A stretch of DNA of 64,000 bases from Parcubacteria group bacterium (GTDB taxonomy: Bacteria > Patescibacteriota > Patescibacteriia > UBA9934 > GWF2-40-263). The stretch is taken from assembly GCA_013204395.1 (NCBI GenBank), contig JABMNZ010000003.1, positions 13,570 through 77,569 on the forward strand. Direction: 5' to 3'. The translations under genes and the position numbers were made by a program. Position 1 is the first letter of the stretch; the number at the start of each line of letters is the position of its first letter. Of the stretch, positions 1-64,000 are shown piece after piece. A model generated the notes under the pieces. That model saw only the letters and a list, made by a program, of their open reading frames with translations, did not search any database and had not been told where the DNA came from.

Positions 1-724
1 CGAACGGATCCCCTACTCCACGACGCGACTTAAAAAGTTCGAACCCCTTGATAAGAGTAGTGATGTTCTTTTTTGCCTCAAGACGTCCTACGGTTAAAAA
101 AAAGTTTGCTCCCAGGCGGTAATGCTGAAGCGTTGCTCGAGCATCGGTCTGTTCCATTTTTATCGAAGGAGCCAAAGGCGTCACAACAACATGTTCTTTC
201 GATGTCCTATAAATCTGCAGAAGATCATCTGCTGTGGCTTGAGAAGGAACAATAACTTTCAGTGAATGCTTTAGAGCGTGACGAGTCACACTTTTTAATC
301 GTTTACGAACCTTTGGATCATAAAGATCTGGTCGACGAGCAAATGCCACATCATGAATAGTGGTCACAACCTTCACTTGTTTTGACACTCTTGGAATTGC
401 TTGCGCTGGCACAAACAGCACGGATGGTTTTTTCCTCATCACCTCCCACCTCACTCTCCCTGCCATCCAACCACGAGAAAACGGCCAGTTCAAAACAGAA
501 CTTGACCAACCTTCTGGTAACTCTCCGAGTGTCTCATCAAGAGGGGTGGGTGAATACAAAACCACCCGCTCTCCCTCAATGAGTGGGTGGCTCTTCATGG
601 CCTGAATCAAATCGCGTGCGTAATTCTCTACTCCCGTGCGTCTTTGCTTGTTCGCAGAGCTCGCGTCAATCGCATACATCACTAGACCTTTTGTGTTTGA
701 AAGAAGATTCAATTCAGCATCCAT
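1..724 (-). CDS. Glycosyltransferase family 4 (GT1 group), N-terminal part; the C-terminus lies beyond the left edge of the window
   Basis: Hand reverse-complement translation of 1-724 gives an uninterrupted frame. It reads MDAELNLLSNTKGLVMYAIDASSANKQRRTGVENYARDLIQAM...FLTVGRLEAKKNI, the typical GT4 N-terminal and Rossmann signature. It is absent from the ORF track because no stop codon falls inside the window. Confidence 0.7.
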   Translation of the reverse strand, partial: MDAELNLLSNTKGLVMYAIDASSANKQRRTGVENYARDLIQAMKSHPLIEGERVVLYSPTPLDETLGELPEGWSSSVLNWPFSRGWMAGRVRWEVMRKKPSVLFVPAQAIPRVSKQVKVVTTIHDVAFARRPDLYDPKVRKRLKSVTRHALKHSLKVIVPSQATADDLLQIYRTSKEHVVVTPLAPSIKMEQTDARATLQHYRLGANFFLTVGRLEAKKNITTLIKGFELFKSRRGVGDPF

Positions 725-726
725 AG

Positions 727-1731
727 CTACGCGGTAAAAATAGATCTCTTGTAAGCCTCAAGGTTCTCAAGGGCGATCCCCGTCCCCTTTGCCACACACT
801 GCTGGGGATCTTCTGCCAAGAAGGTTGGAACACCTGTAGCCTCTGCAATAAGTGTATCAAGGTTCCGAAGCTGAGACGAGCCTCCTGAAAGTACAATCCC
901 CTTATCCATCACGTCAGCACTCAATTCCGGAGGAGTTTTATGAAGCACTTCTTTTACGGTGTTGATAATGCCCTCTAGCTCATCTTGAATCGCCGCGGTG
1001 ACATCATCAGAAGTTACTTCAATAAGTTTTGGTAATCCCGTAACCATGTCCCTACCCTTCACCTCCATGGTGAGTTTGTCTGGAAGATACATCGCTGCCC
1101 CGATCTCAATTTTAATATTTTCAGACGTTCTCTCTCCAATCGCCAAACTGTATTTACGTCGAATGTAATCACTAATGGAAGCATCAAACTTCACCCCACC
1201 AATACGGACGGACTCAGAGGCCACAATTCCACCAAGGGAAATGACGGCCATCTCTGATGTTCCTCCCCCGATATCAATGATCATGTGCCCTGACGGAGAT
1301 CCAATCGGGATGTTCGCGCCAATAGCCGCCACAATAGGCTCCTTAATGATATAAGCCGCCTTAGCCCCAGCGGCAAGCGTCGCATCGATCACCGCACGTC
1401 TTTCTGTAGATGTGATTCCCCCAGGCACGGCAACCATAACTTCAGGACGGAACAATCGCACACCCCCAAGAGCCTTGTTAATAAAATAACGAAGCATCGC
1501 TTCGGTTGTCCGATAATCCGCGATCACTCCGTCTTTCAATGGTCGTCTTGCCACAATAGTATCTGGCGTACGACCAAGCATGTCCTTTGCTTCTTTACCC
1601 ACAGCCAACACCTTCTTGTCTGTATAGCTCACTGCCACCACAGATGGCTCATGAATAATAATACCTCGCTTAGGGACATAAACGAGGACAGTGGTTGTAC
1701 CCAAATCAATTCCGATCTTTTTCTGAAACAT
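727..1731 (-). CDS. mreB: Rod-shape-determining actin homologue MreB
   Basis: 334 aa. IGIDLGTTTVLVY, DGVIADY and IIDIGGGTSE actin-fold phosphate-binding motifs are present, and the protein aligns well with bacterial MreB over its full length. Confidence 0.9.
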   Translation of the reverse strand: MFQKKIGIDLGTTTVLVYVPKRGIIIHEPSVVAVSYTDKKVLAVGKEAKDMLGRTPDTIVARRPLKDGVIADYRTTEAMLRYFINKALGGVRLFRPEVMVAVPGGITSTERRAVIDATLAAGAKAAYIIKEPIVAAIGANIPIGSPSGHMIIDIGGGTSEMAVISLGGIVASESVRIGGVKFDASISDYIRRKYSLAIGERTSENIKIEIGAAMYLPDKLTMEVKGRDMVTGLPKLIEVTSDDVTAAIQDELEGIINTVKEVLHKTPPELSADVMDKGIVLSGGSSQLRNLDTLIAEATGVPTFLAEDPQQCVAKGTGIALENLEAYKRSIFTA

Positions 1732-1733
1732 AT

Positions 1734-3707
1734 CTAAAGTTCAACGCGTACCTCCAAGTCTTGATCTAAAATGGTGTTCAACCTATACAGGTCATCTCCC
1801 CACTCACTTCCAGCCTCAGCAGGATCTGCGTGCGTCACATTCTTATCAAAATCGAAGTCCAAAGTCAACGCGTGAGCTGCCGTTCCGCTTTGTTTTATAA
1901 CATCCAGTTCATAGTCACCTCTAGCAATAGAGCTAGTAACCTCACCTGCGAGTCTAAAACTGAACGTGAGAGTTTTTTGTTGTCCTGGTTCTATTGAAAT
2001 GAACCCTCCAAAGGACGTTAAACCAAGATCGCTGAGTGTTTGTGTTTCAACACTTCCCTCAATCAACTCAGAACCCTTTGGAACATAGACTCTTGTGTAG
2101 GTTCGGTATCGAGTGGTCTTAAAATCGAAGATTCCCGTGTGATCATACGTCACAGACACGGTTCCCATAAAACGACCGCGATCATCTTTATTGATGGTGT
2201 ACTTGATGGTTCTATTTACCGCTGGGTCTGACTTCAAACTTGCTAGGTTGGCGTCTACCACCATGAGGGTATCAACGTCTCCAGGTGTTACAGATCCTCC
2301 CCAACCAGATCGCTCAATAACTTCTTGAACTTGATCGTCTGTTGAGAACAAAAGAATCTGCTTGCTAACAAGCGCACTACGAACATCTATGAAAACCTGT
2401 TCCCACTCATCAAAGGAAAGTTGGTAAAGCCGAGACTTCATTTCATCTACCAAGTCGCCTAATATTTCTTTTCTTTGTGACACTGGAATCCCCTGAGACT
2501 TAAAACCGAACTGTACCTGGTATTCAATGGCATCAGGAATATTCTCAGCAGTAAATACCTGTCCTCCAATTTCAATCCCCCCGGTTATTTCTAGAAGCTT
2601 GGATGCAAATGTTGGAGTCAAAGCAATTACATTATCTATGTGATCTGTAGTCGGAACCTTAGATTCCGTACCAATATAACCAGCTTCTTGTAAGAAAAGC
2701 TCAATGCCTTTAGCTGTAGACGTTGGAAAATCTGGCGACCAGTTGCTATCTCGGAAAAACCACTGAGTTGCTGCATTGTATTCTTTCAACGGTGAAGGTG
2801 GCTCAGTAGTAACGTGACTGGCAGCAGAATTGTCCAGAGCATACACGTCAGCAGTCTCAAGATGAGATATGTCTCCACCGAATGTTTCGAGTATTCCGTA
2901 AGAGCCAATAAAGCCCCCACCAGGACGCATCTCACTATTGTTTAAAAACAGCAAAAGGTTTGTTGATGGTTCCTTCAAGCCGGCATAGGCAGGAAGCAGA
3001 CGTGCAGCGATCGAAAGTAAATTCAATTGATTTTCAAGCAGAGCGAGCTGCACCGCTACAGGATCAAGTAGGGTTAGCATCGGACCGACCCGAACATCTC
3101 CGGACAACAATTTAATCTCTTGCTGAGCGATGTGCACCTGTGCCGTGAGCAGATCAATTTCATCTGCCGAAGCCGCTAGCCTTGAGAGAACGGCGCGCTT
3201 GGTTTCTGTTGAAAGATCATCAAAAGTTATGTCGGCAGAAAATCCATCTTGTATCTCGTCAAGATAGTCTTGAGAAACTCCAGCCAGTTGCATCATGTCC
3301 TCACCAAGATCGAACAGTGGATCTAGAGCAGAGGCAATACTCGAACTGGCACGAATTAAATCTGATACAGACGTCACATATCTGCCAATGGCTGGCACCC
3401 AAGAAATAGATGACAGGATCGGCAAGCGTCCCTCAGCAACACTCAAGTCCTCCTGAGCTCCCGCAAGAATCTCTCGCGCGCGCTCAAAAGAGAGTGACTG
3501 CGCCTCAACCTTGGCCTCAAGTAGTTGATCGCGCGCATCTGACACATGGGCATACACCTGACCAGCGACAACAACCAGAGTAATCGACCACGCTACAACA
3601 AGAATAATGCTGGATACCAAAAGTGTTCGCACAAGACGTCTGCGTCGATATCGTTTGTTCTCTATCTCAGGCTCAACCTGATGTAAAAAGTTTGCGCTGT
3701 GACTCAT
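1734..3707 (-). CDS. Membrane-anchored hypothetical protein (DUF4012-like, polysaccharide-locus associated)
   Basis: 657 aa with an N-terminal basic segment followed by a single TM helix and a long extracytoplasmic domain. It sits in an operon with GT2 glycosyltransferases. The family assignment is from memory only. Confidence 0.4.
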   Translation of the reverse strand: MSHSANFLHQVEPEIENKRYRRRRLVRTLLVSSIILVVAWSITLVVVAGQVYAHVSDARDQLLEAKVEAQSLSFERAREILAGAQEDLSVAEGRLPILSSISWVPAIGRYVTSVSDLIRASSSIASALDPLFDLGEDMMQLAGVSQDYLDEIQDGFSADITFDDLSTETKRAVLSRLAASADEIDLLTAQVHIAQQEIKLLSGDVRVGPMLTLLDPVAVQLALLENQLNLLSIAARLLPAYAGLKEPSTNLLLFLNNSEMRPGGGFIGSYGILETFGGDISHLETADVYALDNSAASHVTTEPPSPLKEYNAATQWFFRDSNWSPDFPTSTAKGIELFLQEAGYIGTESKVPTTDHIDNVIALTPTFASKLLEITGGIEIGGQVFTAENIPDAIEYQVQFGFKSQGIPVSQRKEILGDLVDEMKSRLYQLSFDEWEQVFIDVRSALVSKQILLFSTDDQVQEVIERSGWGGSVTPGDVDTLMVVDANLASLKSDPAVNRTIKYTINKDDRGRFMGTVSVTYDHTGIFDFKTTRYRTYTRVYVPKGSELIEGSVETQTLSDLGLTSFGGFISIEPGQQKTLTFSFRLAGEVTSSIARGDYELDVIKQSGTAAHALTLDFDFDKNVTHADPAEAGSEWGDDLYRLNTILDQDLEVRVEL

Positions 3708-4510
3708 GTTTGATCCTTATACTTTTTATAGTAGTATAGCGCACTTTTTATCTGAATACGTGTAAGAGGATTCAACACCTGTTTGAAAAATCCCCCCTCA
3801 GCTGTTTCACGTCTATGATAATGAATGAGTTCCACTTGAGGGTGATAGACAACTCGCCAATCATTGAGCCAAAAACGTCGGCACCAATCTTGATCTTCAA
3901 AATAAACAAAAAAGTTTGGATCGAATCCCCCAACGTCTTCATAAGCCTTTCTCCGAACAAACATAGCTGCTCCGAGAATATAATCAACATTCTGAGTCCG
4001 AGTAAGATCCTCTCCTTTCAACATGTAGGCATCAACAGCTGTCTGAGCAAATTCAAATCGACGCAACATTGGCAGGCGTCTGTAAAATATCACCTCTGGA
4101 GCCATAAACTTATATGCACTGAATTGCCGTGAGCCGTCAGGGTTCGAAAGTCGTGGACCCACCATGCCAACGTCTGGGTGTGTCTCCATGAATCCGATGA
4201 GTTGTTCAAGTGAGCCTTCTGTCAAAATCATGTCCGGATTGAAAACAAATAAAAAACGCCCTGAAGCGTGTTCCATTGCCAAATTCATACCGCGGCCAAA
4301 ACCGATATTTTCTTCCGTTGTTAAAACAATAACATCCTGGAACTCATCAAGCACCTTATCGGCCACTCGCATTTGAGGGTTATTATCGACCACAATGATT
4401 TCAATCGAACAACTAGGATTAGCTCGATAAATACCCTTAAGCGTCTGCCTGAGCAAACCAGGGGTGTTGTAGTGCACGATAAGTACAGAAACATCTATCA
4501 TACAAACCAT
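3704..4510 (-). CDS. Glycosyltransferase family 2
   Basis: VLIVHYNTPGLLRQTLKGI...IIVVDNNPQ, DxD-type GT-A fold N-terminus. The start overlaps the upstream gene by 4 bp (operon). Confidence 0.75.
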   Translation of the reverse strand: MVCMIDVSVLIVHYNTPGLLRQTLKGIYRANPSCSIEIIVVDNNPQMRVADKVLDEFQDVIVLTTEENIGFGRGMNLAMEHASGRFLFVFNPDMILTEGSLEQLIGFMETHPDVGMVGPRLSNPDGSRQFSAYKFMAPEVIFYRRLPMLRRFEFAQTAVDAYMLKGEDLTRTQNVDYILGAAMFVRRKAYEDVGGFDPNFFVYFEDQDWCRRFWLNDWRVVYHPQVELIHYHRRETAEGGFFKQVLNPLTRIQIKSALYYYKKYKDQT

Positions 4511-5583
4511 TTCCGTATCTCTCGAGCTCGAACACGACTCCCATTAAGAACTGCACGGCGTTTAGCCCACATAGATGGCAAAAACTTCATCGCATCAAAC
4601 ATTGCCCTGATTCCTTTTTCAAAAAGAATGACATACACCAAGCGAGAGAGCTCATAAGTAAAGATCCATGGAAGAGCCAAAAGCATGCTTGAAATCCTTA
4701 GGTTTTTTACAAGCATCAACCAATGGTTACGTGTGGAGTAATAATTCCGAAGAGATGACTTAGCTCGCCTGTTGGTTATACGTTGCCACAACCCCATCTT
4801 CTCTGGTCCATACATTCCACGGTAGTGATAAGCAACAGCACCTGGAATATAGAGCGATCCCCACCCAGCCTGTTGCAATCGCCATGCCATATCCACATCT
4901 TCCTTGTAAGCAAAAAAATCTTGATCAAAAAACTCATCTCCATAGCGTGTATCTTCCAACGCACTACCTCGATAGAGACATAACGCTCCACTGATACCGA
5001 ACACAAGCTCCATCTCATCAAATTGCCCGCGATCCATTTCGCCAGCCCCACGATCTGTCACCGTTCGATTCTTATGAGGATTCAATCCAACTGAATCAAA
5101 TCGATCTGAACGAATTGTCTCGCGCATCACCTCGTCAGCAAGATTTTCTCCAAATGCTCTCAGAAGCTTTCCGCCAAAGCTTCCCACTTCCGGATAATCC
5201 CTTGGGACCGCCATCAGCCTTTCTAAATAATCGTCGGAGAAAATAATATCTGGGTTTGTGACCAGGATAAACTTCTCTTGATCAGGACTTGCGTGATCCA
5301 AGGCGTAGCGGATCCCTTGGTTGTGAGCCACGGAGAAGCCGAGATTTCTTGGATTTCGGATAACCATGACTTCTGGATACTCATCACGAAGAAAAACACC
5401 CACTCCATCGGAGGAAGCATTATCAATTACAAGCACATTGAAATCCCGGAAGGTCTGGCCCATAATGGATTTCAGAAGGTCAGGAAGGAACTCCATAGAG
5501 TTCCAAACCACTATATGTATGCTAACAGAAGGATCTGACATAACAGGCCTATGATAGAGAATAGCCAAGAACAAGACAACCAT
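4498..5583 (-). CDS. Glycosyltransferase family 2
   Basis: IHIVVWNSMEFLPDLLKSIMGQTFRDFNVLVIDNASSDG, canonical GT2 N-terminal motif. Confidence 0.75.
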   Translation of the reverse strand: MVVLFLAILYHRPVMSDPSVSIHIVVWNSMEFLPDLLKSIMGQTFRDFNVLVIDNASSDGVGVFLRDEYPEVMVIRNPRNLGFSVAHNQGIRYALDHASPDQEKFILVTNPDIIFSDDYLERLMAVPRDYPEVGSFGGKLLRAFGENLADEVMRETIRSDRFDSVGLNPHKNRTVTDRGAGEMDRGQFDEMELVFGISGALCLYRGSALEDTRYGDEFFDQDFFAYKEDVDMAWRLQQAGWGSLYIPGAVAYHYRGMYGPEKMGLWQRITNRRAKSSLRNYYSTRNHWLMLVKNLRISSMLLALPWIFTYELSRLVYVILFEKGIRAMFDAMKFLPSMWAKRRAVLNGSRVRAREIRKWFV

Positions 5584-6297
5584 TTAACCAAACAGCGGCC
5601 AAAAGTTGGCATTGGTGTACTTGTTGTAAAAGACGGAAAAGTTTTGCTTGGCAAACGAAAGGCTTTAAACGGCGCTGGCACATGGAGTCCTCCTGGTGGG
5701 CACTTAGAGTTTGGTGAGTCATGGGAAATGTGTGCGGCAAGAGAAACGCTTGAGGAAGCTGGAATATCAATCAAGAACTTAAAGTTTTTTACGTCGACCA
5801 ATGATATAAGACTTGATAAGGGCACTCACTACACCACGATTTGGATCTTGGCAGAGTACGCAGCAGGAGAAGTGTGTAATCGGGAACCAGAAAAATGCGA
5901 AGGCTGGGATTGGTTTGTGTGGGAGCAAATGCCTCGACCATTGTTTCAACCAACCGAAACTATTGTCCGACAAGGCTATCACCCTCTCTCTGTCTGTCAC
6001 GATAAGTTAGTTCGCGACAAACTCCCAGAAATAATCGAATCTCATGGAGACGTGGCTATTACCCATGTGGCTGACACTGGTGAGTATCGAGACCGACTTC
6101 GGGCAAAACTGATAGAGGAAGTTAGGGAATATATTGAATCCGGAGAAACTGAGGAGCTCGCTGACATCATTGAGGTCATCCACTCACTCACGGCCCTAGA
6201 CGGAACACACCGAGAACAGCTCCAACTCATACAAACAAAAAAACACGACGAGCGCGGAGGTTTTGAAAAGAGAATAGTTTTAGATCAGACGAGATGA
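5551..6297 (+). CDS. NUDIX hydrolase fused to a MazG/HisE-like NTP pyrophosphohydrolase domain
   Basis: Nudix box GGHLEFGESWEMCAARETLEEAGI (GX5EX7REUXEEXGU) in the N-terminal half. The C-terminal half (LVRDKLPEIIESHGD...EELADIIEVIHSLT) resembles MazG/phosphoribosyl-ATP pyrophosphatase helices. Confidence 0.65.
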   Translation: MIENSQEQDNHLTKQRPKVGIGVLVVKDGKVLLGKRKALNGAGTWSPPGGHLEFGESWEMCAARETLEEAGISIKNLKFFTSTNDIRLDKGTHYTTIWILAEYAAGEVCNREPEKCEGWDWFVWEQMPRPLFQPTETIVRQGYHPLSVCHDKLVRDKLPEIIESHGDVAITHVADTGEYRDRLRAKLIEEVREYIESGETEELADIIEVIHSLTALDGTHREQLQLIQTKKHDERGGFEKRIVLDQTR

Positions 6298-7782
6298 TCA
6301 CCTCACTTTCTTGGTCACATCAAACCCTAGGTATTTGCCCATCATAAGTCTTGTCTGGGCATCGATAGCTGGAAATGAACCGAAGACAATAAACGTAATA
6401 GGAAGCAGGGCCCATTGGAAAAGCATCACCACCCAGGTGTGCTTTTTTATTTTCTCTGGACGCCTCGGCAAAAGTGTAAGTGAAACAAGCGCTGAGACAA
6501 GAATACCGATCATGGCAAGTTGCATGAGGGACTGTAGAGTAAAAGGCGCCGCCTGAATCAAAGCCTCACCACGCCCTACTGCAACCCACAATGGCAACCA
6601 CCCAAGAACAAACATAATGATCGGGGCTGTGGCCCATGTCCACATGCCCTCAATGTGATTGAATACGTATTTTATCTTCTTTGCTCGTGGAATATTTGGA
6701 TGGCGCCTAAACCCATCGATGATGTATGGCAGGTGTTCAACTCCCCATGCCCATCGTCGCATTTGCTTGTAGAGCGCGCCGAGAGATTCCTTATAGGTCT
6801 TACCAGACACAGCGTCCATAGATACTGGTAAGAACATCGGGATCACCCTGTAATCACCTTCATAATGCAAAAAGGCTTGCATGAAAATTCGCGAATCCTC
6901 ACTCACAATATCTTTCTGCCAAAACCCAACATCCTTCAGCATCTTCCACGGCATCGAATGTGATGAGAATGTCCAAAGTCTGTCAGGACGCGTCAGCTCC
7001 CCAAATAACCAAAAGGTTGTTCCAAAGGCACCTATGCGCACTGGTGCAGATGATGTCCAAATATTATTTGAGAACAATGCGATCGGTTGAAAGGAGCTGC
7101 GAGTTGGATTCTCCACAGTAGAATAGAGATATGTCAGGTAAGAGAAATATTGCTTGTGTGCGATCGTGTCGACGTCAAAAGCAGAAACCACCAGATCTTC
7201 ATCATTAAGATCTGGAAATTCTTTTGTTATCATCTCTTCTGTACGGGACCCCATCCAATTCAAGTTAGACCCCTTTCCAGGTATCTCTCCTTCAATATCT
7301 TTTGGGTGCACCGTTGTAAATAAACGAAGAAACTCAATGCCAAATTCTTTTTGTGCTCTTATCACATGTCTACCAAAAGCCTGTTCATCACCCTGTTCTC
7401 CTCCCAAAACAACAATCATCTTTCTGCTTGGGAAAGGACTTTCACGCAGACTTCGAAGTGTTCCGCGGATGATGTCGTATCCCTCCTTGTACGTTGGCAG
7501 AAAAATTAAGTGATGAATCTTTTCTGCACCATCTAAGCCAGTGAGTTTAGCCTGCCAGTCTACGAGATCTGCTTTTTTATATCTTCGCCATGAAATTAAA
7601 ACAAAAATATTGAAATACAAAACTCGAAACAGCCACAAAAGATCGAAGACGATGATAAAAACTATCACCCATAGCGGCTTATAAAAAGAGAAAGATAATG
7701 CAAGTAGAAAAGTTCCCCAAACCGTTAGGCCGGGGAACATTTCCCAAAAACGCATTTTACCGTAAGTGTAAGGTTCCGACAT
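6298..7782 (-). CDS. Processive family-2 glycosyltransferase (cellulose/PNAG synthase-like), membrane-embedded
   Basis: 494 aa with multiple TM helices and a QxxRW motif (YKQMRRWAWG). The GT-A domain lies between TM segments. Confidence 0.7.
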   Translation of the reverse strand: MSEPYTYGKMRFWEMFPGLTVWGTFLLALSFSFYKPLWVIVFIIVFDLLWLFRVLYFNIFVLISWRRYKKADLVDWQAKLTGLDGAEKIHHLIFLPTYKEGYDIIRGTLRSLRESPFPSRKMIVVLGGEQGDEQAFGRHVIRAQKEFGIEFLRLFTTVHPKDIEGEIPGKGSNLNWMGSRTEEMITKEFPDLNDEDLVVSAFDVDTIAHKQYFSYLTYLYSTVENPTRSSFQPIALFSNNIWTSSAPVRIGAFGTTFWLFGELTRPDRLWTFSSHSMPWKMLKDVGFWQKDIVSEDSRIFMQAFLHYEGDYRVIPMFLPVSMDAVSGKTYKESLGALYKQMRRWAWGVEHLPYIIDGFRRHPNIPRAKKIKYVFNHIEGMWTWATAPIIMFVLGWLPLWVAVGRGEALIQAAPFTLQSLMQLAMIGILVSALVSLTLLPRRPEKIKKHTWVVMLFQWALLPITFIVFGSFPAIDAQTRLMMGKYLGFDVTKKVR

Positions 7783-8462
7783 TATTTTTCTGAAGAGATG
7801 TCCTTTTGAAGACGATTCAAGAACTTATGAGCATGATCTTTTCCACCAAGGCCAAATGCTAGCCCACCTGAAAGTGAAAGCATGGCAACCAATCCTGTAA
7901 AGAGAACTCTGATCAATTCAGGTGCAATCTGTAGTTGAACTAATGCAGCCATTAAAGTGAACACTAAAATGGCCCACTTTGCCACTCCGGAAAGAAAATC
8001 AGCTGATTCAAGCTTTGCAGCTTCTACAGAAGTCTTAACGACGTTCTGAACAAAGTTTCCAAGCAAGATTCCAGCGAGCAGGATAATTACAGCAATGATT
8101 ACGTTAGGGATAAATGTGACCACCTGACTCAAATAGTCAGTAACTTGATCCCAACCTAAAATATCTGTTGCTGCGATGAGAGCAATGATGATGAAAAACC
8201 ACTTAACAATCCAACCAAGAAGACCTCCGATGTGTAGACGAAGTCCTGCTCGTTCAAACTGTGATGTTATCTCCAGCTTCTTTGCAAGATCATCTACACG
8301 TAAGAGTGCAACAACCTTTACAACGACTGTGCGTAAAATATGGGCGATAATGACGCCGACCAGAAAAACGAGGACCGCTCCCAATAAATTTGGAAGGTAT
8401 GCGATCAACGTATCCCATAGCTCTAGAAGTGGTCCCTGCAGTACATCTTGCGTAAGATACAT
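7782..8462 (-). CDS. Membrane protein with internal 'conserved TM helix' repeats (MscS-associated TM_helix family)
   Basis: 226 aa. Repeated L..LLGAVLVFLVG..IA / GILLGNFVQN modules are typical of TM_helix repeat proteins. Confidence 0.45.
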   Translation of the reverse strand: MYLTQDVLQGPLLELWDTLIAYLPNLLGAVLVFLVGVIIAHILRTVVVKVVALLRVDDLAKKLEITSQFERAGLRLHIGGLLGWIVKWFFIIIALIAATDILGWDQVTDYLSQVVTFIPNVIIAVIILLAGILLGNFVQNVVKTSVEAAKLESADFLSGVAKWAILVFTLMAALVQLQIAPELIRVLFTGLVAMLSLSGGLAFGLGGKDHAHKFLNRLQKDISSEK

Positions 8463-8533
8463 AGCGTTAGATTAGTGAAAAATAATAATTATTACACTAA
8501 GAGTAGCATTTTCCATTTTTTGCATCCAACTCG

Positions 8534-8938
8534 TTATCCCCACGTTTTTTTTGAAAGAGTGATGTGTGGCTCCTTATTGTAATCTGGTAGGACAAAAGTC
8601 CCCTGAGGGGTTTTGCTAAGATCAAGACTACCAACAAGATCCTTAACGGAAATATTTTGAGGGTTTGTGATCCCCCATATGGGGATATCTTGAGTCATGG
8701 CAATACTGTTAGCAAGAGTTACACTCACCCGACTTGCGGTGAATGAACCTGGACCAGTAACAACAATTACCCCCTTTAGGGTATTAATTGGCATCTTCCA
8801 CTTATGAAGAGTCTCATCAATTGAAACCAAGTGCTTTTCTGGAGGAACAAAAAAGTCCTCGCTTTGAACCAGATCTCCTCCATCCAGCAAAGCGAGGGTT
8901 AAATTTGAAATATCTTGCGAAGCAATCACTAAGTACAT
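8534..8938 (-). CDS. tsaB: tRNA t6A37 biosynthesis protein TsaB (short form)
   Basis: GVIVVTGPGSFTASRVSVTLANSIAMTQDIPIWGI matches the TsaB/YeaZ GPGSFTGLRIG signature. The protein is only 134 aa. Confidence 0.65.
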   Translation of the reverse strand: MYLVIASQDISNLTLALLDGGDLVQSEDFFVPPEKHLVSIDETLHKWKMPINTLKGVIVVTGPGSFTASRVSVTLANSIAMTQDIPIWGITNPQNISVKDLVGSLDLSKTPQGTFVLPDYNKEPHITLSKKTWG

Positions 8939-8940
8939 AG

Positions 8941-9546
8941 TTAGACAGTTAAATTGTCTATCATCACAACTTTTTCCCCATTTAAGATGGAGAGTAAGAA
9001 TCGATCCGCCACCTGACGTCTGTCAAGAAACTCATCTTTTGGCATTAATGTGTAGTTTATCTCGTAAGGAATCTCTTCTTCAAACTGCGTAATCATCTTT
9101 TCAAGATCAGCCTGCTTCAGGCTTCCTACAATCAGAATATCTGTTTCAATATCAATGGCGTCAACAAAACGACCAGTAAACGCAAAGTAGTCAACAGTCC
9201 CCTTTTCCTGAATAACTTGGACAAAATTCTTCTTCAGTAAAATCTGCACCTTCTGAAAAAGAGAACGTAGATCATCAAAAAGGATAAACTCTGTGTTCAC
9301 CTGATAGTATTTCTTCTTTTCTGATAACCTGGTAGATTCCTTTGTTTTGCTCTTTTTTTCAGTAATTAAACCCAATTCAATAAGATTCGCGAGTTCTCGT
9401 CTCACGGAATTAAGCTGCGCATCGATCCTACGAGTAAGTTCCCGAACAAAAAAAGATTCATCCGGATGCTGAAGAAACAGTGCCATCAGGCGAGCACGAG
9501 TCTTCGAGCCAAACATCTGCTCAATTTTAAATGTATTTTTGATCAT
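8941..9546 (-). CDS. Winged-helix (ArsR-like) transcriptional regulator with an uncharacterized C-terminal domain
   Basis: RARLMALFLQHPDESFFVRELTRRIDAQLNSVRRELANLIELGLI is a winged HTH. The likely start is the internal MIKNTF, because the longer ORF (to 9726) overlaps the divergent gene. Confidence 0.5.
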   Translation of the reverse strand: MIKNTFKIEQMFGSKTRARLMALFLQHPDESFFVRELTRRIDAQLNSVRRELANLIELGLITEKKSKTKESTRLSEKKKYYQVNTEFILFDDLRSLFQKVQILLKKNFVQVIQEKGTVDYFAFTGRFVDAIDIETDILIVGSLKQADLEKMITQFEEEIPYEINYTLMPKDEFLDRRQVADRFLLSILNGEKVVMIDNLTV

Positions 9547-11815
9547 ATGCCTATCGGTTGCACCTCCACCCTTTCCGGGTATAATGTACACAAATGGTAA
9601 ATGGAGGGCAAATGAATACCACATGAATATCAAAGCATCGAGATACGAACCCACGAGCCCAGAAGAAAAGATTCGTGGCACATCAGTCCTACTTCCGGTC
9701 TCTGATCGGGGAGGTTTTGTGTTCATGGTGGCCTACACAAAAAAGGAAAACGACGACACAGAGCTTCTGCTGGAAACTCTTATTGATCAAACACATCGCC
9801 TGGCAAGCTCATTTGGGAAAGAGTCAAATCCTCAACATCGCTTTGAACAATTTCTTGGCGCGTTGAATGAGACTCTTTCAGAAAATGTACGTGAGGGGCG
9901 TTGGTCTGTTCCGATTGATCAATTGCACGCAATGGTTGGCATTATATCAGGTGGCCAAATGTTCCTCTCAGGAACAGGAGAGCTCACGGCTCTTTTTCTT
10001 CACAAGAAACCCTCACAAAGATATCAGATTTTTAATCTCTTTCGTGGAATACAAACAGAACAATCTTTACCAACATGGGAAAAGCCGTTTGCTGTAGTCC
10101 TTGACGGAGATTTACATAACGGAGATGTCTTCTGTGTTTCAGACAAAGATCTTCAAACAACCATCGAACCAGACGAGCTTAATGGAATCCTCTCATCTCT
10201 CCCCCCTGTAAGTGCCGTTGAAAAAATTCGACAATACTTTTCTCATAAGGAAGCATTGCTTCTAGTGGTCATTAAAATGGATGATCAAACAAACAACAGC
10301 TACGCCGCATCCACACATGCTGTTACTAGAGCAGACAAATCTGTTGATGAACTCATGGACACACAGGCAACAACAGACAGGTTTCTTGAAGATCAAAGTC
10401 CAAGCATCTCAACCGCCATACGCCGTGTAACACAATGGATCAAGGTTAAAACACAATCAAAATCAAGAGTTCTCAGAGACATAAACACCAACGGATCATT
10501 TGCAACAACCCTGCGTAGAATTGGTCGTTCTGCACTCCGTGTGCTTCTATTTTTGGCAAAACGCTCAATGAAACATGCAAAACAGGCATTTCATGCTCTC
10601 AGAAAAAAGGAGACTCGTGATCACATAAAACGACAGGTTCTCTCAGGAGGTGGCGCAAAAAACCGCGTTCAATCAATTCTTCATTCAACAAAACAAATTC
10701 CACGATCAACACAGTTTCTTGTTATTGGAATAATTGCCGCAGTGATCATTCTCGCCTTTGGTGTCACAACCATATCCAAATCTCAGGCACGTTCTGCCGA
10801 GGAAGATCTTTACCAAAAAAGTCTTGCCACCATCGAAGACACCATCGAGCGCGCATCAAGTGCAGTTATCTATAAGGATGAAGATCAGGCGCGCACACTC
10901 TTTCTCAATGCCCAAACCCTTATAGAAAATCTCCCAATCAACACACCTGAACGTGCGGAAAAATCGGTTGAGCTTATTACAGACATTCAATCAGCCATGG
11001 ATGACATTAGACATCTTGTCACGATCCCAAACCCTCCACTGCTCGCAGACTTGGCCACAGTGACAGATGGCGTATTTGGAAATGCCATTGTTCAAACCTC
11101 AAACTCACTTTACACATTCGCTTCCGATGGACGCGTCTACACACTAAACAGATCACAAAAAACTTTCGAGGCGATCTCTGAGACGACAGAATCAGGAAGT
11201 GTTGCGAGGGAAGTCACGCAAGAAGATGATAAAATTTATCTCTTGGACACCATTGGTGAAATCTATAGTGTCACCTCCGGTGAGGTAAACAGTGCGGGGC
11301 TTATTGATACTAGCTGGGTAGACTTACAAGCTTACGCCGACCGACTCTATCTTCTGCGACCATCCTTAAACGGCCAAGAGGGTCAGGTAGTAAGATACAC
11401 TCGAAATGGTAGCGACTTTACATCTGAAAGCAACTGGATCACTTCTCGCACAGTCTCATTTGATAACGCCGTTTCCTTGACTATCGATGGAACGGTGTAC
11501 GTACTCATGAAAAATGGCTCTATTTCACGATTCACTAGCGGAAGTGAAGATGGTTGGAGTGCTGGAACCGTTGAGCCACGCATAACAAATGCGACCGATA
11601 TTTGGACAGGGCCTGATTCTTCCTACATCTATGTTCTTGAACCAGACTCTCAAAGACTCATCGTTTTTGATAAAGCGTCTGGAGAATTCCTGGTTCAATA
11701 CTCTTCAAGCGCTTTCACAAATCTTTCAGATTTCACCGTCGACGAATCTGACTACACCATTTATCTTCTATCTGGCTCAAAGCTCTACAGCATTGCCACC
11801 TCACATATACAATAA
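9539..11815 (+). CDS. Large membrane-anchored hypothetical protein with a C-terminal beta-propeller-like repeat region
   Basis: 758 aa with a single TM segment (FLVIGIIAAVIILAFGV) in the middle. The C-terminal third has recurrent YLL/YVL strands (DKIYLLDTIGEIYSV, DRLYLLRPS, YIYVLEP, YTIYLLSG). The true start may lie downstream of 9539. Confidence 0.5.
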   Translation: MIICLSVAPPPFPGIMYTNGKWRANEYHMNIKASRYEPTSPEEKIRGTSVLLPVSDRGGFVFMVAYTKKENDDTELLLETLIDQTHRLASSFGKESNPQHRFEQFLGALNETLSENVREGRWSVPIDQLHAMVGIISGGQMFLSGTGELTALFLHKKPSQRYQIFNLFRGIQTEQSLPTWEKPFAVVLDGDLHNGDVFCVSDKDLQTTIEPDELNGILSSLPPVSAVEKIRQYFSHKEALLLVVIKMDDQTNNSYAASTHAVTRADKSVDELMDTQATTDRFLEDQSPSISTAIRRVTQWIKVKTQSKSRVLRDINTNGSFATTLRRIGRSALRVLLFLAKRSMKHAKQAFHALRKKETRDHIKRQVLSGGGAKNRVQSILHSTKQIPRSTQFLVIGIIAAVIILAFGVTTISKSQARSAEEDLYQKSLATIEDTIERASSAVIYKDEDQARTLFLNAQTLIENLPINTPERAEKSVELITDIQSAMDDIRHLVTIPNPPLLADLATVTDGVFGNAIVQTSNSLYTFASDGRVYTLNRSQKTFEAISETTESGSVAREVTQEDDKIYLLDTIGEIYSVTSGEVNSAGLIDTSWVDLQAYADRLYLLRPSLNGQEGQVVRYTRNGSDFTSESNWITSRTVSFDNAVSLTIDGTVYVLMKNGSISRFTSGSEDGWSAGTVEPRITNATDIWTGPDSSYIYVLEPDSQRLIVFDKASGEFLVQYSSSAFTNLSDFTVDESDYTIYLLSGSKLYSIATSHIQ

Positions 11816-12212
11816 TATGAAGACAAGAACTCATCATTTACTAGCCATAGGTATTGCTGTGGTTGTCGTAGCACTACTTGTAATCCTTCCAAGAGGCTCC
11901 CAACCTAATTCCACAACTCAAACCAGTAGCCTAGACGGAACATGGTATATCCAATGGGTTGGCAATGAAGGAGAGATAGTCTGGATGCAGTACGACATTC
12001 TAACCCCAAACTACACCGTCACGGCCTCTCATGGATACCTAGAGGAAGGAACCTATGTCTTGATCAAAGGAGCCATCGACAGATCGATGGTGATCGAAAA
12101 AACTTGGACCAATGCTCTTGGCGAGCAAACCTACGAGCTCACAATTGTGCCAAATGAAGATTTTACGACTATCACGTTTGACGGCGTGACTCTCACAAAA
12201 ATCGAGAAGTAA
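11816..12212 (+). CDS. Small secreted or membrane-anchored hypothetical protein
   Basis: The ORF was trimmed to MKTRTHHLLAIGIAVVVVALLVILP (signal/anchor), because the longer ORF (11589..) overlaps the upstream gene. It is followed by a bidirectional terminator. Confidence 0.5.
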
Positions 12213-12250
12213 AAAACAAAACACCCTCGACATTCGCCGAGGGTGTTTTA
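12211..12250. terminator. Bidirectional rho-independent terminator between convergent genes
   Basis: caccctcg-acattcgcc-gagggtg hairpin flanked by an A-run upstream and a T-run downstream. Confidence 0.7.
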
Positions 12251-12260
12251 GTTGCTTTGC

Positions 12261-12710
12261 TTATTTTAGGTTCACTGCGCCACCGGCGTCCTCGATATCC
12301 TTCTTCATCTGTTCTGCTTCAGCCTTTGGTACTGCTTCTTTTACCATTGTCGGAGCAGCGTCAACGATAGCCTTTGCCTCCTTAAGACCCTCACCAGTAA
12401 TGGTTCGAACAGCCTTGATTACAGCAATCTTGTTGTCTCCAGAACTTGCTAGCTCAACATCAAACTCAGTCTTCTCTTCTACTTCAGCACCGGCAGCAGC
12501 TGGTCCAGCAGCCATCATCATGGCTGGAGCTGAAGCACTGACACCAAACTTTTCTTCTAGCACCTTAACGAGCTCTGCAAGGTCCAATACTGACATCTGC
12601 TCAACTGACTCAACAAGAGCCTTGAACTTTGATGGAACCTCTGCGGACTTTTCCTCAGCAGCAGGAGCGTCTACGACAGTCTCCTCAGCTACAGTTGTTT
12701 CTTCTGACAT
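12261..12710 (-). CDS. rplL: 50S ribosomal protein L7/L12
   Basis: [31 protein letters not shown]...[24 protein letters not shown] is the canonical L7/L12 sequence. The ORF has a roughly 25-aa acidic N-terminal extension, so the true start may be internal. Confidence 0.9.
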
Positions 12711-12731
12711 AATTGTATCGATTAGAACGAA

Positions 12732-13253
12732 TTAACTCTTTGCCTCCTTAACGGCACTTAGTACGTAGACCAGAGCTCGCAAATTACCCGCAAGGACATT
12801 TACGAATCCGGAGATTGGAGCATTGATTGTACCCACCAACTTGGCAAGCAACTCATCTCTGCTAGGCAAGGTTGAGAGCTGCATAACAGCAGCTGAATCT
12901 ACAAACTTTCCTTCCAAAATACCTCCGACAAGACTAATCCCATCTCGGTCCTTAGCGTACTCAGCCATCATCTTCGCAGCAGAGACTTCATCATTGAATC
13001 CGAAGCTGGTTAGAATAGATCCTTGTAAGTCGTCTTTACCGACCTTGAATCCATTTTCTTCCAGAGCGCGGACCAAGAGAGTCTTCTTGGCAACAATCAG
13101 CTCAACTCCTTGTTCACGACCCTTTGCACGAAGATCATTAGCGTCATCCATTGTGTAACCTGACACAGATGTAAACACCGCAGATTTCATGCTAGAGAGC
13201 CTCTTGGAAAGATCAGCAATGATCTCTTCCTTCTCATTACGTGTTTTTGGCAT
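12732..13253 (-). CDS. rplJ: 50S ribosomal protein L10
   Basis: MPKTRNEKEEIIADLSKRL...LVGGILEGKFVDSAAVMQLSTLPSRDELLAKLVG is typical L10, lying upstream of rplL. The ORF was trimmed from 13475 to the Met at 13253. The 13254-13420 region is probably the rplJL leader. Confidence 0.9.
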   Translation of the reverse strand: MPKTRNEKEEIIADLSKRLSSMKSAVFTSVSGYTMDDANDLRAKGREQGVELIVAKKTLLVRALEENGFKVGKDDLQGSILTSFGFNDEVSAAKMMAEYAKDRDGISLVGGILEGKFVDSAAVMQLSTLPSRDELLAKLVGTINAPISGFVNVLAGNLRALVYVLSAVKEAKS

Positions 13254-13421
13254 AAAAAATATTCGACCTTTAATTAAAAACTGCAGACTCGCGCCGCAGT
13301 AGAAAAAAGGTCGAAACCTTTTACCTCGACGGGACTTATGCTCGGAAGCAACCCGTTGTCTACGGCAAATCTTTAGTTCGATGAGATAATAAAGGATCCG
13401 ACGGGGCATGTCAAGATAAGA

Positions 13422-13459
13422 AAAAGCAGCCTGCGTCAAGGCTGCGCGTTGAGAGCTAA
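13422..13459 (-). terminator. Stop codon plus rho-independent terminator (copy 1 of a perfect 38-bp direct repeat)
   Basis: On the minus strand it reads TAGctctcaacgcgcagcc-ttgacgca-ggctgcttttt. It is identical to 14056-14093 and terminates ORF 13456..14046. Confidence 0.7.
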
Positions 13460-14046
13460 CTCTCCTGGCGATCAACGTTGGACACCGTCACAATCTCACC
13501 AGACAGAAAGCATTGCGCGGCGGCCGTACCTCCTCTGAATGGGCTACGAACACCATTCCCGACCCAGTGACCAGCGAAGAAGCTTCCACTTGGACAGCAC
13601 TCCGACCCCATGCAACCGACGAAACCCTGCTGCACCTGCGTAACCATCCCCATGTCGAAGTCCTTAGGGAGCTGGCCCGGAATGTAGCAACTCACGGGGT
13701 CTCCCGGGAAGATGGCATCGCCGCAGTAGGAGCAGACAATCGCCTCCTTGAAGTACTCTGAATGAGCACACAAGATGCACTCCTTCCGCAAAAAACGATG
13801 AACCCAGAGTGGCAGCCACGCCTGCCACAACTTGAACGTGGGCCTACTCTCGTTCAACTTCCGATCGCCCAACATCAGATTCTCGAGCTGGTGCACCCTG
13901 TGGTTACATCCTGCCGTGAGAAACGGTTGCTCACCGTCCTTGGCCACCACCCTGAATGAAAGTGGTGGCGGGCGCCTCACTACCGGAATCAATGAAACCT
14001 GTTCTTCTGCCATGGGTACTCTCCTAGATAAACGAGTGCCAAACAA
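13456..14046 (-). CDS. GC-rich Cys-rich hypothetical protein (inserted cassette)
   Basis: 196 aa. It is the longest ORF spanning the whole insert, and its TAG stop is the first 3 nt of the duplicated terminator. It uses CTG/GCC/CGC-type codons, unlike its neighbours, and has many Cys (CILCAH, CSYCGD, CMGSECC). No homologue was recognised. Confidence 0.45.
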   Translation of the reverse strand: MFGTRLSRRVPMAEEQVSLIPVVRRPPPLSFRVVAKDGEQPFLTAGCNHRVHQLENLMLGDRKLNESRPTFKLWQAWLPLWVHRFLRKECILCAHSEYFKEAIVCSYCGDAIFPGDPVSCYIPGQLPKDFDMGMVTQVQQGFVGCMGSECCPSGSFFAGHWVGNGVRSPFRGGTAAAQCFLSGEIVTVSNVDRQES

Positions 14047-14055
14047 TCATGAAAT

Positions 14056-14093
14056 AAAAAGCAGCCTGCGTCAAGGCTGCGCGTTGAGAGCTA
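14056..14093 (-). terminator. Stop codon plus rho-independent terminator (copy 2 of the 38-bp direct repeat), terminating the 14091..14720 gene
   Basis: Same 38-mer as 13422-13459, followed on the minus strand by ttttatttc. Confidence 0.7.
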
Positions 14094-14720
14094 GATGTTG
14101 CTCAGACTTCCCCGGCCGGCTTCTTGCCTCTTGGTACGCACCTCGTAGTACGTCATGAAGGCGAGTGTCAGCGAGATGGAGATGATCCCGCGAATCACGT
14201 AGATGGTCGCGAGAAGATTCCCTTCGTGTAGCGATGGAACGAGTCCAACACCGTGAGCTGCCAGGACCAGCAGCCAAGCGGTGAACGATTCGGTGTTCCG
14301 CTTTTCTTTGATCATGGTGTGGTACATGGGGATGGTTCCCGCCTCTATGAGCACCTGTGCGAACAGGCTTGAATGCCAGAGATCACCAGAGATGACCGCG
14401 TAGGCCACCCCAAGCCCTGCCGCCAGCAGGTAGTACTTTTCCCAGGGACGAAATCGCAGTGTGCGATCTCCCCACACCAGGATCGAGATGATCACGATCA
14501 GCACCACGAGCAGGTCAACCACGTTGTTGACCCCACTGGTGATGTCCCAGTCTTCCTGAAGCAGGTAGCTCAGCAAGCTCCCGCCAACGCCGACCAGGAA
14601 CAGAATCCACATCGATAGCGTTGGAGTGATCTCCTTACGCCAGATCTGATAGACATACCGCAGGGCAAAGATGAGCATGATGCCCACCACAACCCAGGCA
14701 CAGATCTCTTTTAGATGCAT
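14091..14720 (-). CDS. Polytopic membrane protein, hypothetical
   Basis: 209 aa with about 6 predicted TM helices. No family recognised. Confidence 0.5.
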   Translation of the reverse strand: MHLKEICAWVVVGIMLIFALRYVYQIWRKEITPTLSMWILFLVGVGGSLLSYLLQEDWDITSGVNNVVDLLVVLIVIISILVWGDRTLRFRPWEKYYLLAAGLGVAYAVISGDLWHSSLFAQVLIEAGTIPMYHTMIKEKRNTESFTAWLLVLAAHGVGLVPSLHEGNLLATIYVIRGIISISLTLAFMTYYEVRTKRQEAGRGSLSNI

Positions 14721-14812
14721 GACACCTTTTCCTTTCGAGCTTGTCCTAGATTACCCAGGAACAACAAAACATGCCCTATAAAGGGCATGTTGTCAATGTT
14801 CTATCATCCTTC

Positions 14813-15520
14813 TTAAGCAATAACGGTTCCTATAAATCGCTCTCCTTTCAGCAAAGCATCAAGGTTCTCCATGTTCTTTCCGTTCAAGATGGCCACTTTG
14901 ATTCCACCGGTATGTGCCAGCCTCGATGCCACAGGATCAAACGGTGCGCTCATACCAGGATCCCACTCATTGCCAACCATCTTTCGGAAATCCTTCCAGG
15001 TTATGTCGCAGATTTGCTTTGCATTTTTATGCTTGTTTGGATCCTTGTCGTAAACGTAATCAATATTAGACAGATTGATGACCACCTTAGCCTTGAGCCT
15101 CTTGGCAATGCGTGTAGCCACGTAATCCGTTGACCAACCAGGCTTCCAACCCGCAGCCACCATGACGGGCTGCTTCCATCCTCGGATCGGTCTACTTGGA
15201 TCCTTGAGCATAACCGGATGGGCAACGTCACGCAGAACTGTCCTGACCAAGTGCCCATTCAATCGGGTTGCGTGAATCCCCAACCAGTCCAAGTCATCCC
15301 GAGTGAGCTTCCCCACCTTACGAGCGGCCTCCTGATAATGGCGAGCCGTTCCTCCACCACCGACCACAATCACAAACCTCCAATCTCGTTTAATGTGTTT
15401 GACGATCAACTTTTTTAAATCTTTAAGGAACTGATGATCAATTCCCCCATTGGGAACAACTAATGATCCCCCCACGGAAACGACAAGTGTCGATGGTGTC
15501 AGTGAATTGGTATGCGTCAT
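14813..15520 (-). CDS. pyrH: Uridylate (UMP) kinase, amino-acid-kinase fold
   Basis: LVVSVGGSLV...FVIVVGGGGTARHYQ...KVVINLSNIDYVYDKDP...GGIKVAILNG fits archaeal/short-type UMP kinases. The start was trimmed to MTHTNS. Confidence 0.65.
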   Translation of the reverse strand: MTHTNSLTPSTLVVSVGGSLVVPNGGIDHQFLKDLKKLIVKHIKRDWRFVIVVGGGGTARHYQEAARKVGKLTRDDLDWLGIHATRLNGHLVRTVLRDVAHPVMLKDPSRPIRGWKQPVMVAAGWKPGWSTDYVATRIAKRLKAKVVINLSNIDYVYDKDPNKHKNAKQICDITWKDFRKMVGNEWDPGMSAPFDPVASRLAHTGGIKVAILNGKNMENLDALLKGERFIGTVIA

Positions 15521-15549
15521 AAAAAGAGCGCCCATGAGGCGCTAATTGA

Positions 15550-15903
15550 TTACGAATTTTTTGATTGTTTAATAAGCCAGTTCGTTGCAAGTGAGATCAC
15601 CCACAACATAAGCGCCGCCAGCAGTGCGGGGACAAACCCATCAACCACAAACCCTTCTACAATCGTGGCAACCAGCCAAATCATTAAAGCATTAATGACA
15701 AATGTGAACAGACCCAAGGTTACAATAGTGACAGGAAGCGTGAGAATGAAGAACAGTGGACGCACCAAAGCGTTTACAAGTCCGAGAACCAATGCGGCGA
15801 TGAGCGCGTTATAAAACGTCGCAACACCAAAACCAGGCACTACATTTGCAACAACCAGGAGGGCTATAGCATTTATGATCCATCTAAAAAGTATGTATGG
15901 CAT
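15550..15903 (-). CDS. Small 4-TM membrane protein of the phage-holin-IV / YvlD-like family
   Basis: MPYILFRWIINAIALLVVANVVPGFGV...LFFILTLPVTIVTLGLFTFVINALMIWL, typical of the PF04020-like superfamily. Confidence 0.55.
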   Translation of the reverse strand: MPYILFRWIINAIALLVVANVVPGFGVATFYNALIAALVLGLVNALVRPLFFILTLPVTIVTLGLFTFVINALMIWLVATIVEGFVVDGFVPALLAALMLWVISLATNWLIKQSKNS

Positions 15904-15906
15904 AAC

Positions 15907-16113
15907 TTAGACGGCAAACTTTTCTTTAATGTCATTCACTTTGTTCTCAACCTCAGAGAGCTTCTCCTTCAATTCTCCGGCCAACTCCAATCCACGCTCA
16001 AACTGCTTAAGTCCTTTATCTAGATCTAGATTTTCCTCAGAATCAAACCACTGCGTGATTTGCTCAAGTTCTTCAAAGGCTTTTGCAAAATTTACTTCTT
16101 TCTTTTTCGTCAT
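15907..16113 (-). CDS. xseB: Exodeoxyribonuclease VII small subunit
   Basis: 68 aa. FEELEQITQWFDSEENLDLDKGLKQFERGLELAGELKEKL is the XseB helical signature. It overlaps xseA by 4 bp. Confidence 0.85.
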   Translation of the reverse strand: MTKKKEVNFAKAFEELEQITQWFDSEENLDLDKGLKQFERGLELAGELKEKLSEVENKVNDIKEKFAV

Positions 16114-17318
16114 ACCAATTTCTGTTGTCCCTTTCCATTTACGCTTTTTACTTCTGCTTCAAATGATCCTGCGGCCAATTGTACACCAACGTGTGTGCCC
16201 ACACCAACCTTTGATGCATCGGTCAAAACAGCCCCATCAACCGTCACGAGGCTGTATCCACGTGCAAGAACCCGCTTTGGATCCACTTGCCTAAGCACGC
16301 GCGCCACCCCCTCAAGTTCTGACCTGATAAGAGGTAACCAGTCCTCCCCCGCAACCATAAGCCTCTCTTGAATAGCCCTAAATCTTTCCTTCTGACGCTC
16401 TAAAATAAATGAAATTGACCCGGTGGCACGTTCAATAACCCGTCCATGGGCCTGGACAACATCAGTGATCCTCTCTTCCATGTGACGTTCCATGGTCTCT
16501 ATTTCGTACTGAACATCAGATCTAGATGGAACGACTCTCTCAGCGGCGTTTGATGGCGTTGACGCACGCACATCAGCCACAAAGTCAGCTAATGATTCGT
16601 CACGCTCATGCCCAACCGCGCACACCACGGGGATGGTCGAAGAAAATACCGCCCTGGCGACCTGTTCATCATTGAATGCATGTAAATCCTCCAAACCACC
16701 TCCACCACGCGTAAGAACAAGAACGTCTGGGCGATCCAACTCAGGCAGTGCGTTAAAGTACGCAAAGGCTCCCACAATATCCTTCACAGCCTCACGACCT
16801 TGAACATGCACATGAGTATGAGAGACCGTCACTCCACCCCACCGATTATTCAGAATTTGTAAAAAGTCCCCAAAGGCAGCGGCGTCTCGTGACGTGATAA
16901 GACCAATGCGCTCAACAAACCTTGGTAGACCACGCTTACGTGATGGATCAAAAAGCCCCTCAGTTTCCAGCTTCTTTTTCAAAAGTTGATAAGCTTGTTG
17001 CAGGGCACCCTCACCCACCGGAGCCACCTCTTGCACGTTCATCTTAAAGGTTCCAAACCGCTCATACACTTTTGGCGATCCAATCACTTGTACCCTCATG
17101 CCGCTTTCAATCTCCACCTTTAACTGCCACTTCGTCATGAAACACTTGAGTACGGCCTCCTCCTGTTCATCCTTTAAATCAAAACTCACCCATTTCCCCT
17201 GGGCGATTCTAAAGTCGGACACCTCCCCTTCAACAACAACTTGCGCAGATGGAATCTGCCCAAGAGCCTGATTTACCAGACCTAGATATTGGCCAACCGA
17301 AAAAACCTGAGCTTCCAT
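16110..17318 (-). CDS. xseA: Exodeoxyribonuclease VII large subunit
   Basis: N-terminal OB-fold (VEGEVSDFRIAQGKWVSFDLKDEQ) and catalytic core (GVVTSRDAAAFGDFLQILNNRW...VLVLTRGGGGLEDL). Confidence 0.85.
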   Translation of the reverse strand: MEAQVFSVGQYLGLVNQALGQIPSAQVVVEGEVSDFRIAQGKWVSFDLKDEQEEAVLKCFMTKWQLKVEIESGMRVQVIGSPKVYERFGTFKMNVQEVAPVGEGALQQAYQLLKKKLETEGLFDPSRKRGLPRFVERIGLITSRDAAAFGDFLQILNNRWGGVTVSHTHVHVQGREAVKDIVGAFAYFNALPELDRPDVLVLTRGGGGLEDLHAFNDEQVARAVFSSTIPVVCAVGHERDESLADFVADVRASTPSNAAERVVPSRSDVQYEIETMERHMEERITDVVQAHGRVIERATGSISFILERQKERFRAIQERLMVAGEDWLPLIRSELEGVARVLRQVDPKRVLARGYSLVTVDGAVLTDASKVGVGTHVGVQLAAGSFEAEVKSVNGKGQQKLV

Positions 17319-17794
17319 TACAGTGGGAGGTTAAAAAATTGAGGTTGATAATACTGAACAAGTAACCACAAACTAACTCCTAGTATGAGATGAGACACGA
17401 GCATCTCCACCCACACATTCTTCCCCTCCTTAACACCAAAGACTCCCATGCCGAGCAAGGGATACAAAACGAATCCCGCCACCACCCAACTCAACACAGC
17501 GTAAACTAATAGGGAATAAATTGTATAAGGAGCATCGGTCACAAAAAGCCACCCCTGAGTCACAAAAACTACATAGATAAAACCAAACAAGAAACCTAGA
17601 ATCAGATGAAGCAACAAGCCAATAAAGAAGACTTCATGCTTATGCTTTATCTTGATACCAAAAATAGTCTTGATATCAACAAGGAGTGGAACATTCTTTA
17701 CTTTTCCACGCTCAACAATCTCAAGCACAATCGCTGGCAACGAAAAAAAGAATGCTACCAACCCTCCCAATGCTCCGCCAAGTAAGTAGTCCAT
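17318..17794 (-). CDS. Membrane protein, hypothetical
   Basis: 158 aa with 4-5 TM helices. It is in an operon with the downstream C39-like peptidase and Cys-rich lipoprotein genes. Confidence 0.45.
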   Translation of the reverse strand: MDYLLGGALGGLVAFFFSLPAIVLEIVERGKVKNVPLLVDIKTIFGIKIKHKHEVFFIGLLLHLILGFLFGFIYVVFVTQGWLFVTDAPYTIYSLLVYAVLSWVVAGFVLYPLLGMGVFGVKEGKNVWVEMLVSHLILGVSLWLLVQYYQPQFFNLPL

Positions 17795-17795
17795 A

Positions 17796-18728
17796 TTACG
17801 GATAAATAACTAAAGCAACTTTTCTTCCATCAGTAATCTCCTCTCCACCATTCCAATCGTGCATGGCATAGAGGATCGTGTCAAAGTCATAGAGGAACGC
17901 TTCCCCCCTATAGGTACCTGGATCGTTCACTATAAACTGCCCAGCTTCTGTGTATCCACGAATCACCAACATATGATAAATCGGGCCTGGCGCTGTGAAA
18001 TATGGATTGTTCAAGAGTCTGCCGCCAGCTGGAATGATCACAGGGCGACCTGCCGCCAAGTGAGTTTTAATCTGATCTACCGTTGGATCAACCATTAGCT
18101 CATATGTACGTCCAAACATAAGTTCGGCGAACATCCCAGTCTGCAGTGCGGTTGTGTCTTCGTAAAAACCAAAAAGCTCGTTTTCAAAATCAACAATAGA
18201 AAGAATGGCTTCATCGGCCTTACTTGCTTCAATCAAACCCTCAGGCTCACCCTCGAAGTATCGCTCAACCATGTACACACTCGCCTCTTCACATCCCTCC
18301 TGATACGGCTCTCCCCATGTTCCGTTTGGAGCCTGAGGGGTAAATGGAACCGCAAGATTAATTGAAAGTGGTAATAGATCTTCCTTTTCCTCTTCAACAA
18401 CAATCTCTTCTTCGATTACTCCAGACGCATCGATCAGTTCACCATCAACTTCATCAATAACAATCACCTCTGTTACATCTACCTCAACGGCATCAACAAC
18501 ATCTTCTTCAAGAACTGCAAGATCTTCAACTACTTCTACCTCAGTCTGATCCTCTTCTTCGATCAAAGATTCATTCTCAACAACTTGTTCAAATGTAACT
18601 GACACTGGCAGCTCAGGAAGACTCGCCGTCGCCCACCAATCCATCACCGCCACCCTATTCAAATATAGCGCTGCTCCCAGCGCTATCATCACAATAAGAA
18701 ATTCTACAAATAGTTTTATACCCCTCAT
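17796..18728 (-). CDS. Secreted C39-like (papain-fold) peptidase domain protein with an acidic linker
   Basis: Signal/TM segment at the N-terminus, a long E/D/V-rich linker, and a C-terminal domain with candidate Cys (QEGCEEASVYM), His (YHMLVIRGY) and Asp (NDPGT) consistent with the Peptidase_C39_2/BtrH-like fold. Confidence 0.45.
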   Translation of the reverse strand: MRGIKLFVEFLIVMIALGAALYLNRVAVMDWWATASLPELPVSVTFEQVVENESLIEEEDQTEVEVVEDLAVLEEDVVDAVEVDVTEVIVIDEVDGELIDASGVIEEEIVVEEEKEDLLPLSINLAVPFTPQAPNGTWGEPYQEGCEEASVYMVERYFEGEPEGLIEASKADEAILSIVDFENELFGFYEDTTALQTGMFAELMFGRTYELMVDPTVDQIKTHLAAGRPVIIPAGGRLLNNPYFTAPGPIYHMLVIRGYTEAGQFIVNDPGTYRGEAFLYDFDTILYAMHDWNGGEEITDGRKVALVIYP

Positions 18729-19051
18729 ACCGGCTCACAAATGCCAACCTCTTCAATAAAATCAGTACAGACATGCTCTGCGGGACACTCTTCATCTGAT
18801 ACACACTCGCAATATTCTGCACAAACCGTCACGCACACATCCGCGTCCTGACCGCGACAAGCACTTCCACAATCATTCCAGGCCCCACCAGCATCCTGGC
18901 ACGAACCAGAAGTGAGTGCCCCAGCTTCAATAGGCCGCTCTTCAAGCAGGACTTCTTCGTCGACAACTATCTCAGCTGTAACAGGTGTCTCCGTGGCTGT
19001 ACAACCAGCGCCCAACAAAACCATCGCTAATATTAATCCTGACCACTTCAT
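18725..19051 (-). CDS. Small Cys-rich lipoprotein
   Basis: Lipobox LLGAGC followed by 11 Cys in about 80 aa (CQDAGGAWNDCGSACRGQDADVCVTVCAEYCECVSDEECPAEHVC). Confidence 0.5.
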   Translation of the reverse strand: MKWSGLILAMVLLGAGCTATETPVTAEIVVDEEVLLEERPIEAGALTSGSCQDAGGAWNDCGSACRGQDADVCVTVCAEYCECVSDEECPAEHVCTDFIEEVGICEPV

Positions 19052-20532
19052 AAGGAAGCATTTTCACGCATCCATCTCTGAAGCCTGTAAGTAGCAATCA
19101 CGTCATCTTCGTTATACTCCATAATCTTTTGGAGGATTTTAGGCTTCTTTGTCTTCAACCACTCCTCAAACCACATGACAGAGTTTGCCCCTGACGCATC
19201 CGAAGACCGCCAGGTGAAACCAATGTAATTGGCAATATCTTTCAAGGCGTAAAATGAGAGCGGAAAAATCACGGCTGGACGCACCACATTTAAGATATCA
19301 ATCATATTACGCTCAAGGGCTTCACGAGCAATCTCGCTAATGCCATAGCGTAAGGCAAACCGTTGAACCACTTCATGCTCAAACCATCCGTAGTGATAAA
19401 TAGGTGCATCAAGATGTCTTTCAACAAACTCCACAAATTCCGCCCACATCTCCCCTTCTTGCTCGGGACTCTCTGCAAAAAATGAATGATAAGTCTGCTG
19501 TCCCTTTTCAACAACCAAAACTCCAAATAAATAATCAAAATCACGCAACGGATCAGACTCGATGTCAAAAAAGACTTCAATGGACGCTTCGGGTAACTCC
19601 ACATTGGAACGAATCATGTGACGATTCTCCACAATAGAGATCGCCTGGTCCCGCATCGTCTCTAGTCTGCCAGTGCTAACATCTGGAACAATCAATTCAA
19701 GTTCCGATATGGTTTTCACCGCAAGCTGGCGAATGGTTTCAATACCGGCCGCTGAAAGGCGGCGCACTTCCTCGCGCCACACTCGATTCAAAAGCGACAG
19801 ATCATCACATCCCTCAGACTCATCGCGACATTCAGAAAACCACGGCGACTGCTTACATCCTGATGTCACAAAATGTGCCGGGCGCTTCCCCGCAATAATT
19901 TTTTCTATTTCCGTCAGAGTAAGTTCGTATTGACCCTCGAACTGCTCTATGTGATAAGGCATAACCTTATTCTCAGGATTTATCACATATCCCATCACCG
20001 GCTTTGTGTTTTGAATGCGCTCAAGCAGCTCAGCATAAAAACACCCTTGAAACTTATGATCATCGCGCAACTGACGCGTGCGTTTAATATCAGCAGCAAT
20101 ATAATAATAATCTCCAAAGCGAGAACGCCCCTCTACTTTCTCCAACATGTCAGGGTGCCCAACCCAATGCTTATCTACAAGTACCCCGTGATAGATCGAC
20201 TGGCGACCCTCTGCCATAAACGCGAGCGTCTGATTAAACGCCTCCTCTGGATCCTCTGCCGTCACCTCGACCAAATCCTCCCGATCAGAAATCAGATCTC
20301 GTTCCTTACCTTCAATCATTCCATCATTCTGAAGCTTGTGCATAAGCGCCTGATGCGGACGTGCCTCATCTACATGCACATCAAAATAGACCCAGTTTGG
20401 GCACTTAAGATATTGATAAAACGTTCGCTCTGTAATTTGTCCTTTCATGAACTTATTATAACAAAGGCTACCAGCAAGGCCCAGGCCAAGGTGCAAAAAA
20501 CCTAGGCGGGTCGGAAGCTTAGCTTCCGACAT
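19048..20532 (-). CDS. Putative RecB-family nuclease (TM0106-like): Cas4-like nuclease N-domain plus DnaQ-like exonuclease C-domain
   Basis: 494 aa. The C-terminal domain has an FDIESDP Exo-I-like motif and YHYGWFEHEV. The N-terminal region has Cys and acidic residues consistent with a PD-(D/E)xK / Cas4-like fold. Confidence 0.45.
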   Translation of the reverse strand: MSEAKLPTRLGFLHLGLGLAGSLCYNKFMKGQITERTFYQYLKCPNWVYFDVHVDEARPHQALMHKLQNDGMIEGKERDLISDREDLVEVTAEDPEEAFNQTLAFMAEGRQSIYHGVLVDKHWVGHPDMLEKVEGRSRFGDYYYIAADIKRTRQLRDDHKFQGCFYAELLERIQNTKPVMGYVINPENKVMPYHIEQFEGQYELTLTEIEKIIAGKRPAHFVTSGCKQSPWFSECRDESEGCDDLSLLNRVWREEVRRLSAAGIETIRQLAVKTISELELIVPDVSTGRLETMRDQAISIVENRHMIRSNVELPEASIEVFFDIESDPLRDFDYLFGVLVVEKGQQTYHSFFAESPEQEGEMWAEFVEFVERHLDAPIYHYGWFEHEVVQRFALRYGISEIAREALERNMIDILNVVRPAVIFPLSFYALKDIANYIGFTWRSSDASGANSVMWFEEWLKTKKPKILQKIMEYNEDDVIATYRLQRWMRENASL

Positions 20533-20573
20533 TGCGACTTTATTTCAAATAATCAGCTTAAAACAAAAATCAT

Positions 20574-20640
20574 GCATTCAATGCACGATTCGTGACTCAA
20601 CCCAGTATCAATTGTTGCATTCAATGCACAGGTTGGTCAG
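20574..20640. promoter_or_regulatory. Pair of 13-bp palindromes tgcattcaatgca (20574-20586 and 20628-20640) in a divergent intergenic region, plus TTGACA -35 at 20676
   Basis: Two identical perfect palindromes 54 bp apart, upstream of the GC-rich ORF and divergent from the RecB-like gene. A gtttcattgaca box at 20670-20681 is shared with the 42466-42477 promoter. Confidence 0.45.
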
Positions 20641-20722
20641 CAGGTTTGTACAGATTTTTGCGACGTTGTTTCATTGACATGACCTCTCTCCTATGGCTTA
20701 CTTCCCTCGGAATGGAGAAAAG

Positions 20723-22162
20723 ATGAAACCCAACCCAAGAGACCGAGCCTTCCTCATGGCCCTGGATTCGATGAATGATCCCCACCTCCCGTGGGGACTG
20801 CGATTCTCCATTTTGCAGGACGATATTCCGGAAGGATACTTCGTCCGAAATGGTCACAGCGAATTCATGCGCCATTTCTGGGCAACGCTCTCACTCGCAC
20901 TCCCTGGCTCTGCACTGGAAATGCGTCTATTTGAGAAGCTCTCGCTGCCAAACATGGGTGCAGTTCCAACCTGGATCTCCGTGTGCGGACCCACGAGCTG
21001 GCCGGTGTTCTGGGTACACGTCATCCTGCGCAGCGATGCGCGGGGAGGAATTCACACCCTGGCCGTGCAGCGTCTACGCACCGTGACCGGAGGTACCGCC
21101 GAGCTTTGCACCGCCGCAACAGAACTCGCCAGACAAGACGGCAACGAGCAGCTCGTCGCACGACTGCGCACTGAGGCCATAGAAGTCGCAACAGACTGGT
21201 GGGAATGGAAGTTGATCATCGGCATGGAAACGGACGTGAGCGCGGATGCCCGCGTCAAAGCCCTCCAGCAACTTCGAGAGCTTCCAGTGGAGCGTGACGG
21301 GCTCGAACCATCCCTCAGCACAGCCGATCCAGAAGTCAGGCTGATCGTGATCGATCGTCTGCTCGAGACCTTCCCCGAGCGACCGGACCTCTGGCGGAGG
21401 CGATTCCTGACGGTTAGTCCGCCTGATGAACGCTACCAATGCTGGATCAAGTTCCTGTCGGTGACCCCCCCAGCCCATGAGCTGACAACCGTTCTGTTCC
21501 ACGTCTGGAACAACAAGCCAGAGCGCGCACGGTGCCTGGAGGCCATCGAACACCTCGATGCACAATGCCCTGCGTGGATCTATGCGCACTCTGCCAGCTA
21601 CGGAGCGCCCCACGATGACCCCAAGCTTCACTCCATCAGAGAGGTGATCTGGCAACGGATCTTCGCCACGGCACAGTCCTGCCATGACTGGTGCCAGTTG
21701 ACCAGGTTCATGAGAAGGCGCCACGAACAAGGCCACCCTCTCGTGAACGAAGCTTTCGAGAAGGCCCTAGATCTGGCCGAAAACTTCGAAGAGCTCTCGG
21801 ACGTGTACAGCCTCTGCCTGCATGAAGTGGCAGATGGCCATCATCGGCGAACCGAACACGACCCAGCGCGCGCACAGGTCATCCAAGGACTCCTTGTTCG
21901 GATGGAAGAGATTGGAGCCTTTTGGGACTACTGGAACGGACATCATCTACTGATGTCCGACAGGCTCTCCAGGATCGTTTGCTTGGCCAGCACCCCGTCA
22001 CAGATGGGGTTGGTCTACAACAGGCACTTCCAACTGCCTTACCAACGTGATGACAATCGAGAGCTCTACGACGAGCTTCTGCGACGCATGCACGCTGCTG
22101 GGCCCTCGTTGGTCACCAGCTTCCTTCCCAAACCAGCAACCGAGGCTCAACCCCGAACCTAA
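20723..22162 (+). CDS. GC-rich hypothetical protein
   Basis: The start was trimmed to MKPNPRDRAF with a ggagaaaag RBS. It is about 480 aa, helical, and rich in Arg/Leu/Trp with Leu-rich repeat-like segments. Codon usage is distinct from its neighbours. No family recognised. Confidence 0.5.
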   Translation: MKPNPRDRAFLMALDSMNDPHLPWGLRFSILQDDIPEGYFVRNGHSEFMRHFWATLSLALPGSALEMRLFEKLSLPNMGAVPTWISVCGPTSWPVFWVHVILRSDARGGIHTLAVQRLRTVTGGTAELCTAATELARQDGNEQLVARLRTEAIEVATDWWEWKLIIGMETDVSADARVKALQQLRELPVERDGLEPSLSTADPEVRLIVIDRLLETFPERPDLWRRRFLTVSPPDERYQCWIKFLSVTPPAHELTTVLFHVWNNKPERARCLEAIEHLDAQCPAWIYAHSASYGAPHDDPKLHSIREVIWQRIFATAQSCHDWCQLTRFMRRRHEQGHPLVNEAFEKALDLAENFEELSDVYSLCLHEVADGHHRRTEHDPARAQVIQGLLVRMEEIGAFWDYWNGHHLLMSDRLSRIVCLASTPSQMGLVYNRHFQLPYQRDDNRELYDELLRRMHAAGPSLVTSFLPKPATEAQPRT

Positions 22163-22185
22163 CGCCGACCTCTCCTTAGAGGTCT

Positions 22186-22212
22186 CCCCGCCAACGCAGG
22201 CGGGTTTTTTCT
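22186..22212 (+). terminator. Rho-independent terminator
   Basis: cccgcc-aacgca-ggcggg followed by ttttttctt. Confidence 0.75.
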
Positions 22213-22280
22213 TACAAAAAAATCACGGGCTCGATGCCCATGATTTTTCCTTCACCACCCCCACCTCCCTGGGTCCACCC

Positions 22281-22360
22281 CGGCGACTCAGACAGCGGAA
22301 CAACTTTGAGTCGGCAATATGCGACCGATCTCACAAGTTCGTTCCGATGGCTGAGGTCGC
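22281..22360. repeat. Palindromic MITE/REP-like element, copy A
   Basis: ggcgactcagacagcGGAACAACTTTGAGTCGGCAATATGCGACCGATCTCACAAGTTCGTTCCgatggctgaggtcgcc. The core is 85-95% identical to copies at 28086, 29268, 31476 and 37928, and it folds as a long imperfect hairpin. Confidence 0.8.
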
Positions 22361-22384
22361 CCAATCATAGAGAGAAAGTCAGTC

Positions 22385-23512
22385 TCATCGATAATCAGCC
22401 GGCTCATAAACATTACGAGCATTCCAAAGAATCCACCCACCAGCACCTGCGTCACGAGCCGCCCTAATTTGCGACTCGATCAACTCCGCCGTGTAGTACG
22501 CTCCGATATCAAAGTCCTGTAACCAAGGCCGTGATTTTGCACGCAAATCTTCTTCCGTTCCAGACCAAACTCCTGCGATAAGATCGGCTCCTTCATCTAG
22601 CGACATTTTCACAATCTCATAAGGGTTCTCTGCTGGATTTGCGTACCCCTTGAATCCATTTGGATAATGACTTGGATACACCATAGGTGAAATCCAATCT
22701 GCGTACGGCAGGGCGTCCACAAACCGCTGACCAATATTAAAATCATCGTAAGACCAATACGTCATCCCAAATAAATCGAATGACACGGGTACCTGTTGAT
22801 CACGTAACGTTCCCCCTACTTTTTTGAAAAACTCCTGCATGACTTCCTCCTTACTCCTTACCCCGTCATACACGGGGTAAACAATCGCATGGACGGCCCC
22901 ATCAGAAGCAAAACGAACGTAATCAAACTGAATCTCATCGAATCCGGCTGCGTACAGTTCTAATCCTAAATCGATTGCGTAGTCAGCCACCTCTGGTGCT
23001 GCCGGGTCCACCCAAACAGACCCAATGCTGTCGAGCCAAAATGCACCCGAAGCTGTTCGCATGGCAATCTCAGGATGGGCATAAGCAAAAGCCCCGTCAC
23101 GCATAACAGCCACACGAGCAATACGATACACGTCCGCCTCATATAACTTATCAAGTACATCTTCAAATTTTTCTATATCAATTAACTCGCCGTCATCCAT
23201 CTTTACATCGATAACCACTGAGTTAAGTCCTGTTTCCAACATATAAGCCAGCAGTTGGTCTGCACGATGTGATCTGGCGGTATATGCCGTCCAATATATC
23301 CCCCGAACCTCATCTGGAGTGCTTATATGAATATCCTCCTCTTGTTCAACCTCATCGAGACCGAGCTCAGGGATTTCCACCTCGCCACTTTGCACAGGAA
23401 CATCCTCAGAAAATTCTTCAACATCGACATAGAATCCAACAACAAACGGAATCGCTACAAGTGCAACTAAAAACACAGGCACCCCTACGGCAATCCTGTG
23501 TTTTCTTTCCAT
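22385..23512 (-). CDS. Membrane-anchored TIM-barrel glycoside-hydrolase-like protein (DUF4015-like)
   Basis: N-terminal TM segment, then IYWTAYTARS...NSVVIDVKMDDGEL..., typical of putative GH-like DUF4015 proteins. The assignment is from memory. Confidence 0.4.
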   Translation of the reverse strand: MERKHRIAVGVPVFLVALVAIPFVVGFYVDVEEFSEDVPVQSGEVEIPELGLDEVEQEEDIHISTPDEVRGIYWTAYTARSHRADQLLAYMLETGLNSVVIDVKMDDGELIDIEKFEDVLDKLYEADVYRIARVAVMRDGAFAYAHPEIAMRTASGAFWLDSIGSVWVDPAAPEVADYAIDLGLELYAAGFDEIQFDYVRFASDGAVHAIVYPVYDGVRSKEEVMQEFFKKVGGTLRDQQVPVSFDLFGMTYWSYDDFNIGQRFVDALPYADWISPMVYPSHYPNGFKGYANPAENPYEIVKMSLDEGADLIAGVWSGTEEDLRAKSRPWLQDFDIGAYYTAELIESQIRAARDAGAGGWILWNARNVYEPADYR

Positions 23513-23513
23513 A

Positions 23514-24119
23514 TTATTGTTTGTCTTCCACCGCGACAGTTGTCATGGTGTCTCCAATGGCGATTGCGTCCACAACTTCCAATCCTTCTGTCACGCGTCC
23601 AAAGATTGTATAGGCCTTTGGCAATGGCACATCGCCCAACATAATGAAGAACTGAGAACCATTGGTATTAGGACCAGCATTGGCCATAGCCACTATCCCG
23701 CGCTCGTATTGATAATTATCTTTCAGCTCGTCTTCAAACCTGTATCCAGGACCACCTGATCCTGTTCCATTTGGATCCCCTCCCTGAATCACGAAACCTT
23801 CTTCGCGACGATGAAAGGTTAGACCATTGTAGTATCCACCTTCTGTGAGATACACAAAGTTGGAGACGGTTAATGGCGCTGTATCAGCAAAGAGCTCAAA
23901 AACAATGTCGCCCTTTTCTGTACTTAGCCGAATCTGCTTGTTTTCTATTTTCTCCCCCTCGAGCGCTCCTTGGAACGCCCATGCCTCTGACACGGTTTCT
24001 TCTACCACAACTTCTTGATCATTAATGATTATTACTTCCGCTTCCTCCGGAACTGATGTACACCCTCCACCCGCTAGCACCACAACGGCAGCCAGCGACA
24101 CAAGAACAAATCGTTTCAT
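23514..24119 (-). CDS. ppiB: Cyclophilin-type peptidyl-prolyl cis-trans isomerase, lipoprotein
   Basis: FHRREEGFVIQGGDP...GPNTNGSQFFIMLGDVPLPKAYTIFGRV cyclophilin motifs, with an N-terminal LAGGGC lipobox. Confidence 0.85.
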   Translation of the reverse strand: MKRFVLVSLAAVVVLAGGGCTSVPEEAEVIIINDQEVVVEETVSEAWAFQGALEGEKIENKQIRLSTEKGDIVFELFADTAPLTVSNFVYLTEGGYYNGLTFHRREEGFVIQGGDPNGTGSGGPGYRFEDELKDNYQYERGIVAMANAGPNTNGSQFFIMLGDVPLPKAYTIFGRVTEGLEVVDAIAIGDTMTTVAVEDKQ

Positions 24120-24133
24120 ACTTAGCGTCTAAG

Positions 24134-24724
24134 TTAATTCAGATAAGAGCGCCCAGCTTGGATAATATCAGCTAAACCAAGTTGAGCAATTGCTGTATCC
24201 AAGGACGGCCCCCCGAAGATTACGACCACAGATAGGATAGCGATCACGAATGACAGCACGCCTACAAGCTTTCCAACTTTCATTGGCATGTGGTCACAGT
24301 TGCGACAAGTTCCAATGTAAACGATCTTTCGTAATACTTCAACTGGCTTGTCGTTGGAGGTTAATTTTGTTTCGCTAACCGCCATGACTGGCATATTGTT
24401 CTCCAATGCCTCTTCAATAACCTGATCGACAACAGCCTCTACATCAATTTTTTCTTTTGCAATTGACTTTGATACAACAGCCTTCTTTTTAGCTACTGTC
24501 TTTTTCTTTGCCGGAGCCTTCTTCTTGGCAACAGTCTTTTTAACAACCACCTTCTTTTTAGGTGCAGCTTTTCCGGCGGAGCCGGATCCCGCTGTGCGGG
24601 GCTTTTTTGCTACGGCTGGTTTTTTAGCCGAGCGCTTTTTTGCAGCTGGCTTTCCGGCGGAGCCGGACCTGGCTACGCCTGGCTTTTTTGCCGCCGCTTT
24701 GGGAGCCTTCTTTTTTGTAGGCAT
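24134..24724 (-). CDS. Lysine/alanine-rich histone-H1-like protein with a C-terminal TM anchor
   Basis: AKKPGVARSGSAGKPAAKKRSAKKPAVAKKPRTAGSGSAGKAAPKKKVVVKKTVAKKKAPAKKK, then a hydrophobic C-terminus (LVGVLSFVIAILSVVVIFG). It contains two copies of the ccggcggagccgga motif, each encoding GSGSAG. Confidence 0.5.
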   Translation of the reverse strand: MPTKKKAPKAAAKKPGVARSGSAGKPAAKKRSAKKPAVAKKPRTAGSGSAGKAAPKKKVVVKKTVAKKKAPAKKKTVAKKKAVVSKSIAKEKIDVEAVVDQVIEEALENNMPVMAVSETKLTSNDKPVEVLRKIVYIGTCRNCDHMPMKVGKLVGVLSFVIAILSVVVIFGGPSLDTAIAQLGLADIIQAGRSYLN

Positions 24725-24783
24725 AAGAGTGCTCTCTCGAGTTACCCCGAGAAATAATGAACGATTAAAAAATATTATTTCCA

Positions 24784-25239
24784 TTATAGCACACGGCTCA
24801 CCGGCACCACTAATGTTGAGCCGGAAAACTCGATCTGTGCGCTCACAGATCCACTCGTGAGATCAAAGTTCGTTGCCAGTGGCAGCCATGTAAGTGTGTT
24901 TCGATTGAATTGATACAGCACCACTTCTGTTACATCCACACTCTCATCAATAAAAAATGTAAGTTCACCCCGCTCAAGTTGACCACTATCAAGTATGAGT
25001 TCATATGCCGGTCCAATCACACCATCTACGCCAACTTGCACATCCTTAAGTCGTTCGATTGTCACGTCAGCGGCACTACGAGTAAGTCCAGTGACCTGAA
25101 CCACCCCATCAGATGACCCAGCAACAAGTTGCTCGGGTGCTGATGACAAGAAAAAGAAAATGCTACCAAACAAAACCATCGCGACGACAATCGCGATGGA
25201 AGCCTGACCCTCTTTTTTCTTCCTCCCTACCATACCCAC
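24784..25239 (-). CDS. Small secreted or anchored hypothetical protein
   Basis: 151 aa with an N-terminal TM/signal segment (IAIVVAMVLFGSIFFFL). No family recognised. Confidence 0.4.
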   Translation of the reverse strand: MGMVGRKKKEGQASIAIVVAMVLFGSIFFFLSSAPEQLVAGSSDGVVQVTGLTRSAADVTIERLKDVQVGVDGVIGPAYELILDSGQLERGELTFFIDESVDVTEVVLYQFNRNTLTWLPLATNFDLTSGSVSAQIEFSGSTLVVPVSRVL

Positions 25240-25248
25240 CTATTATAC

Positions 25249-26316
25249 CTACTCTTCCCAAGGAAGTCCCGTTCGTCCAAAATGTCCGTATGTTGCTGTC
25301 GATTGATACACTGGTTTAAGAAGATCGAGCCTCTCAACAATCGCCTCGGGCCTAAAATCAAATTGCTGAGTAATCAGTTTAGTGAGATCTCCGGCGGAGC
25401 CGGACCCGGCTCCGCCGGGCATTTTTGCCCCCTTAGACTTCACACCAATACCAGAGGCATGGATATGCACGGGCTCAGCACGCCCCATGGAATACACCAA
25501 GTTAACCATGGCGGCTGATGCCAACTCTTGATCCACTATATAACGCGCTGCATAGCGAGCCATGTAAGCCCCTGCGCGATCCACCTTCCCAGGATTTTTT
25601 CCTGAAAATGAGCTGCCACCATGAGGAATTAACCCCCCATAAGTATCTACATTCGACTTGCGTCCATTCGCTCCTGAGTCCGCCTTGAATCCCGCCTCAG
25701 TAAATGAACCAATTGGATTGATAAGTAATTGAGTTCCATCTTCTCCCACAACAGGAATAAGCAAACGTTCCAAAAGTGCAGTCTGCACATCTTTTTCTGC
25801 AACACTCACTTGATGACTGGCACACACCGTGACCCCAGTAACTTTCTCACGCTCCATCACCACCTGAACTTTGCCATCTGGTTTGAGCCAAGAGAACATA
25901 GGATCTCCGCGACGCAGATCATCGAGTCTTCGCGCCAAAGCGTGTGCGTACACCACAGCGCGTGGCAAACGCTCGCGCGTTTCACTCGTAGCGTAACCAT
26001 TAATGATCATGTTGTCCGTTGCGCCGTTTTTCACGCGCTTCATTTCTTCGGACTGAGTCTCAATGTTTACGAAGACTTCTATGTCATCGTTGTAACCAAT
26101 GTCTTTGTAAATCTTCTGAGCAAGAGCTCCAAGATCAAAATCCGCTGTAGACGTCACCTCCCCACCTATCATCATCATGCCATGGCTTCCCATCACATTG
26201 AGATCCACCTGCGCCTGAGGGTCTCGACGCAAATACTCGTCCACAATGGCATCAGCGATTTGATCGCAAACTTTGTCTGGATGTCCCTGTGTAACTGATT
26301 CAACGGTCTTTTTCAT
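25249..26316 (-). CDS. metK: S-adenosylmethionine synthetase (bacterial type)
   Basis: ESVTQGHPDKVCDQIAD, GGGAFSGK-like GGSSFSGKNPGKVDRAGAYMARY, and ATYGHFGR C-terminal signatures. It carries an extra roughly 10-aa GGAGSGSAG insertion encoded by the 28-bp palindrome at 25391-25418. Confidence 0.9.
   Translation of the reverse strand: MKKTVESVTQGHPDKVCDQIADAIVDEYLRRDPQAQVDLNVMGSHGMMMIGGEVTSTADFDLGALAQKIYKDIGYNDDIEVFVNIETQSEEMKRVKNGATDNMIINGYATSETRERLPRAVVYAHALARRLDDLRRGDPMFSWLKPDGKVQVVMEREKVTGVTVCASHQVSVAEKDVQTALLERLLIPVVGEDGTQLLINPIGSFTEAGFKADSGANGRKSNVDTYGGLIPHGGSSFSGKNPGKVDRAGAYMARYAARYIVDQELASAAMVNLVYSMGRAEPVHIHASGIGVKSKGAKMPGGAGSGSAGDLTKLITQQFDFRPEAIVERLDLLKPVYQSTATYGHFGRTGLPWEE
25391..25418. 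repeat. Perfect 13-bp inverted repeat with a 2-bp spacer (ccggcggagccgg ac ccggctccgccgg) inside metK
   Basis: Exact palindrome. Its 14-nt half-site recurs at 24573-24586 and 24654-24667. Confidence 0.75.
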
Positions 26317-26410
26317 AGCGACCGCAGGTTATCAAAATCAGGCCTCTGAATCAACGGATAAGCTGTGCGGGACATGTTGACAAGTAATAAACAAAGGAGT
26401 CAAATATCGA

Positions 26411-27007
26411 TTGCATTCCTCCTGCGACATGGAAAGGCCATTGAACGTGACGAATTCCGAAGCTGCTCCCCCATTCCTGACTAGAACCGAAGCCTTCGAC
26501 CGCTCGGAGTACGAACCCTTCTACCTGGTGATTGGCATCATCTGCTTTACCATGGGCATCGCAGCCTTGCTGCAAGTTGGACTATTCACAGGTACAACCA
26601 ACCTGATCAAGTGGGCAACAGGTATCAGTGCACTTGTGAGCGCGGTTCTCCTGCTGAGCAAGGCTGTCTGGTCCTGGTACACCGGCAAACACCTGGCTTA
26701 CAAGATCTTCGTCTTACTCTGCCAAGAGAAAGATCTGCTTGGACAGGGCAACATCCTCCAAGCGTCACTCGATCAAATCGTGATGCTTCGAAAGGTACTG
26801 AGCAAGCACCAAACGAACATGACATACGAACAGAACATGCACTTGCTCGGCGAAGTCACTCTCTTCGAGGTTGAGTGCCAAGTCATCAGGGCAAAGCTCC
26901 ACGCAGAGCAAGCCGCCCGGCTACAACAGGCATTCAAGGCAAGTAGACACGACCCACCTTGGGTGAACTTCACTGACACGGCCAAACAGGCATCTGTGAG
27001 CGTCTAG
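26411..27007 (+). CDS. GC-rich small membrane protein, paralogue 1 of 3
   Basis: 2-3 TM helices followed by a helical C-terminus LLGQGNILQASLDQIVMLRKVL...AKLHAEQAARLQQAFKA. It is similar to the 27108 ORF (LLKRGDALLMQQRSLVAQERVL...AQLEAQMARH...LLRQAFKAAG). The start may be the MERPLN at 26429. Confidence 0.5.
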   Translation: MHSSCDMERPLNVTNSEAAPPFLTRTEAFDRSEYEPFYLVIGIICFTMGIAALLQVGLFTGTTNLIKWATGISALVSAVLLLSKAVWSWYTGKHLAYKIFVLLCQEKDLLGQGNILQASLDQIVMLRKVLSKHQTNMTYEQNMHLLGEVTLFEVECQVIRAKLHAEQAARLQQAFKASRHDPPWVNFTDTAKQASVSV

Positions 27008-27013
27008 CTCACC

Positions 27014-27042
27014 ACGACCCCGACACGGAGGGTCTTTTTTCT
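27014..27042 (+). terminator. Rho-independent terminator
   Basis: gaccc-cgacacgga-gggtc followed by ttttttc. Confidence 0.7.
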
Positions 27043-27107
27043 TTGACAAATTAAGCCCATGAGAGTGAAGTGCCCGCGACGCACCTAAACGCGGCAGAAA
27101 GGCCACT

Positions 27108-27647
27108 ATGTCTGAGAGTCTCCCCCTGCAGTCCTTCACCACCTTCACCTCCGAAACAGAGATGAAGGCCCGTTACAACTGGGACTTCTTGATGTTTGCC
27201 GCGCTCATGCCACTGCTCTCAGGTCTGTTCTACGCGACAGCCAGAGACACTGGAAGCTTCAACTCGGAGATCCTCCTCATCTCCATTCCGTTGATGGCCA
27301 TCCCGTTCTTCTTGGCGGCAGCGCTGTGGGTTTTCTTGCGAGGAGACCATCATCAGTACAGCACGTTCGTCGAACTGTGCCAGCCTGACAATCTCCTGAA
27401 AAGAGGTGATGCACTGCTCATGCAGCAGAGAAGTCTCGTGGCACAAGAGAGGGTCTTGACCCTGCTGGAAGAAGGCTACGGCCCCAGTCAAGAGTTGACT
27501 GAAGCACGTGCTCAACTGGAAGCACAGATGGCCCGCCACGCAACTCGCGTCACGGAACTCGCTCGTCAGCAGGACTATCTCCTGCGACAAGCGTTCAAAG
27601 CAGCTGGCAAGAACCCACGGTTCCTGAGAGAGCCAACGCCAACGTGA
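27108..27647 (+). CDS. GC-rich small membrane protein, paralogue 2
   Basis: 179 aa with TM helices in the N-terminal half. The C-terminal helical domain is homologous to the 26411 ORF. It is preceded by a TTGACA box at 27043 and ggcagaaagg 8 nt before the ATG. Confidence 0.5.
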   Translation: MSESLPLQSFTTFTSETEMKARYNWDFLMFAALMPLLSGLFYATARDTGSFNSEILLISIPLMAIPFFLAAALWVFLRGDHHQYSTFVELCQPDNLLKRGDALLMQQRSLVAQERVLTLLEEGYGPSQELTEARAQLEAQMARHATRVTELARQQDYLLRQAFKAAGKNPRFLREPTPT

Positions 27648-27704
27648 ACACCTGGTCACAAGCCTGACCAACACTGACCCCGAACAGACACAGAAAGGCA
27701 CCCC

Positions 27705-27971
27705 ATGTCCGAACAGGTAATAGACGCAGCCACACTCCGCACCGCCTTCATGAAGTCCCTCAGGAACTCCCTGGTGGTAGCGCTGATCATCGCTGCGGGA
27801 ATGGTCTACCTGAAACTCACCTACTCGCCCACAGAGAACCAGGAGGCCTATGGAATCACCATGGGCTCCGGAGGCTTGTTCCTGACCATCGTCACTCTTC
27901 ACGCGCTCGGAAACTGCTTCTTGTACTGGACTCACCCAGTACGAAAGGGATCCATCCCGTCTTCTGAGTGA
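27705..27971 (+). CDS. GC-rich small 2-TM membrane protein, paralogue 3 (short)
   Basis: 88 aa with two TM helices. It has the same acagaaagg...ATG upstream context and terminator type as its neighbours. Confidence 0.4.
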   Translation: MSEQVIDAATLRTAFMKSLRNSLVVALIIAAGMVYLKLTYSPTENQEAYGITMGSGGLFLTIVTLHALGNCFLYWTHPVRKGSIPSSE

Positions 27972-27996
27972 GACGAACTCCTCGCTCAACACACCT

Positions 27997-28022
27997 GACC
28001 CCCATACGGAGGGTCTTTTTTC
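27997..28022 (+). terminator. Rho-independent terminator
   Basis: gaccccc-atacgga-gggtc followed by tttttttc, nearly the same hairpin as at 27016. Confidence 0.7.
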
Positions 28023-28085
28023 TTATATAGAACATCTACAACCCCAACCCACCAAACAAAACGTCGACCCACCACGGGCCACCCA

Positions 28086-28146
28086 AGAGGAATGAGCGTC
28101 GACACAACTTTGAGTCGGCAACACGCGACCGATCTCACAAGTTCGT
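28086..28146. repeat. Palindromic MITE/REP-like element, copy B
   Basis: gcgtcgacACAACTTTGAGTCGGCAACACGCGACCGATCTCACAAGTTCGTGCCgacgatc. Confidence 0.75.
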
Positions 28147-28204
28147 GCCGACGATCAGTTCCTCCAAAGCCTTCACATCGACTTATCCCCACCACACCCC
28201 TTGC

Positions 28205-28246
28205 GTTCGGTTTTTGTTCGGTTCATAATACGAACATAAAGCGAAC
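28205..28246. promoter_or_regulatory. Candidate LexA operator: phased GTTC/GAAC tetrads with 11-bp periodicity forming an imperfect 42-bp palindrome, 10 bp upstream of the lexA start
   Basis: GTTCggtttttGTTCgGTTCataatacGAACataaagcGAAC. It contains GTTC-N7-GTTC (alphaproteobacterial-type SOS box architecture) and its inverse, centred on a dyad axis. Confidence 0.5.
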
Positions 28247-28255
28247 AGGAAATTT

Positions 28256-28870
28256 ATGTCGAACATAACCAAAAAACAAGCAGAGGTGCTCGCGATCATC
28301 CGCACGCACCTTGAAGACGAGGGCTATGCCCCATCCTACCGAGAGATAGCAGACGCCCTAGGCCTCTCCTCCCCAGCCACTGTCCACGCGCATGTGCAAG
28401 CGCTGGCAGAAAAAGGTCTCATCGCCACCGGTGATGATGGGAGAGCGCGCTCAATCGAGCTAGTCGATGAAGAAGTTAAACAGCCATCAGTAATGCTACC
28501 CCTCATGGGTATCATCACAGCAGGAGAACCTATCGAGGCCGTGGAAGATAATGAAGCCATGGCTGTGCCTTCAGACTTTGTTCTAGACAGCGCCAACTCA
28601 TTTGTCCTTAGAGTAAAAGGACGCTCCATGATAGAAGATGGAATACTAGATGGCGACTACGTTGTCATCGAGAGAAATCCATCACCTCGTGACGGAGAGG
28701 TAGTGGTAGCCTTACTAGATAATGCCTTTGCCACGCTGAAACGATTTTACAGAGAACGCAATCGTATCAGACTTCAACCTGCAAACAGCTCCATGGAACC
28801 AATCTTCGTCCAAGACTGCATTATCCAAGGAGTTGTCCGAGCTGTCATAAGAAAATTTCAACCTGTGTAG
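28256..28870 (+). CDS. lexA: LexA repressor
   Basis: N-terminal wHTH (YREIADALGLSSPATVHAHVQALAEKGLI), an Ala-Gly cleavage site (ITAGEP), and the S24 Ser/Lys dyad region (VKGRSMIEDGI...VVALLDNAFATLKRF). Confidence 0.9.
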   Translation: MSNITKKQAEVLAIIRTHLEDEGYAPSYREIADALGLSSPATVHAHVQALAEKGLIATGDDGRARSIELVDEEVKQPSVMLPLMGIITAGEPIEAVEDNEAMAVPSDFVLDSANSFVLRVKGRSMIEDGILDGDYVVIERNPSPRDGEVVVALLDNAFATLKRFYRERNRIRLQPANSSMEPIFVQDCIIQGVVRAVIRKFQPV

Positions 28871-29089
28871 ACCGATCAAGAAGTTGCGGAGGGATCACGT
28901 AACATCTCGATAAAAAAAGATACTGAGCGTCCGGCAAGACAATTCTCAGTATCTACTCAAGGCACTACCTTGTTACGCCGAGGACGAATCCTCATTCGTA
29001 TGGCAGCTTTTGTATTGTAATGAAGGTGGGCGTGGAGAGCAAACCCGTCGGAGCTTGCTCTCTACACCTCACCTCTTAAAAAAGACCTC

Positions 29090-29190
29090 TAGGCCAAGGG
29101 TTCCGCTGCAAGCACGGGGACAGGAAAGACCATGCTCTGCCTGGGTGCCAGAGCCGTCACATCCAAGATCCTTCTTGCGGCCGAACCCTT
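29090..29190 (+). other. Candidate small structured RNA or regulatory element (long-range 18-bp stem enclosing internal hairpins)
   Basis: ccaagggttccgctgcaag (29093-29111) pairs with cttgcggccgaacccttg (29172-29189). An internal ctctg-cctgggtgc-cagag hairpin is present. Strand and function are unknown. Confidence 0.3.
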
Positions 29191-29267
29191 GATCTCGACC
29201 ATTATTCTTAACCCCAAGCATCTTCTTCACCCCTATCCCCCTCCACCACCAACATGGGTGTAACACC

Positions 29268-29347
29268 TCGACTCAGACATTGGGACAACTTTGAGTCGGC
29301 AATATGCGCCCGATCTCACAAGTTCGTACCAATGGCTGCAGTCGCCG
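29268..29347. repeat. Palindromic MITE/REP-like element, copy C
   Basis: cgactcagacattGGGACAACTTTGAGTCGGCAATATGCGCCCGATCTCACAAGTTCGTACCaatggctgcagtcgccgac. It has the same outer arms as copy A. Confidence 0.8.
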
Positions 29348-29583
29348 ACTATCAACAAGCTCGCCCAACACTCAACTCACAAACCCACCCCCTTCACCTT
29401 TTACAAACCATAACCCCATTACCCCTATGTCATCCTCGACCCTACGTTACACAGCCATCACACTATCATTCCTCCCTTACAAGCGTGATCATCGTTTTAC
29501 AAAAAGTCTACGCTCACTTCGTCTACGCGCTTCCAGACGCCGCGCTAAACAAGCTCTGCGACAAATACTCTCTCACGTAACAA

Positions 29584-29841
29584 ATGATGGCTATGCACGA
29601 GCTTCTTAATGACCCTGTGGACGTGGAGGTATCGTTTTCAAATAACCGTGTCGTTCCGCGTTCCATCAGGTGGAACCAAAAAGATTACAAAATTGAAACA
29701 GTAAACCTAGTTCACACGGCACGAGAGGGACACAAAAAAATGTTCTACTTCTCAGTCTCAGACCTAAATAACTATTTCAAACTAAAACTAGATCCAGAAA
29801 ATTTAGATTGGCGCCTAGTCGAGCTTTATACAGATGGATAA
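29584..29841 (+). CDS. Small AT-rich hypothetical protein in the lexA-dinB locus
   Basis: 85 aa (MMAMHELLNDPVDVEVSFSNNRVVPRSIRWNQKDYKIE...). It sits between lexA and dinB. A YolD/UmuD-accessory-like role is possible but not demonstrable from the sequence. Confidence 0.4.
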   Translation: MMAMHELLNDPVDVEVSFSNNRVVPRSIRWNQKDYKIETVNLVHTAREGHKKMFYFSVSDLNNYFKLKLDPENLDWRLVELYTDG

Positions 29842-29863
29842 AAGAAAAAGCACCTCATGGGTG

Positions 29864-30376
29864 CTAGTCGGCTTGTACCTTAAGTTCAAGGTACCTCACC
29901 AGGTCGAGTTCGTAGTGCCGATCAGATCCCTCAACGAGCTTGAAGCCGAGATTCTCGTACAGCGCGCGAGCTGCTTCGTGCCAGGGCTCAGAAACGAGCC
30001 GCACCACCTTGATGAGTGGGGACACTCCTACAGCCTGGTCGAGCAAATTCTCCATGAGTGCACGGCCAAGTCCTCGACCATCACCACGGAAGTCTTCGTC
30101 CACCAACACGTACTCAACATGACCAACACCCTTGCGCCAGTCGTAGGTGATGCAGAGCATGGCCACACCGACCACACGCCCTGTTTCCTGCTGACGGATC
30201 ACAGAGATGCGCGTGCGTGCGCGTTCCATAAGCCTACGCTGGTGCAAGACATCTTGGTACGGCAGAAGTCCTGATTGAAGTAGTTCATCGCCGCGCTCGT
30301 TTAGAAACGTAATGCAGTCACGGTAATCGTCCAGCCGAGCCAAATCGATCCTGAACAAGGTGCTGTTAAAGGGCAT
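29864..30376 (-). CDS. GNAT family N-acetyltransferase
   Basis: VAMLCITYDW...VLVDEDFRGDGRGLGRALMENLLDQA is the acetyl-CoA-binding Q/RxxGxG/A motif. Confidence 0.75.
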   Translation of the reverse strand: MPFNSTLFRIDLARLDDYRDCITFLNERGDELLQSGLLPYQDVLHQRRLMERARTRISVIRQQETGRVVGVAMLCITYDWRKGVGHVEYVLVDEDFRGDGRGLGRALMENLLDQAVGVSPLIKVVRLVSEPWHEAARALYENLGFKLVEGSDRHYELDLVRYLELKVQAD

Positions 30377-30427
30377 GTGTGCCTCCTAGAAAAAGACTCT
30401 ACCATAGAATCTATCATCGTCAAACTT

Positions 30428-31777
30428 ATGGAGCGCATCATTCTCCACATTGATTTTAATTCCTACTTCGCCTCTGTTGAACAGCAGGCGAATCCCTTTT
30501 TACGTGGCAAACCCATCGGCATCACAGGAAAAAGCCAGGAGCGCTCTGTTGTCGCCACAGCCTCAATTGAAGCCAAAGCCCTTGGTGTTAAAACAGCCAT
30601 GAGTACATGGGAGGCAAAGAAGGTATGCCCAACAATCATCCTCTGGCCTGGTGATCCAGAAAAGTATTCAGACATCACATCTAGATTTAATCGAATCTTA
30701 AGTGAGTTCACACCAAACGTCTCTCAGTTCAGTGTGGACGAGAGTTTTTTAGATATTACAGACGAGGCTGAAGATTATTTCGGCGCAACCTGCCTTGCTC
30801 AAGCTTTGCGCGAGCGACTCAGAGAGGAGTTTGGAGATCACATCACCGCTTCCATAGGCATCGCCCCAAACAAGCTCATGGCCAAACTCGCCTGCGAGTC
30901 AGTCAAACCTAATGGACTAACGGTCGTTCGCAAAGACGACTTAATCGATTTCATCGACACGCGTGAACTTGATGACCTATGTGGAATCGGACATCGTATA
31001 AAGCATCGCCTGAATGCTCTTGGCGTTGAAACTTTTAAACAACTCCGTGAATTCCCCATCAACGATCTCGTCGATGAATTCAAATCTTACGGCACTTGGC
31101 TACATGCAGCAGCTCATGGACACGACTCATCCGCGGTCGTCTCATCCACGCAAAAAGGCATTCGCACCATGCACTCGACTGGCGTGAAGTCTTATGGACA
31201 CTCATACACCCTCCCTCAAAACACTCACGACCTCCTTGTCATAAAACGATACCTACTAGGCCTGGCAGACAAAGTTGCATGGCGCATGCGCCGCGATAAA
31301 ACCCTAGCCCGTCGCGTAAGCGTCTTTGTTCGTTTTGGCGACTTCACTGGACACGGCGAGCAACGCACATTCAACGAACCAACAGCCAACGGACTAAAAC
31401 TATTCCAAATAGCCTGGCGCATCCTCTCCCCCCATCTCTCCCCTCACTCTCACCCCCAACCCACAGGCCGAGCACGCGACACAGACATTGGTACAACTTT
31501 GAGTCGGCCTACCAGTGACCGATCTCAAAGTTCGTACCAAGGGCTGGGGTCGCCCCCCAATGACCTAGTCCGCCTAGTAGGCCTATCTACATCCCTATTA
31601 TCCTCAGGTCCTGAACAACCACCTCTATTTAAAAAAGACCGAAAGATGATTTCCGTCTTCTCTTCACTCGACAAGCTTCAACATCGATATGGTCCCGGTG
31701 TCTGGCAACGCGCTTCAACCATGCCAATCGAATTCAAATCCCGATCTAGTGGATTCAATTATGACCACGAGGTTTAA
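30428..31777 (+). CDS. dinB: DNA polymerase IV (Y-family), with an in-frame palindromic-element insertion in the little-finger region
   Basis: ILHIDFNSYFASVEQ, SIDE-like VDESFLDIT, and the C-terminal LVRLVGLSTSLL...PPLF little-finger motifs. Residues around SPHLSPHSHPQPTGRARDTDIGTTLSRPTSDRSQSSYQGLGSP are encoded by repeat copy D, so the protein is roughly 80-100 aa longer than typical DinB. The start was trimmed to MERIIL. Confidence 0.8.
   Translation: MERIILHIDFNSYFASVEQQANPFLRGKPIGITGKSQERSVVATASIEAKALGVKTAMSTWEAKKVCPTIILWPGDPEKYSDITSRFNRILSEFTPNVSQFSVDESFLDITDEAEDYFGATCLAQALRERLREEFGDHITASIGIAPNKLMAKLACESVKPNGLTVVRKDDLIDFIDTRELDDLCGIGHRIKHRLNALGVETFKQLREFPINDLVDEFKSYGTWLHAAAHGHDSSAVVSSTQKGIRTMHSTGVKSYGHSYTLPQNTHDLLVIKRYLLGLADKVAWRMRRDKTLARRVSVFVRFGDFTGHGEQRTFNEPTANGLKLFQIAWRILSPHLSPHSHPQPTGRARDTDIGTTLSRPTSDRSQSSYQGLGSPPNDLVRLVGLSTSLLSSGPEQPPLFKKDRKMISVFSSLDKLQHRYGPGVWQRASTMPIEFKSRSSGFNYDHEV
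31476..31555. repeat. Palindromic MITE/REP-like element, copy D (inside the dinB coding sequence, frame preserved)
   Basis: gcgacacagacattGGTACAACTTTGAGTCGGCCTACCAGTGACCGATCTCAAAGTTCGTACCaagggctggggtcgcc. Confidence 0.8.
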
Positions 31778-32490
31778 AGCTTCTTAAAGATCAGCATCTG
31801 AGAAATAGATTGGTCTTTGAATTCTCTAAACCTTGGATACCCATTCATAAGACCTTCAGTGGGTACCATGGGTGTCTGTTCTACAAGTTCAAAGCCAGCT
31901 TGTTCAGCAGCTTTAATATATGTCTCAGTCGTTCTGTAGATATCATATGAAGTTCCAAACTCACGAGGTATGGCTGCCACAAACATATCATCGCCCATAC
32001 TCTCGACTTTTGCCTCACCAAGACGATTCTTCTTAACGTACTCAAAATCAGGAACAGTTATCACAAAGATTCCACCTTGCTTAATTACCCCAGCCAAACT
32101 TTCAAATGATTTTGTCAGGTCTTCGAGATGGTTAGCAACATAAAGCATAAAACCAATATCAAAGAACCCCTCATGCTCCATAGTGTCGACCGTTGCACAC
32201 TGAACAATCACGGATGGATGCTGCTCTCGCATAAACTTCGCACCCTTCTCAGATGGTTCAACTGCTGTAATCGATCCCGCTTCCAGCTCGACCAAGACTT
32301 TCACAAGCCACCCAGTACCAGCCCCAATGTCGATCACCCTCTTGCCTGTCACTTCTGAAAGGATGTCACGAATATACTCAAGAACAAACTTTCTAAACGG
32401 AGAATCAACAGTCGCCTCTGAAGTCCAATCAATACGATCATCATCGTACTGCTTTGGATCAATAGCCTTTTGAAAAAAATCAGATGTCAT
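31774..32490 (-). CDS. Class I SAM-dependent methyltransferase
   Basis: VIDIGAGTGWL is motif I, and the Rossmann fold continues through ...GIFVITVPD. Confidence 0.7.
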   Translation of the reverse strand: MTSDFFQKAIDPKQYDDDRIDWTSEATVDSPFRKFVLEYIRDILSEVTGKRVIDIGAGTGWLVKVLVELEAGSITAVEPSEKGAKFMREQHPSVIVQCATVDTMEHEGFFDIGFMLYVANHLEDLTKSFESLAGVIKQGGIFVITVPDFEYVKKNRLGEAKVESMGDDMFVAAIPREFGTSYDIYRTTETYIKAAEQAGFELVEQTPMVPTEGLMNGYPRFREFKDQSISQMLIFKKL

Positions 32491-32492
32491 AC

Positions 32493-33047
32493 CTATTCCC
32501 CAAACACACCTTCAACCAAGTGAGCTCCGGGGTCTGGGCTGCCATCAAACAAATTTACTGTGATCACTATATCTGTGTACGCAGAGTAGTCCTCTTTATC
32601 AGGAGCCACCCAGTCAATAACAAACTCACCGTCGTCATTTGTAATCATTGGTCCAAGAGAGAAAAAGTCGTATGGAATCTTCCTAATAATCCACGCCTGG
32701 TAGTAATGAATCTCTCGATCTATCTCTGGAAGCAACGTCTTTATTTCTATGTAGTACTCATCATCCTTCTGTCCTCGGCGTGCCTCACCAAGCTCTTCTC
32801 CTGTAGCCACCCATCGCAAGTTAGCCTCCTTTGCCTCGGTGTCCATGGCTCCGTTTATGATTGCCTGTGATATTGGGTCCGGTGTAAGCACGTTCACAAT
32901 AGAACCCACCTCAGACTCCTCAACCACAGGTTCAGCGCGGAACCACTTAACAGCAAAAACAAAAAGTAGAAACAGCGCAACTACAATCAGGCCACTGCCT
33001 ATCGTTGACCTCCAACGAATTCCTTTATTTTTTAGACCGTATTTCAT
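32493..33047 (-). CDS. Secreted or membrane-anchored hypothetical protein
   Basis: 184 aa with an N-terminal TM segment (LIVVALFLLFVFAV). No family recognised. Confidence 0.4.
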   Translation of the reverse strand: MKYGLKNKGIRWRSTIGSGLIVVALFLLFVFAVKWFRAEPVVEESEVGSIVNVLTPDPISQAIINGAMDTEAKEANLRWVATGEELGEARRGQKDDEYYIEIKTLLPEIDREIHYYQAWIIRKIPYDFFSLGPMITNDDGEFVIDWVAPDKEDYSAYTDIVITVNLFDGSPDPGAHLVEGVFGE

Positions 33048-34192
33048 ACGACAGCGGCTCGCTTTACAGCTTCAGCCACCACATCGGCCACACCAGGATC
33101 AAAGGGAGATGGAAGGATTTTGTGTGACGTTGGCTCTGGCACCATTTTAGACAATGCTGTTGCTGCGGCTACCAACATAGCTGGTGTGATTGTTTTTATA
33201 CGTGCTTCTAAGACTCCTTTAAAAATTCCAGGAAAAGCCAAAACATTATTTACTTGGTTAGGAAAATCAGATCTCCCGGTTGCAATAACGGCCACACCAG
33301 CTTTGTGTGCAACCTCAGGCATGATCTCAGGCACTGGATTTGCTAGAGCAAAAATAATCGGCTGTGCTGCCATGGACCGCGCCATCTCTTCGTCGACAAG
33401 CCCCGGCTGGCTGACACCAATAAAGACATCAGCACCATTAAGGGCCTGCGCCAATGTGCCTGTACGCCCATCGGGATTAATTTGCGCCGCCAACTCATCC
33501 TTATAAGGATTCATTCCATCGCGCCCAAGCGCAATCATTCCGCGAGAATCAATCATGTCCATATGTTTGAGTCCTGCATGAAAGAGAAGGTCAGCAACCC
33601 CCATCCCCCCGGAACCTGCACCGCATACAACCACCTTCACTTCGTCTATCTTTTTCCCAACAACCTTCAAAGCATTAATCAGTCCAGCCAAGACGACCAC
33701 AGCTGTTCCATGTTGATCGTCATGCATCACAGGAATATCCAACTCCTCGATAAGCCTGCGTTCTATCTCAAAACAACGTGGCGCTGATATGTCTTCCAAA
33801 TTGATTCCTCCAAACCCAGGGGCAATCCACTTCACCGCCTGAACAATCTCGTCTACATCTTGTGTATCTAAACAAATTGGATACGCGTCAATGTTGGCAA
33901 AGTGCTTAAACAAAATCGCCTTACCTTCCATGACCGGCAAACCAGCCTCTGGTCCAATGTTTCCCAAACCAAGCACAGCCGATCCATCTGTTATTACCGC
34001 CACTGAACGTCCTTTAATGGTCAGATCCCACGCTCGAGATTTATCTGCAGCAATAACTCGACACGGTTCAGCCACACCAGGAGTATAAGCAATGGAAAGA
34101 TCATCCGTGGTCTCCATTGGAAACGTAGACTGGATCTCCAACTTCCCCTGCTTTTTCTTATGAAGTTCCAGTGACTCTTTAGAATAGTTCAT
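33044..34192 (-). CDS. NAD(P)-dependent malic enzyme (short, about 380-aa type)
   Basis: LSIAYTPGVAEPC, GLGNIGPEAGLPVMEGKAILFK and VVCGAGSGGMGVA are the malic-enzyme and Rossmann signatures. Confidence 0.85.
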   Translation of the reverse strand: MNYSKESLELHKKKQGKLEIQSTFPMETTDDLSIAYTPGVAEPCRVIAADKSRAWDLTIKGRSVAVITDGSAVLGLGNIGPEAGLPVMEGKAILFKHFANIDAYPICLDTQDVDEIVQAVKWIAPGFGGINLEDISAPRCFEIERRLIEELDIPVMHDDQHGTAVVVLAGLINALKVVGKKIDEVKVVVCGAGSGGMGVADLLFHAGLKHMDMIDSRGMIALGRDGMNPYKDELAAQINPDGRTGTLAQALNGADVFIGVSQPGLVDEEMARSMAAQPIIFALANPVPEIMPEVAHKAGVAVIATGRSDFPNQVNNVLAFPGIFKGVLEARIKTITPAMLVAAATALSKMVPEPTSHKILPSPFDPGVADVVAEAVKRAAVV

Positions 34193-34209
34193 AAACGTTC
34201 GATTACCTT

Positions 34210-36300
34210 CTATAAATCATCAACATTTCTTAAAAAACTCATTGAACTCACATCCTTCTCTTCTCGCTCTCCAATGTCATTAAGCACGATAGTCGGACCC
34301 TCATCACCATCATTCCAGCGCGATCTGCTTGGCGCGGTGTATGCAGCCTTGAGTCTAACTTGTTCGAATAAATCATCTGGGAGCTCCTGCAAGAACTGTG
34401 ATGGCTGTCCTATCATGAGCGTATCATAGCCAGAAGTGATCGGGTATGTGTAAAAAAGTTGCTTGCGCGCACGTGTCGTTGCCACGTAAAACAATCGTCT
34501 CTCTTCCTCAAGACCACCTTTTTCTTCAAGCGCCCGACCAATGGGAAACTTTCCATCAATCAAATGCATCACAAACACAGCATCCCATTCAAGTCCCTTT
34601 GCTTGATGAATGGTAGACAGAACGATCTTCTCAGCATCATCATGCCCGCCTTGTTCCCTCACCGCCCCGTAGTCTGCACTGAGCGACACCTCATCAAGAA
34701 AAGTGGTCAGACTCTTATATCCCTCTGCAAATAATGCAAATTGTTCTAGATCGTCCAAACGATCCATAAAGTCCGGGTACTCAGCTTCGACATAATCTCG
34801 ATAGTCCCCACCGATTACAGCCCTAATCAAATCAGAGGGCATCTCTTCGGCGGCTAGCTTTGTAAGCGTTCTGAGCAAGGTGGCCCATCCAGCTTGTGCG
34901 CGCTTACCAAACTTCATTTCTACCTTGAGAATCTCCTCTAGGGATTCAACTCCCTTTATCAATGAAATAATTTTTTGTGCCGTCACCAATCCAACCCCAC
35001 TGAGAAGACCCAGAACTCTCATCCAAGCCACTTCATCTTTTGGATTCTGCTTGATTCGCAGATGCGTCACAATATCCTTCACGTGTGCTCTTTCAAAAAA
35101 CTTAAGCCCTCCACGATACTCGTAAGGGATATCTCGCTTCATGAGTTCAAACTCAAGTGTCTGTGAGTGATAAGCCGCACGAAACAAAACGGCAATTTCA
35201 CTGAGAGGAATACCCTCATCGCGTAGCACCAAAATTCGTTGGGCAATATATTGTGCTTCTTGGTTACTATTGGATGCTGGCACTAAATTAGGACGTTCCA
35301 ATCCGTCTCGTACGGTAGTGAGTTCTTTTTTAAACTGCTCTCTGTTTTTTATAATCGACTCGTTAGCCACAGCCAAAATCTCAGGTGACGATCGGTAGTT
35401 GATTGTGAGTCTAAACGTTTTTGTTTCGTTGTACGTCTGAGGAAACCCAAGAATATTCTTGATCTCAGCGGCGCGGAATGAATAAATGGATTGCGCGTCA
35501 TCCCCAACCACTAAAATATTTCCGTGCTCAGCTGCAAGCTGCCTAACAATCTCCGCCTGCACAACATTTGTATCCTGATACTCATCAACCAGAATATACT
35601 CAAACTGATGAGCGAGCTGCTGTCGAATATTCTCACGCGTATACAAAAGTTCTCGAAGTTTCAAAAGCAGGTCATCAAAGTCCATGGCGTCTGCCTCCCG
35701 CTTACGTATGTGATATAGCTCAGCTATTCTCTCGATGATCGGAATGATTTCCTTAAAGTTTGAATAACGGCCCTCGATCACTTCCCTCAGGGTGCCGCCA
35801 GAGTTCATGGAGTAACTAATCATCCCGTGCAACTTGGCAGGCGATGGAAAACGTCGCTCGGAAGTATCGACGTTCAATACTTTGATACAAACCTTTATGA
35901 GCGACTTGGCATCCTCTTGATCCAAAATCGTAAAACTTGATGTGTACCCAAGCTCACGCGCGTACTTTCGCAGGAGTCGGTTAGCTATGGAGTGAAACGT
36001 TCCACCCCAGAGACCAACTGGGTACCTCCCCAAAAGCCCTTCAACGCGTGACAACATCTCTTTGGCCGCCTTGTTCGTGAACGTCACGAGCAGAATATTG
36101 TCCGCACTGACCCCTCGTTCTAATAAATAGGCCACGCGGTACGTAATGGTCCTGGTTTTACCCGACCCAGCCCCTGCCAAAACAAGAGCGGGTCCATCTC
36201 CGTTAAGAACCACTTCCAGCTGCTGTGGATTCAATTCCTTTTTAAAATCAATCGTTGACTGCGATAGATCAAAATCATCTTGTAATACAAATTCCTTCAT
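34210..36300 (-). CDS. uvrD: ATP-dependent DNA helicase UvrD/PcrA
   Basis: Walker A AGAGSGKTRT, motif II ILVDEYQDTN, plus VGDDAQSIYSFRAA and TIHQAKGLEWDAVFV helicase motifs. Confidence 0.9.
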   Translation of the reverse strand: MKEFVLQDDFDLSQSTIDFKKELNPQQLEVVLNGDGPALVLAGAGSGKTRTITYRVAYLLERGVSADNILLVTFTNKAAKEMLSRVEGLLGRYPVGLWGGTFHSIANRLLRKYARELGYTSSFTILDQEDAKSLIKVCIKVLNVDTSERRFPSPAKLHGMISYSMNSGGTLREVIEGRYSNFKEIIPIIERIAELYHIRKREADAMDFDDLLLKLRELLYTRENIRQQLAHQFEYILVDEYQDTNVVQAEIVRQLAAEHGNILVVGDDAQSIYSFRAAEIKNILGFPQTYNETKTFRLTINYRSSPEILAVANESIIKNREQFKKELTTVRDGLERPNLVPASNSNQEAQYIAQRILVLRDEGIPLSEIAVLFRAAYHSQTLEFELMKRDIPYEYRGGLKFFERAHVKDIVTHLRIKQNPKDEVAWMRVLGLLSGVGLVTAQKIISLIKGVESLEEILKVEMKFGKRAQAGWATLLRTLTKLAAEEMPSDLIRAVIGGDYRDYVEAEYPDFMDRLDDLEQFALFAEGYKSLTTFLDEVSLSADYGAVREQGGHDDAEKIVLSTIHQAKGLEWDAVFVMHLIDGKFPIGRALEEKGGLEEERRLFYVATTRARKQLFYTYPITSGYDTLMIGQPSQFLQELPDDLFEQVRLKAAYTAPSRSRWNDGDEGPTIVLNDIGEREEKDVSSMSFLRNVDDL

Positions 36301-36374
36301 AACGGCCCCATTCTATCATAAAAAAAGACCCCTGACCCTCGACGTTATCGAGTTGGTCAAGGGGTCAAAGGGGG

Positions 36375-37760
36375 CTACAGAGGAGCACAAGCCTTGCGCA
36401 ACTCTGCGTCCACACTCTTGAGATCGGGCCCACCGTCTGTGAGCTGGCGCATGAGGTGAACGTTTGCCAGGTGTACGTGCGGGAACACACTGGCACGAAC
36501 CTGGCGACTGAACCCGTAGTCTAGCAACTGGCCCGTCATCGGATCTGGACGAGTAAGTCGTCGGTGTATGGACTTGAGCTCGTCGTCCCAAGCTCTACAG
36601 CAAGAGTCTGAGACGGTTTGGCTTCGGTCCATGAGAATCGCCGTCTGCAACAAGAGCTCCTCAAGCTGCCAGTGGAGTTCCCGAAGCTTCATGCTGTGAT
36701 AGACACGAATGAGCACGTCCCGCGCGCGCAACATCACGGCAGCGGCGGCATCAGGAATTTCGCTTCGTGCCACTTTGGCAGCCTCAGCCATGATGGCGGC
36801 AACCTCACGAAGGTCACGCACGGTGTGCTTGATGGAACGATCAAACGGCTTGGTGACGACGGCTTCGAGCTTTGTCGCCACCGCTCCCAGACGTCCCGCT
36901 TCCTTGATGACCGTCCCGGTAGAACGTTCTTCAGAGGAACCTGCTCGCCTTGCATCAAACGGCAGAAGTCGATCGTCACCAAACAGTTTCCTGGACTGCA
37001 GGCGATGCAACTGGGAGTCAGCGATCTGGCGACACATCAACCGATGACGATCGATGTAGACCTCCAGGACCGCCTCACGAAAACTCATTCTTCGTGAAAT
37101 GCCGCGCACCCCCTGAATCCGCTTGGCGAGCTGAGTTTGCCCCGCGAAGATGATCAGTGGGATACGACCAGGATTGAACCTCCCGATCGAGTCTTTCAGC
37201 TCTCCGGCCTGAAGCACGCGGCGCAGAGCCTCTACCTTACGTTCGTCAATGACACGACCATGCCTGTCCAGCAGAGCGGCCGCAACCAGGACGTACTCCT
37301 GTTTTTCACCCTCACCAACCAGGTGAAGGGTCCATGATGTCTTGACCATCCAGTTGAAGGTGTCGTCCCAGGTACGAAGATCGGGAATCTCGATGCTCTT
37401 GCCGCGCACCTCAGCGTGGGCCATCCCTCGTCGAGCCGTGTAGACGGTCTTGTACGAGATGAAACACTGTTGCCCATATTCCAGAGGATCCTCGCCATTG
37501 AGGCGCTCTGAGACACTCAGGTTTCTGGACAAGATACGACCTGGGGCAAGCTCCGGAACATCCGCAAGAACGTCGGTGCCGCGAGCCGGTACCATGTAAA
37601 GACAGTGTGGAACCAGCTCAATGAGAGCAAAGTTCAAGACATTGAGGGGAGACTGTTTGCCCTCACCCTTTCTCCTAGTACGCAGAAGCCTGAAGTCACG
37701 AGTAATGACAACGGGCTCCATCGGATCCGGCATTTCAAACCGGCCTGTGGAATGAGCCAC
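36375..37760 (-). CDS. GC-rich hypothetical protein
   Basis: 461 aa, Arg/Leu-rich and predicted cytoplasmic. Codon usage is distinct from flanking genes. No family recognised. Its upstream region contains repeat copy E. Confidence 0.45.
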   Translation of the reverse strand: MAHSTGRFEMPDPMEPVVITRDFRLLRTRRKGEGKQSPLNVLNFALIELVPHCLYMVPARGTDVLADVPELAPGRILSRNLSVSERLNGEDPLEYGQQCFISYKTVYTARRGMAHAEVRGKSIEIPDLRTWDDTFNWMVKTSWTLHLVGEGEKQEYVLVAAALLDRHGRVIDERKVEALRRVLQAGELKDSIGRFNPGRIPLIIFAGQTQLAKRIQGVRGISRRMSFREAVLEVYIDRHRLMCRQIADSQLHRLQSRKLFGDDRLLPFDARRAGSSEERSTGTVIKEAGRLGAVATKLEAVVTKPFDRSIKHTVRDLREVAAIMAEAAKVARSEIPDAAAAVMLRARDVLIRVYHSMKLRELHWQLEELLLQTAILMDRSQTVSDSCCRAWDDELKSIHRRLTRPDPMTGQLLDYGFSRQVRASVFPHVHLANVHLMRQLTDGGPDLKSVDAELRKACAPL

Positions 37761-37927
37761 GATTCAGACCTCCTTTTCCAGTGCTTTTTCTCAATGAATC
37801 AGCCCTGCAAGATAATCAAATCCAACCACCTTGTCAACACTAATTTCCCCAAAAACAAAACAAAGGTCTCGACGACCTTTGTTTTGTTAACCCCCCCTCT
37901 CCACACCACCAGTCGTGGGTAAACCAC

Positions 37928-38006
37928 CGCGAACGAGCGTTGGGACAACTTTGAGTCGGCAATATGCGACCGATCTCACAAGTTTGTACCAGTGATCGGT
38001 TCGCCG
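37928..38006. repeat. Palindromic MITE/REP-like element, copy E
   Basis: cgcgaacgagcgttGGGACAACTTTGAGTCGGCAATATGCGACCGATCTCACAAGTTTGTACCagtgatcggttcgccg. Confidence 0.8.
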
Positions 38007-38056
38007 CTCACAAACAAACCCACCCCTTCGACTCCGCTCAGGGAGTAATCAATAGT

Positions 38057-39076
38057 TTATTTCAAATACTTATACTTGTTCGCAATATGCTGATCAAAAC
38101 TAGCCGCATAAATCACCTCCCCTTCTGGTGTCGTTAAAAAATACAAATACTCAGAATCCACAGGATCCAACACGGCAGCAATAGAGTTCATCCCAGGGTT
38201 ACTAATCGGCCCAGGTGGCAACCCAAGATTCTTGTACGTATTATATGGCGAGTTGATTCTCGAATCTTCCAAAGAGACTCCTGGATCGCTCTTGCCGGTA
38301 ATGTAATTCACGGTTGAATCTGCCTGCAGAGCCATTCCTATCTGTAATCTTGTGAAAAAGATTCCAGCAACAATTTTCATATCTTCAACTGACTGAACCT
38401 CTCGCTCAACTATGGATGCCAGTGTCATGACCTCGTGCACAGTCAGTCCGTTATTAAAAACCAAAGAGTCTGGAATCACTATTTCGCTTTCCGCCATTCG
38501 CCTCTTAAGTGTCAGCACCATGGTGTCTACAATCGTTTGTGCACTCACGTCTTCTCGGAAACGATAAGTGTCTGGAAAAAGATAACCTTCAAGACCCTGC
38601 CCCTGTGGAATGCCAGCCAGAATATTTGACGCTGTCACCATCCATTTCCCAGCCTCTCCAGAAACTTCATTCCAATCGTCTTCACTCACACTCTCAAAAG
38701 CATCGACAACAACCGCGCCCATCTGCGAACTGGTGAAGCCCTCAGGAAAAGTCACCTCGACTTCAGAAGCCTCAGCATAAGCAAGCTCAGAAACAATACT
38801 TCTGATACTAGAACCTGGTGTGATCTCAAAACTTCCCGCCTGGAGGATAACGTCATTTAACCTGACATACACCTTGAAAAAAAATGGACTTGTAATCATT
38901 TCAGCATCACTGAGGGCTTTGGCTATCGCCTCAACTGATGCACCTTGCTCTACATCAAAAGCTACTGACTCAGCGGCATCTGATGGACCAATGAGATACG
39001 CGTCATAGGCATAGGACCCGGCTAGAATAGTTCCAACGACGACCGCGATGCCAAAGAAAAGAAGAATTGCTCTCAT
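38057..39076 (-). CDS. mltG: Endolytic murein transglycosylase MltG (YceG-like)
   Basis: N-terminal TM segment, then the YceG domain (ILAGIPQGQGLEGYLFPDTY...ASIVEREV...GLPPGPISNPG). The start was trimmed to MRAILLFF. A bidirectional terminator lies at about 37850-37885. Confidence 0.8.
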   Translation of the reverse strand: MRAILLFFGIAVVVGTILAGSYAYDAYLIGPSDAAESVAFDVEQGASVEAIAKALSDAEMITSPFFFKVYVRLNDVILQAGSFEITPGSSIRSIVSELAYAEASEVEVTFPEGFTSSQMGAVVVDAFESVSEDDWNEVSGEAGKWMVTASNILAGIPQGQGLEGYLFPDTYRFREDVSAQTIVDTMVLTLKRRMAESEIVIPDSLVFNNGLTVHEVMTLASIVEREVQSVEDMKIVAGIFFTRLQIGMALQADSTVNYITGKSDPGVSLEDSRINSPYNTYKNLGLPPGPISNPGMNSIAAVLDPVDSEYLYFLTTPEGEVIYAASFDQHIANKYKYLK

Positions 39077-39080
39077 AGTA

Positions 39081-39566
39081 TTACGCTCCGTGGCAATCAA
39101 TGTATTTTTTATCTGCGCCGCAAAAACACTCTCGATCAGCACGATCCTCAGCAGTAAGCCAAGAGCTCGACTGAACCTTACCTCCTTGCCCTATATTGAA
39201 AACCGTTTCAATCCCAAGCTCTTTTGCTAGTACTGCCTCTGGAATATTATCTGCAAATCGATCCCCGCCATTTGCAAACACATGTGGTTGGATCTCTCGT
39301 AAAGCCTCGCAAACACTCATGTCCTCACAATCTACTTCGTGAGATGTAAGCAAGACTCGTGTTACACCTGCCATGGCTTCAATAATTTCCTTTCGCTGAT
39401 CCTGTGGCATAAACACGTAACCTTTTTTCTTTGTAAGCCAGTTATCGTTGTTAATAACAACCACCAGCTCATCCCCTAAAGCGGCAGCTTCTTGAATCAT
39501 CCGAACATGGCCAACATGAATCGGATCAAACCCCCCTGAGACTGTTACGATAATTTTATCGGACAT
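39081..39566 (-). CDS. Cytidylyltransferase-like nucleotidyltransferase (HxGH family)
   Basis: VSGGFDPIHVGHVRMIQEAA...VVVINNDNW is the HxGH motif of the TagD/FAD-synthetase-like fold. It is 161 aa. Confidence 0.65.
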   Translation of the reverse strand: MSDKIIVTVSGGFDPIHVGHVRMIQEAAALGDELVVVINNDNWLTKKKGYVFMPQDQRKEIIEAMAGVTRVLLTSHEVDCEDMSVCEALREIQPHVFANGGDRFADNIPEAVLAKELGIETVFNIGQGGKVQSSSWLTAEDRADRECFCGADKKYIDCHGA

Positions 39567-39580
39567 AACTCATCGAAGAA

Positions 39581-40126
39581 CTAAATAAACAAGTGATCAA
39601 AGCGCGTAAGAGTGACTAGATACATAATGATAGGAAATAACTTTCCACCTAGCAAGCCCACCAAAGCACCAGCAACAACATCAGAGAAATAATGGACTCC
39701 GACAGCGACTCTGCCCAAGGCTACTAGTACTGCAGCTACCAATACACATACGAACAAATCAGAATTTATTGACATAAAAGCTAGAGCAAACACGAACGTA
39801 GCATGTGATGATGGAAACGAGTGTGTCTCAATAAAAGGTTTAATGATCGGCTCGTACTTTTGTTTTGTATATGGCCTTGGTCTTTTAACAATGCGGGAAA
39901 TAACAGATGTAATAACCCAAGGCACGAACAGCCCAAGCCACAACATCAAAGCCACCAAAAGAAACCGCGACGCTGTATGTGGCACACCCCATAAAGCAAC
40001 TCCATATACCACACCGATCATCAACCAAATCAAATCATCAGCACAAAAGACAGCCAAGTGACGTAAGAGCCATGACTTCTTTGTAGCCTCATGTACTGAT
40101 CGAGAAAGTCGTGTGTCTAAATTCAT
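39581..40126 (-). CDS. PAP2-family phosphatase (undecaprenyl-pyrophosphate phosphatase-like)
   Basis: KRPRP...SFPSSHA...GVHYFSDV are the three PAP2 motifs. It is polytopic. Confidence 0.8.
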   Translation of the reverse strand: MNLDTRLSRSVHEATKKSWLLRHLAVFCADDLIWLMIGVVYGVALWGVPHTASRFLLVALMLWLGLFVPWVITSVISRIVKRPRPYTKQKYEPIIKPFIETHSFPSSHATFVFALAFMSINSDLFVCVLVAAVLVALGRVAVGVHYFSDVVAGALVGLLGGKLFPIIMYLVTLTRFDHLFI

Positions 40127-40830
40127 ACTGCCTTATCTCTTAATGTTTCGAGTTCCTCTTCTCTTCGTTTAATATCCTCGAGGATTGCCGCTGCGTCTTT
40201 GGGTGGAACTAGATTCTTATCTTTAAACGCGCACATATCAGCAACCGGACATGCCCAACAACGAGGCTTACTGATACACAGGTATCGTCCGTGCTTCACA
40301 AAGACATGGTTAACACTCTTCTTATTTTTGTCAGGAATGATTTTGAGCAAAGCCACTTCTGTCTTCTCTGGCGTCTTTGTCTTCACCCAACCGAGTCGAT
40401 TGGTTACACGATGTACATGTGTATCAACAGCTATGGCCGGTGTGTTGAACGATGCTACTAGCACAACAGAGGCTGTCTTGCGTCCCACGCCTGCCAAAGA
40501 TACAAGTTCGTCCATTGTCGACGGGACCCTCCCATCAAACATTTCAACAACCCTCATAGCCATCAATTTGAGATTCTTAGCCTTCTGTCGAAACATTCCA
40601 ATCGTGTTGATCTTTGATTCGATTTGTTTGACCGAAGCCTTAGCCAACTTCTCTGGTGTGGGAAACGCTCTAAAGAAACCTGGCATCAGCTTCAGCACCT
40701 GTTCATCTCTCGTACGAGCCGACAAAAGCACGCCAACTAGATTCTGATAAGGATTCCCAATCTCCATCGCCCCAGGGTTAGGCCAACGTTTCTTCAAAAC
40801 TTTCAATACTGGGATAATGTTTTTCTGCAT
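40123..40830 (-). CDS. nth: Endonuclease III
   Basis: HhH-GPD LVSLAGVGRKTASVVL, the catalytic VDTHVHRV, and a C-terminal 4Fe-4S cluster CISKPRCWACPVADMC. Confidence 0.9.
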   Translation of the reverse strand: MQKNIIPVLKVLKKRWPNPGAMEIGNPYQNLVGVLLSARTRDEQVLKLMPGFFRAFPTPEKLAKASVKQIESKINTIGMFRQKAKNLKLMAMRVVEMFDGRVPSTMDELVSLAGVGRKTASVVLVASFNTPAIAVDTHVHRVTNRLGWVKTKTPEKTEVALLKIIPDKNKKSVNHVFVKHGRYLCISKPRCWACPVADMCAFKDKNLVPPKDAAAILEDIKRREEELETLRDKAV

Positions 40831-40831
40831 G

Positions 40832-42421
40832 TCACATTAATGGTTGTCCTGTCATCTCTGGAGGCTGTGGAATCCCCATCGCCGCAAGAATTGTTGGTGC
40901 TACGTCAGCGAGCATCCCCACTGGAGGCATCAGCGATGGATCTCCCTCAGGAACCTCACCAGCGATAGATGGATGGCCTTCAAGTTGATTAGAAATGATT
41001 AAAAATGGAACTGGGTTTGTTGCGTGTTCTTTATTTATGTCTCCGGTACGCAGGTTTTTAAGTTCCTCAGCATTTCCGTGATCAGATGTGATGAACACCT
41101 GTCCGTCGCGAACAAGTGTTTCCTCAACAATTTTGCCAATAGCTGAGTCAACGGTCGACACAGCTTTTTTTGCTGCTTCGAAATCACCGGTGTGACCCAC
41201 CATATCTGGGTTAGCAAAGTTCATGACAATAAAATCATACTTGTTCTCACGCATTTCCTGAATCACCCTTTCAACAATCAGCTTCGCACTCATTTCTGGC
41301 GCCTCGTTGTATGAAGCAACCTTTGGAGATGGAATGATCACTCGCTCTTCGCCAGGAAAAGGATCTTCCTTGGTTCCATTTAAAAAGAAAGTAACGTGAG
41401 CATATTTTTCTGTTTCAGCAATATGAAGCTGCGTAAGACCTGCATCTGAGATAACTTCTGCCAAACACTTTTCAATTACCACTGGAGGAAAGGCAATTTC
41501 AACTGGCAATCCCTTTTCATAATCTGCCATGGTCACGGGGAACATGTTCTCAACTTTCTTCCGCTCAAAATTATCGAACTCTGGCATAACAAATGCCTTT
41601 GTAAGCTCACGCATTCTATCTGGTCTGAAGTTAAAAAAGATCACTGCATCATTGTCCTTAACATTTCCCACTGGCTTGTCACCATCCATAATGACAGTTG
41701 GTACAAACTCTTCGTCGTACACTTCTTTTTGATACGAAGCCTTAATTGCCTCAAGCGGATCGGTTGCCTGCTCCCCTTGGCCTAACACCATTGCGTTGTA
41801 AGCCTTCTCAACTCTATCCCATCGGTTATCTCGATCCATGGCAAAAAATCGCCCACTCAAAGAAGCGACCTTACCAATCCCAATTTCAGACATTTTAGTT
41901 TTCAATGTTGTGAAAAAATCTATACCAACATTGTAGACAGTATCTCTCCCATCCAAAATTCCATGAACGAACACTTCCTTTACCCCCTGGTCCTTAGCCA
42001 GCTGAAGCAACGCCTGGCAATGCAGATCAACTGAGTGCACACCACCGGCACTGACCATTCCTATTAGATGCAGGCGACTATTGTTCGTCTTTGTGTGTTG
42101 TATGGCGTTTGTAAATGCCTGGTTTGTATTAAATTCCCCCTCGTCAATTGCATGATTAATTCTTGGAAAAATCTGATAGTAAACGCGCCCTGCCCCAATG
42201 GCCAAGTGTCCAACCTGCGAATTTCCCATTTCCCCCCAAGACAAACCAACTTCCTCCCCCGCCGCTCGCAGGGTCATGGTCGGATAAGTTCTAATAAACC
42301 GATCGTAGTTTGGTGTCGGGGCCCTAAAGATGGCATTTCCCTCACTATCTGGTGCTACACCGAATCCATCAATAACGATCAAGACGGTAGGTTTTTTGAT
42401 ATCAGGCATAAGTAAAATCAT
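40832..42421 (-). CDS. gpmI: 2,3-bisphosphoglycerate-independent phosphoglycerate mutase
   Basis: 529 aa. VLIVIDGFGV, the catalytic Ser region and SDHGNAEE metal-binding motifs are present. Confidence 0.9.
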   Translation of the reverse strand: MILLMPDIKKPTVLIVIDGFGVAPDSEGNAIFRAPTPNYDRFIRTYPTMTLRAAGEEVGLSWGEMGNSQVGHLAIGAGRVYYQIFPRINHAIDEGEFNTNQAFTNAIQHTKTNNSRLHLIGMVSAGGVHSVDLHCQALLQLAKDQGVKEVFVHGILDGRDTVYNVGIDFFTTLKTKMSEIGIGKVASLSGRFFAMDRDNRWDRVEKAYNAMVLGQGEQATDPLEAIKASYQKEVYDEEFVPTVIMDGDKPVGNVKDNDAVIFFNFRPDRMRELTKAFVMPEFDNFERKKVENMFPVTMADYEKGLPVEIAFPPVVIEKCLAEVISDAGLTQLHIAETEKYAHVTFFLNGTKEDPFPGEERVIIPSPKVASYNEAPEMSAKLIVERVIQEMRENKYDFIVMNFANPDMVGHTGDFEAAKKAVSTVDSAIGKIVEETLVRDGQVFITSDHGNAEELKNLRTGDINKEHATNPVPFLIISNQLEGHPSIAGEVPEGDPSLMPPVGMLADVAPTILAAMGIPQPPEMTGQPLM

Positions 42422-42526
42422 TATACGTTGATCGCCCGTGCTTTTGAAGGAGGTCTTGTATTTCGGTCAGTGTTTCATTGACAAACAAAAAAGGGGCACA
42501 TAAGGTTTGGTCGCCTCGGCAGAAAG

Positions 42527-42970
42527 GTGGTCAGTACAGTGAGTGACCTCTCAGTTTTTCTCCTCAACCGACTCAAGGAAGATGACCGTCCGCAGACCAT
42601 CACCATGGAAGCAACTGCGGGCGAGAACGATGGTGTTCGTATCAGACTCCCGAATGACGACGAGCTCATCGAAGTGAAAGCCAGAACTGCAACACTGGAC
42701 GGAAGATCCGGAAGGCTCCCTTGGTACATCCTGGCCGACACCTATCTCAGAATGACTGGTGCACGTGTCGCCATGGAGCTCGCCAGAGCACGATCTGTCC
42801 AGCCCCCAATGCCATCAACCACCAGATCTTGGATCTTGCAAGACGGAACCACCACGGACTACAAGACCCCCAGCACCCACGAATGGTTCGCTGCTGACCA
42901 GAAGGTCGATCCGCCACCCAAAGGTGCTGTTCTGCGAATCACCTTCTCGTATCCAGGATACGGCAAGTAA
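42527..42970 (+). CDS. GC-rich small hypothetical protein
   Basis: 147 aa. It is preceded by gtttcattgaca (42466) and ggcagaaagg, and followed by a terminator at about 42990-43020. Codon usage is distinct from its neighbours. Confidence 0.4.
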   Translation: MVSTVSDLSVFLLNRLKEDDRPQTITMEATAGENDGVRIRLPNDDELIEVKARTATLDGRSGRLPWYILADTYLRMTGARVAMELARARSVQPPMPSTTRSWILQDGTTTDYKTPSTHEWFAADQKVDPPPKGAVLRITFSYPGYGK

Positions 42971-42989
42971 GCCCCACGCGACCAAACGC

Positions 42990-43020
42990 CGCCCGTCTCA
43001 TCACTGAGCCGGGTTTTTTC
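42990..43020 (+). terminator. Rho-independent terminator
   Basis: GC-rich hairpin followed by gggttttttc. Confidence 0.6.
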
Positions 43021-43069
43021 TTTACTCACATACCACGGTCCTGCAGTGAGTTAAAATTAAGTAACACAT

Positions 43070-43102
43070 CAAAAAACCACCGAGAAAACTTGGTGGTTTT
43101 TG
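43070..43102. terminator. Bidirectional terminator
   Basis: aaaaaaccaccgag-aaaac-ttggtggttttt. Confidence 0.65.
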
Positions 43103-43211
43103 GCAGGGGCTCGTGAGTCATGTTCGAACTATTTGTATGGTGTAGAGGCGGGTCACCCCATCTCGGGGCTCGATATTTACTTGCACAGGCAAGAGTTAAT
43201 CGTACCCTTAG

Positions 43212-43646
43212 CTACTGAGTGTCTTTGGTGATCAAGGCCTGTCTCCGTTCCTCCAAAAGACGTATGTATTCTCTCCAAGTATCCAGTATGGAGGTTTTGA
43301 AGAATGGAGGTTTCGCACGACTTAACTCATCGCCGTATTCCTCTCGACCTTCTTCAATATATCCTTTATATTGCAAAATTTCCTGATCTATTTCTTCGAC
43401 AAAAAATGCTTGCAACTCTGCTTCCGGCAGGTCTTTGAAGATGACATCAAGCTTTCCATCGTCCCTCAGCCTGGACAGAAAGTAGTTCAGATTCGAAACC
43501 TCTGCTTCCACAGGTGTTTGAAAGGCATCATCTTGATCGCCCTCGAGTGTCTCGCCTTTCAAGAAATCCTCAACTATGCTTTTGCTTCGCCGGATGGATT
43601 CGATAGGGCCCGGCAGTGATTCCCCTTCTCCATTTGGTCCAATCAC
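43212..43646 (-). CDS. Acidic hypothetical protein
   Basis: 144 aa. No family recognised. Confidence 0.4.
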   Translation of the reverse strand: MIGPNGEGESLPGPIESIRRSKSIVEDFLKGETLEGDQDDAFQTPVEAEVSNLNYFLSRLRDDGKLDVIFKDLPEAELQAFFVEEIDQEILQYKGYIEEGREEYGDELSRAKPPFFKTSILDTWREYIRLLEERRQALITKDTQ

Positions 43647-43689
43647 TCTATATGACCAAGTTGACCATAGCTGCTAGTATATATCATAG

Positions 43690-43716
43690 TGTTGTTATTA
43701 ATGTGTTGTTATTAAC
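43690..43716. promoter_or_regulatory. Tandem direct repeat gtgttgttattaa x2 in a divergent promoter region
   Basis: tagtgttgttattaatgtgttgttattaactaac lies between divergent hypothetical genes. Confidence 0.4.
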
Positions 43717-43721
43717 TAACA

Positions 43722-44165
43722 GTGTTTATGGACGTAAGAAAACACAGAGGGAGCAGCTTTGAGCGCCCCGATGAGAAGAAAGGCAAACTCAAGGAGGCTG
43801 TGACTATGACCCCTGATAAATTAGTAGGCGTAAAGGAGATTCTTCATCAGACCTTTACGCTTGACGGAAGCCGCGCTGTGGCCTTAGCTCTTAGAAACAG
43901 CATGTCGGGAGATGAGAATAATGAATTTAGTATTCGCTTCCAGGAAGCTGAGCTTGGCCCTGACGGAGAGATACAAACAGATCACAACGGAGCTGATCTC
44001 CGTGGGGATAAGCGTATGGCTGATATGATATATGCTGTTGCCCAGGATCGTTTCGGTAGTTTTCCAGACGTAAAAACGGCGAGCGAGTTCATTACAGCAT
44101 TTCAGATTGATTTGGAGACAGCACTTGGAGCAGTTGATGGTGGTCAGGGTGAGGAGACAAGCTAA
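43722..44165 (+). CDS. Hypothetical protein
   Basis: 147 aa. No family recognised. Confidence 0.4.
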   Translation: MFMDVRKHRGSSFERPDEKKGKLKEAVTMTPDKLVGVKEILHQTFTLDGSRAVALALRNSMSGDENNEFSIRFQEAELGPDGEIQTDHNGADLRGDKRMADMIYAVAQDRFGSFPDVKTASEFITAFQIDLETALGAVDGGQGEETS

Positions 44166-44311
44166 CCCCCAGAGCACAGGATCATTCAGAGCCTCGATCG
44201 AGGGGTCGTTAAGGGTGTGCAGTAGTCATTCTTGTGCGGGCAGCCTTCTTTGTCTAAACAAAAACCTCCACGACAATCGCGAAGGAAATTCGGCGGGGCT
44301 CGTGAGGTGGA

Positions 44312-44650
44312 CTAGAACTCTGCATCTAGTCTTATCCTCTTCTTTGATAATGCCCCCTCAAAAAGTCGATAACTTTTTCTTTTTTCCGGCTTGTACATAG
44401 CTGGCATCCCGATAAGCCTGCCACATTTTTTACAATCGAGAACCATTATGTCTTTTAGTGGGCGCGCCTGTAGTCCAACGTATTTTTTCGGTGCATGAAT
44501 TCGATCTAGATAAAGACGCAGTAAAGGCCCTGGACCATCTTTTTGATAATGAAAAAACTTCGTTCCGCATTTGGAACACGACAGTTCAAACATCTGGGCA
44601 CCACCACCACGATCTTCTCTTTTCTTATCTGACTTGAATTGCATATTCAT
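44312..44650 (-). CDS. Zinc-ribbon hypothetical protein
   Basis: Two CxxC pairs (CSKCGTKFF...CKKCGRLIG), with basic N- and C-termini. Confidence 0.45.
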   Translation of the reverse strand: MNMQFKSDKKREDRGGGAQMFELSCSKCGTKFFHYQKDGPGPLLRLYLDRIHAPKKYVGLQARPLKDIMVLDCKKCGRLIGMPAMYKPEKRKSYRLFEGALSKKRIRLDAEF

Positions 44651-44675
44651 AAGAACACCATCAATGTTACCGAGT

Positions 44676-45935
44676 CTATCTCACCGCAAGCTCCTCCTCG
44701 ATTTCCATTAACCTATTATATTTTGCCAAACGTTCTGAGCGAGATAACGATCCTGTTTTTATGAAGTCTGCGTTCACTGCCACGGCCAAGTCGGCAATGG
44801 TTGTGTCAGCAGTCTCTCCAGAGCGATGAGACACGCTGATCTTATAGTTGTATTGCTTGGCGAGCATGATGGCATCCACTGCTTCTGAAAGTGAGCCAAT
44901 CTGGTTTACTTTAATCAAGATGGCATTCGCAGCTTTAAGCTCGATGGATTTTCGCAATCGCTCCACATTAGTCACGAGGAAATCATCTCCAACCAAAGCA
45001 ACTTTTTTTCCAAGACGTTTGTTGAGCTCAATCCAACCATCCCAATCGTCTTGATCCAGACCATCCTCAAGAGAAATGATCGGGTACTTGGCAATCCACT
45101 TCTCCCACATGGCTATCATCTGAGTGCTCGTAAGATTCTTTCCATCCACTTTCAACTCGTACTTCTTTGTCTTGCTGTTATAGATCTCACTGACAGCTGG
45201 ATCCATAGCAAGGTGCACATCCTTCCCCGCTTTGTACCCTGCCTTTTTAATAGCTAGCATAATCAGTTTAAAAGCATCTTCATTTTTCTTGAGAGGAACG
45301 GCATACCCACCTTCATCCCCCTTAAGGGTAGAGAATCCTCTGCTGGCAAGAATATCTCCCAGAGCATGGAAAACTTCTGAACCGCATCGCACGCGCTCTT
45401 TAAACTTGCTTTGACGCGGGACAATCATGAATTCCTGAAAGTCTAAAATCCATCCGGCATGCGCTCCCCCGTTGAGAACATTCATGGTTGGAATGGGTAG
45501 CTTAAAGGTAGTGAGTGGGATATCGAATGTATGACGAAGATATGCATACAGTGGCATCTTCTTCACCTTGGCAGCTGCATGTGCACACGCAAGACTCACA
45601 CCCAAAATGGCATTTGCACCAAGGTTTGATTTGTTTGATGTGCCATCAAGTTCAATCATTGCAGCGTCAATATCACGCTGACGAGTCACGTTCATACCAG
45701 CAAGCACTGGTGCGATCTTTTTATGAACATTAGCAACGGCCTTGAGCACCCCATTTCCTCGATAGCGCTTCTTGTCTCCATCACGCAACTCCAAAGCTTC
45801 ATGTATGCCTGTTGATGCGCCAGATGGAACACTGGCAGATCCAGATAGACCGTTTTTTAAAAGAACGGTTACGTTCAGAGTCGGAGTTCCTCTTGAATCG
45901 AGAATCTCGTGTGCGTGGATGGATTCAATGTTCAT
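44676..45935 (-). CDS. eno: Enolase
   Basis: ILDSRGTPTLNV, SGASTGIHEALELRDGD and VSHRSGETADTTIADLAV signatures. It overlaps pgk by 4 bp. Confidence 0.95.
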   Translation of the reverse strand: MNIESIHAHEILDSRGTPTLNVTVLLKNGLSGSASVPSGASTGIHEALELRDGDKKRYRGNGVLKAVANVHKKIAPVLAGMNVTRQRDIDAAMIELDGTSNKSNLGANAILGVSLACAHAAAKVKKMPLYAYLRHTFDIPLTTFKLPIPTMNVLNGGAHAGWILDFQEFMIVPRQSKFKERVRCGSEVFHALGDILASRGFSTLKGDEGGYAVPLKKNEDAFKLIMLAIKKAGYKAGKDVHLAMDPAVSEIYNSKTKKYELKVDGKNLTSTQMIAMWEKWIAKYPIISLEDGLDQDDWDGWIELNKRLGKKVALVGDDFLVTNVERLRKSIELKAANAILIKVNQIGSLSEAVDAIMLAKQYNYKISVSHRSGETADTTIADLAVAVNADFIKTGSLSRSERLAKYNRLMEIEEELAVR

Positions 45936-47116
45936 AGTTTCAATGTCTCAACGCCTGGAAGTTTATCTCCGGCTAAAAATTGTAATAGGGCGCCACCGCC
46001 TGTTGATAAAAGAGTGAACTGATCAGCAAGTCCAAGATTCTCAATCGCTGGCATGGTATCTCCCCCACCAACTATAGTGGTTGCTTTGCCAGTCCTGTCG
46101 GCAATGGCTTTTGCAACTTGTCTTGTTGCCCCACAGAACGTTGGTATCTCACAATACCCAAGAGGGCCATTCCAGACGACGGTCTTAGCTTTTTCAATTT
46201 GTCCTACATACTCGGCAATCGTCTCTGGGCCAAGATCAACGATTCTATGAACGGCTTGAATCTGATCGACTGGCACTATTTCCTGCTTGGCATCTTTTCT
46301 CAATGCCCGCACAACAACCACGTCCGTTGGTAAAAAAATCTTTCCTTCCGCCACCTTCATAATTCGCTCTGCGCTTGCCACCGCCTTCTTCTCATAAACG
46401 GACTTTCCAACAGCAAGTCCTTGAGCTACAAAAAAAGCTGTCGATAAAGCCCCTCCTAAGAGCACCGCATCTATCTGTGAAGCGAAGTGTTCGATGATTG
46501 GAATCTTTGTTGTCATCTTTAACCCGCCCAAAGTTAGAACAAACGGACGTTTGCTATTTACCCCAAGCTTAGACAGTACCGATACTTCATTTGAAAGAAG
46601 TGGTCCTGCATAAGACGGTAATTCTGAAGTAATCGCGTCAATACTCGCGTGCTCTCTATGAGACACAGAGAAAGCGTCATTTACATAAAGATCCGCAAGC
46701 TTAGCAAGCGCACTGGCAAATGAGGCATCGTTTTCTTTCTCTCTTGAGTCAAAACGGAGGTTCTCCAGCAACAACACTTCCCCATCACCAAGAAGTTCAA
46801 CTTGTTTTTGAACATCTTTGCCAATAATTGATCTTGCAAGTTTCACTTTACAACCAAGCAAACTTGAAAGGCGTTTAGCAATTGGCTTCACGGAATAGGC
46901 GCTAACACGCCTGCCGTTTGGACGTCCCAAATGGGTCATGACAATAACTTTGGCCCCTCGTTGTAAAAGCCAATTAATGCCAACCGCACTTCTAGCAATT
47001 CTTCCGTGCGGACCATCAACAGCCTTGCCCATCTTAATGGGCACATTGGCATCAATCCGAACAAGCACACGCTTACTCTTAAGACTCATGTCATTTCGAA
47101 GTTTTTTCAAACGCAT
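45932..47116 (-). CDS. pgk: Phosphoglycerate kinase
   Basis: RIDANVPI, VMTHLGRPNG and GGGDTMPAIE motifs. Confidence 0.95.
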   Translation of the reverse strand: MRLKKLRNDMSLKSKRVLVRIDANVPIKMGKAVDGPHGRIARSAVGINWLLQRGAKVIVMTHLGRPNGRRVSAYSVKPIAKRLSSLLGCKVKLARSIIGKDVQKQVELLGDGEVLLLENLRFDSREKENDASFASALAKLADLYVNDAFSVSHREHASIDAITSELPSYAGPLLSNEVSVLSKLGVNSKRPFVLTLGGLKMTTKIPIIEHFASQIDAVLLGGALSTAFFVAQGLAVGKSVYEKKAVASAERIMKVAEGKIFLPTDVVVVRALRKDAKQEIVPVDQIQAVHRIVDLGPETIAEYVGQIEKAKTVVWNGPLGYCEIPTFCGATRQVAKAIADRTGKATTIVGGGDTMPAIENLGLADQFTLLSTGGGALLQFLAGDKLPGVETLKL

Positions 47117-47144
47117 ATCGCCCCCATCCTATCATGTACAAGTG

Positions 47145-47648
47145 CTACCCAAACAGCCACTTTGTCCACTTGCCCGCCTTTTCAAATCGGCGCTCAAGTA
47201 ACCCGTCCAATCCCAACACATGCCCGAAGCCCCCAGTGATGAATAGAACAAATACAAGTGAGTACATTATGTGTTCATCAATGATACCGTGGGCTGTATT
47301 GGATTCAAATCCAGCAAAGTAATACAGAAGCATGAGTAGGATTCCAGACAAAGCGGCCGGGCGCATGAACATCCCGAAAATCAAACCCAAACCAATTAAC
47401 ATCAAGCCCCAGATGTTCAGTTGATCAATGAATCCATTTCCTGCCATGGACTGAAAGAATTCAGCAAAAGGTCCAGTTGCTCCGGATAGATAGCCCGCTG
47501 CGCTCCAACCTCCCTCTGCTGTGAACTTCTCCCAACCTGCTGTAAAAAAAAGGACACCAATAGAAATGCGAAGTAGTAAGCCTGCCCACGCAAAACCCTC
47601 TGGCATCATAGCTCTTGAAAAACCAGAAAAAGATGTTGATTTACGCAT
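47145..47648 (-). CDS. DoxX-family membrane protein
   Basis: LLLRISIGVLFFTAGWEKF, typical of DoxX. It has 4 TM helices. Confidence 0.7.
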   Translation of the reverse strand: MRKSTSFSGFSRAMMPEGFAWAGLLLRISIGVLFFTAGWEKFTAEGGWSAAGYLSGATGPFAEFFQSMAGNGFIDQLNIWGLMLIGLGLIFGMFMRPAALSGILLMLLYYFAGFESNTAHGIIDEHIMYSLVFVLFITGGFGHVLGLDGLLERRFEKAGKWTKWLFG

Positions 47649-47649
47649 A

Positions 47650-48555
47650 TTAAAATTTAATGGTTAGTAAATTTATTTCAGGAGGATTAAACAAACGGGC
47701 TCTAGGACCAGTCTCACTCACACCAGAGGTAATAAAGAGTTGTTGATCTTCGTAATTAAACAGACCTTTATCATAATTGTTTCCGAGTTTTGTCGGCAGC
47801 CTAGCTATCGATCCGATCCATGGGAGTCTTATTTGCCCCCCATGGGTATGAGCGGCAACAACAAGATCGGCAAGACTGACACCTGAGTACAAAACAGCGT
47901 CAGGATTATGTGTGAGTAGAATCACTGTTTGCTCCTCTGTCAGACCTTGCATGGTCTGCTGAGGCTGGCCAGCAAACCAGAGATCTGAGACACCGGCGAG
48001 GACCACTTCTTTGTCGTCCACAAAAAGATTGATGGATTCGTTCTCCAGTACCGTGACCCCTAATCGTTCCAAGGTATCAATCACATACTGCTGGCCATTA
48101 TCTGTATAGTCATGATTCCCCGTTACAGCAAACACCCCTTGTGGCGCACTGAGCTGACCAAGTGGCTCAAGCATGTCTGCTTCAACGGCCTTTGAAAAAA
48201 TAAAATCTCCTGGAATGAGAATAATATCTGCCTGCAATTCCATGATCTTTGTAACCACCTTCTGCACCCACACCTCACCCTTATAAGGTCCTACATGTAT
48301 ATCTGAAACGAGAGCAACCGTGAGAGTGGACTCAGACTGATCAACTAAATCGATCACCTGTGGTCTCACCACGAGTGTCCGTGGCTCAATAAAGCTTCCA
48401 TAAAAAATGGTGATCCAACCAATCATGACAATAGAGACAAAAGACAACATAACCGATCGTCCACGAAATCTATTCCAAGATGTACCGACATTTATCAAAA
48501 AGGCACCAACGAATATCAAGTATCCAAAAATTATGAGATCGAAGAGCCACCACAT
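47650..48555 (-). CDS. Membrane-anchored calcineurin-like metallophosphoesterase
   Basis: N-terminal TM helices, then VSDIHVG, GDFIF, GNHDY and AHTHGGQ metallophosphatase motifs. Confidence 0.8.
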   Translation of the reverse strand: MWWLFDLIIFGYLIFVGAFLINVGTSWNRFRGRSVMLSFVSIVMIGWITIFYGSFIEPRTLVVRPQVIDLVDQSESTLTVALVSDIHVGPYKGEVWVQKVVTKIMELQADIILIPGDFIFSKAVEADMLEPLGQLSAPQGVFAVTGNHDYTDNGQQYVIDTLERLGVTVLENESINLFVDDKEVVLAGVSDLWFAGQPQQTMQGLTEEQTVILLTHNPDAVLYSGVSLADLVVAAHTHGGQIRLPWIGSIARLPTKLGNNYDKGLFNYEDQQLFITSGVSETGPRARLFNPPEINLLTIKF

Positions 48556-48558
48556 ACG

Positions 48559-49563
48559 TTAAAGATTTCCAACGTGAACAGCCATGTCAACAAGTCGTTG
48601 AGTGTAACCCCACTCATTATCATACCAAGCAAGAACTTTCAGCATGTCCCCATCAACCACTCGAGTCATACCAAGATCGACAACGGCCCCATAAGGAGAA
48701 CCAATAAAATCAGAGGAAACCAAAGGCTCGTTTGTTACACCAACGATCCCTTTCCATCGAGGACTCTTAGCCGCATCCATAAAAATCTTATTGATCTCCT
48801 CGACGCTCGTATTCTTCTTCAAAACAAAAGTGAAGTCCGTAAGAGACACATCAATAGAAGGAACGCGTACGGAGATTCCATCAAACTTATCTTTCAAAGA
48901 AGGAATAACTTTTGTCGTCGCCTTGGCTGCCCCTGTGCTTGTGGGAATCATATTGACAAGCGCAGAGCGGCCGATCCGAAGATCGGTTTTCTTATGAGAA
49001 AGACCATCTACAATATTCTCGCTGGCCGTCACCGAGTGAATGGTCGTAAGCATAGCCTTTTTCACCCCAACTGAATCAACAAGAATCTGTGCGACTGGTG
49101 CGGCTGAGTTTGTTGTGCAAGAGGCATTGTTAACGACATCCTGAGTTTTTTTACACACTTTGTGGTTTACCCCCATCAAAAATGTCGGGGCATCATCCGA
49201 CGGAGATGAGATCACCACCTTCTTTGCACCCGCCTCTATATGCTTACGTGCATCCGCTTCTTTTCTAAAAAATCCAGTTGATTCAATAACCACATCAACC
49301 TTGTGTTCTGCCCATGGTAATTGAGCAGGATCTTTCTGTGCGTACACAGGAATCTTGTCAGAACCAATCTTAATGAATCCTTTTCCAGACTTCACGGTTT
49401 TTCCCCACATCCGAAACACTGAATCATATTTGAGCATGTAAGCAAGCGTTGCGGGGTCCGTGAGATCGTTAATAGCAACAATCTTTATCCCCTTACGCTC
49501 ATACATAGCACGCAAGGTTGTCCGACCAATGCGGCCAAACCCGTTAATAGCAACTCTAATCAT
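48559..49563 (-). CDS. gap: Glyceraldehyde-3-phosphate dehydrogenase
   Basis: RVAINGFGRIGR, the active site ASCTTNS, and WYDNEWGYT. The start was trimmed to MIRVAING. Confidence 0.95.
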   Translation of the reverse strand: MIRVAINGFGRIGRTTLRAMYERKGIKIVAINDLTDPATLAYMLKYDSVFRMWGKTVKSGKGFIKIGSDKIPVYAQKDPAQLPWAEHKVDVVIESTGFFRKEADARKHIEAGAKKVVISSPSDDAPTFLMGVNHKVCKKTQDVVNNASCTTNSAAPVAQILVDSVGVKKAMLTTIHSVTASENIVDGLSHKKTDLRIGRSALVNMIPTSTGAAKATTKVIPSLKDKFDGISVRVPSIDVSLTDFTFVLKKNTSVEEINKIFMDAAKSPRWKGIVGVTNEPLVSSDFIGSPYGAVVDLGMTRVVDGDMLKVLAWYDNEWGYTQRLVDMAVHVGNL

Positions 49564-49680
49564 AAAAAGTGAGTGTAAAGAATATAAATCTTGAATCCAT
49601 TCTATCATTTATCACCGTTGACATCGAGGGTGATTACGTCTATATTGCCGGCGTCGTTACACACACGTGCGACATAAACA

Positions 49681-50103
49681 ATGTGTCGAGGGGTACTGAA
49701 GATGGATCCGGAACTGCTGATCGTGAAGCTCTGGCGTGAGTTCAAAGAAACCACGCTGGAGATGCTGAAGTTGCTGCTGCTGAAAGAACTCGTTGAGCGG
49801 GATGACGACTTCGTCGAAGTCACTGACCGCGCGAGTGCCATCCGTTGTGCCAAGGCCTACGACAGGGCCACAGCCAAGGTCGAAGCGATCCGCGCACGTC
49901 GTGGCTCCAAGACCCTGGTCATCCAGATCTTCGGCATCGCTGAGGAAATCGTCCACAGCGTTCTCTGCCACGAAGAGTTCTGCACCTGTCGTCCAGACGG
50001 CAAGCTGACATCCAGGAACAGCGAGGTGCGCGTCCGATTCGAACTCCCCTCACCTGGGCTCATCGCCGACTCCAGCTGCTTCAGCAGCTTCGTCATGGCC
50101 TAA
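49681..50103 (+). CDS. GC-rich small hypothetical protein
   Basis: About 130-140 aa, Cys-containing at the C-terminus (CHEEFCTCRPDGK). Its start may be MDPELL at 49702. It is followed by tandem terminators at 50160-50250. Confidence 0.4.
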   Translation: MCRGVLKMDPELLIVKLWREFKETTLEMLKLLLLKELVERDDDFVEVTDRASAIRCAKAYDRATAKVEAIRARRGSKTLVIQIFGIAEEIVHSVLCHEEFCTCRPDGKLTSRNSEVRVRFELPSPGLIADSSCFSSFVMA

Positions 50104-50159
50104 GAGCCACCACCACGCACGAATGCAGACTGTCTCCTTCGCTCCGCGAGCGCCGAACA

Positions 50160-50250
50160 GCTGCTCCCCCTCCCCCGTCGAAAGTGCGACTGGTGAGGGG
50201 GTTTTCTTTATAAACAACAGAACAGGGCCTTAGCCCTGTTCTTCTTTTTG
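50160..50250 (+). terminator. Two tandem rho-independent terminators
   Basis: ccccctc...gaggggg followed by ttttcttt, and cagggcc-tta-ggccctg followed by ttcttcttttt. Confidence 0.6.
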
Positions 50251-53200
50251 TTCTACTTCAGCTTCTGTTTTTGATTCTGGTTTTGGTTCTGGCCAATTGA
50301 TTTTTCCATCCTTTTTTGTCCAGACAACTACACAACCATGCCCCCCGTGCTTATCCCATACTTTGTAACCATTGAAGTTTGTGTCAGGCGTGTTCTCTAA
50401 GCTACGTTTTGGGTTCTGAAAAAAGAGATTGCCATAGACTTCTGTAACCCCACTTCGATTTGAAGATGACTGAGTGACACCATCAAGTGGGACAAGAACC
50501 TCATCTATCCCTCGACGCTTGGCTGTTTCGATCGCCTTTTCAAGCGACTGAAGGGTAAAAGAAACGTTATCAACGGACTGGATCAAATTCTCACGCGGAT
50601 TATTTGCCCGTACAATTAGCGCTGAATCATCTGTTCCCTGAACCTTACTCTCAACAAACAATGCCGATCCAGCAAAACGTTCCTGAGGAGTTCCACGCCC
50701 AAGCACATACGTAAATGCTTTCACGCCAGGATAATCTCCCCTGGCAAGTTCAGTGTGTCTTGAGGACGTACAAGCATCCCCTGTGTCACCACTCATAATT
50801 CTTGGGAGCCCTTGTCCCGGCACCATAGCAACGCTTATCGTATCGGTTTTTGAAACAGATTTCGGCCCACTTAGCTTTTCCATTGCCATAAGTGTGGAAA
50901 CGAAAGCATTTTTCTCAGCCCCCTTACCGACCCCCCAAGCCTTCTGCAGTGCCACAATAAGCTCCTTTGAAAATGGCTCATGTCCTGTCTGATGATCCGC
51001 TTGTTCTGGATGCAAATAATGCTCCAGTAGATACTGTTGAATAAAGTTAGCAGCCTTATTTACATACACCCCAGGGTCAAGCGACCTATCTGCAAGTTCA
51101 GCACCATAATCATAGTCAACTATTTGACGTACATGACGAGCACTCAGTCTCTGCATTAATCGATTGAACACCTCCCCTTTTCCTCCTGTGGCCGCAAGGT
51201 TCTCCATGATCTCTATTGAATCAGGTGAAGCACCTTGATTTTCAATTACCTCGGATAAAGTATCCAGCCCTTTGTTCATTGCATCAAGAACCTTAACCTT
51301 TGCCTCTATTCCCTTTACTTGACCAGCGACAATATTATGCTTTTTCTCAAGACCCTTTCGTTGCTCGTCAGCATTTTGACCATCAAGTTCCGCCATCTGA
51401 GAAGCCACCTCTTCAACAACAGCATTGAGCGTCGCCATTTTATCCTCAAGAAAAGATTGCTGTTCTCTTGAGGCAGATCCTAATTCCAATAAAAGTTTAC
51501 CTGATGGTTCATCAACAAATCCCTGATCCCCCTCATCCCATTGAAAGCTCTCTGTCATTCCAGAAAAAGCCTCTTTAAACAACTGTTTCCCGATCAGCTT
51601 TTCTATATCTCTTTTTTCTTTATCCAGCTTGTCTTCAGACCCTGGTTCCGTACGCTTCCGAACAGCAACCTCAATCACTTCTTCTTGATACCCCCCTGCA
51701 AGCTTAGCAAGCTCTGGTTTTTCCAAACGAGTTTTCTCCCAAACGCCTATCACGTACCCCAACTGACCCGTTGCCACAAATTGCCCTCCCCCCGTCGCTG
51801 CCGCAAAAATCTCTTGACCAAGTTCTGTTTTGAGTTGCCCCGGAACCTCATCCTTCAGGAACCCTTCAATAGAAGCTCTACGGACTTCCCGTAGCTCATG
51901 AAGGAGTTGTGCTGGTGTAAGCTGATCTGCACGAGCAAATTGATAAGCCTCTTTCACAAAATCTTGATCGTCTTCCCCAAGATCAGCAAAATCAACCTTC
52001 CCTCGAGGAGCAAATTGTTCCTCACCCACTTTCACCCCATCTGTTTCTCTCGGAGCAATAAGATCCATGGCTTTTTCTGGCACACCTTTTAGACCCCCAG
52101 TCCAAACGTTTCCAGATTTTGTCGCACGAGAAAATGCGCGTTTTAAAAGTTTATGCGATGGAAGCTGCTGATCAACACCCATAGCTTCAACAAGAATTTT
52201 CTGATGTTCGGTGGACAAATCTGCCAATCCACCACCTCGAGATAATCCAATAAAGATCTCGGCGAGATTTTGAGCATTGATCATTCCATATTCAGCAACA
52301 AACTTTGCAAGCAATTCACCATCCTCAGCAGATTCATAAGACAATAAACCTTCATTTTTCAATGTTTTAACTAACGGTTCTAGATCCGTTTTCCAGGGAT
52401 CATGTGCCTCATTGGCCGTGTGACCCTGCATCACTTCAAGTTTTTTCAATGCCCCACCCCATGGTATGTGCTCAGCCAATCGACCATCGGCACCCGCATA
52501 ACTTTCAAGTTCTAGTAACGTCGGGTTGTCTCTCGTCAATAATTTCCCAATAGACACCCAGTCAGGATCAACTTCTGTATATTCCCGAATTCTATCAATG
52601 TTACTCTTCTGTCGGTCGGACGGTTTTTTAAATGTTGAAGCGTATCCAAGTTGAACGGATTCATCACTAAAGTTTTTCTCAAACCCACCAACCGAGTCAG
52701 CAAAAACAATAACCTTGATCGGATTTACCTCTATCATCGTTTTCATCATCAACGAACTGACCGACTCAGCCAACTCAAGAGATCCTTCTTTACCGTTGTT
52801 TGCAAGAAAGGCAGAAAAGAACTTCTCAGGATTCAACAAGAGGAGCTTTTTCTGAAACTCATCCTTATCGACACTCTCTGACTCATAGAATTTAAAATCT
52901 GCTCTGAAGAACAAATCGAATGGTAATGAATCTTTACCAATCTTCTCCAAAACTTTTGACTGCTCAGCTTCCGTTAATTTCAAACCAGTCTCTGTGGCGA
53001 AAATAGCTGCATAGTGATCTTGCGAAATTACTTCAGCAACTAATTTTTCACGCTCATCAGGCTCAAGTTCTTCTGCCAAATCACCAAACCCAGGAAAGTT
53101 TCTATAAAAACTAATGTCTTCTGAGCGCCCTGGGGCATAGGTAAGAAGAGGTTTTCGATCCTTTTTCTGAACCATGAACAACGCTTGCCTAATCTGGTTG

Positions 53201-54618
53201 TACTCCTGTGAAGAGCGAAACTCATCATTGCTCGGGAGCTTTCCTAACTCAACCTGTTTCAATAAACCTGTTCGCAGCTCAGTCCGTGAAAGCATGGTCT
53301 TCACAAAATGCAATAGTTCCTCAGGGGTCTTCTCTACAACCCCATTATCATTCACCCATCTTAATTCCGGAACATCTACTAAAAGCAGTTCTCGAAAAGT
53401 TGTTTCCATGTTCGCAAACTCCTCTTGATTATATAAACCAGTTGGAACCTCGGGATGCAGCTGGCTATAGTAATCTGCTGCTCGCGATCCCGCTTCGCGA
53501 AAAAGGCTATGAGATAATCGAGAACAGACTTTTGAAAAACCTGGGATGTCATCTGGAAGAGATTTGATGTAATCTTTTGCCTTTTTATAATCAAGGACCT
53601 CTATCTTTTTCTCATCATAATCGCTTAGAGTCTCAGCTGCGTATTCTTCGAACAATGCCAATACTTTTTCCTCAAGCTCTTTCATTAACAACCCCTTTTC
53701 TTGTTTTCCTTTATGTTGCTCCTCAACATCCATGGACTTACTTGACTCAAACGCTGCCACAACATCTCCATCACGAACCAATTTTCTTGCACGTCCCACC
53801 TCAACACGGTTTGCAAACTGATCTCTAAAGTGCTTTCGGTAATTCACTTTTTCATAGTTCGACGCTAGAAATCTTTCATGTAATTGCAAGGCGGTTTCAG
53901 GATCAACGTTCAAAAACGCCTCTGAAGCACGTTCAAGAAAACTTTGTTTATCTCGGATCAAGTGATCATCCTCATGATCGCCGACCATTTCATCGATACG
54001 TGTCATGATATCCAAGGCCTTCACCGGATCTTTTTCCAAAAGCAAAAACCTTCTTGAATATGCATCTCGTGCAACAGCTACACCCTCACCCAACTCAGCA
54101 ACACTCTCTTCTGACACAACTCGCCTTCTGAGAAAATCTATCCCCTTCTCAGAATCATCAAGAAGCATTCTCGGAGCAATGTCCCTAGCCATCCACTGTA
54201 AAGCGGATGCCATATTCTCCTCTGGAGTATGTTGGTCCGTCCACCCACTCACATCCGTTTGCTCCTCATAGAATCTAAACGCCTCCTCTTCATCTTCAAC
54301 AGCAAGTTGTCCGATGGCTTCACACTTCACATTATGACGTAACCAGATTGGAAACTTTTCAAGATCTGAAAATGCTTCCCGAGGAAACTCTCGAATAAAG
54401 GTCCTCACTCCAGCTATGGCATTTTTTACATCCGATGAATCATACAAATCCGGATCCAAAGAATCATCATCTGGATAGTGTTCTGGGTCTCTATTTTTAA
54501 TGACATCTAAAGCAGAGAAGATTGCTCTGGATCTCAACTCAAACTTCTGAGCACGCTCAGCAGCCTTTTCTCTAGGTGATAATTCTTCGACTTGTGAACC
54601 TTCTCGACGCTCAACCAT
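50230..54618 (-). CDS. Giant (1462-aa) acidic cytoplasmic hypothetical protein
   Basis: One uninterrupted ORF with no TM segments. The N-terminus is highly acidic, and a coiled-coil-like segment lies near the C-terminus (LNAVVEEVASQMAELDGQNADEQRKGLEKKHN...). No recognisable enzymatic motif. It lies between gap and tsf. Confidence 0.6.
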   Translation of the reverse strand: MVERREGSQVEELSPREKAAERAQKFELRSRAIFSALDVIKNRDPEHYPDDDSLDPDLYDSSDVKNAIAGVRTFIREFPREAFSDLEKFPIWLRHNVKCEAIGQLAVEDEEEAFRFYEEQTDVSGWTDQHTPEENMASALQWMARDIAPRMLLDDSEKGIDFLRRRVVSEESVAELGEGVAVARDAYSRRFLLLEKDPVKALDIMTRIDEMVGDHEDDHLIRDKQSFLERASEAFLNVDPETALQLHERFLASNYEKVNYRKHFRDQFANRVEVGRARKLVRDGDVVAAFESSKSMDVEEQHKGKQEKGLLMKELEEKVLALFEEYAAETLSDYDEKKIEVLDYKKAKDYIKSLPDDIPGFSKVCSRLSHSLFREAGSRAADYYSQLHPEVPTGLYNQEEFANMETTFRELLLVDVPELRWVNDNGVVEKTPEELLHFVKTMLSRTELRTGLLKQVELGKLPSNDEFRSSQEYNQIRQALFMVQKKDRKPLLTYAPGRSEDISFYRNFPGFGDLAEELEPDEREKLVAEVISQDHYAAIFATETGLKLTEAEQSKVLEKIGKDSLPFDLFFRADFKFYESESVDKDEFQKKLLLLNPEKFFSAFLANNGKEGSLELAESVSSLMMKTMIEVNPIKVIVFADSVGGFEKNFSDESVQLGYASTFKKPSDRQKSNIDRIREYTEVDPDWVSIGKLLTRDNPTLLELESYAGADGRLAEHIPWGGALKKLEVMQGHTANEAHDPWKTDLEPLVKTLKNEGLLSYESAEDGELLAKFVAEYGMINAQNLAEIFIGLSRGGGLADLSTEHQKILVEAMGVDQQLPSHKLLKRAFSRATKSGNVWTGGLKGVPEKAMDLIAPRETDGVKVGEEQFAPRGKVDFADLGEDDQDFVKEAYQFARADQLTPAQLLHELREVRRASIEGFLKDEVPGQLKTELGQEIFAAATGGGQFVATGQLGYVIGVWEKTRLEKPELAKLAGGYQEEVIEVAVRKRTEPGSEDKLDKEKRDIEKLIGKQLFKEAFSGMTESFQWDEGDQGFVDEPSGKLLLELGSASREQQSFLEDKMATLNAVVEEVASQMAELDGQNADEQRKGLEKKHNIVAGQVKGIEAKVKVLDAMNKGLDTLSEVIENQGASPDSIEIMENLAATGGKGEVFNRLMQRLSARHVRQIVDYDYGAELADRSLDPGVYVNKAANFIQQYLLEHYLHPEQADHQTGHEPFSKELIVALQKAWGVGKGAEKNAFVSTLMAMEKLSGPKSVSKTDTISVAMVPGQGLPRIMSGDTGDACTSSRHTELARGDYPGVKAFTYVLGRGTPQERFAGSALFVESKVQGTDDSALIVRANNPRENLIQSVDNVSFTLQSLEKAIETAKRRGIDEVLVPLDGVTQSSSNRSGVTEVYGNLFFQNPKRSLENTPDTNFNGYKVWDKHGGHGCVVVWTKKDGKINWPEPKPESKTEAEVEQKEEQG

Positions 54619-54677
54619 ACGCGTCCAAGTATACCAAACAAAACAACCCCGCCGTAACGGGGTTGTTTATACTTTTT

Positions 54678-55265
54678 CTAGATGACGAAACGTGCGAAGC
54701 GCTTGAGCTGCATATTCTCCCCAAGGGAAGCAATTTTACTCTTCACAAACTCATCAATGGTGATGTCCTCGTCTTTGATATAAGCCTGCTCCATCAAAAC
54801 GATCTCAGAAAACCACTTGTTTAGTTTGCCTTCAGAAATCTTCTCAATCACCTCTGCTGGCTTTGCTTGTGCTTCCATTTCTCTTTTAAACATCTCTTTC
54901 TCTTTCTCGATCAAATCTACAGGGACATCAGCCCGAGTGAGGTAGACAGGATCAGCTGCCCCAACGTGCATGGCCAAGTCGTTACAAAACTCGATGAAGA
55001 CTTCGTTGCGGGCAACAAAGTCCGTCTCACACAACACCTCCACCATGGCACCCAACTTTCCATTTGAATGAATGTACGCATGGACACGACCTTCATTGGT
55101 CTCACGATCTGATTTCTTTGCGGCCTTAGCAAGCCCTTTCTCACGCAATAGTTCACCAGCTTTTACCAGGTCACCTTCTGCTTCCTCCAGAGCTTTCTTT
55201 GCGGCCATCATGCCGGCCCCGGTCTGTGAACGAAGCTCGGCAACTTGTGATGCAGTAATGCTCAT
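54678..55265 (-). CDS. tsf: Elongation factor Ts (short form)
   Basis: ITASQVAELRSQTGAGMMAAKKALEEAEGDLVKAGELLREKGLAKAAKK is the UBA-like N-terminal EF-Ts domain. It is downstream of rpsB. Confidence 0.9.
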   Translation of the reverse strand: MSITASQVAELRSQTGAGMMAAKKALEEAEGDLVKAGELLREKGLAKAAKKSDRETNEGRVHAYIHSNGKLGAMVEVLCETDFVARNEVFIEFCNDLAMHVGAADPVYLTRADVPVDLIEKEKEMFKREMEAQAKPAEVIEKISEGKLNKWFSEIVLMEQAYIKDEDITIDEFVKSKIASLGENMQLKRFARFVI

Positions 55266-55280
55266 AAAGAACGATTCAAT

Positions 55281-56027
55281 TTATTTTGATTCTTTTGTTT
55301 TTTGTACAACCTTTGCCCGAATGTTTGCCGCGTCCTTAATGGCATTGGCTCTTCCTTCCTTAATAGCGTCGCTCATCAATCTACAAACCAATTCAATGGA
55401 CTTCACAGCGTCGTCGTTTCCGGGAATGACACGACTCACACCAACAGGATTCACATTTGTGTCGCACAAGGCTATTACTGGAATACCTGTTACCACAGCC
55501 TCTTTAAGAGCCGTCTTTTCTGTTCGCACATCTATCAAGAACACAGCATCTGGAACCTTGGTAACGTTTTCTACACCACCAAGCTTGTGTTCCATGTCTT
55601 CTATCTCACGACTCAACATGAGCTGCTCTTTCTTTGTGTACTTCTTAAGCTCCCCCTTATCACGCTGATCCTTGAGCATCTTCATGCGCTTAAGGGTCTT
55701 CTTAATCTGATCGAAGTTTGTCAGTGTTCCACCGAGCCAACGGTGAATCACGTAAGGCATTCCACAAGCGTCTGCATACTTTTGCACGATTGCTTGTGCT
55801 TGTGGCTTGGTGCCGATAAACAAAATAACACCACCACGAGCGGTAATGCCTTTAGCTGTCTCAAGAGCCACTTCCAACAACTTAGAAGTTTCCTCAAGGT
55901 TAATGATGTGAACGCCATGACGAGCACCAAAGATGTATTCTTTCATCTTAGGATGCCATCGGGACGTCTTGTGACCGAAGTGCATGCCCGCTTTGAGCAT
56001 GTCGGTCAAGGACGGAAGATTTGGCAT
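55281..56027 (-). CDS. rpsB: 30S ribosomal protein S2
   Basis: MLKAGMHFGHKTSRWHPKM..., a canonical S2. Confidence 0.95.
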   Translation of the reverse strand: MPNLPSLTDMLKAGMHFGHKTSRWHPKMKEYIFGARHGVHIINLEETSKLLEVALETAKGITARGGVILFIGTKPQAQAIVQKYADACGMPYVIHRWLGGTLTNFDQIKKTLKRMKMLKDQRDKGELKKYTKKEQLMLSREIEDMEHKLGGVENVTKVPDAVFLIDVRTEKTALKEAVVTGIPVIALCDTNVNPVGVSRVIPGNDDAVKSIELVCRLMSDAIKEGRANAIKDAANIRAKVVQKTKESK

Positions 56028-56151
56028 AAGTTCCTTTTTACGTCGATGGTAGCGCCGGGCCCGTTATACGGGAGGATCCGGTCGACTAATTGATCCATCT
56101 GATGGATTAATTACGTGCGGGAGTATAGAAAAAATAGGCTTTTTCGTCAAC

Positions 56152-57174
56152 CTACTTAATAAACATCGCATCTCCAAAGGAGAAAAAGCGATACTTCTGC
56201 TCGACAGCCTGACGATACGCACTCAAGACATACTCTCGTCCAGCAAAGCTACTCACTAAAACAAGAAGTGTTGATTTTGGTAGATGAAAGTTTGTGATAA
56301 GTGCATCGATAATCTTGAAATCGAAACCTGGAGTGATAAATAAGTTCACATCGCCAGAGAACCCAGCTTCTGGAATCGATCCCCCATGTGCCGCTGCAAC
56401 ACCCTCGAGGGTACGCACTGTTGTTGTCCCAACAGCAATCACTCTATGTCCGTCTTTTTTCGCAACATTAATCCGCTGAGCAACCCCAGGTGCAATCGTC
56501 ACGTACTCGGCGTGCATCTTGTGTTCTTCTAATGTGTCAGTCTTTACAGGCCTGAACGTTCCTATTCCCACATGAAGGGTCACGTACTCTATCTCCACCC
56601 CATTAGCACGAATCTTTTTAAGCAACTCTTCAGTAAAATGGAAACCTGCTGTGGGCGCAGCAACGGAACCTGTCTCTTGGGCATAGACCGTCTGATACTG
56701 ATCGAGACTTTCCGGCACCTGATCAACATACGGTGGAATAGGAATCTCTCCGTGCTGGTTAGCAAAGTCAATAATTTCTTGATCAGACTTATCGAATCTT
56801 ACAGAAGCAACATCTGACTTACCTACCACCACCCCCTTAAGGACCTCAATCTCAATCGTGTCGCCAACATTCACATGACGCCCGGGTCGAATCAACACAT
56901 CCCAGAGACCGTCGCGTGGCCGCAAAAGAAACACTTCTATCTCCTTACTCCTAACAAGTCCTCGCAGGCGAGCTCTAAAGACTTTTGTGTTGTTCATCAC
57001 AAGCAGGTCTCCTTCTTTAATCTCATCGATTATCTGATCGAAACGTTTTTCCCCCAAAGATCCAGTCTCTCTGTCTAAAATCATTAGACGTGAATGGTCA
57101 CGTGGATGGGCCGAATACTGAGCTATTAGCTCCTGTGGCAGATTGTAGTCGAATAAATCAATTGAGTTGCTCAT
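56152..57174 (-). CDS. queA: S-adenosylmethionine:tRNA ribosyltransferase-isomerase
   Basis: FDYNLPQELIAQYSAHPRDHSRLMIL...VMNNTKVFRARL...TTTVRTLE. The start was trimmed to MSNSID. Confidence 0.9.
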   Translation of the reverse strand: MSNSIDLFDYNLPQELIAQYSAHPRDHSRLMILDRETGSLGEKRFDQIIDEIKEGDLLVMNNTKVFRARLRGLVRSKEIEVFLLRPRDGLWDVLIRPGRHVNVGDTIEIEVLKGVVVGKSDVASVRFDKSDQEIIDFANQHGEIPIPPYVDQVPESLDQYQTVYAQETGSVAAPTAGFHFTEELLKKIRANGVEIEYVTLHVGIGTFRPVKTDTLEEHKMHAEYVTIAPGVAQRINVAKKDGHRVIAVGTTTVRTLEGVAAAHGGSIPEAGFSGDVNLFITPGFDFKIIDALITNFHLPKSTLLVLVSSFAGREYVLSAYRQAVEQKYRFFSFGDAMFIK

Positions 57175-57294
57175 ATCTTTCCCATTCTGCCTGAGGCTTA
57201 AGTAATTGACAAAACACGGCCTCATTGCTATTCTCCCCGCGAATTAATTGTACGTATCGGAAGTCCCTTTAGGCGACCAGAGCGTGCTAAATCT

Positions 57295-57588
57295 ATGAAA
57301 AAAGCCATTCACCCAGACTATTACACAACATCCAAAATATCTTGCGCCTGCGGCAATAAGCTTGAAATCGGATCAACTCTAGAAGCGATCTCCATTGAGC
57401 TATGCTCTAAGTGTCATCCTTTCTATACAGGAAAGCAGAAGATCATCGATACCGCACGTCGTGTTGAGAAATTCGAAGCCCGAACTTCTAAGAAGGCTTC
57501 TGAAATCACAGGGAAGAAAGCCAAGAGTGCAAAACGTTCTGCACAAAAAGTTGCAAAACGCGAAGAGGCAGAGAAAGCCGACGCATAA
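57295..57588 (+). CDS. rpmE: 50S ribosomal protein L31 with a Lys-rich C-terminal extension
   Basis: [10 protein letters not shown]...CACGNK...[20 protein letters not shown]17-TATTCT promoter candidate lies at 57204-57232. Confidence 0.85.
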
Positions 57589-57626
57589 CTGGTATAATGA
57601 AAAGCGTTCTCACGAACGCTTTTTTG
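57589..57626 (+). terminator. rpmE terminator overlapping an extended -10 (TGgTATAAT) for prfA
   Basis: aaagcgttc-tcac-gaacgc followed by tttttt. tggtataat lies at 57589-57597. Confidence 0.6.
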
Positions 57627-57627
57627 T

Positions 57628-58701
57628 ATGAACCTACTTGAACAACTACAGGCCCATAAGGACCGCCTACAAGATCTTGAATCCAAACTGAATTCTTCAG
57701 ACGTTCTTTCTGATCCAAGAAAAATTCGAGAAGTGAACGAGCAGTACGCAGCCGAGCGAGACATCATAGAGGTGGGCAGTCGATATGAGAGTGTCGTAAA
57801 AAATCTAGACAGTGCCCGCACTACACTGAGTGAAACCTCTGAAGAGGAAATGAAAGAGCTCGCTCAAGGTGAAATAGATGAACTGGAAGTATCCCTGCCA
57901 ATTTTAGAACAAGAATTTACGGTCGCATTGATTCCACTGGATCCAATGGACAATAAAAGTATTATCGTTGAAATCCGTGCTGGTGCAGGTGGAGACGAGT
58001 CTTCCCTTTTTGCAGCAGAACTCATGCGCAGTTACAGTATTTACGCTGAAGTGCAGGGATGGAAAACAGAATTGATTTCAGCAAGTCGCACCGACGTTGG
58101 TGGATTCAAAGAAGTTATCTTCACAATAAAAGGAACCGGTGCGTACAGCGCACTTAAATACGAAAGTGGAGTCCATCGCGTGCAACGCGTTCCTGAAACT
58201 GAGAAACAAGGACGTGTCCACACTTCCACAGTTACTGTTGCCATCATGCCAGAGGTGGAAGAAGTTGACGTTCAGATAGATCCAAAAGATTTGATCATTG
58301 AAGCAACCACATCCACAGGTGCGGGTGGACAAAGTGTAAACACCACCTACAGCGCGGTGCGTATCACCCACACGCCAAGTGGCATCATGGTCTACTGCCA
58401 GGAAGAACGCTCACAGAAGCAAAATAAAGAGCGTGCCTTAGGTATTATTCGAGCGCGCGTGTACGCCATGGAGCAAGAAAAAGCACGTAAAGAAAGGGAA
58501 GATGAGCGCCGTGGCCAGATTGGTACCGGAGACAGATCTGAAAAGATACGGACCTATAACTTCCCTCAAGACCGAGTCACTGATCACAGAATCAACCAAA
58601 ACTTCCACAACCTCCCGGGGGTTATGAGTGGTAGTCTTGATGAAATAATTACCGCACTAAAGTCCGAGGAAATAGAACAAAGACTTAAGGAGCTTGGCTA
58701 A
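57628..58701 (+). CDS. prfA: Peptide chain release factor 1
   Basis: PxT-region and the GGQ motif (GAGGQSVNTTYSAVRITHTPSG). Confidence 0.95.
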   Translation: MNLLEQLQAHKDRLQDLESKLNSSDVLSDPRKIREVNEQYAAERDIIEVGSRYESVVKNLDSARTTLSETSEEEMKELAQGEIDELEVSLPILEQEFTVALIPLDPMDNKSIIVEIRAGAGGDESSLFAAELMRSYSIYAEVQGWKTELISASRTDVGGFKEVIFTIKGTGAYSALKYESGVHRVQRVPETEKQGRVHTSTVTVAIMPEVEEVDVQIDPKDLIIEATTSTGAGGQSVNTTYSAVRITHTPSGIMVYCQEERSQKQNKERALGIIRARVYAMEQEKARKEREDERRGQIGTGDRSEKIRTYNFPQDRVTDHRINQNFHNLPGVMSGSLDEIITALKSEEIEQRLKELG

Positions 58702-59374
58702 TATGCAGGCAGTCATACTCGCTGCGGGCAAAGGCGCACGCCTGCGTCCCGTTACATACACCACCCCCAAACCTCTCATTGATCTGTGTGGAAAGCCACT
58801 CATCGAGCATGTGCTCAGCGCACTGCCAAAAAGGATCGATGAGATTTTTGTTGTCGTAAACCACTTGCGAGATCAGATCATCGAGCGCTTGGGAGAAAAC
58901 TGGAACGGGGTGCCGATCAAGTACGTCGATCAAGAACCTCTCTCTGGTACAGCGGGTGCCGTGCATCTTCTCAAGAATCATCTGAGGGGGTCTTTCCTCG
59001 TCGTTAACTCTGACGACATTTACCAAGCTGAGGACCTTGCTCGTTTGGTAGAACACCCTATGGCCATGCTCTTCCAAAAGTCCGACTCTGAAAAAAAGTC
59101 CGGTGCGCTTGTTAGTAATGGTCGGTTCACAGGTCTTGGTTTAGGAAACAACGCTGTGTGCGGCGCGTACGTGCTGGACCAGAGCTTTTTTTCAATCGAG
59201 CCCGTTGAAATTCACGTGAGTGAGTTCATTGAACTTGGCTTACCACAAACACTTGCCGTGCTCGCCACAAGCGAAACAATCGCCGCTGAGCCCGCAACAT
59301 CCTGGATCCCTGTGGGGAATCCAGAGCAACTTGCGCAAGCTATCCACCGGATTTCTGGACAAGTCTGTGGATAA
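58694..59374 (+). CDS. Sugar-phosphate nucleotidyltransferase (NTP_transferase family)
   Basis: MQAVILAAGKGARLRPVTYTTPKPLIDLCGKPLIEHVL is the G-x-G-x-R signature. It overlaps the prfA end by 8 bp. Confidence 0.8.
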   Translation: MANMQAVILAAGKGARLRPVTYTTPKPLIDLCGKPLIEHVLSALPKRIDEIFVVVNHLRDQIIERLGENWNGVPIKYVDQEPLSGTAGAVHLLKNHLRGSFLVVNSDDIYQAEDLARLVEHPMAMLFQKSDSEKKSGALVSNGRFTGLGLGNNAVCGAYVLDQSFFSIEPVEIHVSEFIELGLPQTLAVLATSETIAAEPATSWIPVGNPEQLAQAIHRISGQVCG

Positions 59375-59424
59375 CATTGGGTCAAAAAGATAAAACCTAG
59401 AAAAAATGGGCGTGCGGTGGCCCT

Positions 59425-59455
59425 TGACACATTTTTTCTAGAGAGTATCGTAGTC
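59425..59455 (+). promoter_or_regulatory. Candidate sigma70-type promoter for the large ncRNA
   Basis: TTGACA (59425-59430), a 16-17-nt spacer, then tatcgt/tagagt -10-like hexamers. Confidence 0.35.
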
Positions 59456-60608
59456 GTTACCGCTGACTGAACGGAACACCTGATTTAAGAGAACGGGCTT
59501 GCCCGGTCCCTGACGTCGAGTGTGACAATCAGACAGAACAGCAGTGAACAGTTGGATGAGGAACCTCGGTTCCATTGATCCTCTGGAAGGCGCCGAGACC
59601 TCGGTTAGACGCGCTCTCCTCAACCACTTCGGTGGATCTGTAAACTGTGCACCCGTAGCAAAAGGACGTTGAAGTGAAGCTTGCTTCACAAAAACTCTGT
59701 TAAAAAGACTGCAAAGACTTCGGTCCCAAACAGACACTGTAACCAGTACAACCGCAAGGTTGGTCCAGTAGCTGCAAACCGTCACGGATGAAAGTATCGG
59801 CTTGCCGAGACTGGATGAAGTGACAGATCGATAGATCGTTGAGGCATGCTACGGCGTGCCAGATGGCCATCACAACTTCCAGAACAACGAACTGGTTAAC
59901 AGTACGGAAGTGAAAAAGGTATAGATCTCGAGGCCTCGGCCAATTGATCCAGCTCTGCCAGAGCATGAAAAAAACCTTTGAGATGGAGAGCCAAGCAAGT
60001 GAGTCCTTCTGGGCAAGCAAGCTATGGTGCAACGATCTATTGATCAGACGAGGAAGAACTGGGTAATACCAGAACTGAATCGTCACCCTCCCCTGTAGAT
60101 CCAGGAATACTGGCTGAGTCCAAAAGTCGGCGAAAGTCGGACTGAAACTCTTCTACAGGAACCTGTGAACAACTCGATGATTTGAAGTGACTAATGGGGA
60201 AACCTGGATGTCTAACCACTCAGACCAGACCTTCGGGAATGGAATGAAAGGTCAACTGATCTGAAATGAGTGTTGTGCCTACCACAATTGGCAAAGCAGT
60301 TCATGGGAGCGACGGAGTTGGTGAGGTGTTTGAAAACGAGAAGAGGCATCCTTCGGGAAGTCAGACACTCGCTACGAGCGCCTTGCCACTCCGGCGTTGA
60401 GGAGGAATCCTTCGGGGTTCCAAAACACCGAGACTATCCGCAAGGAGAAACCTCACCCAACCGGAAGAGGTTGCCACGCAACCCGATCCACGTCGCCGCT
60501 TCACAGCAGCGACAACGCTTAGTCCAAATCCCAAGTGCGACCCCCCCCGCACTCAAGACAAGGACAACGCCGGACCATCAGCTCATAGAGCCTGGTCCGT
60601 TTTCTTTT
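59455..60608 (+). ncRNA. Candidate large (about 1.15 kb) highly structured non-coding RNA of unknown class
   Basis: No credible ORF on either strand, only short overlapping frames. Five C(UUCG)G tetraloop hairpins are present (59624-59636 ccacttcggtgg, 59715-59726 gacttcggtc, 60227-60236, 60348-60358, 60407-60417). Additional hairpins include ggaacc-tcg-gttcc, ggcc-tc-ggcc, ggcatgc-tacg-gcgtgcc and gtgaagc-ttg-cttcac. It is GC-enriched relative to its neighbours and ends in an intrinsic terminator (ggacca...tggtcc followed by gttttctttt, 60573-60608). Confidence 0.55.
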
Positions 60609-60645
60609 AGACAACTTTTACTTTTGTCTGCTACTGTTCGTTTCA

Positions 60646-61556
60646 TGACAATCATGGAGGCTCTACAATGGGCCAATAACAAGTTAAAAAAGGCTGGTGT
60701 AGATTCTCCAATGCTGGACGCTGAGATACTGCTGGCACATACCCTGGGCGAAAGTAAAGCCTGGTTGTTTTCACATTTTAGCGACAAGTTAAAAATTCAT
60801 CACCGCGAACAGTTCCATGAACTTATAGACAGAAGGACCGCTCGAGAACCAGTGGCATACATCACCGGAAAAAAAGCCTTCTACGGCCGAGACTTTCAAG
60901 TAAACGCGATGGTGCTAATTCCCCGCCCTGAAACCGAAACGATGGTTGAGGTTTCTTTAAAAATACTCGAAGGCCATGACCCTGAAAGAACACTTGTGTG
61001 CGATATAGGGACAGGGTCAGGAGCGTTAGCGGTGACACTGGCGGCAGAAACATCCCTGTCCGTTATTGCTATCGACGTGGACAAGCAGGCCCTAAGTGTC
61101 GCTAGCCAGAACGCTACTCAACTGGGCGTCTCAGACAATATCGATTTTCAACATGGTTCTCTCGCAGAACCTCTCATTCGTATTTTTAAAACAATCCGCG
61201 GGCAGACAAAGGTAAAAACCTCATCGGTCTACCCTTTTAAACATCTTCTCATCACAGCAAACCTCCCCTACCTTCCAGATAGCCGATTAGAGTCCACACA
61301 GCCAGAAGTACACGCCTACGAGCCTCATTTAGCCCTTGTGGCGGGTCGTGATGGCCTGGACGCGTACTTTGATCTATTTAGACAACTAAGAACCAACAGG
61401 ACCATCCTCCCCCGCCGCGTGACCGTACTCATTGAAATAGACCCCGAACAACGCCGTGGCGCCGAGAGTCTAATAGAACATGCCTTCCCAACTGCAAAGA
61501 TGAATGTACACAAGGACCTACAGGGCCTAGACCGAGTGATCGAGGTTGAGGTGTAA
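60646..61556 (+). CDS. prmC: Release factor glutamine methyltransferase PrmC (HemK)
   Basis: MTIMEALQWANNKLKKAGVDSPMLDAEILLAHTLG, VCDIGTGSGALAV (SAM motif I) and TANLPYLP (NPPY-like). The ORF-track extension back to 60270 is an artefact of reading through the ncRNA. Confidence 0.85.
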
Positions 61557-61557
61557 A

Positions 61558-61590
61558 CAAAAAACCGTCCACGTGGACGGTTTTTTTATT
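61558..61590. terminator. Bidirectional rho-independent terminator
   Basis: aaaaaa ccgtccacgtggacgg ttttttt. Confidence 0.75.
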
Positions 61591-61596
61591 TTGTTT

Positions 61597-62685
61597 CTAT
61601 TCTATCTCAATAGATTCTTCACTAGGCACCACTTCGATCCATGTCACACCAGCATTCATAACAACCTCTTCTTCTCCCACATAGAACCGCAGTCGCTCTG
61701 ATGCGCTTGGTTTGCGCCACTCAACTTCTATCACCAACCCATCTTGTAGAACATATCCATCCCCCACTCCAGTCGTGCGGATCTTACGCCTACCAACGCC
61801 ATCAATAACAGATACGTCTGTTATTACAACGGCAACGTTATCAGCCTCAATGCGGGCAGCTTCATCCGTCACATGTGGTGAATCGAACTGCCATCTTTCA
61901 TACCGTCCACTTTCTGAGTTGTACTCCCAATCAACGGAATAGACCGGTGGGTTAAAATCGATACGAATATTTGATGTGGAATCAGTTGGCTCTGGATCTT
62001 TAAAGTTCCACAGTCCGTACAAACGCTCTGGAGCTACACCACTTTCTTCACGTAATGCAGAAAAGGTTGAAAGGCTCTCGGTGTCGACATAGACGTTATG
62101 TGGGGCATAACGGTCCGTTGAACGCCAGAAATAACTCCCCCACCAATATTGATTGAAATCAAACGTGCTCCCAGAGGCAATCAAGTCTAGCGCGGCATTT
62201 GAACCACCCACATGGGTATACAGAGCGTCTAGCTCATTGTTCCAATCCAAGTAATACGGACGAGCTGATCGCACAGGACCAATCTTCTCAATCTCTTGAC
62301 CTTCGTAAAAGAATGCAAGCATCCTTGAAATACCAGCCTCAACAGGAGCCTCTACAACCAAGAACGCCTCATCGACCCCAGACGGTGGCCACGCATCCTC
62401 GTGGTTGTCGATCATTACACCGTAGACACCCAAAAATCCTTCAACTTCTTCGTACACACTCACACCTGTAAGAGGATGCCTATAAGTAGTTTCTAAAACA
62501 TCTCCCCCATCAGCATCAGATGTTTTCTCAATAGCTCTGTAAACAAAATCTGGAAGCACTAATGCAACAAGTACACCCAACACAATTACAACCAGAAGAC
62601 CGACTGACATTTGCCAGTCGGTCTTCTTAAAGCGTTTTATAAAACGCTTTGTCTTTTTAATTTCCTCCTTATTTGATTGTGACAT
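61597..62685 (-). CDS. Membrane-anchored extracytoplasmic hypothetical protein (DUF3048-like?)
   Basis: 362 aa with an N-terminal basic segment and TM helix (VGLLVVIVLGVLVALV). No catalytic motif recognised. Confidence 0.4.
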   Translation of the reverse strand: MSQSNKEEIKKTKRFIKRFKKTDWQMSVGLLVVIVLGVLVALVLPDFVYRAIEKTSDADGGDVLETTYRHPLTGVSVYEEVEGFLGVYGVMIDNHEDAWPPSGVDEAFLVVEAPVEAGISRMLAFFYEGQEIEKIGPVRSARPYYLDWNNELDALYTHVGGSNAALDLIASGSTFDFNQYWWGSYFWRSTDRYAPHNVYVDTESLSTFSALREESGVAPERLYGLWNFKDPEPTDSTSNIRIDFNPPVYSVDWEYNSESGRYERWQFDSPHVTDEAARIEADNVAVVITDVSVIDGVGRRKIRTTGVGDGYVLQDGLVIEVEWRKPSASERLRFYVGEEEVVMNAGVTWIEVVPSEESIEIE

Positions 62686-62687
62686 GA

Positions 62688-63374
62688 CTATTCAGCTTTC
62701 TTCTCCTCACCTTCAGCTGGAGCCTCACCTTCAGCGGCAGCCTCACCTTCAGCTGGAGCCTCACCTTCCGTAGGTGCTTCTCCTTCAGCTTCGTCCAATG
62801 CAGCCATTTCAGCTACGGTCCGCGGCTTACTTACACTAACGATAGTTAGATTTGTGTCGCCAACTATCTCCATCCCTTCTGGCAAGTCTAGATTTACTAA
62901 ACGGATTACGTCATCAAATGTGGCAAGCTGTGTCAGATCCACATTAATAGATCGCACCAACTTTGATGGAAGTGCTCGTACCAATACCGTCTCTCGTGAA
63001 TTCATAAGAGTTCCACCGAGGGTCTTCACAGCAGCAGCTTCACCGACAAACTCAAGGGTAACAACAGCCTCAATAGGCTTGTTCATATCTACAGATCTAA
63101 AATCTATATGAATCACCTCATCACGAAGCGGATCAAGATCGTAGTCGTGGATCAGAACATTAAGAGGTTTTGCATCTGCGACCGAAAGCTCAATAATTGA
63201 ACTCTCACCAGCCGCTCGATAGACCTTAATAAATTCCTGGCGATTAACAGATATGCTCTGTGGATCAGTTCCATCACCATAAACCACAGCTGGGACAAGA
63301 CCTTCAGCACGAATAACATTCGTTTTTCGGCCCTTTTGAGTACGTGTTTGTGCTTGTAGAGTAATTTCAGACAT
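62688..63374 (-). CDS. rplY: 50S ribosomal protein L25 / general stress protein Ctc, with a Glu/Ala-rich repetitive tail
   Basis: MSEITLQAQTRTQKGRKTNVIRAEGLVPAVVYG is the L25 N-terminus, and the beta-barrel continues. The C-terminal EGEAPTEGEAPAEGEAAAEGEAPAEGEE is encoded by 18-bp tandem repeats at 62704-62790. Confidence 0.85.
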   Translation of the reverse strand: MSEITLQAQTRTQKGRKTNVIRAEGLVPAVVYGDGTDPQSISVNRQEFIKVYRAAGESSIIELSVADAKPLNVLIHDYDLDPLRDEVIHIDFRSVDMNKPIEAVVTLEFVGEAAAVKTLGGTLMNSRETVLVRALPSKLVRSINVDLTQLATFDDVIRLVNLDLPEGMEIVGDTNLTIVSVSKPRTVAEMAALDEAEGEAPTEGEAPAEGEAAAEGEAPAEGEEKKAE

Positions 63375-63468
63375 AAGTTTTATTCAGTAGTAGCGGCGCC
63401 ATTGTGCGTAAAATCAACAAAAACGTCAAGTGTATAGAGAGTCCCCTTGGGTTTGTCTGAAATAAACC

Positions 63469-63498
63469 TAAAGACGTGCCCTAGCACGTCTTTTTATT
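63469..63498. terminator. Bidirectional terminator
   Basis: aaagacgtgc-cctag-cacgtcttttt. Confidence 0.7.
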
Positions 63499-63891
63499 CT
63501 TCTTAGTTTCCCTCAAACGTTTCCTCATTACTTTTGAAAGTTGTTCCCGATAAACCCTTCCAAGTTCTTCTTCCCATCCAGATGATTCAATCCACCGGTG
63601 AACCTCAATGACATCATCGAGTTCAATGGCCTTTTCTGAACGGAATCTTAAAACATCCTCATATGATAGGTCGGTCAAAAGCCCAACGGAACTCGCACCA
63701 ACTTGATTAACAAGTACCAGAGCCAGAATGGAGCTCATGCATTTACGACACTTGACGTGTAACAATTGTGTCTGCCCTTGCTCACCAAGCATGCGCGCCT
63801 CCATTGAATTGTAGCGCGTTTCACACACCGGACAAAAAGAGACTAGCTTGAGACCTTCATTCCACCGATTAGAACCTTTTGTTGATGACAT
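63481..63891 (-). CDS. Zinc-ribbon hypothetical protein
   Basis: CPVCETRY...CRKCMSSIL form a CxxC...CxxC ribbon. It is 136 aa with a basic C-terminus. Confidence 0.4.
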   Translation of the reverse strand: MSSTKGSNRWNEGLKLVSFCPVCETRYNSMEARMLGEQGQTQLLHVKCRKCMSSILALVLVNQVGASSVGLLTDLSYEDVLRFRSEKAIELDDVIEVHRWIESSGWEEELGRVYREQLSKVMRKRLRETKKNKKTC

Positions 63892-64000
63892 ACGGTTGCA
63901 ATAGATTCATAAGAACAAGTCTCCATGAGAAAGACGACGAATCATCTTCACTCTACTGATACTCTACCATAGCTCATTTGACGTGACTACCACGCGTTCG

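What the first reader, a model, noticed from the sequence alone, without database searches (positions are those of the whole stretch)
13422..14093. A 634-bp GC-rich cassette is flanked by a perfect 38-bp direct duplication of stop codon plus terminator, inserted between the rplJ leader and a membrane-protein gene
The 38-mer aaaaagcagcctgcgtcaaggctgcgcgttgagagcta occurs at 13422-13459 and 14056-14093. On the coding (minus) strand each copy begins exactly at a TAG stop, for ORF 14091..14720 and for the inserted ORF 13456..14046, and continues as a terminator hairpin plus T-run. The intervening ORF is much more GC-rich, with Cys-rich high-GC codon usage. This looks like a gene cassette that inserted or recombined using the terminator module as the homology or attachment site, carrying a copy of the terminator with it.
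Basis: seen in the sequence. Interest (0 to 1): 0.7.

Follow-up and report, generated by a model that had tools for sequence, protein, structure and literature searches.

The report
Terminator-bounded gene cassette slot before rplJ
In this uncultivated Uhrbacteria (Patescibacteria) genome, the gap between the UMP-kinase gene and the ribosomal L10 operon holds swappable single-gene cassettes, each ending in the same short terminator, and that shared terminator most likely supplies the homology by which related strains exchange the cassettes.

Summary
An exact 38-mer (TAG stop, 10-nt spacer, 7-bp hairpin, T-run) lies at 13421-13458 and 14056-14093. It ends both the 209-aa membrane gene (M) and the 185-aa Cys-rich gene (C), just upstream of the promoter and Rfam L10 leader of rplJ.

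A sister lineage, about 90-93% identical in DNA, has pyrH-M-X (41/41 nt identical) followed by an unrelated 102-aa gene (D). D ends in a terminator that shares both edges of X. Homology to the window breaks at the T-run of one X copy and resumes at the T-run of the other.

Among close relatives the same hairpin follows four unrelated genes: M, C, D and PP2C. A more distant relative (L003) has C between a degenerate X and an intact X. Many Uhrbacteria have an empty pyrH-rplJ gap.

High GC is not specific to C. M and every other gene in the gap are GC3-rich. M itself is three times less diverged at synonymous sites than its flanking genes, so it too was recently exchanged.

Most likely mechanism: homologous recombination, with X as a short arm and the conserved L10 leader and rplJ as the long arm. 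No recombinase was found, and X is not attC-like. This is a new variant of a known kind, of moderate interest.

The parts
14813..15535 (-). pyrH (archaeal-type UMP kinase), the conserved left flank of the hotspot
   Evidence: Pfam AA_kinase 1.3e-29. NCBIfam TIGR02076 pyrH_arch 187.5 bits against a cutoff of 158. Syntenic in 80 Uhrbacteria loci.
14768..14791 (-). pyrH terminator hairpin (AACATGCCCTTTATAGGGCATGTT, then a T-rich tail). It lies inside the low-divergence M-cassette tract.
   Evidence: Terminator scan. Conserved in sister L100 with paired changes in the hairpin, CCCTTTATAGGG against CCCCTTATGGGG.
14091..14720 (-). Cassette gene M: 209-aa membrane protein with seven predicted helices and unknown function
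14056..14093 (-). X copy A: the TAG stop of M, spacer CTCTCAACGC, hairpin GCAGCCT/TGACGC/AGGCTGC and TTTTT. It is the left boundary of the C slot.
   Evidence: Identical over 41/41 nt after M in L100-L105.
14014..14055 (-). Cassette-specific 5' region of C, with the RBS AGGAG. Homology to the sister lineage ends at about 14051.
   Evidence: Alignable with the region upstream of C in L003: score 37 against a maximum of 34 in 2000 shuffles.
13456..14013 (-). Cassette gene C: 185-aa Cys/His-rich protein, probably with two zinc sites, of an uncharacterised family
13421..13458 (-). X copy B: the TAG stop of C plus the same spacer, hairpin and T-run. It is the right boundary of the slot, 6 nt upstream of the -35 box of the L10 promoter.
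   Evidence: Homologous to the terminator after C in L003 and to X' after D in L100. Homology with L100 resumes at window position 13424.
13386..13414 (-). rplJ operon promoter (TTGACA, 17-nt spacer, TATTAT)
   Evidence: 11/12 match to consensus. Conserved in L003, L100, L106 and L111.
13266..13383 (-). Ribosomal protein L10 leader. It is highly conserved and is proposed as the long right-hand homology arm.
   Evidence: Rfam RF00557 49.1 bits. 87-91% nt identity to relatives whose other intergenic DNA cannot be aligned.
12261..13253 (-). rplJ (13253..12732) and rplL (12710..12261), the conserved right flank
   Evidence: Pfam Ribosomal_L10, Ribosomal_L12 and Ribosomal_L12_N.

Best explanation
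The pyrH-rplJ intergenic gap of this Uhrbacteria subclade is a hotspot that holds one to three single-gene cassettes drawn from a shared, GC-rich accessory pool: M, C, D, PP2C, E and a PaaX-like gene. Each cassette is a short 5' region, one ORF and an intrinsic terminator of one sequence family (X). In the window the array is pyrH-[M-X]-[C-X]-promoter-L10 leader-rplJ.

X does two jobs. It is a working terminator that shields the autoregulated rplJ leader from upstream transcription. It is also the only sequence shared between otherwise unrelated cassettes, so it acts as a portable homology patch of 38-41 bp.

Proposed route, inferred and not shown. DNA from a related strain carrying ...X-C-X-promoter-leader-rplJ is taken up. 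RecA-type homologous recombination integrates it, with one crossover in X and the other in X, the leader or rplJ. A circular [C+X] molecule integrating by a single crossover in X would give the same product. Either way the result is M-X-C-X, with both junctions inside X, so each ORF appears to end in an identical stop-plus-terminator.

Shown: the repeat, its terminator fold, the hotspot, the slot exchange (C against D) bounded by X, and X following four unrelated genes. Inferred: the recombination pathway and the direction of the last event.
For: 1. Exact 38-mer, present twice and nowhere else in 64 kb. It has a terminator fold.
2. In sister lineage L100-L105, 90-93% identical in DNA, M-TAG-X is identical over 41/41 nt. 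An unrelated ORF D follows. Its terminator X' shares 12 nt at the 5' edge and 18 nt at the 3' edge with X, and the same downstream CTTATCTT. The alignment breaks fall at window positions ~14051 and ~13424, the T-runs of the two X copies.
3. The same hairpin with the same loop, CAGCCTTGACGCAGG(G)CTG, follows PP2C in L111 and D in L106-L110.
4. In another subclade C (L112) and M (L011, L014) share a different, double-hairpin terminator version.
5. L003 has a degenerate X, then C, then an intact X, then the promoter.
6. Gap content and gene order vary. Many species have an empty gap of 170-310 nt with no X.
7. In 1.1 Mb of related loci, X-family hairpins lie almost only in this gap.
8. The cassettes look foreign and recently shared. 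GC3 is 0.62-0.75 in hosts of 0.45-0.56. M third-codon-position divergence to the sister is 6.2% against 19.9% in six flanking genes, Fisher p=2e-7. The low-divergence tract runs from just after the pyrH stop to the end of X.
9. The L10 leader is 87-91% identical across relatives, so it is a usable long homology arm.
10. No recombinase or transposase was found among the window ORFs scanned or in the gene tables.
11. Natural competence has been shown in another Patescibacteria group, the Saccharibacteria (PMC10633639 and PMC10187176, found).
Against: - No empty-slot genome (pyrH-M-X-promoter) at strain level was found, and no circular or excised form. No recombination event is therefore directly observed.
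- A 38-41 bp arm is short for RecA-mediated exchange.
- L111 has a cassette (E) with a non-X terminator on its 3' side. In L006, L112, L011 and L021 some cassettes are not preceded by X. X is therefore not an obligatory boundary.
- Because X-C-X also occurs in L003, the pair of copies may be old. Their perfect identity in the window could then come from gene conversion rather than from a recent insertion.
- Only 64 kb of the genome was available, so X copies or a recombinase elsewhere cannot be excluded.
Confidence: 0.6

Rival explanations
1. Old arrangement with concerted evolution. X-C-X, and perhaps M-X-C-X, was already present in the common ancestor of the window, L100 and L003. The two X copies stay identical through short-tract gene conversion or selection. 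The sister lineage later replaced C with D.
For: L003, the closest relative outside the >=90% group, has a degenerate X upstream of C at the same distance from the ATG and an intact X downstream. C homologues occupy this gap in several lineages.
Against: - The window's C has GC3 0.68 in a genome whose core genes sit near 0.42. It is only 53% identical to L003's C, while core proteins are about 80% identical. That fits a different allele from the pool better than vertical descent.
- In L100 the two terminators are not homogenised.
- In L003 the left copy has decayed, so conversion is not generally active.
Confidence: 0.2
2. Site-specific recombination. X is a minimal attachment site, comparable to an integron attC, a Xer/dif-like site or an IS200/IS605-type hairpin, recognised by a dedicated recombinase encoded elsewhere. 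Cassettes move as circles or single strands.
For: - All cassettes are co-oriented and each ends in the same hairpin.
- Boundaries fall inside the hairpin module.
- The loop sequence TTGACGC is conserved after four unrelated genes.
- Gene order is shuffled between genomes.
Against: - X is 38-41 nt and has no R''/R' inverted core pair. GTTGAGA fails the GTTRRRY consensus, and no complementary box follows the hairpin (sequence reading).
- No integrase, transposase or Xer-like gene was found among the ORFs scanned or in the flanking gene tables.
- There are only two X copies in 64 kb.
- There is no match in viral contigs.
Confidence: 0.1
3. M, not C, is the inserted unit. The ancestral state pyrH-C-X-rplJ, as in L003, received M together with a copy of C's terminator.
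For: - L003 and L005-L010 have pyrH-C without M.
- The spacer CTCTCAACGC resembles the spacer after C homologues more than the CGYC spacer after distant M homologues.
- An 8-mer, ATCTAGGA, lies upstream of both M and C.
- The M tract is unusually similar between lineages.
Against: - The sister lineage keeps M-X intact and varies what follows it.
- M-X would have to be inserted twice, or before the split.
- The 8-mer is only marginally above chance, about 0.06 expected.
- This does not conflict with M also being a cassette, and the best explanation already includes that.
Confidence: 0.07
4. Local duplication of the terminator by replication slippage or template switching at the hairpin, or an assembly artefact. 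No cassette exchange is involved.
For: Hairpins and T-runs are known sites of template switching (general knowledge). A 38-nt repeat can confuse short-k assemblers.
Against: - Two independent contigs and a Logan unitig agree. The unitig crosses the pyrH-M junction unbroken and stops at k-1 inside X.
- The sister lineage shows replacement of the enclosed gene, not just a duplicated terminator.
- X follows four different genes in different genomes.
Confidence: 0.03

Closest known systems
Minimal mobile elements (MMEs) of Neisseria (Saunders & Snyder 2002; used in PMC1797815)
   Same: A fixed chromosomal site between two conserved genes carries alternative whole-gene cassettes in different strains. 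The cassettes have no mobility genes and are thought to be exchanged by DNA uptake and homologous recombination. [quoted passage not shown]
   Different: In MMEs the homology lies in the flanking genes. Here an internal repeated module, the terminator X, also bounds individual cassettes within the array, so single cassettes can be added or swapped. The host is an uncultivated Patescibacterium, and competence has not been shown for Uhrbacteria.
Integron gene cassettes with attC sites (including chromosomal super-integron repeats)
   Same: Co-oriented single-ORF cassettes, each ending in an imperfect-palindrome repeat directly after the stop codon. Order and content vary between relatives. Cassette composition differs from that of the host.
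   Different: X is 38-41 nt, whereas attC sites are about 55-140 nt (from memory). X has no R''/L''-L'/R' core pairs and no GTTRRRY box. No intI or attI was found. The array holds only 1-3 cassettes. X has the full anatomy of an intrinsic terminator, including the U-run.
Homology-facilitated illegitimate recombination, or short-arm homologous insertion during natural transformation (Acinetobacter, Streptococcus; general knowledge)
   Same: Foreign DNA is inserted using one long homologous anchor, here the leader and rplJ, plus a very short second homology.
   Different: Here the short arm is a defined, reused 38-nt module rather than a random microhomology, so the products are precise and repeatable.
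Intergenic repeat elements that act as terminators (REP/BIME, Correia elements, paired uptake sequences in Neisseria and Haemophilus; general knowledge)
   Same: A short palindromic repeat lies directly downstream of genes, can terminate transcription and can promote recombination.
   Different: Those elements are dispersed in hundreds of copies genome-wide. X is confined to one locus: 2 copies in 64 kb, and almost only in the pyrH-rplJ gap across 1.1 Mb of relatives.

Membership tests
Rho-independent (intrinsic) terminator | G+C-rich stem-loop immediately followed by a U-run, placed downstream of a stop codon on the coding strand | tested here: met
   7-bp stem with 5 G-C pairs, 6-nt loop, then TTTTT(C/A)TT. 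It starts 13 nt after TAG. Energy is -12.7 kcal/mol, and 8-9 of 200 shuffles fold as well. Termination activity itself was not tested.
Integron cassette / attC | attC site of roughly 55-140 nt with paired inverse core (RYYYAAC) and core (GTTRRRY) sites | tested here: not met
   X is 38-41 nt. TCTCAAC and GTTGAGA fail the consensus at one position. No complementary core follows the hairpin, where only a T-run is found (direct reading).
Integron cassette / attC | Adjacent intI tyrosine recombinase, attI site and Pc promoter | tested here: not met
   No integrase domain was found in the ORFs scanned or in the gene tables within 10 kb. Only 64 kb could be examined.
Minimal mobile element (flanking-homology cassette site) | Alternative gene cassettes at one syntenic site between conserved flanking genes in related genomes | tested here: met
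   pyrH and rplJ flank M+C, M+D, C, C+PP2C, PP2C, PP2C+E, PaaX+PP2C+M, or nothing.
Minimal mobile element (flanking-homology cassette site) | No mobility genes within the element | tested here: met
   M, C, D and E have no Pfam hit, and none is a recombinase.
Minimal mobile element (flanking-homology cassette site) | Exchange by transformation and homologous recombination | not testable with these tools
   Indirect support only. The M tract is 3-fold less diverged than its flanks. Competence is known in Saccharibacteria (PMC10633639) but not in Uhrbacteria.
Dispersed palindromic repeat (REP/BIME/uptake-sequence type) | Many copies spread over the genome | tested here: not met
   2 copies in 64 kb. 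Hits in relatives are confined to the gap. The rest of the genome was not available.
Transposon or IS insertion | Transposase, terminal inverted repeats, and a short target-site duplication | tested here: not met
   There is no transposase. The flanking repeat is a 38-nt direct repeat that includes a functional terminator, and the repeat finder list shows no inverted-repeat pair at the ends of the 13421-14093 segment.

The most novel reading that the evidence does not exclude
X-type hairpins are the recombination sites of a minimal, integrase-independent or trans-acting cassette system in Patescibacteria. In this system a terminator hairpin doubles as the attachment site. It lets ultra-small genomes swap single genes at a few fixed slots. 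The second duplicated terminator at 27016/27997 and the 107-nt repeats beside other GC-rich islets would then be further examples.
Probability: 0.1. Interest if true: 0.8.

Novelty: new variant of a known kind. Interest (0 to 1): 0.45.

Why it matters
Patescibacteria have tiny genomes and few recognisable mobile elements, yet their strains differ in gene content. This locus gives a concrete, sequence-level picture of how that can happen. A fixed slot next to an essential, highly conserved operon is filled from a shared pool of GC-rich single-gene cassettes, and the boundaries of those cassettes are a reused terminator. If the terminator really serves as the homology patch, then transcription signals themselves can make accessory genes modular. 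The same signature, identical stop-plus-terminator modules after unrelated neighbouring genes, could be searched for genome-wide to map exchange hotspots in uncultivated bacteria. The result also warns against treating GC content alone as the marker of 'the' inserted gene.

Tried and rejected
1. My first reading was that M is the insert and C ancestral. It rested on relatives with pyrH-C but no M and on the C-type spacer. I dropped it after finding the sister lineage with M-X conserved and the next gene swapped.
2. The related-loci scan of metagenome contigs with C found no relative, not even the source contig.
3. The 22-mer hairpin scan of metagenome contigs gave a single hit, inside an rplP coding region of an unrelated contig (L099). 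I take this as a chance match.
4. The viral-contig scan for X found nothing.
7. The afdb50 fold library was unavailable.
8. attC, Xer and IS readings of X: the defining features are not met (see membership test).
9. A promoter-like match has its -35 box (TTGACG) in the hairpin loop of copy A, 9/12 to consensus. The spacing and -10 box are not conserved in other X contexts, so I did not pursue it.
10. The shared 8-mer ATCTAGGA upstream of M and C was considered as a possible target-site duplication. It is close to chance expectation and is not supported by the sister lineage.

Full report
**1. The observation**

No further copy appears even with three mismatches allowed, and none appears in 100 shuffles. 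With one mismatch the repeat reaches 41 nt, and the copies start 635 nt apart.

Read on the minus strand, each copy is TAG, then CTCTCAACGC, then GCAGCCT-TGACGC-AGGCTGC, then TTTTT. The TAG is the stop codon of ORF 14720..14091 (M, 209 aa) in copy A and of ORF 14046/14013..13456 (C) in copy B. Both copies are picked up by the terminator scan and fold as a 7-bp stem-loop plus U-run at -12.7 kcal/mol.

Directly downstream of copy B lie three features:
- a near-consensus promoter, TTGACA-17-TATTAT, at 13414-13386;
- the Rfam L10 leader at 13383-13266, 49.1 bits;
- rplJ and rplL.

Upstream of M is an archaeal-type pyrH with its own, different terminator. The real start of C is the ATG at 14013. 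It has an AGGAG 7 nt upstream, gives 185 aa, and matches the N-termini of all homologues.

**2. The arrangement is not an artefact**

The window matches a 140-kb JGI contig (L001) with one mismatch in 20,630 nt, so two separately assembled contigs carry M-X-C-X. A Logan unitig from another run (SRR28106091) is 100% identical over 8,264 nt. It crosses the pyrH-M junction without a break and stops exactly 30 nt (k-1 for k=31) into X. That is what a genuine repeat of at least 31 nt produces. It also argues against a mixture of pyrH-M and pyrH-C strains.

**3. Composition**

| Feature | GC | GC3 |
|---|---|---|
| M | 0.556 | 0.73 |
| C | 0.565 | 0.68 |
| Neighbouring core genes | - | 0.39-0.52 |
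| Mean of 59 ORFs in the window | - | 0.46 (sd 0.10) |

Several other one- or two-gene GC3-rich islets are scattered through the window. Most encode proteins with no Pfam match.

**4. Organism and locus**

pyrH relatives in the GTDB species representatives are mostly labelled Candidatus Uhrbacteria. The order xseA-xseB-holin-like-pyrH-[gap]-rplJ-rplL is conserved. In many species pyrH is followed within 170-310 nt by the L10 promoter and leader, with no gene and no X-like hairpin in between.

In the subclade around the window the gap is filled, and the content and order differ between genomes:

| Genome | Content of the pyrH-rplJ gap |
|---|---|
| Window | M, C |
| L003 | C |
| L005-L010 | C, PP2C |
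| L020, L025, L026, L035 | PP2C |
| L021 | M, PP2C (contig ends after PP2C) |
| L011 | PaaX-like, PP2C, M |
| L014 | 321-aa gene, M (pyrH not on the contig) |
| L100-L105 | M, D |
| L111 | PP2C, E |
| JGI 3300072015 | PP2C, a 100-aa gene |

The gap is therefore a hotspot, and both M and C are accessory genes of that hotspot.

**5. The decisive comparison**

Cluster look-ups gave relatives with pyrH, rplJ and M at least 90% identical to the window's. The L100-L105 contigs come from three NCBI assemblies and three Logan runs, and they are 89-93% identical to the window in DNA across the locus.

In these contigs M is followed by TAG plus X, identical over 41 of 41 nt. Then the sequences stop aligning. 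The sister carries an unrelated 102-aa ORF, D (no similarity to C; no Pfam hit). D ends in ...TGATCAACGCGCAGC-AGCCCTAGCGGCC-GCTGCTTTTTCTTATCTT. This terminator (X') shares 12 nt at its 5' edge and 18 nt at its 3' edge with X, and differs in the middle.

**6. X is a shared module, not the property of one gene**

Other relatives in the >=90% pyrH cluster show the same hairpin with the same loop:
- L111: after PP2C, as TAG CACCCAACGCA CAGCCTTGACGCAGGGCTG TTTTTTCTTT.
- L106-L110: after a D remnant, immediately upstream of the L10 promoter.

L003 has a diverged but clearly homologous terminator after C. It also has a degenerate X, AGCCTTGACGGAGG..TTCATG, upstream of C at the same distance from the ATG. 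The local alignment score is 37, against a maximum of 34 in 2,000 shuffles.

In a more distant subclade the terminator is a double hairpin. Essentially the same second hairpin follows C in L112 and M in L011 and L014. Unrelated genes sharing one terminator version is therefore a recurring pattern. Across 1.1 Mb of related loci, hairpins of this family lie almost only in the pyrH-rplJ gap.

**7. The cassettes are recently shared**

Between the window and L100, M differs at 14 of 630 nt, while pyrH differs at 79 of 723. At third codon positions M differs at 6.2%, against 19.9% in six flanking genes (Fisher p=2e-7). The low-divergence tract begins about 15 nt after the pyrH stop and ends with X, at window 14056-14797.

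All hotspot genes are GC3-rich relative to their hosts. The window's C is 53% identical to L003's C, although core proteins are about 80% identical. It has GC3 0.68 in a genome near 0.42. These points indicate a cassette pool exchanged among related lineages rather than strict vertical descent.

**8. Mechanism**

The structure M-TAG[X]-(C 5' region)-C-TAG[X]-CTTATC-promoter has both novel junctions inside X. The outer junctions, M-TAG-X and X-CTTATCTT, are the ones conserved in the sister lineage. Two routes give this product:
- a single crossover between a resident X and a circular [C+X] molecule;
- a double crossover with donor DNA ...X-C-X-promoter-leader, with one exchange in X and one in X, the leader or rplJ.

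The L10 leader is 87-91% identical even to relatives whose other intergenic DNA cannot be aligned, so it offers a long homology arm. No integrase or transposase appears among the ORFs scanned or in the gene tables around the locus.

X lacks attC-type core sites (direct reading) and does not occur in viral contigs. Natural competence is documented for Saccharibacteria (PMC10633639, found) but not for Uhrbacteria.

I therefore favour homologous recombination with X as a short portable arm, at about 0.6. The rivals are:
- an old X-C-X pair kept identical by gene conversion, about 0.2;
- a dedicated site-specific system, about 0.1;
- M as the insert, about 0.07;
- slippage or artefact, about 0.03.

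The recombination step is inferred. No empty slot at strain level and no excised form was seen.

**9. The genes**

**10. Comparison with known systems and verdict**

In logic the locus is closest to the minimal mobile elements of Neisseria: alternative small cassettes at a syntenic site between conserved genes, without mobility genes (PMC1797815). It adds a repeated terminator that bounds individual cassettes.

It resembles integron arrays in layout but fails the attC and intI tests. It is not a dispersed REP-type repeat. I rate it a new variant of a known kind.

It needs correcting on what the GC signal means, on the status of M, and on how recent and unique the event is.

Noticed in passing
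window 27016-27043 and 27997-28024 (+ strand), islet 26411-28024: A second duplicated terminator lies in another GC3-rich islet: GACCCCGACACGGAGGGTC-TTTTTTCTT and GACCCCCATACGGAGGGTC-TTTTTTCTT, 26/28 identical and 981 nt apart. The first follows gene a (192 aa). The second follows genes b (179 aa, which looks like a paralogue of a) and c (88 aa). None has a Pfam hit. This may be the same terminator-bounded cassette pattern, or a tandem duplication.
   Followed up: partly
window 22255-22361, 28059-28165, 29240-29346, 31448-31554, 37900-38006 (+ strand): A repeat family of about 107 nt has five copies. Each has a C-rich 5' part and a nearly invariant core of about 45 nt, ACAACTTTGAGTCGG-N10-CCGATCTCACAAGTTCGT, which can form a hairpin (GAGTCGG/CCGATCTC). 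Four of the five copies lie next to GC3-rich islets. There is no Rfam match, and no copy in the loci fetched from other genomes.
   Followed up: partly
window 20693-22162(+), 26429-27971(+), 29864-30376(-), 36375-37733(-), 42605-42970(+), 49681-50103(+): GC3 across the window is bimodal. Housekeeping genes sit at about 0.36-0.52, and they are interrupted by one- to three-gene islets at 0.59-0.75. Most islet genes are ORFans; one is a GNAT acetyltransferase. The 489-aa ORF at 20693-22162 sits between the DUF4015 and RNase_H_2 genes. Those two genes are adjacent in L006, and in L003 they are separated by other GC-rich genes, which suggests a second hotspot.
   Followed up: partly
window 14056-14797 vs L100 5923-6665: The M cassette, from the pyrH terminator through M to X, is 2.6% diverged from the sister lineage, while the adjacent pyrH is 10.9% diverged. 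The change is sharp and falls about 15 nt after the pyrH stop. This points to a recent transfer of the M cassette between lineages.
   Followed up: yes
L106-L110, about 5791-6320 in L106: The first ~100 codons of PP2C, identical to the intact PP2C of L111, are fused out of frame to the 3' part of a D homologue. The fusion ends ..AISWLRRTYL* and is followed by X. It is a deletion derivative of a PP2C-D array, and gene callers disagree on how to annotate it.
   Followed up: partly
L100 about 7210-7250 and 7333-7412: The sister lineage carries two small insertions that the window lacks. One is a ~40-nt perfect palindrome, TAGCTAACCAGGCCGGAAGCTAAGCTTCCGGCCTGGTTAG, within ~75 nt of extra sequence between X' and the L10 promoter. 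The other is an ~80-nt insertion inside the 3' part of the L10 leader, just before the TAATTAAAGGTCGAA ribosome-binding region.
   Followed up: no
window 20774-21381 (-): ARAGORN reports a 'tmRNA*' inside the GC-rich 489-aa ORF. No Rfam tmRNA hit supports it, so it is probably a false positive. No tRNA gene occurs anywhere in the 64 kb.
   Followed up: partly
L025 6759-6790; L014 983-1013: A related hairpin, CAGCCGTCTCC(T/C)C(C)GAGCGGCTG-TTTTCTTTT, follows pyrH itself in L025 and the 321-aa gene in L014. This hints that the X family may derive from the resident terminator that precedes the hotspot.
   Followed up: partly
window 28256-28870(+) and 30428-31777(+): A LexA gene and a Y-family (impB/mucB/samB) polymerase gene lie among the islets and the 107-nt repeats. 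One repeat copy is just upstream of lexA, and one overlaps the 3' end of the polymerase gene.
   Followed up: no

What the first reader, a model, noticed from the sequence alone, without database searches (positions are those of the whole stretch)
22281..38006. A family of five roughly 80-bp imperfect palindromic (MITE/REP/RPE-like) elements is confined to a 16-kb stretch
Copies at 22281-22360, 28086-28146, 29268-29347, 31476-31555 and 37928-38006 share the core GGRACAACTTTGAGTCGGC-N9-GACCGATCTCACAAGTTYGTRCC and complementary outer arms (ggcgac...gtcgcc). Each can fold into a long bulged hairpin with nested stems (tcgg/ccga inner stem). Four copies lie just downstream of terminators of GC-rich cassettes or SOS genes, and one lies inside dinB. 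Their clustering around lexA, dinB, uvrD and foreign-looking cassettes suggests a mobile or recombinogenic small element marking a plastic region.
Basis: seen in the sequence. Interest (0 to 1): 0.7.

Follow-up and report, generated by a model that had tools for sequence, protein, structure and literature searches.

The report
Dispersed bulged-hairpin repeat of Uhrbacteria-like bacteria
The five sequences are real copies of a previously undescribed, roughly 80-base hairpin-forming repeat that is gained and lost between closely related Uhrbacteria-like (candidate phyla radiation) genomes, once even in-frame inside the dinB gene; it behaves like a small mobile palindromic element but fits none of the textbook families.

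Summary
There are five copies (67-75 bits with a covariance model; the next best hit is 14.5 bits). All lie on the + strand within 16 kb, and none occurs in the other ~67 kb of the same contig. Each folds into a long hairpin with an invariant apical core (ACAACTTTGAGTCGG / CCGA-T-CTCA-Y-AAGTT-C-GT, with fixed single-base bulges). The outer stem varies but stays paired (94.6% paired vs 78% in shuffles; 13 pairs changed on both sides).

The family also occurs in other Uhrbacteria-like genomes. There it sits in tight gaps between unrelated genes, in either orientation. Copy 4 is an in-frame 117-nt insertion in dinB. It is shared by an 88%-identical relative and absent from relatives at 81% identity and below. 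Three more distant syntenic regions (60 kb) have no copy.

So this is a gained-and-lost palindromic repeat, not an SOS operator and not an attC site. It fails strict MITE and REP criteria: the apex is conserved rather than the termini, there is no consistent target duplication, and no transposase was found. The "GC-rich cassettes" are lineage-conserved ORFans, not recent imports. The mobilising enzyme is unknown; action on a folded single DNA strand is inferred only.

The parts
22282..22361 (+). Copy 1 (w1), outer-stem subfamily A. It lies between the convergent 489-aa ORFan (+) and the DUF4015 gene (-).
   Evidence: DNA fold -28 kcal/mol, z -7.5; 72.5 bits, model extent 22275-22362.
28087..28164 (+). 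Copy 2 (w2), outer-stem subfamily B, about 90 nt upstream of the lexA start codon.
   Evidence: z -5.9; 74.5 bits. Orthologues upstream of lexA occur in L140 (rearranged) and L143.
29269..29344 (+). Copy 3 (w3), subfamily A. It lies downstream of lexA and a conserved noncoding block, and upstream of the 85-aa ORF.
   Evidence: 72.6 bits. Present in L140 and absent at the same place in L143.
31476..31553 (+). Copy 4 (w4), subfamily A, lying in frame inside dinB.
   Evidence: (67.3 bits).
37929..38004 (+). Copy 5 (w5), subfamily B. It lies between the yceG stop codon (-) and the start of the 461-aa ORFan (-).
   Evidence: z -3.0; 75 bits.
31451..31567 (+). The 117-nt (39-codon) segment present in the dinB genes of the window and L140 but absent from L141 and L143. 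It comprises a short C-rich left extension, hairpin copy 4 and about 14 nt on the right.
   Evidence: DNA alignment A5 and protein alignment A4. The peptide ...AWRILS[PHLSPHSHPQPTGRARDTDIGTTLSRPTSDRSQSSYQGLGSPPNDL]VRLVGLS is read.
30428..31777 (+). dinB (DNA polymerase IV), 449 aa here against 402-410 aa in most relatives.
   Evidence: P0001, 100% identical, 'DNA polymerase IV [Parcubacteria group bacterium]'.
22237..22270 (+). C-rich, G-poor tract immediately left of copy 1. Equivalent tracts lie at 29210-29256, 31418-31466 and 37882-37911 (left of copies 3, 4, 5). Further tracts lie at 28170-28202 and 29360-29417 (right of copies 2 and 3).
   Evidence: 7 of the 22 such tracts in the window lie within about 60 nt of the five copies. 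Also.
22216..22248 (.). A-run, GC hairpin (GGGCTCGATGCCC), T-run: a two-way terminator-like hairpin left of copy 1. Near-identical ones precede both L143 copies. Similar ones lie at 37851-37887 (before copy 5) and 27997-28024 (before copy 2).
   Evidence: Read. 27997-28024 is repeat D10. The simple scan lists only 22187-22204.

Best explanation
The five sequences belong to a dispersed, non-coding, hairpin-forming repeat family. It is found in Uhrbacteria-like Patescibacteria (candidate phyla radiation). Each unit is one long bulged hairpin of about 78-90 nt.

The invariant part is apical. A 15-bp core stem, ACAACTTTGAGTCGG paired with CCGA-T-CTCA-Y-AAGTT-C-GT, carries single extra bases at fixed places on the 3' arm. 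The outer 10-20 bp differ between copies but always pair with their own partner arm.

Shown:
- Units are gained and lost as whole units between close relatives.
- They land in very short intergenic gaps.
- Once, a unit landed in frame in a tolerant part of dinB.

Inferred:
- The folded single strand is the functional form, not the duplex. The conserved bulges break the duplex symmetry.
- A trans-acting enzyme encoded elsewhere in the genome recognises the apical core.
- All 6-7 independent insertions in this lineage lie on the same (C-rich, presumed lagging) strand, although neighbouring genes face both ways. The most likely route is therefore strand-specific insertion into single-stranded DNA at the replication fork, as with HUH (Y1) transposases of IS200/IS605 and REP/RAYT systems.

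In the window's sub-clade the unit has acquired C-rich flanks and often an adjacent terminator-like hairpin. It has accumulated locally: 2, 3 and 5 copies in successively closer relatives.
For: Family and structure:
- Five copies score 67-75 bits and nothing else in the window exceeds 14.5 bits.
- In alignment A7 (25 rows), 94.6% of cells are paired against 77.9 +/- 1.0 in shuffles and 29-52% when the partner is slid. 13 pairs change on both sides, in 116 cells.
- The bulges sit at the same positions in all copies.

Gain and loss:
- The dinB insertion is present in the window and L140 and absent from L141, L142 and L143.
- The site downstream of lexA is filled in the window and L140 and empty in L143.
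- The mreB/glycosyltransferase junction is filled in L120, L121 and L135 and empty (2-nt gap) in the window genome.
- L143 has a copy between a 150-aa gene and metK, which are 9 nt apart in the window.
- There is no copy in 60 kb of syntenic DNA from three relatives with 62-66% DinB identity.
- A 100% identical Logan contig breaks inside copy 4, as assemblers do at repeats.

Dispersal:
- 13 distinct instances occur in other metagenome contigs, between unrelated genes and in both orientations relative to transcription.

The unit moves whole:
- Each copy's outer arms pair with each other although they differ between copies.

No preferred RNA strand:
- There are 12 G.T wobbles on the forward strand against 10 A.C, which would be wobbles on the other strand.

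Orientation and clustering:
- All copies in the window, L140 and L143 are on the same strand.
- The window has negative GC skew throughout.
- My arithmetic: 7 same-strand events give a two-sided p of about 0.016. Five points within 15.8 of 83 kb give about 0.006, assuming uniform placement.

Constraint:
- The stems of orthologous copy 4 are 68/70 identical between the window and L140. Flanking coding DNA is 79-90% identical.
Against: - No transposase, recombinase or integrase was found in the 83 kb of contig examined.
This is a weak test.
- No consistent target-site duplication or conserved flanking tetranucleotide was seen.
- The full genome could not be searched, so total copy number and replichore-wide orientation are unknown.
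- In other genomes the orientation relative to local GC skew is only 9 of 12, and it is confounded with gene direction.
- Paired changes in a DNA palindrome can also arise by template switching between arms, without selection.
- The same intergenic site (mreB/glycosyltransferase) is occupied in two genomes whose neighbouring protein is only about 65% identical by eye. This fits long retention under selection as well as it fits mobility.
Confidence: 0.62

Rival explanations
1. Host-serving structured RNA. In this view the hairpin is an mRNA element that punctuates operons, for example as a 3' end stabiliser, an RNase III-type processing site or a terminator accessory. It would have spread by duplication because it is useful.
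For: - The hairpin is very stable and structurally constrained.
- Copies sit exactly between co-directional genes with 1-20 nt to spare.
- In the window lineage, copies are often joined to terminator-like hairpins.
- Stems are more conserved than flanking coding DNA.
- The core is invariant between genomes whose DinB proteins are about 65% identical.
Against: - Copies occur in both orientations relative to transcription.
- There is no excess of G.U over A.C, so no preferred RNA strand.
- Three syntenic relatives have none at all, so no copy at these sites is needed.
- One copy lies inside a coding sequence.
- There is no Rfam match, even at permissive thresholds.
Confidence: 0.15
2. Ordinary TIR-type MITE. 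In this view it is an internally deleted insertion sequence whose two inverted ends form the hairpin, moved in trans by a DDE transposase encoded elsewhere in the genome.
For: - It is small, non-coding, palindromic, intergenic, and shows presence/absence polymorphism.
- A possible 6-nt direct repeat AGTTTA flanks the L120 copy, and CCCCAA flanks copy 4.
Against: - The outermost arms, which a DDE transposase would bind, are the least conserved part. The centre is invariant.
- The putative duplications are not reproduced in L135 or L140.
- No IS with matching ends occurs in any locus fetched.
- Fixed bulges are not expected of two TIRs. MITE features are as summarised in PMC10969869.
Confidence: 0.1
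3. attC-like recombination sites of an integron-like cassette array, or a cluster of attC sites lacking an integrase. In this view the stretches between copies are exchangeable cassettes.
For: - The sites are imperfect palindromes with extrahelical bases.
- Structure is conserved over sequence in part of the stem.
- All five have the same orientation.
- AAC...GTT triplets occur in the core.
- The copies sit at slots where gene content varies between relatives.
Against: - There is no integrase in 83 kb.
- The R''/R' consensus RYYYAAC/GTTRRRY (from my knowledge of attC sites) is not matched by GGNACAAC/GTTCGTN.
- The intervals are 1.2-6.5 kb and hold housekeeping genes on both strands.
- Each copy's outer arms still pair with each other. 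A crossover inside the core would have shuffled them.
- In other genomes single copies sit between essential genes.
Confidence: 0.04
4. Operator or regulatory site of an SOS or stress regulon (LexA- or HspR-type), given its position near lexA, dinB and uvrD here and near uvrA and dnaK elsewhere.
For: - Copies lie upstream of lexA, of the 85aa-dinB stretch and of the 461aa-uvrD stretch here.
- In other genomes copies lie next to uvrA and dnaK.
- There is a loose resemblance to the HspR inverted repeat CTTGAGT-N7-ACTCAAG. That consensus is recalled from memory.
Against: - Copies are also found between metG/cvpA, nifU/ferredoxin, mreB/glycosyltransferase, lepA/recJ-like and others.
- Copies are absent from the same lexA-dinB-uvrD neighbourhood in three relatives.
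- The half-sites are not equivalent in duplex form because of the bulges.
- lexA has its own conserved GTTC-N7-GTTC boxes nearer the start codon.
Confidence: 0.01

Closest known systems
Rickettsia palindromic elements (RPE)
   Same: Both are short palindromic repeats in a reduced genome whose mobilising enzyme is unknown. Both are found in intergenic DNA and also inserted in frame into protein-coding genes that stay open (RPE behaviour as summarised in PMC10969869). Here the insertion is 39 codons in dinB, kept in two genomes.
   Different: No sequence relationship to RPEs was tested or is expected. Only one of about 25 known copies is intragenic. The hairpin here is about 80 nt against about 100-150 bp for RPEs. 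The host phylum is different.
REP/BIME elements with RAYT (HUH Y1) transposases, and IS200/IS605 hairpin ends
   Same: In both, an imperfect hairpin is read as a folded single strand with sequence-specific features. No terminal inverted repeats or target duplications are needed. Orientation is linked to the replication strand. These properties are from my knowledge of the families. Here the matching observations are fixed bulges, whole-unit movement and the same strand for all 6-7 insertions.
   Different: REPs are 20-40 nt with a conserved 5' GTAG, while this element is 78-90 nt without it. No RAYT or TnpA gene was found (weak test). IS200/IS605 ends are two different hairpins, not a single one.
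Bacterial MITEs (Correia, ERIC, RUP, Chunjie, QMITE)
   Same: Both are small, non-coding, mostly intergenic, fold into long hairpins and vary in copy number between strains (PMC10969869).
   Different: MITEs keep conserved terminal inverted repeats and direct target duplications. Here the termini vary, the apex is invariant, and no consistent duplication is seen.
Integron attC sites
   Same: Both are imperfect palindromes whose folded strand carries extrahelical bases. In both, structure is conserved more than sequence in part of the stem, and arrays share one orientation.
   Different: The conserved boxes are apical here, not basal. There is no R''/R' consensus, no integrase and no cassette-like spacing, and the arms are not shuffled.

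Membership tests
MITE (TIR-type, DDE transposase-dependent) | Terminal inverted repeats conserved among copies and matching a parent IS | tested here: not met
   The outer stem columns are the most variable part (6 of 6 outer pairs change on both sides). The apical core never varies. No parent IS occurs in any locus.
MITE (TIR-type, DDE transposase-dependent) | Direct target-site duplication flanking each copy | tested here: inconclusive
   Filled versus empty comparisons were made for dinB, the lexA-downstream site and mreB/glycosyltransferase. AGTTTA flanks L120 and CCCCAA flanks copy 4, but neither recurs in the orthologous L135 or L140 copies.
MITE (TIR-type, DDE transposase-dependent) | Small (<300 bp), non-coding, multi-copy, with presence/absence polymorphism | tested here: met
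REP / RAYT system | A 20-40 nt imperfect palindrome with a conserved 5' tetranucleotide (GTAG) | tested here: not met
   The hairpins are 76-90 nt. No GTAG or other invariant base lies outside the stem. There is only a weak AAT(T/G)A tendency 5' of some Uhrbacteria copies.
REP / RAYT system | A RAYT (Y1 HUH) gene in the genome, typically flanked by REPs | tested here: inconclusive
   There is no Pfam Y1_Tnp hit among window ORFs or in the contig gene tables. tblastn with memory-typed RayT and IS200 TnpA found nothing below E = 0.2 in 364 kb. The whole genome was not available.
Rickettsia palindromic elements | In-frame insertion into protein-coding genes that remain open | tested here: met
   One copy meets this. 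dinB is 449 aa with a 39-codon insert, open in the window and L140, and absent in P0003-P0005. The AF2 model places the insert in a low-confidence coil between helix 322-336 and strand 381-389, but the model is poor (mean pLDDT 45).
Rickettsia palindromic elements | Sequence homology to RPE families, in a Rickettsia host | not tested
   No RPE sequences were available in the tools. The host is a Patescibacterium, so this is an analogy and not membership.
Integron attC | R''/R' (RYYYAAC / GTTRRRY) core sites at the base of the stem | tested here: not met
   The only AAC/GTT pair lies mid-stem (GGNACAAC / GTT-C-GTNCC), and pairing continues 10-20 bp beyond it.
Integron attC | An adjacent intI integrase, or an array of short promoterless cassettes | tested here: not met
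   There is no tyrosine recombinase in 83 kb. The intervals are 1.2-6.5 kb with housekeeping genes on both strands.
IS200/IS605-derived palindrome-associated elements | Strand-specific orientation relative to replication | tested here: inconclusive
   All 6-7 insertions in the window lineage lie on the C-rich strand. Elsewhere the count is 9 of 12, confounded with gene direction. No complete replichore was available.
Any Rfam RNA family | A covariance-model match | tested here: not met
   At gathering threshold the window yields only the L10 leader. Permissive scans of two copy-bearing stretches give only chance-level hits away from the element.

The most novel reading that the evidence does not exclude
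The element could be the footprint of an undescribed mobilisation or homing system of candidate phyla radiation bacteria. In this reading an unknown enzyme reads an apical, bulged hairpin core on one DNA strand and cuts in or near the loop. It repeatedly re-copies the apical part among copies within a genome.

This would explain four observations:
- Loops and core variants are genome-specific, while outer stems are locus-specific.
- 9 of 11 loop bases differ between orthologous copies whose stems are 97% identical.
- One copy sits inside the loop of another (L140).
- The core is invariant across genomes with about 65% identical housekeeping proteins.
Probability: 0.2. Interest if true: 0.75.

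Novelty: new variant of a known kind. Interest (0 to 1): 0.45.

Why it matters
Candidate phyla radiation genomes are about 1 Mb, tightly packed and thought to carry few mobile elements. Here a repeat squeezes between essential genes and into dinB, and it accumulates within one 16-kb neighbourhood over short evolutionary time. Small selfish or domesticated DNA is therefore active in these genomes.

The architecture is unusual: an invariant bulged apex with freely co-varying arms. It offers a clean handle (a covariance model) for finding the still-unknown partner enzyme by co-occurrence. It also serves as a fine-scale marker of strain divergence and a cause of assembly breaks in Uhrbacteria metagenome bins.

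If the partner is an ordinary HUH or DDE enzyme, this is simply one more repeat family.

Tried and rejected
1. The genome-contig scan used a bare 15-mer.
2. I tested a stress/SOS regulon idea, because the first relatives sat next to uvrA and dnaK. I dropped it after seeing the full set of contexts and the empty syntenic regions.
3. Resemblance to the HspR and CIRCE inverted repeats came from memory only. It is not compatible with the bulges or the contexts.
4. attC/integron was rejected on arm complementarity, lack of an integrase and cassette spacing.
5. Rfam gave nothing at gathering or permissive thresholds.
6. A viral-contig scan with the two-part pattern gave 0 hits.
7. tblastn with RayT and IS200 TnpA gave nothing.
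8. The second insertion at the same dinB position in P0032 is not this family: the best model hit in L148 is 5.4 bits.
9. Orientation against local GC skew in other genomes was 9 of 12, not significant and confounded.
10. ARAGORN's single 'permuted tmRNA' inside the 489-aa ORF is treated as a false positive.
11. GTTC-N7-GTTC boxes are not enriched outside the lexA promoter.
12. The AF2 model of DinB had too shallow an alignment (pLDDT 45) to say more than that the insert is predicted as coil.
13. Literature searches for such repeats in these phyla found nothing relevant.

Full report
**Observation**

The five sequences exist as described. The 16-mer ACAACTTTGAGTCGGC occurs exactly five times, always on the + strand, at 22300, 28104, 29285, 31493 and 37945. 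None of 100 dinucleotide-preserving shuffles reached five matches even with three mismatches allowed.

Folded as single-stranded DNA, each copy forms one long bulged hairpin: 22282-22361, 28087-28164, 29269-29344, 31476-31553 and 37929-38004. Energies are 3 to 7.5 standard deviations below shuffles on the + strand.

The outer arms ggcgac/gtcgcc apply to copies 1, 3 and 4. Copies 2 and 5 have a different outer stem that is equally self-complementary. Homology ends about 110 nt from the core, so these are separate short units and not pieces of a larger duplication.

**Source organism and relatives**

The window is part of a 140-kb JGI metagenome contig, Ga0335110_1073954. Its DinB is annotated as Parcubacteria group, and the nearest named relatives are Candidatus Uhrbacteria.

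A first scan of genome contigs with a bare 15-mer was mostly chance hits. It still revealed the same two-part core in Uhrbacteria and Kerfeldbacteria bins. A more specific metagenome scan gave 20 loci, 13 of them distinct instances.

**Structural constraint**

An alignment of 18 copies gave a consensus hairpin of 26 pairs, 11 of them with changes on both sides. I built a covariance model from it.

On the 25-row model alignment, 94.6% of cells are standard pairs. This compares with 77.9 +/- 1.0 in column shuffles and 29-52% when partners are slid. 13 pairs and 116 cells show changes on both sides.

The variation is all in the outer stem and the loop. The apical core, ACAACTTTGAGTCGG paired with CCGA-T-CTCA-Y-AAGTT-C-GT, is invariant or nearly so. 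It has single unpaired bases at fixed places on the 3' arm. Even the one variable core pair changes C-G to T-A on both sides in L140 and L143.

Two outer-stem types recur across genera:
- the GACTCAGAC/GACTGAGGC type;
- the ATGAGCGT type.

**Distribution**

With filters off, the model finds only the five copies in the window; the next hit scores 14.5 bits. It finds none in the roughly 19 kb of additional contig fetched on the two sides. That is five copies in 15.8 kb and none in about 67 kb. By my arithmetic this has a probability of roughly 0.006 under uniform placement.

In other genomes the element fills very short gaps between co-directional genes of unrelated function. Examples are uvrB/uvrA, grpE/dnaK, xseA/xseB, mreB/glycosyltransferase, metG/cvpA-like, nifU-like/ferredoxin, two heavy-metal-domain genes, lepA/recJ-like and frr. 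It occurs in either orientation relative to transcription. This removed my early idea of a stress-regulon operator.

**Gain and loss**

*Copy 4 in dinB.* The dinB ORF is 449 aa, against 402-410 aa in most relatives. The protein reads ...AWRILS, then about 39 extra residues, then VRLVGLS... and continues with the normal C-terminal region.
- The 88% identical protein P0002 (locus L140) has the same insertion.
- P0003 and P0004 (81%, 80%) and P0005 (75%) lack it.
- At the DNA level the extra segment is 117 nt, at 31451-31567.
- A structure model was too poor (mean pLDDT 45) to say more than that the insert is predicted as coil between a helix and a strand of the C-terminal domain.

*Syntenic relatives*:
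- L140 has orthologues of copies 2, 3 and 4.
- L143 has one copy upstream of lexA and one at a new site next to metK, where the window has a 9-nt gap. It has none after lexA or in dinB.
- The window genome has an empty mreB/glycosyltransferase junction that is filled in L120, L121 and L135.
- Three further relatives with the same gene order (DinB 62-66% identical; 60 kb in all) have no copy.
- A 100% identical short-read contig ends inside copy 4, as expected at a repeat.

The element therefore entered this neighbourhood only in the window's sub-clade. It accumulated there to 2, 3 and 5 copies in successively closer relatives.

**Orientation**

All copies in the window, L140 and L143 lie on the same strand. 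That amounts to 6-7 independent insertion sites, although the neighbouring genes face both ways. The window has negative GC skew throughout and most of its genes are on the - strand. The + strand is therefore probably the lagging strand. This step is inference.

Seven same-strand events give a two-sided p of about 0.016. In the other genomes the orientation relative to local skew is 9 of 12 and is confounded with gene direction.

**DNA or RNA**

Wobble pairs do not favour either strand. There are 12 G.T on the forward strand and 10 A.C, which would be G.T on the reverse strand. Copies are transcribed in either sense. No Rfam family matches.

The fixed bulges make the two half-sites non-equivalent in duplex DNA, so a folded strand is the likely functional form. 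Taken together, these points favour a DNA-level element read as a hairpin. An RNA role is not excluded.

**What it is not**

- *Not a strict MITE.* The termini vary, the apex is conserved, and no reproducible target duplication is seen. MITE criteria follow the review PMC10969869.
- *Not a canonical REP.* It is too long, has no conserved 5' tetranucleotide, and no RAYT was found (one search is a weak test).
- *Not attC.* No integrase was found and the core consensus does not match. Above all, each copy's arms still pair with each other, which a crossover inside the core would have destroyed.
- *Closest behavioural analogue.* This is the Rickettsia palindromic element family, which also inserts in frame into genes of a reduced genome and whose mobilisation is unknown. 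That is an analogy, not membership.

**The 'GC-rich cassettes'**

The 489-aa and 461-aa ORFs and the 198/179/88-aa ORFs have no Pfam, NCBIfam or PHROG match. They are not recent imports:
- the 461-aa ORF has a 74% identical homologue at the same place in L140, and ORFs of 443 and 429 aa occupy the slot in L149 and L151;
- the 198-aa and 88-aa ORFs have homologues in L143.

These are fast-evolving lineage-specific genes in three variable slots of an otherwise conserved gene order. Copies 1, 2 and 5 sit at the edges of those slots.

**Lineage-specific extras**

In the window sub-clade the hairpin is accompanied by C-rich, G-poor tracts. Seven of the window's 22 such tracts lie within about 60 nt of a copy.

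In several cases an A-run/GC-hairpin/T-run module is also present, and it is nearly identical at different loci. The Uhrbacteria copies from other samples are bare hairpins.

**Unexplained**

- Orthologous copy 4 differs between the window and L140 at only 2 of 70 stem positions but at 9 of 11 loop positions. Flanking coding DNA is 79-90% identical.
- Orthologous copy 3 is only 66% identical, with paired changes.
- Paralogues inside one genome share the loop and core variant even when their outer stems differ.
- In L140 the copy upstream of lexA consists of the left half of one element followed, from its loop onward, by a complete second element.

This pattern suggests that the apical part is homogenised or re-copied within a genome and that the loop is a site of breakage. 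No mechanism is shown.

**Verdict**

This is a real, previously undescribed family of small palindromic repeats of Uhrbacteria-like bacteria. It behaves as mobile DNA, has an unusual apex-conserved architecture, and its partner enzyme is unknown. Interest is moderate.

Noticed in passing
window 28203-28246: Immediately upstream of lexA lies GCGTTCGGTTTTTGTTCGGTTCATAATACGAACATAAAGCGAAC. It contains two GTTC-N7-GTTC boxes in inverted orientation and is invariant in L140 and L143. It is a candidate LexA operator of the direct-repeat type known from Alphaproteobacteria (from my knowledge). The motif is not enriched elsewhere in the window (5 matches against 2.4 expected).
   Followed up: partly
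window about 28880-29240: A roughly 350-nt noncoding block after lexA is highly conserved in L140 and L143. It includes GGTTCCGCTGCAAG...CTTGCGGCCGAACC and a GGAAAGACC...GGGTGCCAGAG stretch. It is absent from the more distant relatives L149-L151 and has no Rfam match. It may be a lineage-specific structured RNA.
   Followed up: partly
L140 100-240: The orthologue of copy 2 is broken. Its left arm and left core are followed, from the loop onward, by a complete second element with a different outer stem. The right half of the first element is missing. This looks like a nested insertion or a recombination between copies.
   Followed up: partly
window 20693-22162 (+), 36375-37760 (-), 26411-27971 (+): These are GC-rich ORFans (54-60% GC against about 46% for the window) with no Pfam, NCBIfam or PHROG match. 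They occupy three slots whose content varies between otherwise syntenic Uhrbacteria genomes. The 198-aa and 179-aa ORFs are paralogues (29% identity, E = 9e-11).
   Followed up: partly
window 13418-13458 and 14053-14093: A 41-nt sequence (AAGAAAAAGCAGCCTGCGTCAAGGCTGCGCGTTGAGAGCTA) is repeated at 98% identity 635 nt apart, next to the L10 leader (13266-13383, -). It contains a GC hairpin.
   Followed up: no
window 24456-24698 and 25390-25432: Repeats of TCCGGCGGAGCCGG...GGCTTTTTTGC lie in and after the lysine/alanine-rich HC2-like gene (24134-24784, -). The copy at 25390-25419 scores as a strong terminator-like hairpin.
   Followed up: no
window 20774-21381 (-): ARAGORN calls a 608-nt 'permuted tmRNA' inside the 489-aa ORFan. 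No other tRNA or tmRNA is called in 64 kb. I treated it as a false positive.
   Followed up: no
window 42421-44676 and 50230-54618: A 2.2-kb stretch has only short ORFs (at most 147 aa) between the iPGM and enolase genes. Separately, there is a 1462-aa ORF with no Pfam family in the contig's gene table.
   Followed up: no
L148 1385-1455 (dinB of P0032): A different, unrelated 20-codon insertion sits at the same position of dinB where copy 4 lies. It contains small GC hairpins (ccgccagaggcgg, ctgccttcggcgg). That loop of DinB therefore tolerates insertions repeatedly.
   Followed up: partly
window 62705-62794: There is an 18-nt tandem repeat (CCTCACCTTCAGCNNNAG, 4-5 units) inside the ribosomal protein L25-family gene (62688-63374, -).
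   Followed up: no

Follow-up and report, generated by a model that had tools for sequence, protein, structure and literature searches.

A stretch of 64,000 nucleotides from a Parcubacteria/Uhrbacteria MAG, hereafter the window, carries three small, GC-rich genes for predicted membrane proteins in the gap between metK and lexA, and the locus raises the question of what these genes are, how they came to lie there and what they might do. The gap is bordered on the left by metK, which encodes S-adenosylmethionine synthetase (25249..26316, minus strand), and on the right by lexA (28256..28870, plus strand); both lie outside the segment of interest (26377-28024). The metK gene of the window is 84-93% identical to those of four related loci (L001-L004). 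Its L001 orthologue contains the Pfam S-AdoMet_synt N, M and C domains, and lexA orthologues contain LexA_DNA_bind and Peptidase_S24. A sequence-only reading of the window had described three plus-strand ORFs (26411..27007, 27108..27647 and 27705..27971) in a minus-strand housekeeping context. All three are present, and the context is as described on the left flank, but the right neighbor, lexA, is itself on the plus strand. An antisense ORF of 257 aa (27219-27992) was dismissed as a shadow ORF, of the kind expected in GC-rich coding sequence, since conservation, dN/dS and the orientation of promoters, ribosome-binding sites (RBS) and terminators all favor the plus strand. Elsewhere in the window, a ‘tmRNA*’ called by ARAGORN at 20774-21381 was judged to be a false positive, being located within a GC-rich ORF and lacking an Rfam tmRNA match.

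ORF1 and ORF2 are members of one paralogous family, as had been proposed. They share 29% identity over 117 aa (BLASTP, E = 9e-11), and the predicted layout of both is a hairpin of two transmembrane (TM) helices followed by a three-helix C-terminal domain of ~100 aa. ORF1 (family member A, annotated as HQ488_00675, plus strand) is open from TTG 26411, but probably starts at GTG 26447, giving 186 aa (26447..27007); this start is preferred because the public annotation, the RBS spacing and the N-termini of the orthologues agree on it. ORF2 (family member B, HQ488_00680) spans 27108..27647 on the plus strand and encodes 179 aa. An AlphaFold (AF2) model of ORF1, built from only four sequences, reached a pLDDT of 80.2 and a pTM of 0.63, with helices at 13-20, 22-46 (TM), 53-79 (TM), 81-93, 97-119 and 127-165. 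The ORF2 model (pLDDT 70.8) has the same helix layout, so that both models agree with the proposed TM helices and helical domain. By the positive-inside rule, both termini and the helical domain of the family would be cytoplasmic. The conserved motifs noticed in the sequence were also found, one just after the second TM helix (Y-x-x-F-x-x-L-C-x(4)-L-L-x-x-G) and one near the C-terminus (L-x(3)-Q-x(3)-L-x-x-A-F), and the N-terminus carries a further short motif, P-[PY]-[FY]-x-T-x-x-E-A. ORF1 has an orthologue at the same position in L001 and L004 (37-39% identity), while the best relative of ORF2 outside the window is the single-copy gene of L003 (29% identity, E = 3e-10).

The third gene of the supposed trio is unrelated. 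ORF3 (27705..27971, plus strand, 88 aa) had been read as a truncated relative of the other two, but it showed no detectable similarity to either and could not be aligned with them. It instead belongs to a small two-TM family of its own, with orthologues in the same hotspot at 84% (P0004) and 52% (P0005) identity. Its predicted topology is N-in/C-in with two TM helices and a charged C-terminus, its dN/dS against L002 is 0.29, and it accompanies the ORF1/ORF2 family in four of five loci.

The transcription signals suggest two units rather than three, one comprising promoter, ORF1 and terminator and the other promoter, ORF2, ORF3 and terminator. The putative ORF1 promoter (26377..26405, plus strand) consists of a -35 TTGACA (26377-26382), a 17-nt spacer and a -10-like TCAAAT (26400-26405); that of ORF2 (27043..27071, plus strand) has TTGACA at 27043-27048, again a 17-nt spacer, and TGAAGT at 27066-27071. 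A consensus promoter scan called neither TTGACA site. Comparison of the five loci showed that TTGACA-N17-T(G/C)AA(A/G)T is conserved before family genes, with the layout TTGACA-N17-TGAAAT in L001, L002, L003 and L004. The ORF1 promoter region is conserved with L002 and L003, and that of ORF2 (27029-27072) is 91% identical to positions 2261-2304 of L002, which precede the family gene there. A TTGACA-type promoter had been claimed for each ORF, but no promoter was found between ORF2 and ORF3, and TTGACA is absent before ORF3.

The proposed RBS context was recovered before all three starts as (A/G)GAAAGG at a distance of 7-9 nt, a motif common to most family genes elsewhere. For ORF1 it is GGAAAGG (26431..26437, plus strand), 9 nt upstream of GTG 26447; for ORF2 and ORF3 we read AGAAAGG from the sequence (27096..27102 and 27692..27698, both plus strand). 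Near-identical terminators were likewise expected after every gene, and two exist. Terminator 1 (27016..27043, plus strand), a GACCCC...GGGTC hairpin with a T-run, abuts the -35 element of ORF2, and terminator 2 (27997..28024, plus strand) is identical to it at 25 of 28 positions; they form the left and right copies of a 28-nt direct repeat. The hairpin and T-run GACCCCnnnACGGAGGGTCTTTTTTCTT is present at exactly two positions, 27016 and 27997, with none expected in shuffles, and the folding energies are -9.1 and -11.1 kcal/mol. The same terminator lies 3' of the ORF3 orthologue in L002. The motif does not behave as a genome-wide repeat, with GGGTCTTTTT found only three times in the window, and the TTTTTTCTT tail is the usual terminator tail of this genome. 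No terminator-like element follows ORF2, and the 57-nt spacer to ORF3 lacks a T-run. ORF2 and ORF3 therefore look bicistronic and are probably co-transcribed. Promoters, GAAAGG-type RBS and hairpin terminators with T-runs surround the genes in all five loci.

How the genes came to lie in this gap is best seen in related genomes. In 14 related Uhrbacteria loci metK and lexA are direct divergent neighbors, 116-290 bp apart (loci listed for this close spacing: L006, L008-L011, L014, L016-L022, L024 and L025). Other relatives carry methyltransferase-like genes, an inositol monophosphatase or a 123-aa protein in the same gap (L007, L013, L015). Family members are known from the window and L001-L004, in all five cases between metK and lexA, with two copies in L001, one each in L002 and L003, and three in tandem plus an ORF3 homologue in L004. 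Among 80 lexA loci from other Patescibacteria, none yielded a family member. The L002 locus matches the window but lacks 26468-27662, i.e. ORF1 and ORF2, and ORF3 hence stands behind the ORF1 promoter; one distant family member is retained further downstream. Although the core genes of L001 and L004 are 97-99% identical, the two loci differ in that a 505-aa gene has taken the place of one family gene. The segment 26377-28024 is thus a lineage-specific accessory islet in a recombination and insertion hotspot, with metK and lexA ancestrally adjacent. The earlier idea of a tandemly amplified accessory cassette survives in part: the genes are an accessory insertion and the family occurs in one to three copies in tandem, albeit not as a trio. 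One copy of a ~107-nt hairpin repeat of MITE/REP-like appearance (28059..28165, plus strand) separates the islet from the lexA promoter. Five copies with compensatory base pairs occur within the window and others at different sites in L001 and L004, and no Rfam family matched.

The islet genes are also distinct in composition. The expected excess of GC was confirmed at third codon positions, with GC3 values of 0.66, 0.67 and 0.73 for the three ORFs against 0.41-0.47 for flanking genes (z = 6-8 relative to 50 other ORFs in the window). As anticipated for an accessory insertion, the genes differ from their neighbors in composition and are absent from all but five loci, while their position is conserved in those five. 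High GC3 alone is no proof of foreign origin or recent import, because the offset of about +0.2 follows the GC3 of the host in all five loci. In these genomes, high GC3 marks a class of lineage-specific genes.

Exchange is more directly visible in substitution rates. Between L001 and L004, two islet genes have dS values of 0.025 and 0.043 compared to 0.24-0.32 for flanking core genes, and values so far below those of the flanks point to recent exchange of the islet genes. Family members are deleted, swapped and exchanged between close relatives, with copy numbers of 1-3. At the protein level, the dN/dS of the family and ORF3 genes ranges from 0.2 to 0.8 versus 0.006-0.06 for metK, lexA and dinB, and the family's rate of evolution is about ten times that of core genes. 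Substitutions between close relatives fall in the TM/loop half of one gene and in the cytoplasmic helices of another; clustering in the external loop was seen in one gene pair and not in another, and we make no claim for it.

Such rates might suggest that ORF1 and ORF2 are young or decaying genes of little or no function, which arose de novo in the hotspot or have drifted since acquisition. The family lacks homologues outside the five loci among about 15 billion proteins, one close pair has a dN/dS of 0.8, and loss is frequent. However, paralogues at only 24-38% identity share architecture, motifs and length, the AF2 models are confident from four sequences, dN/dS is 0.2-0.6 over long divergences, and promoters, RBS and terminators are conserved. 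We therefore regard this explanation as improbable. The family is under purifying selection, and its genes are consequently real.

Searches for relatives returned the family itself and little else. An exhaustive profile search of 1.84 billion representative proteins (1.84e9) gave four matches, two of them self-matches, and word-indexed searches of 5.8e9 clusters recovered only the queries. Scans of metagenome and viral contigs likewise revealed no further relatives; the alignment of eight family members was too divergent to yield search patterns for these collections. Pfam, NCBIfam, PHROG and PADLOC gave no significant match common to the family members, and neither PDB sequence profiles, Foldseek against PDB nor the viral BFVD yielded anything below E = 0.3. 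SLATT, LemA-like and other Pfam or NCBIfam families were considered without a match. A PADLOC hit to Drt1b/RTasTM on ORF1 (E = 8e-4, over the TM region) was dismissed as a chance TM match, since the other seven of eight members had no match and there is no reverse transcriptase nearby. ORF1 and ORF2 thus represent a new orphan family known from five loci worldwide.

These searches also bear on the possibility that the islet is the remnant of a phage or mobile element, such as a holin, antiholin or exclusion module that persisted after an element had integrated into the metK-lexA gap. Class II holins and T4 Imm resemble ORF3 in size and topology, ORF3 being an 88-aa protein with two TM helices, N-in/C-in topology and a charged C-terminus; moreover, the composition of the islet is unlike the host, and 28-nt direct repeats flank ORF2 and ORF3. 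On the other hand, those repeats are the terminators themselves. The best PHROG matches reached only E = 0.04-0.12, tblastn against 50,697 phage records gave no match, nor did plasmid collections, and nothing was found for the ORF3 family among IMG/VR viral contigs. Endolysin, integrase and structural genes are not found nearby, and no phage, toxin, recombinase or known defense genes lie within about 5 kb of the islet. An origin as such a remnant is accordingly an improbable one. The sequence-only reading had also ventured a toxin/immunity or phage-exclusion function; homology lends this idea no support (Pfam, NCBIfam, PHROG, PADLOC, phage and plasmid collections), and the neighbors are not recognizable toxin, phage or defense genes.

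The location beside lexA invites a different explanation, namely that ORF1 and ORF2 are SOS-linked membrane proteins, for example DNA-damage-induced cell-division inhibitors like YneA, SosA, ChiZ and DivS. Known SOS division inhibitors are lineage-specific and divergent, co-localize with lexA and are best conserved just after the TM helix (PMC6851548). ORF1 and ORF2 are likewise small, lineage-specific and poorly conserved membrane proteins near lexA. Family members always lie next to lexA or a few genes upstream, in L003 as its immediate upstream neighbor, and their best-conserved stretch follows the second TM helix, as in the known inhibitors (PMC6851548). Regulation argues otherwise. The lexA promoter (28198..28249, plus strand) contains a LexA operator of GTTCG-N6-GTTCG and CGAAC-N6-CGAAC direct-repeat pairs that is conserved in 27 loci. 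With a position weight matrix (PWM) derived from 54 half-operators, on which true sites score 17-32 bits, these pairs were the only strong hits in the window (31.5 and 28.7 bits), and pattern searches found no other operator than that of lexA itself. Family promoters in all five loci scored -7 to -13 bits; a single weak hit, of 9.6 bits, precedes ORF3, but L002 does not conserve the site. SOS regulation of ORF1, ORF2, ORF3 or their homologues was rejected, as no LexA operator lies upstream. Furthermore, the known inhibitors are typically divergent from lexA and have one TM helix with an extracellular tail, whereas the family genes are co-directional with lexA, have their own promoters and terminators and do not share its operator, and encode proteins with two TM helices and a domain predicted to be cytoplasmic. 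In most Uhrbacteria the gap contains no genes, and the hotspot explains the adjacency to lexA better. A role in the SOS response is therefore very unlikely.

The reading that we favor, tentatively and at somewhat short of an even chance, is an accessory islet whose orphan membrane-protein genes are transcribed independently and which sits in a recombination hotspot, with a function most likely in conflict. ORF1 and ORF2 may act in exclusion or immunity: they would act at the membrane to stop a phage, toxin or foreign element from entering, similar to superinfection-exclusion and immunity proteins, and the paralogues would be variants of a single function that differ in specificity and are expressed independently. 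Conflict is the most plausible guess only because of the high dN/dS, the gene turnover and the tandem divergent paralogues with their own promoters, and a dN/dS that is high but below 1 is equally expected from relaxed constraint. Other points against a conflict role are that substitutions between close relatives are not concentrated in any single region, that the GC3 excess follows the host, and that the homology, fold and gene-neighborhood searches gave no match to a known function.

Relaxed constraint is central to a doubtful, though not negligible, alternative, in which ORF1 and ORF2 serve as membrane scaffolds or regulators, specific to the lineage, in an envelope or lipid process and evolve fast only through weak constraint, with the hotspot simply collecting membrane-related accessory genes. 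The cargo of the gap in L001 and L004 is indeed membrane-related and includes an SPFH/Band 7 protein with a small membrane protein, a fatty-acid hydroxylase-family enzyme and an inositol monophosphatase. It also agrees with this alternative that dN/dS stays below 1 and that the motifs after the second TM helix and at the C-terminus are conserved in all paralogues, suggesting a common partner. Less easily reconciled with a scaffold are copy numbers of 0 to 3 among close relatives, the loss of both copies from the L002 gap, the absence of the family from nearly all Uhrbacteria, and paralogues with separate promoters instead of an operon.

A bolder version of the conflict reading, which we consider unlikely as a whole, would make the metK-lexA gap a self-contained cassette array. 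Each unit would consist of a terminator-promoter junction, an RBS and an ORF, and recombination at the short, conserved hairpin/T-run/TTGACA junctions would add, remove and swap units, integron-like but with no integrase, thereby diversifying a new membrane-protein family of episymbiotic bacteria against phages or competitors. Several observations fit this model. The 28-nt direct repeat lies on either side of ORF2 and ORF3, and a further GC-rich orphan gene, at 13456-14046, is bracketed by a 41-nt terminator repeat with 98% identity. One 22-nt junction shows 100% identity between lineages that have reached saturation at the synonymous sites of their core genes, and junctions of this kind bound the gene swap seen between L001 and L004.

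What this locus contributes so far is an orphan family together with a documented hotspot rather than a mechanism. It offers a clean natural case of genes being gained, lost and swapped at a very small hotspot within a reduced genome, and displays compact promoter-ORF-terminator units with near-identical terminator repeats. If the conflict reading were true, the family would be a new and very narrowly distributed membrane exclusion or immunity family in the Candidate Phyla Radiation, whose defense and host-interaction genes are poorly known.

Compared to flexible genomic islands, the islet is similar in that its flanks are adjacent in relatives, its content varies, its composition deviates and the dS of its cargo is below that of the flanks. 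It differs in measuring only 1.6 kb, in having no integrase, tRNA or transposase at the site, and in units with their own promoters and near-identical terminator repeats. Integron cassettes are promoterless, carry attC and lie beside an intI integrase and attI, whereas the islet units have TTGACA-N17-TGAAAT promoters, their repeats are short terminator hairpins with T-runs, and no recombinase is found within about 5 kb. SLATT-type effectors share with ORF1 and ORF2 a two-TM hairpin with flanking helices and a size of about 180 aa; however, the best NCBIfam match, SLATT_1, had E = 0.73 in one of eight members, Pfam SLATT gave none at E <= 10 in the eight, and SMODS/CD-NTase, SLOG, TIR and reverse transcriptase genes are absent beside ORF1 and ORF2, where metK, lexA and unrelated cargo are found. 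Superinfection-exclusion and immunity proteins, such as T4 Imm and tandem orphan immunity genes, differ from ORF1 and ORF2 in that the latter lack a prophage or toxin context and similarity in sequence or fold, but both are small two-TM proteins that occur as tandem divergent paralogues, are expressed independently, evolve fast and are gained and lost.

The islet formed by three small plus-strand membrane-protein genes (ORF1 to ORF3) is lineage-specific and accessory, and consists of compact, independently transcribed units in an insertion hotspot, the metK-lexA gap. Comparison with lexA-anchored loci from 80 Patescibacteria species genomes assigned the window locus to Candidatus Uhrbacteria. 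In 14 related loci metK (minus strand) and lexA (plus strand) are direct divergent neighbours, 116-290 bp apart, and these loci share with the window the gene order DUF4015, PPIase, HC2, hyp and metK on one side and lexA, hyp85, (GNAT), dinB ... uvrD on the other. Other cargo occupies the gap in some loci (methyltransferase-like genes, inositol monophosphatase, a 123-aa protein), and a profile of eight members of the ORF1/ORF2 family found none among the 80 lexA loci. On these grounds, metK-lexA adjacency is the ancestral state, the gap a recurrent insertion site and ORF1-ORF3 an insertion, in agreement with the sequence-only reading, which had proposed an accessory cassette. A protein of 85 aa, hyp85 (29584-29841), stands between lexA and dinB in many Patescibacteria loci, and its conservation there suggests that it serves the translesion polymerase as a dedicated partner.

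The islet encodes a new orphan family, with a two-TM hairpin followed by a helical domain, and an unrelated small two-TM protein. ORF1 (26411-27007 as the longest ORF), ORF2 (27108-27647) and ORF3 (27705-27971) are annotated on the same contig, a 108-kb MAG sequence labelled Parcubacteria group bacterium, as the hypothetical proteins HQ488_00675, 00680 and 00685. The public annotation starts ORF1 at GTG 26447, giving 186 aa; we adopted this start because the spacing of the RBS (GGAAAGG, nine bases upstream) and the N-termini of orthologues (MPPAPAPPFLTR...) agree with it. ORF1 and ORF2 are, by alignment, true paralogues (29% identity over 117 residues, BLASTP E = 9e-11) sharing two conserved blocks, Y-x-x-F-x-x-L-C-x4-L-L-x-x-G directly after the second membrane helix and L-x3-Q-x3-L-x-x-A-F close to the C-terminus. 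The trio of paralogues first described is thus a pair: ORF3 had been taken for a truncated relative, but it showed no detectable similarity to ORF1 or ORF2 and has orthologues of its own (84% and 52% identity). The AlphaFold2 model of ORF1, built from four sequences only, is confident and all-helical (pLDDT 80.2, pTM 0.63), with a short helix at the N-terminus followed by TM helices at 22-46 and 53-79 and further helices at 81-93, 97-119 and 127-165; ORF2 has the same layout (pLDDT 70.8). Since K/R residues flank the hairpin on its N- and C-terminal sides and at most one positive charge is found in each of the short inter-helix loops, the helical domain and both termini are predicted to lie in the cytoplasm, and ORF3 is predicted to be a two-TM hairpin of the same orientation.

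Pfam, NCBIfam, PHROGs and PADLOC gave no match common to family members, and neither a PDB sequence profile nor Foldseek against PDB and viral models returned anything better than E = 0.04. A PADLOC hit of ORF1 to the Drt1b TM protein (E about 1e-3) was rejected, as it covered the ORF1 TM region only and was absent in the other seven members. A HMMER profile search of all 1.84 billion representative proteins gave four hits, half of them the query proteins themselves, and word-indexed searches returned self only. No match was found in JGI metagenome contigs, IMG/VR, GenBank phages or PLSDB plasmids; that the islet is the remnant of a mobile element we consider quite improbable. Contigs of the few relatives added four loci (L001-L004) of a single sub-clade, with LexA 87-94% identical, in which the family genes all sit within the metK-lexA gap: a single copy in an otherwise empty gap in L003; three tandem copies, then an ORF3 homologue, in L004; two copies in L001, where a 505-aa gene and one for an SPFH protein are among the other cargo; and one copy along with an ORF3 homologue and a 219-aa gene in L002. 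One family member, at L001 9292-9912 (plus strand; profile E = 2e-46), is absent from the public gene call, which has a 156-aa ORF on the opposite strand (9358-9828).

Each gene had been credited with a TTGACA-type promoter and a near-identical terminator, a description that fits the islet in part. TTGACA hexamers lie 5' of ORF1 (26377) and ORF2 (27043) and are absent upstream of ORF3. A generic promoter scan did not call the two sites because their -10 element is T(G/C)AA(A/G)T; the layout TTGACA-N17-TGAAAT with an (A/G)GAAAGG RBS recurs upstream of family genes in four other genomes, which makes them credible promoters. The 64 kb contain exactly two copies of a 28-nt hairpin with T-run, GACCCCnnnACGGAGGGTCTTTTTTCTT, at 27016 (3' of ORF1) and 27997 (3' of ORF3), where chance predicts none; their folding energies are -9.1 and -11.1 kcal/mol. 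No terminator was found 3' of ORF2; the spacer to ORF3 (57 nt) contains a weak hairpin but no T-run, which makes a single transcript for the two genes probable. The -35 TTGACA and the TTTTTTCTT tail are general signals of the window's genome.

Islet genes are fast-evolving, differ in number from locus to locus and have been exchanged between close relatives. The tandem amplification first proposed accords with the one to three family copies in L001-L004. L002 aligns with the window from metK through the ORF1 promoter to about base 20 of ORF1, then resumes at the ORF2-ORF3 spacer; window 26468-27662 (ORF1 and ORF2) is absent, and the ORF3 homologue stands behind the ORF1 promoter. Between L001 and L004, with core genes 97-99% identical, one family gene is swapped for the unrelated 505-aa gene; the difference runs from just past the upstream stop codon up to where the replaced gene has its stop codon and terminator. 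Two islet genes of this pair have synonymous divergences of 0.025 and 0.043, against 0.24-0.32 for metK, lexA and dinB, and have therefore been exchanged recently. Islet genes have dN/dS values of 0.2-0.8, core genes of 0.006-0.06: islet proteins evolve about ten times faster than the core, and their genes, being under purifying selection, are real. That they are young and near-functionless we hold to have a slim chance. The few substitutions between close relatives showed no consistent regional clustering. Because divergent tandem paralogues with their own promoters undergo turnover at elevated dN/dS, they may be specificity variants of one function, most likely one in conflict at the membrane, by which the cell would exclude, or be immune to, phage, toxin or foreign elements. 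The joint reading of a variable accessory islet, specificity variants and a conflict role is tentative, at somewhat below an even chance. Membrane scaffolds or regulators under weak constraint, in line with the membrane- or lipid-related nature of other hotspot cargo, are unlikely.

The islet was rightly recognised as GC-richer than its flanks. GC3 is 0.66, 0.67 and 0.73 in the three ORFs against 0.41-0.47 in metK, lexA and other flanking genes, six to eight standard deviations over 50 ordinary window ORFs. The excess is real but tracks the host: islet genes lie ~0.2 above their own core genes in all five family loci, whether core GC3 is 0.43, as in one group, or 0.60, as in the second. It therefore marks a gene class and is no proof of recent import; it could also stem from GC-biased gene conversion at a site prone to recombination, or from a codon class of low expression. 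Seven further window ORFs are similarly rich (GC3 0.59-0.75, core ~0.42): 13456-14046, 14091-14720, 20693-22162, 29864-30376, 36375-37760, 42527-42970 and 49681-50103. Five of six searched had no Pfam match, and 14091-14720 has a sub-threshold AA_permease_2 hit only. ORF 29864-30376 is the counterpart of an L001 gene annotated as acetyltransferase (GNAT), and 36375-37760, with a 3' GGGTCTTTTT-type terminator, has homologues adjoining uvrD in six other Uhrbacteria loci. A permuted 'tmRNA*' called by ARAGORN inside 20693-22162 (608 nt, 20774-21381, minus strand) has no Rfam tmRNA match and is probably a false positive; the only Rfam family over its gathering score in the window is a ribosomal protein L10 leader (RF00557, 13266-13383, minus strand, 49.1 bits).

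Units might be shuffled by recombination at conserved terminator-promoter junctions. The 28-nt repeats flank exactly ORF2 and ORF3, a 41-nt terminator repeat (98% identical) flanks another GC-rich orphan gene (13456-14046), the 22-nt junction AGGGTCTTTTTTCTTTGACAAT shows no difference between lineages that have reached synonymous saturation in their core genes, and the L001/L004 swap lies between such junctions. However, functional constraint on T-run and -35 together with common descent could account for most of this, and we regard shuffling as improbable. The 41-nt repeats (13418-13458 and 14053-14093, minus strand), each starting from a TAG stop codon, follow the unrelated GC-rich membrane ORF 14091-14720 in the pattern of the 28-nt repeats around ORF2/ORF3. 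A hairpin repeat of ~107 nt, built around the core ACAACTTTGAGTCGGCAAYAYGCGACCGATCTCACAAGTT and with a basal stem that shows compensatory base changes, occurs on the plus strand at 22255-22361, 28059-28165, 29240-29346, 31448-31554 and 37900-38006, and at L001 5723-5828 and L004 5494-5599. It matched no Rfam family; because its intergenic positions differ among close relatives, it resembles a mobile MITE/REP-like element and seems confined to the sub-clade. DinB (30377-31777) has, relative to its L004 orthologue, a 39-aa in-frame insertion (window 31436-31553) that coincides with the degenerate fifth copy, suggesting that the element entered the coding region with the frame intact.

The lexA promoter operator, strongly conserved across 27 loci, consists of two direct-repeat pairs in opposite orientation, GTTCG-N6-GTTCG and CGAAC-N6-CGAAC (window 28198-28249, CTTGCGTTCGGTTTTTGTTCGG-N(7-9)-ATACGAACAnAAAGCGAACA), and agrees with direct-repeat LexA motifs in published reports, including a Patescibacteria study, as cited in PMC7739468. 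With a weight matrix from 54 half-operators, true sites score 17-32 bits, but family promoters score -7 to -13 bits in all five loci; these scores and the empty gap in most Uhrbacteria do not support SOS control of the family, and that the islet proteins are SOS-linked is highly unlikely. The only weak match (9.6 bits), 5' of ORF3, is not conserved in L002, and the 64-kb window has no further strong site, the regions upstream of hyp85/dinB and uvrD included. The hotspot is the best explanation of why the islet lies close to lexA. A DnaA-box-like motif, TTATCCACA, is conserved 15-30 nt 5' of the lexA -35 at most Uhrbacteria lexA loci (window copy TTATCCCCA, 28184-28192), and a partial TTATCC in opposite orientation adjoins metK at about 26354-26359. 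Small, poorly conserved membrane proteins adjoining lexA are classically SOS-induced division inhibitors (PMC6851548). The islet genes resemble these in size and poor conservation and lie near lexA, with which they are co-directional, but no LexA operator was found 5' of them. As a whole the locus is a small, flexible islet that encodes orphan membrane proteins.
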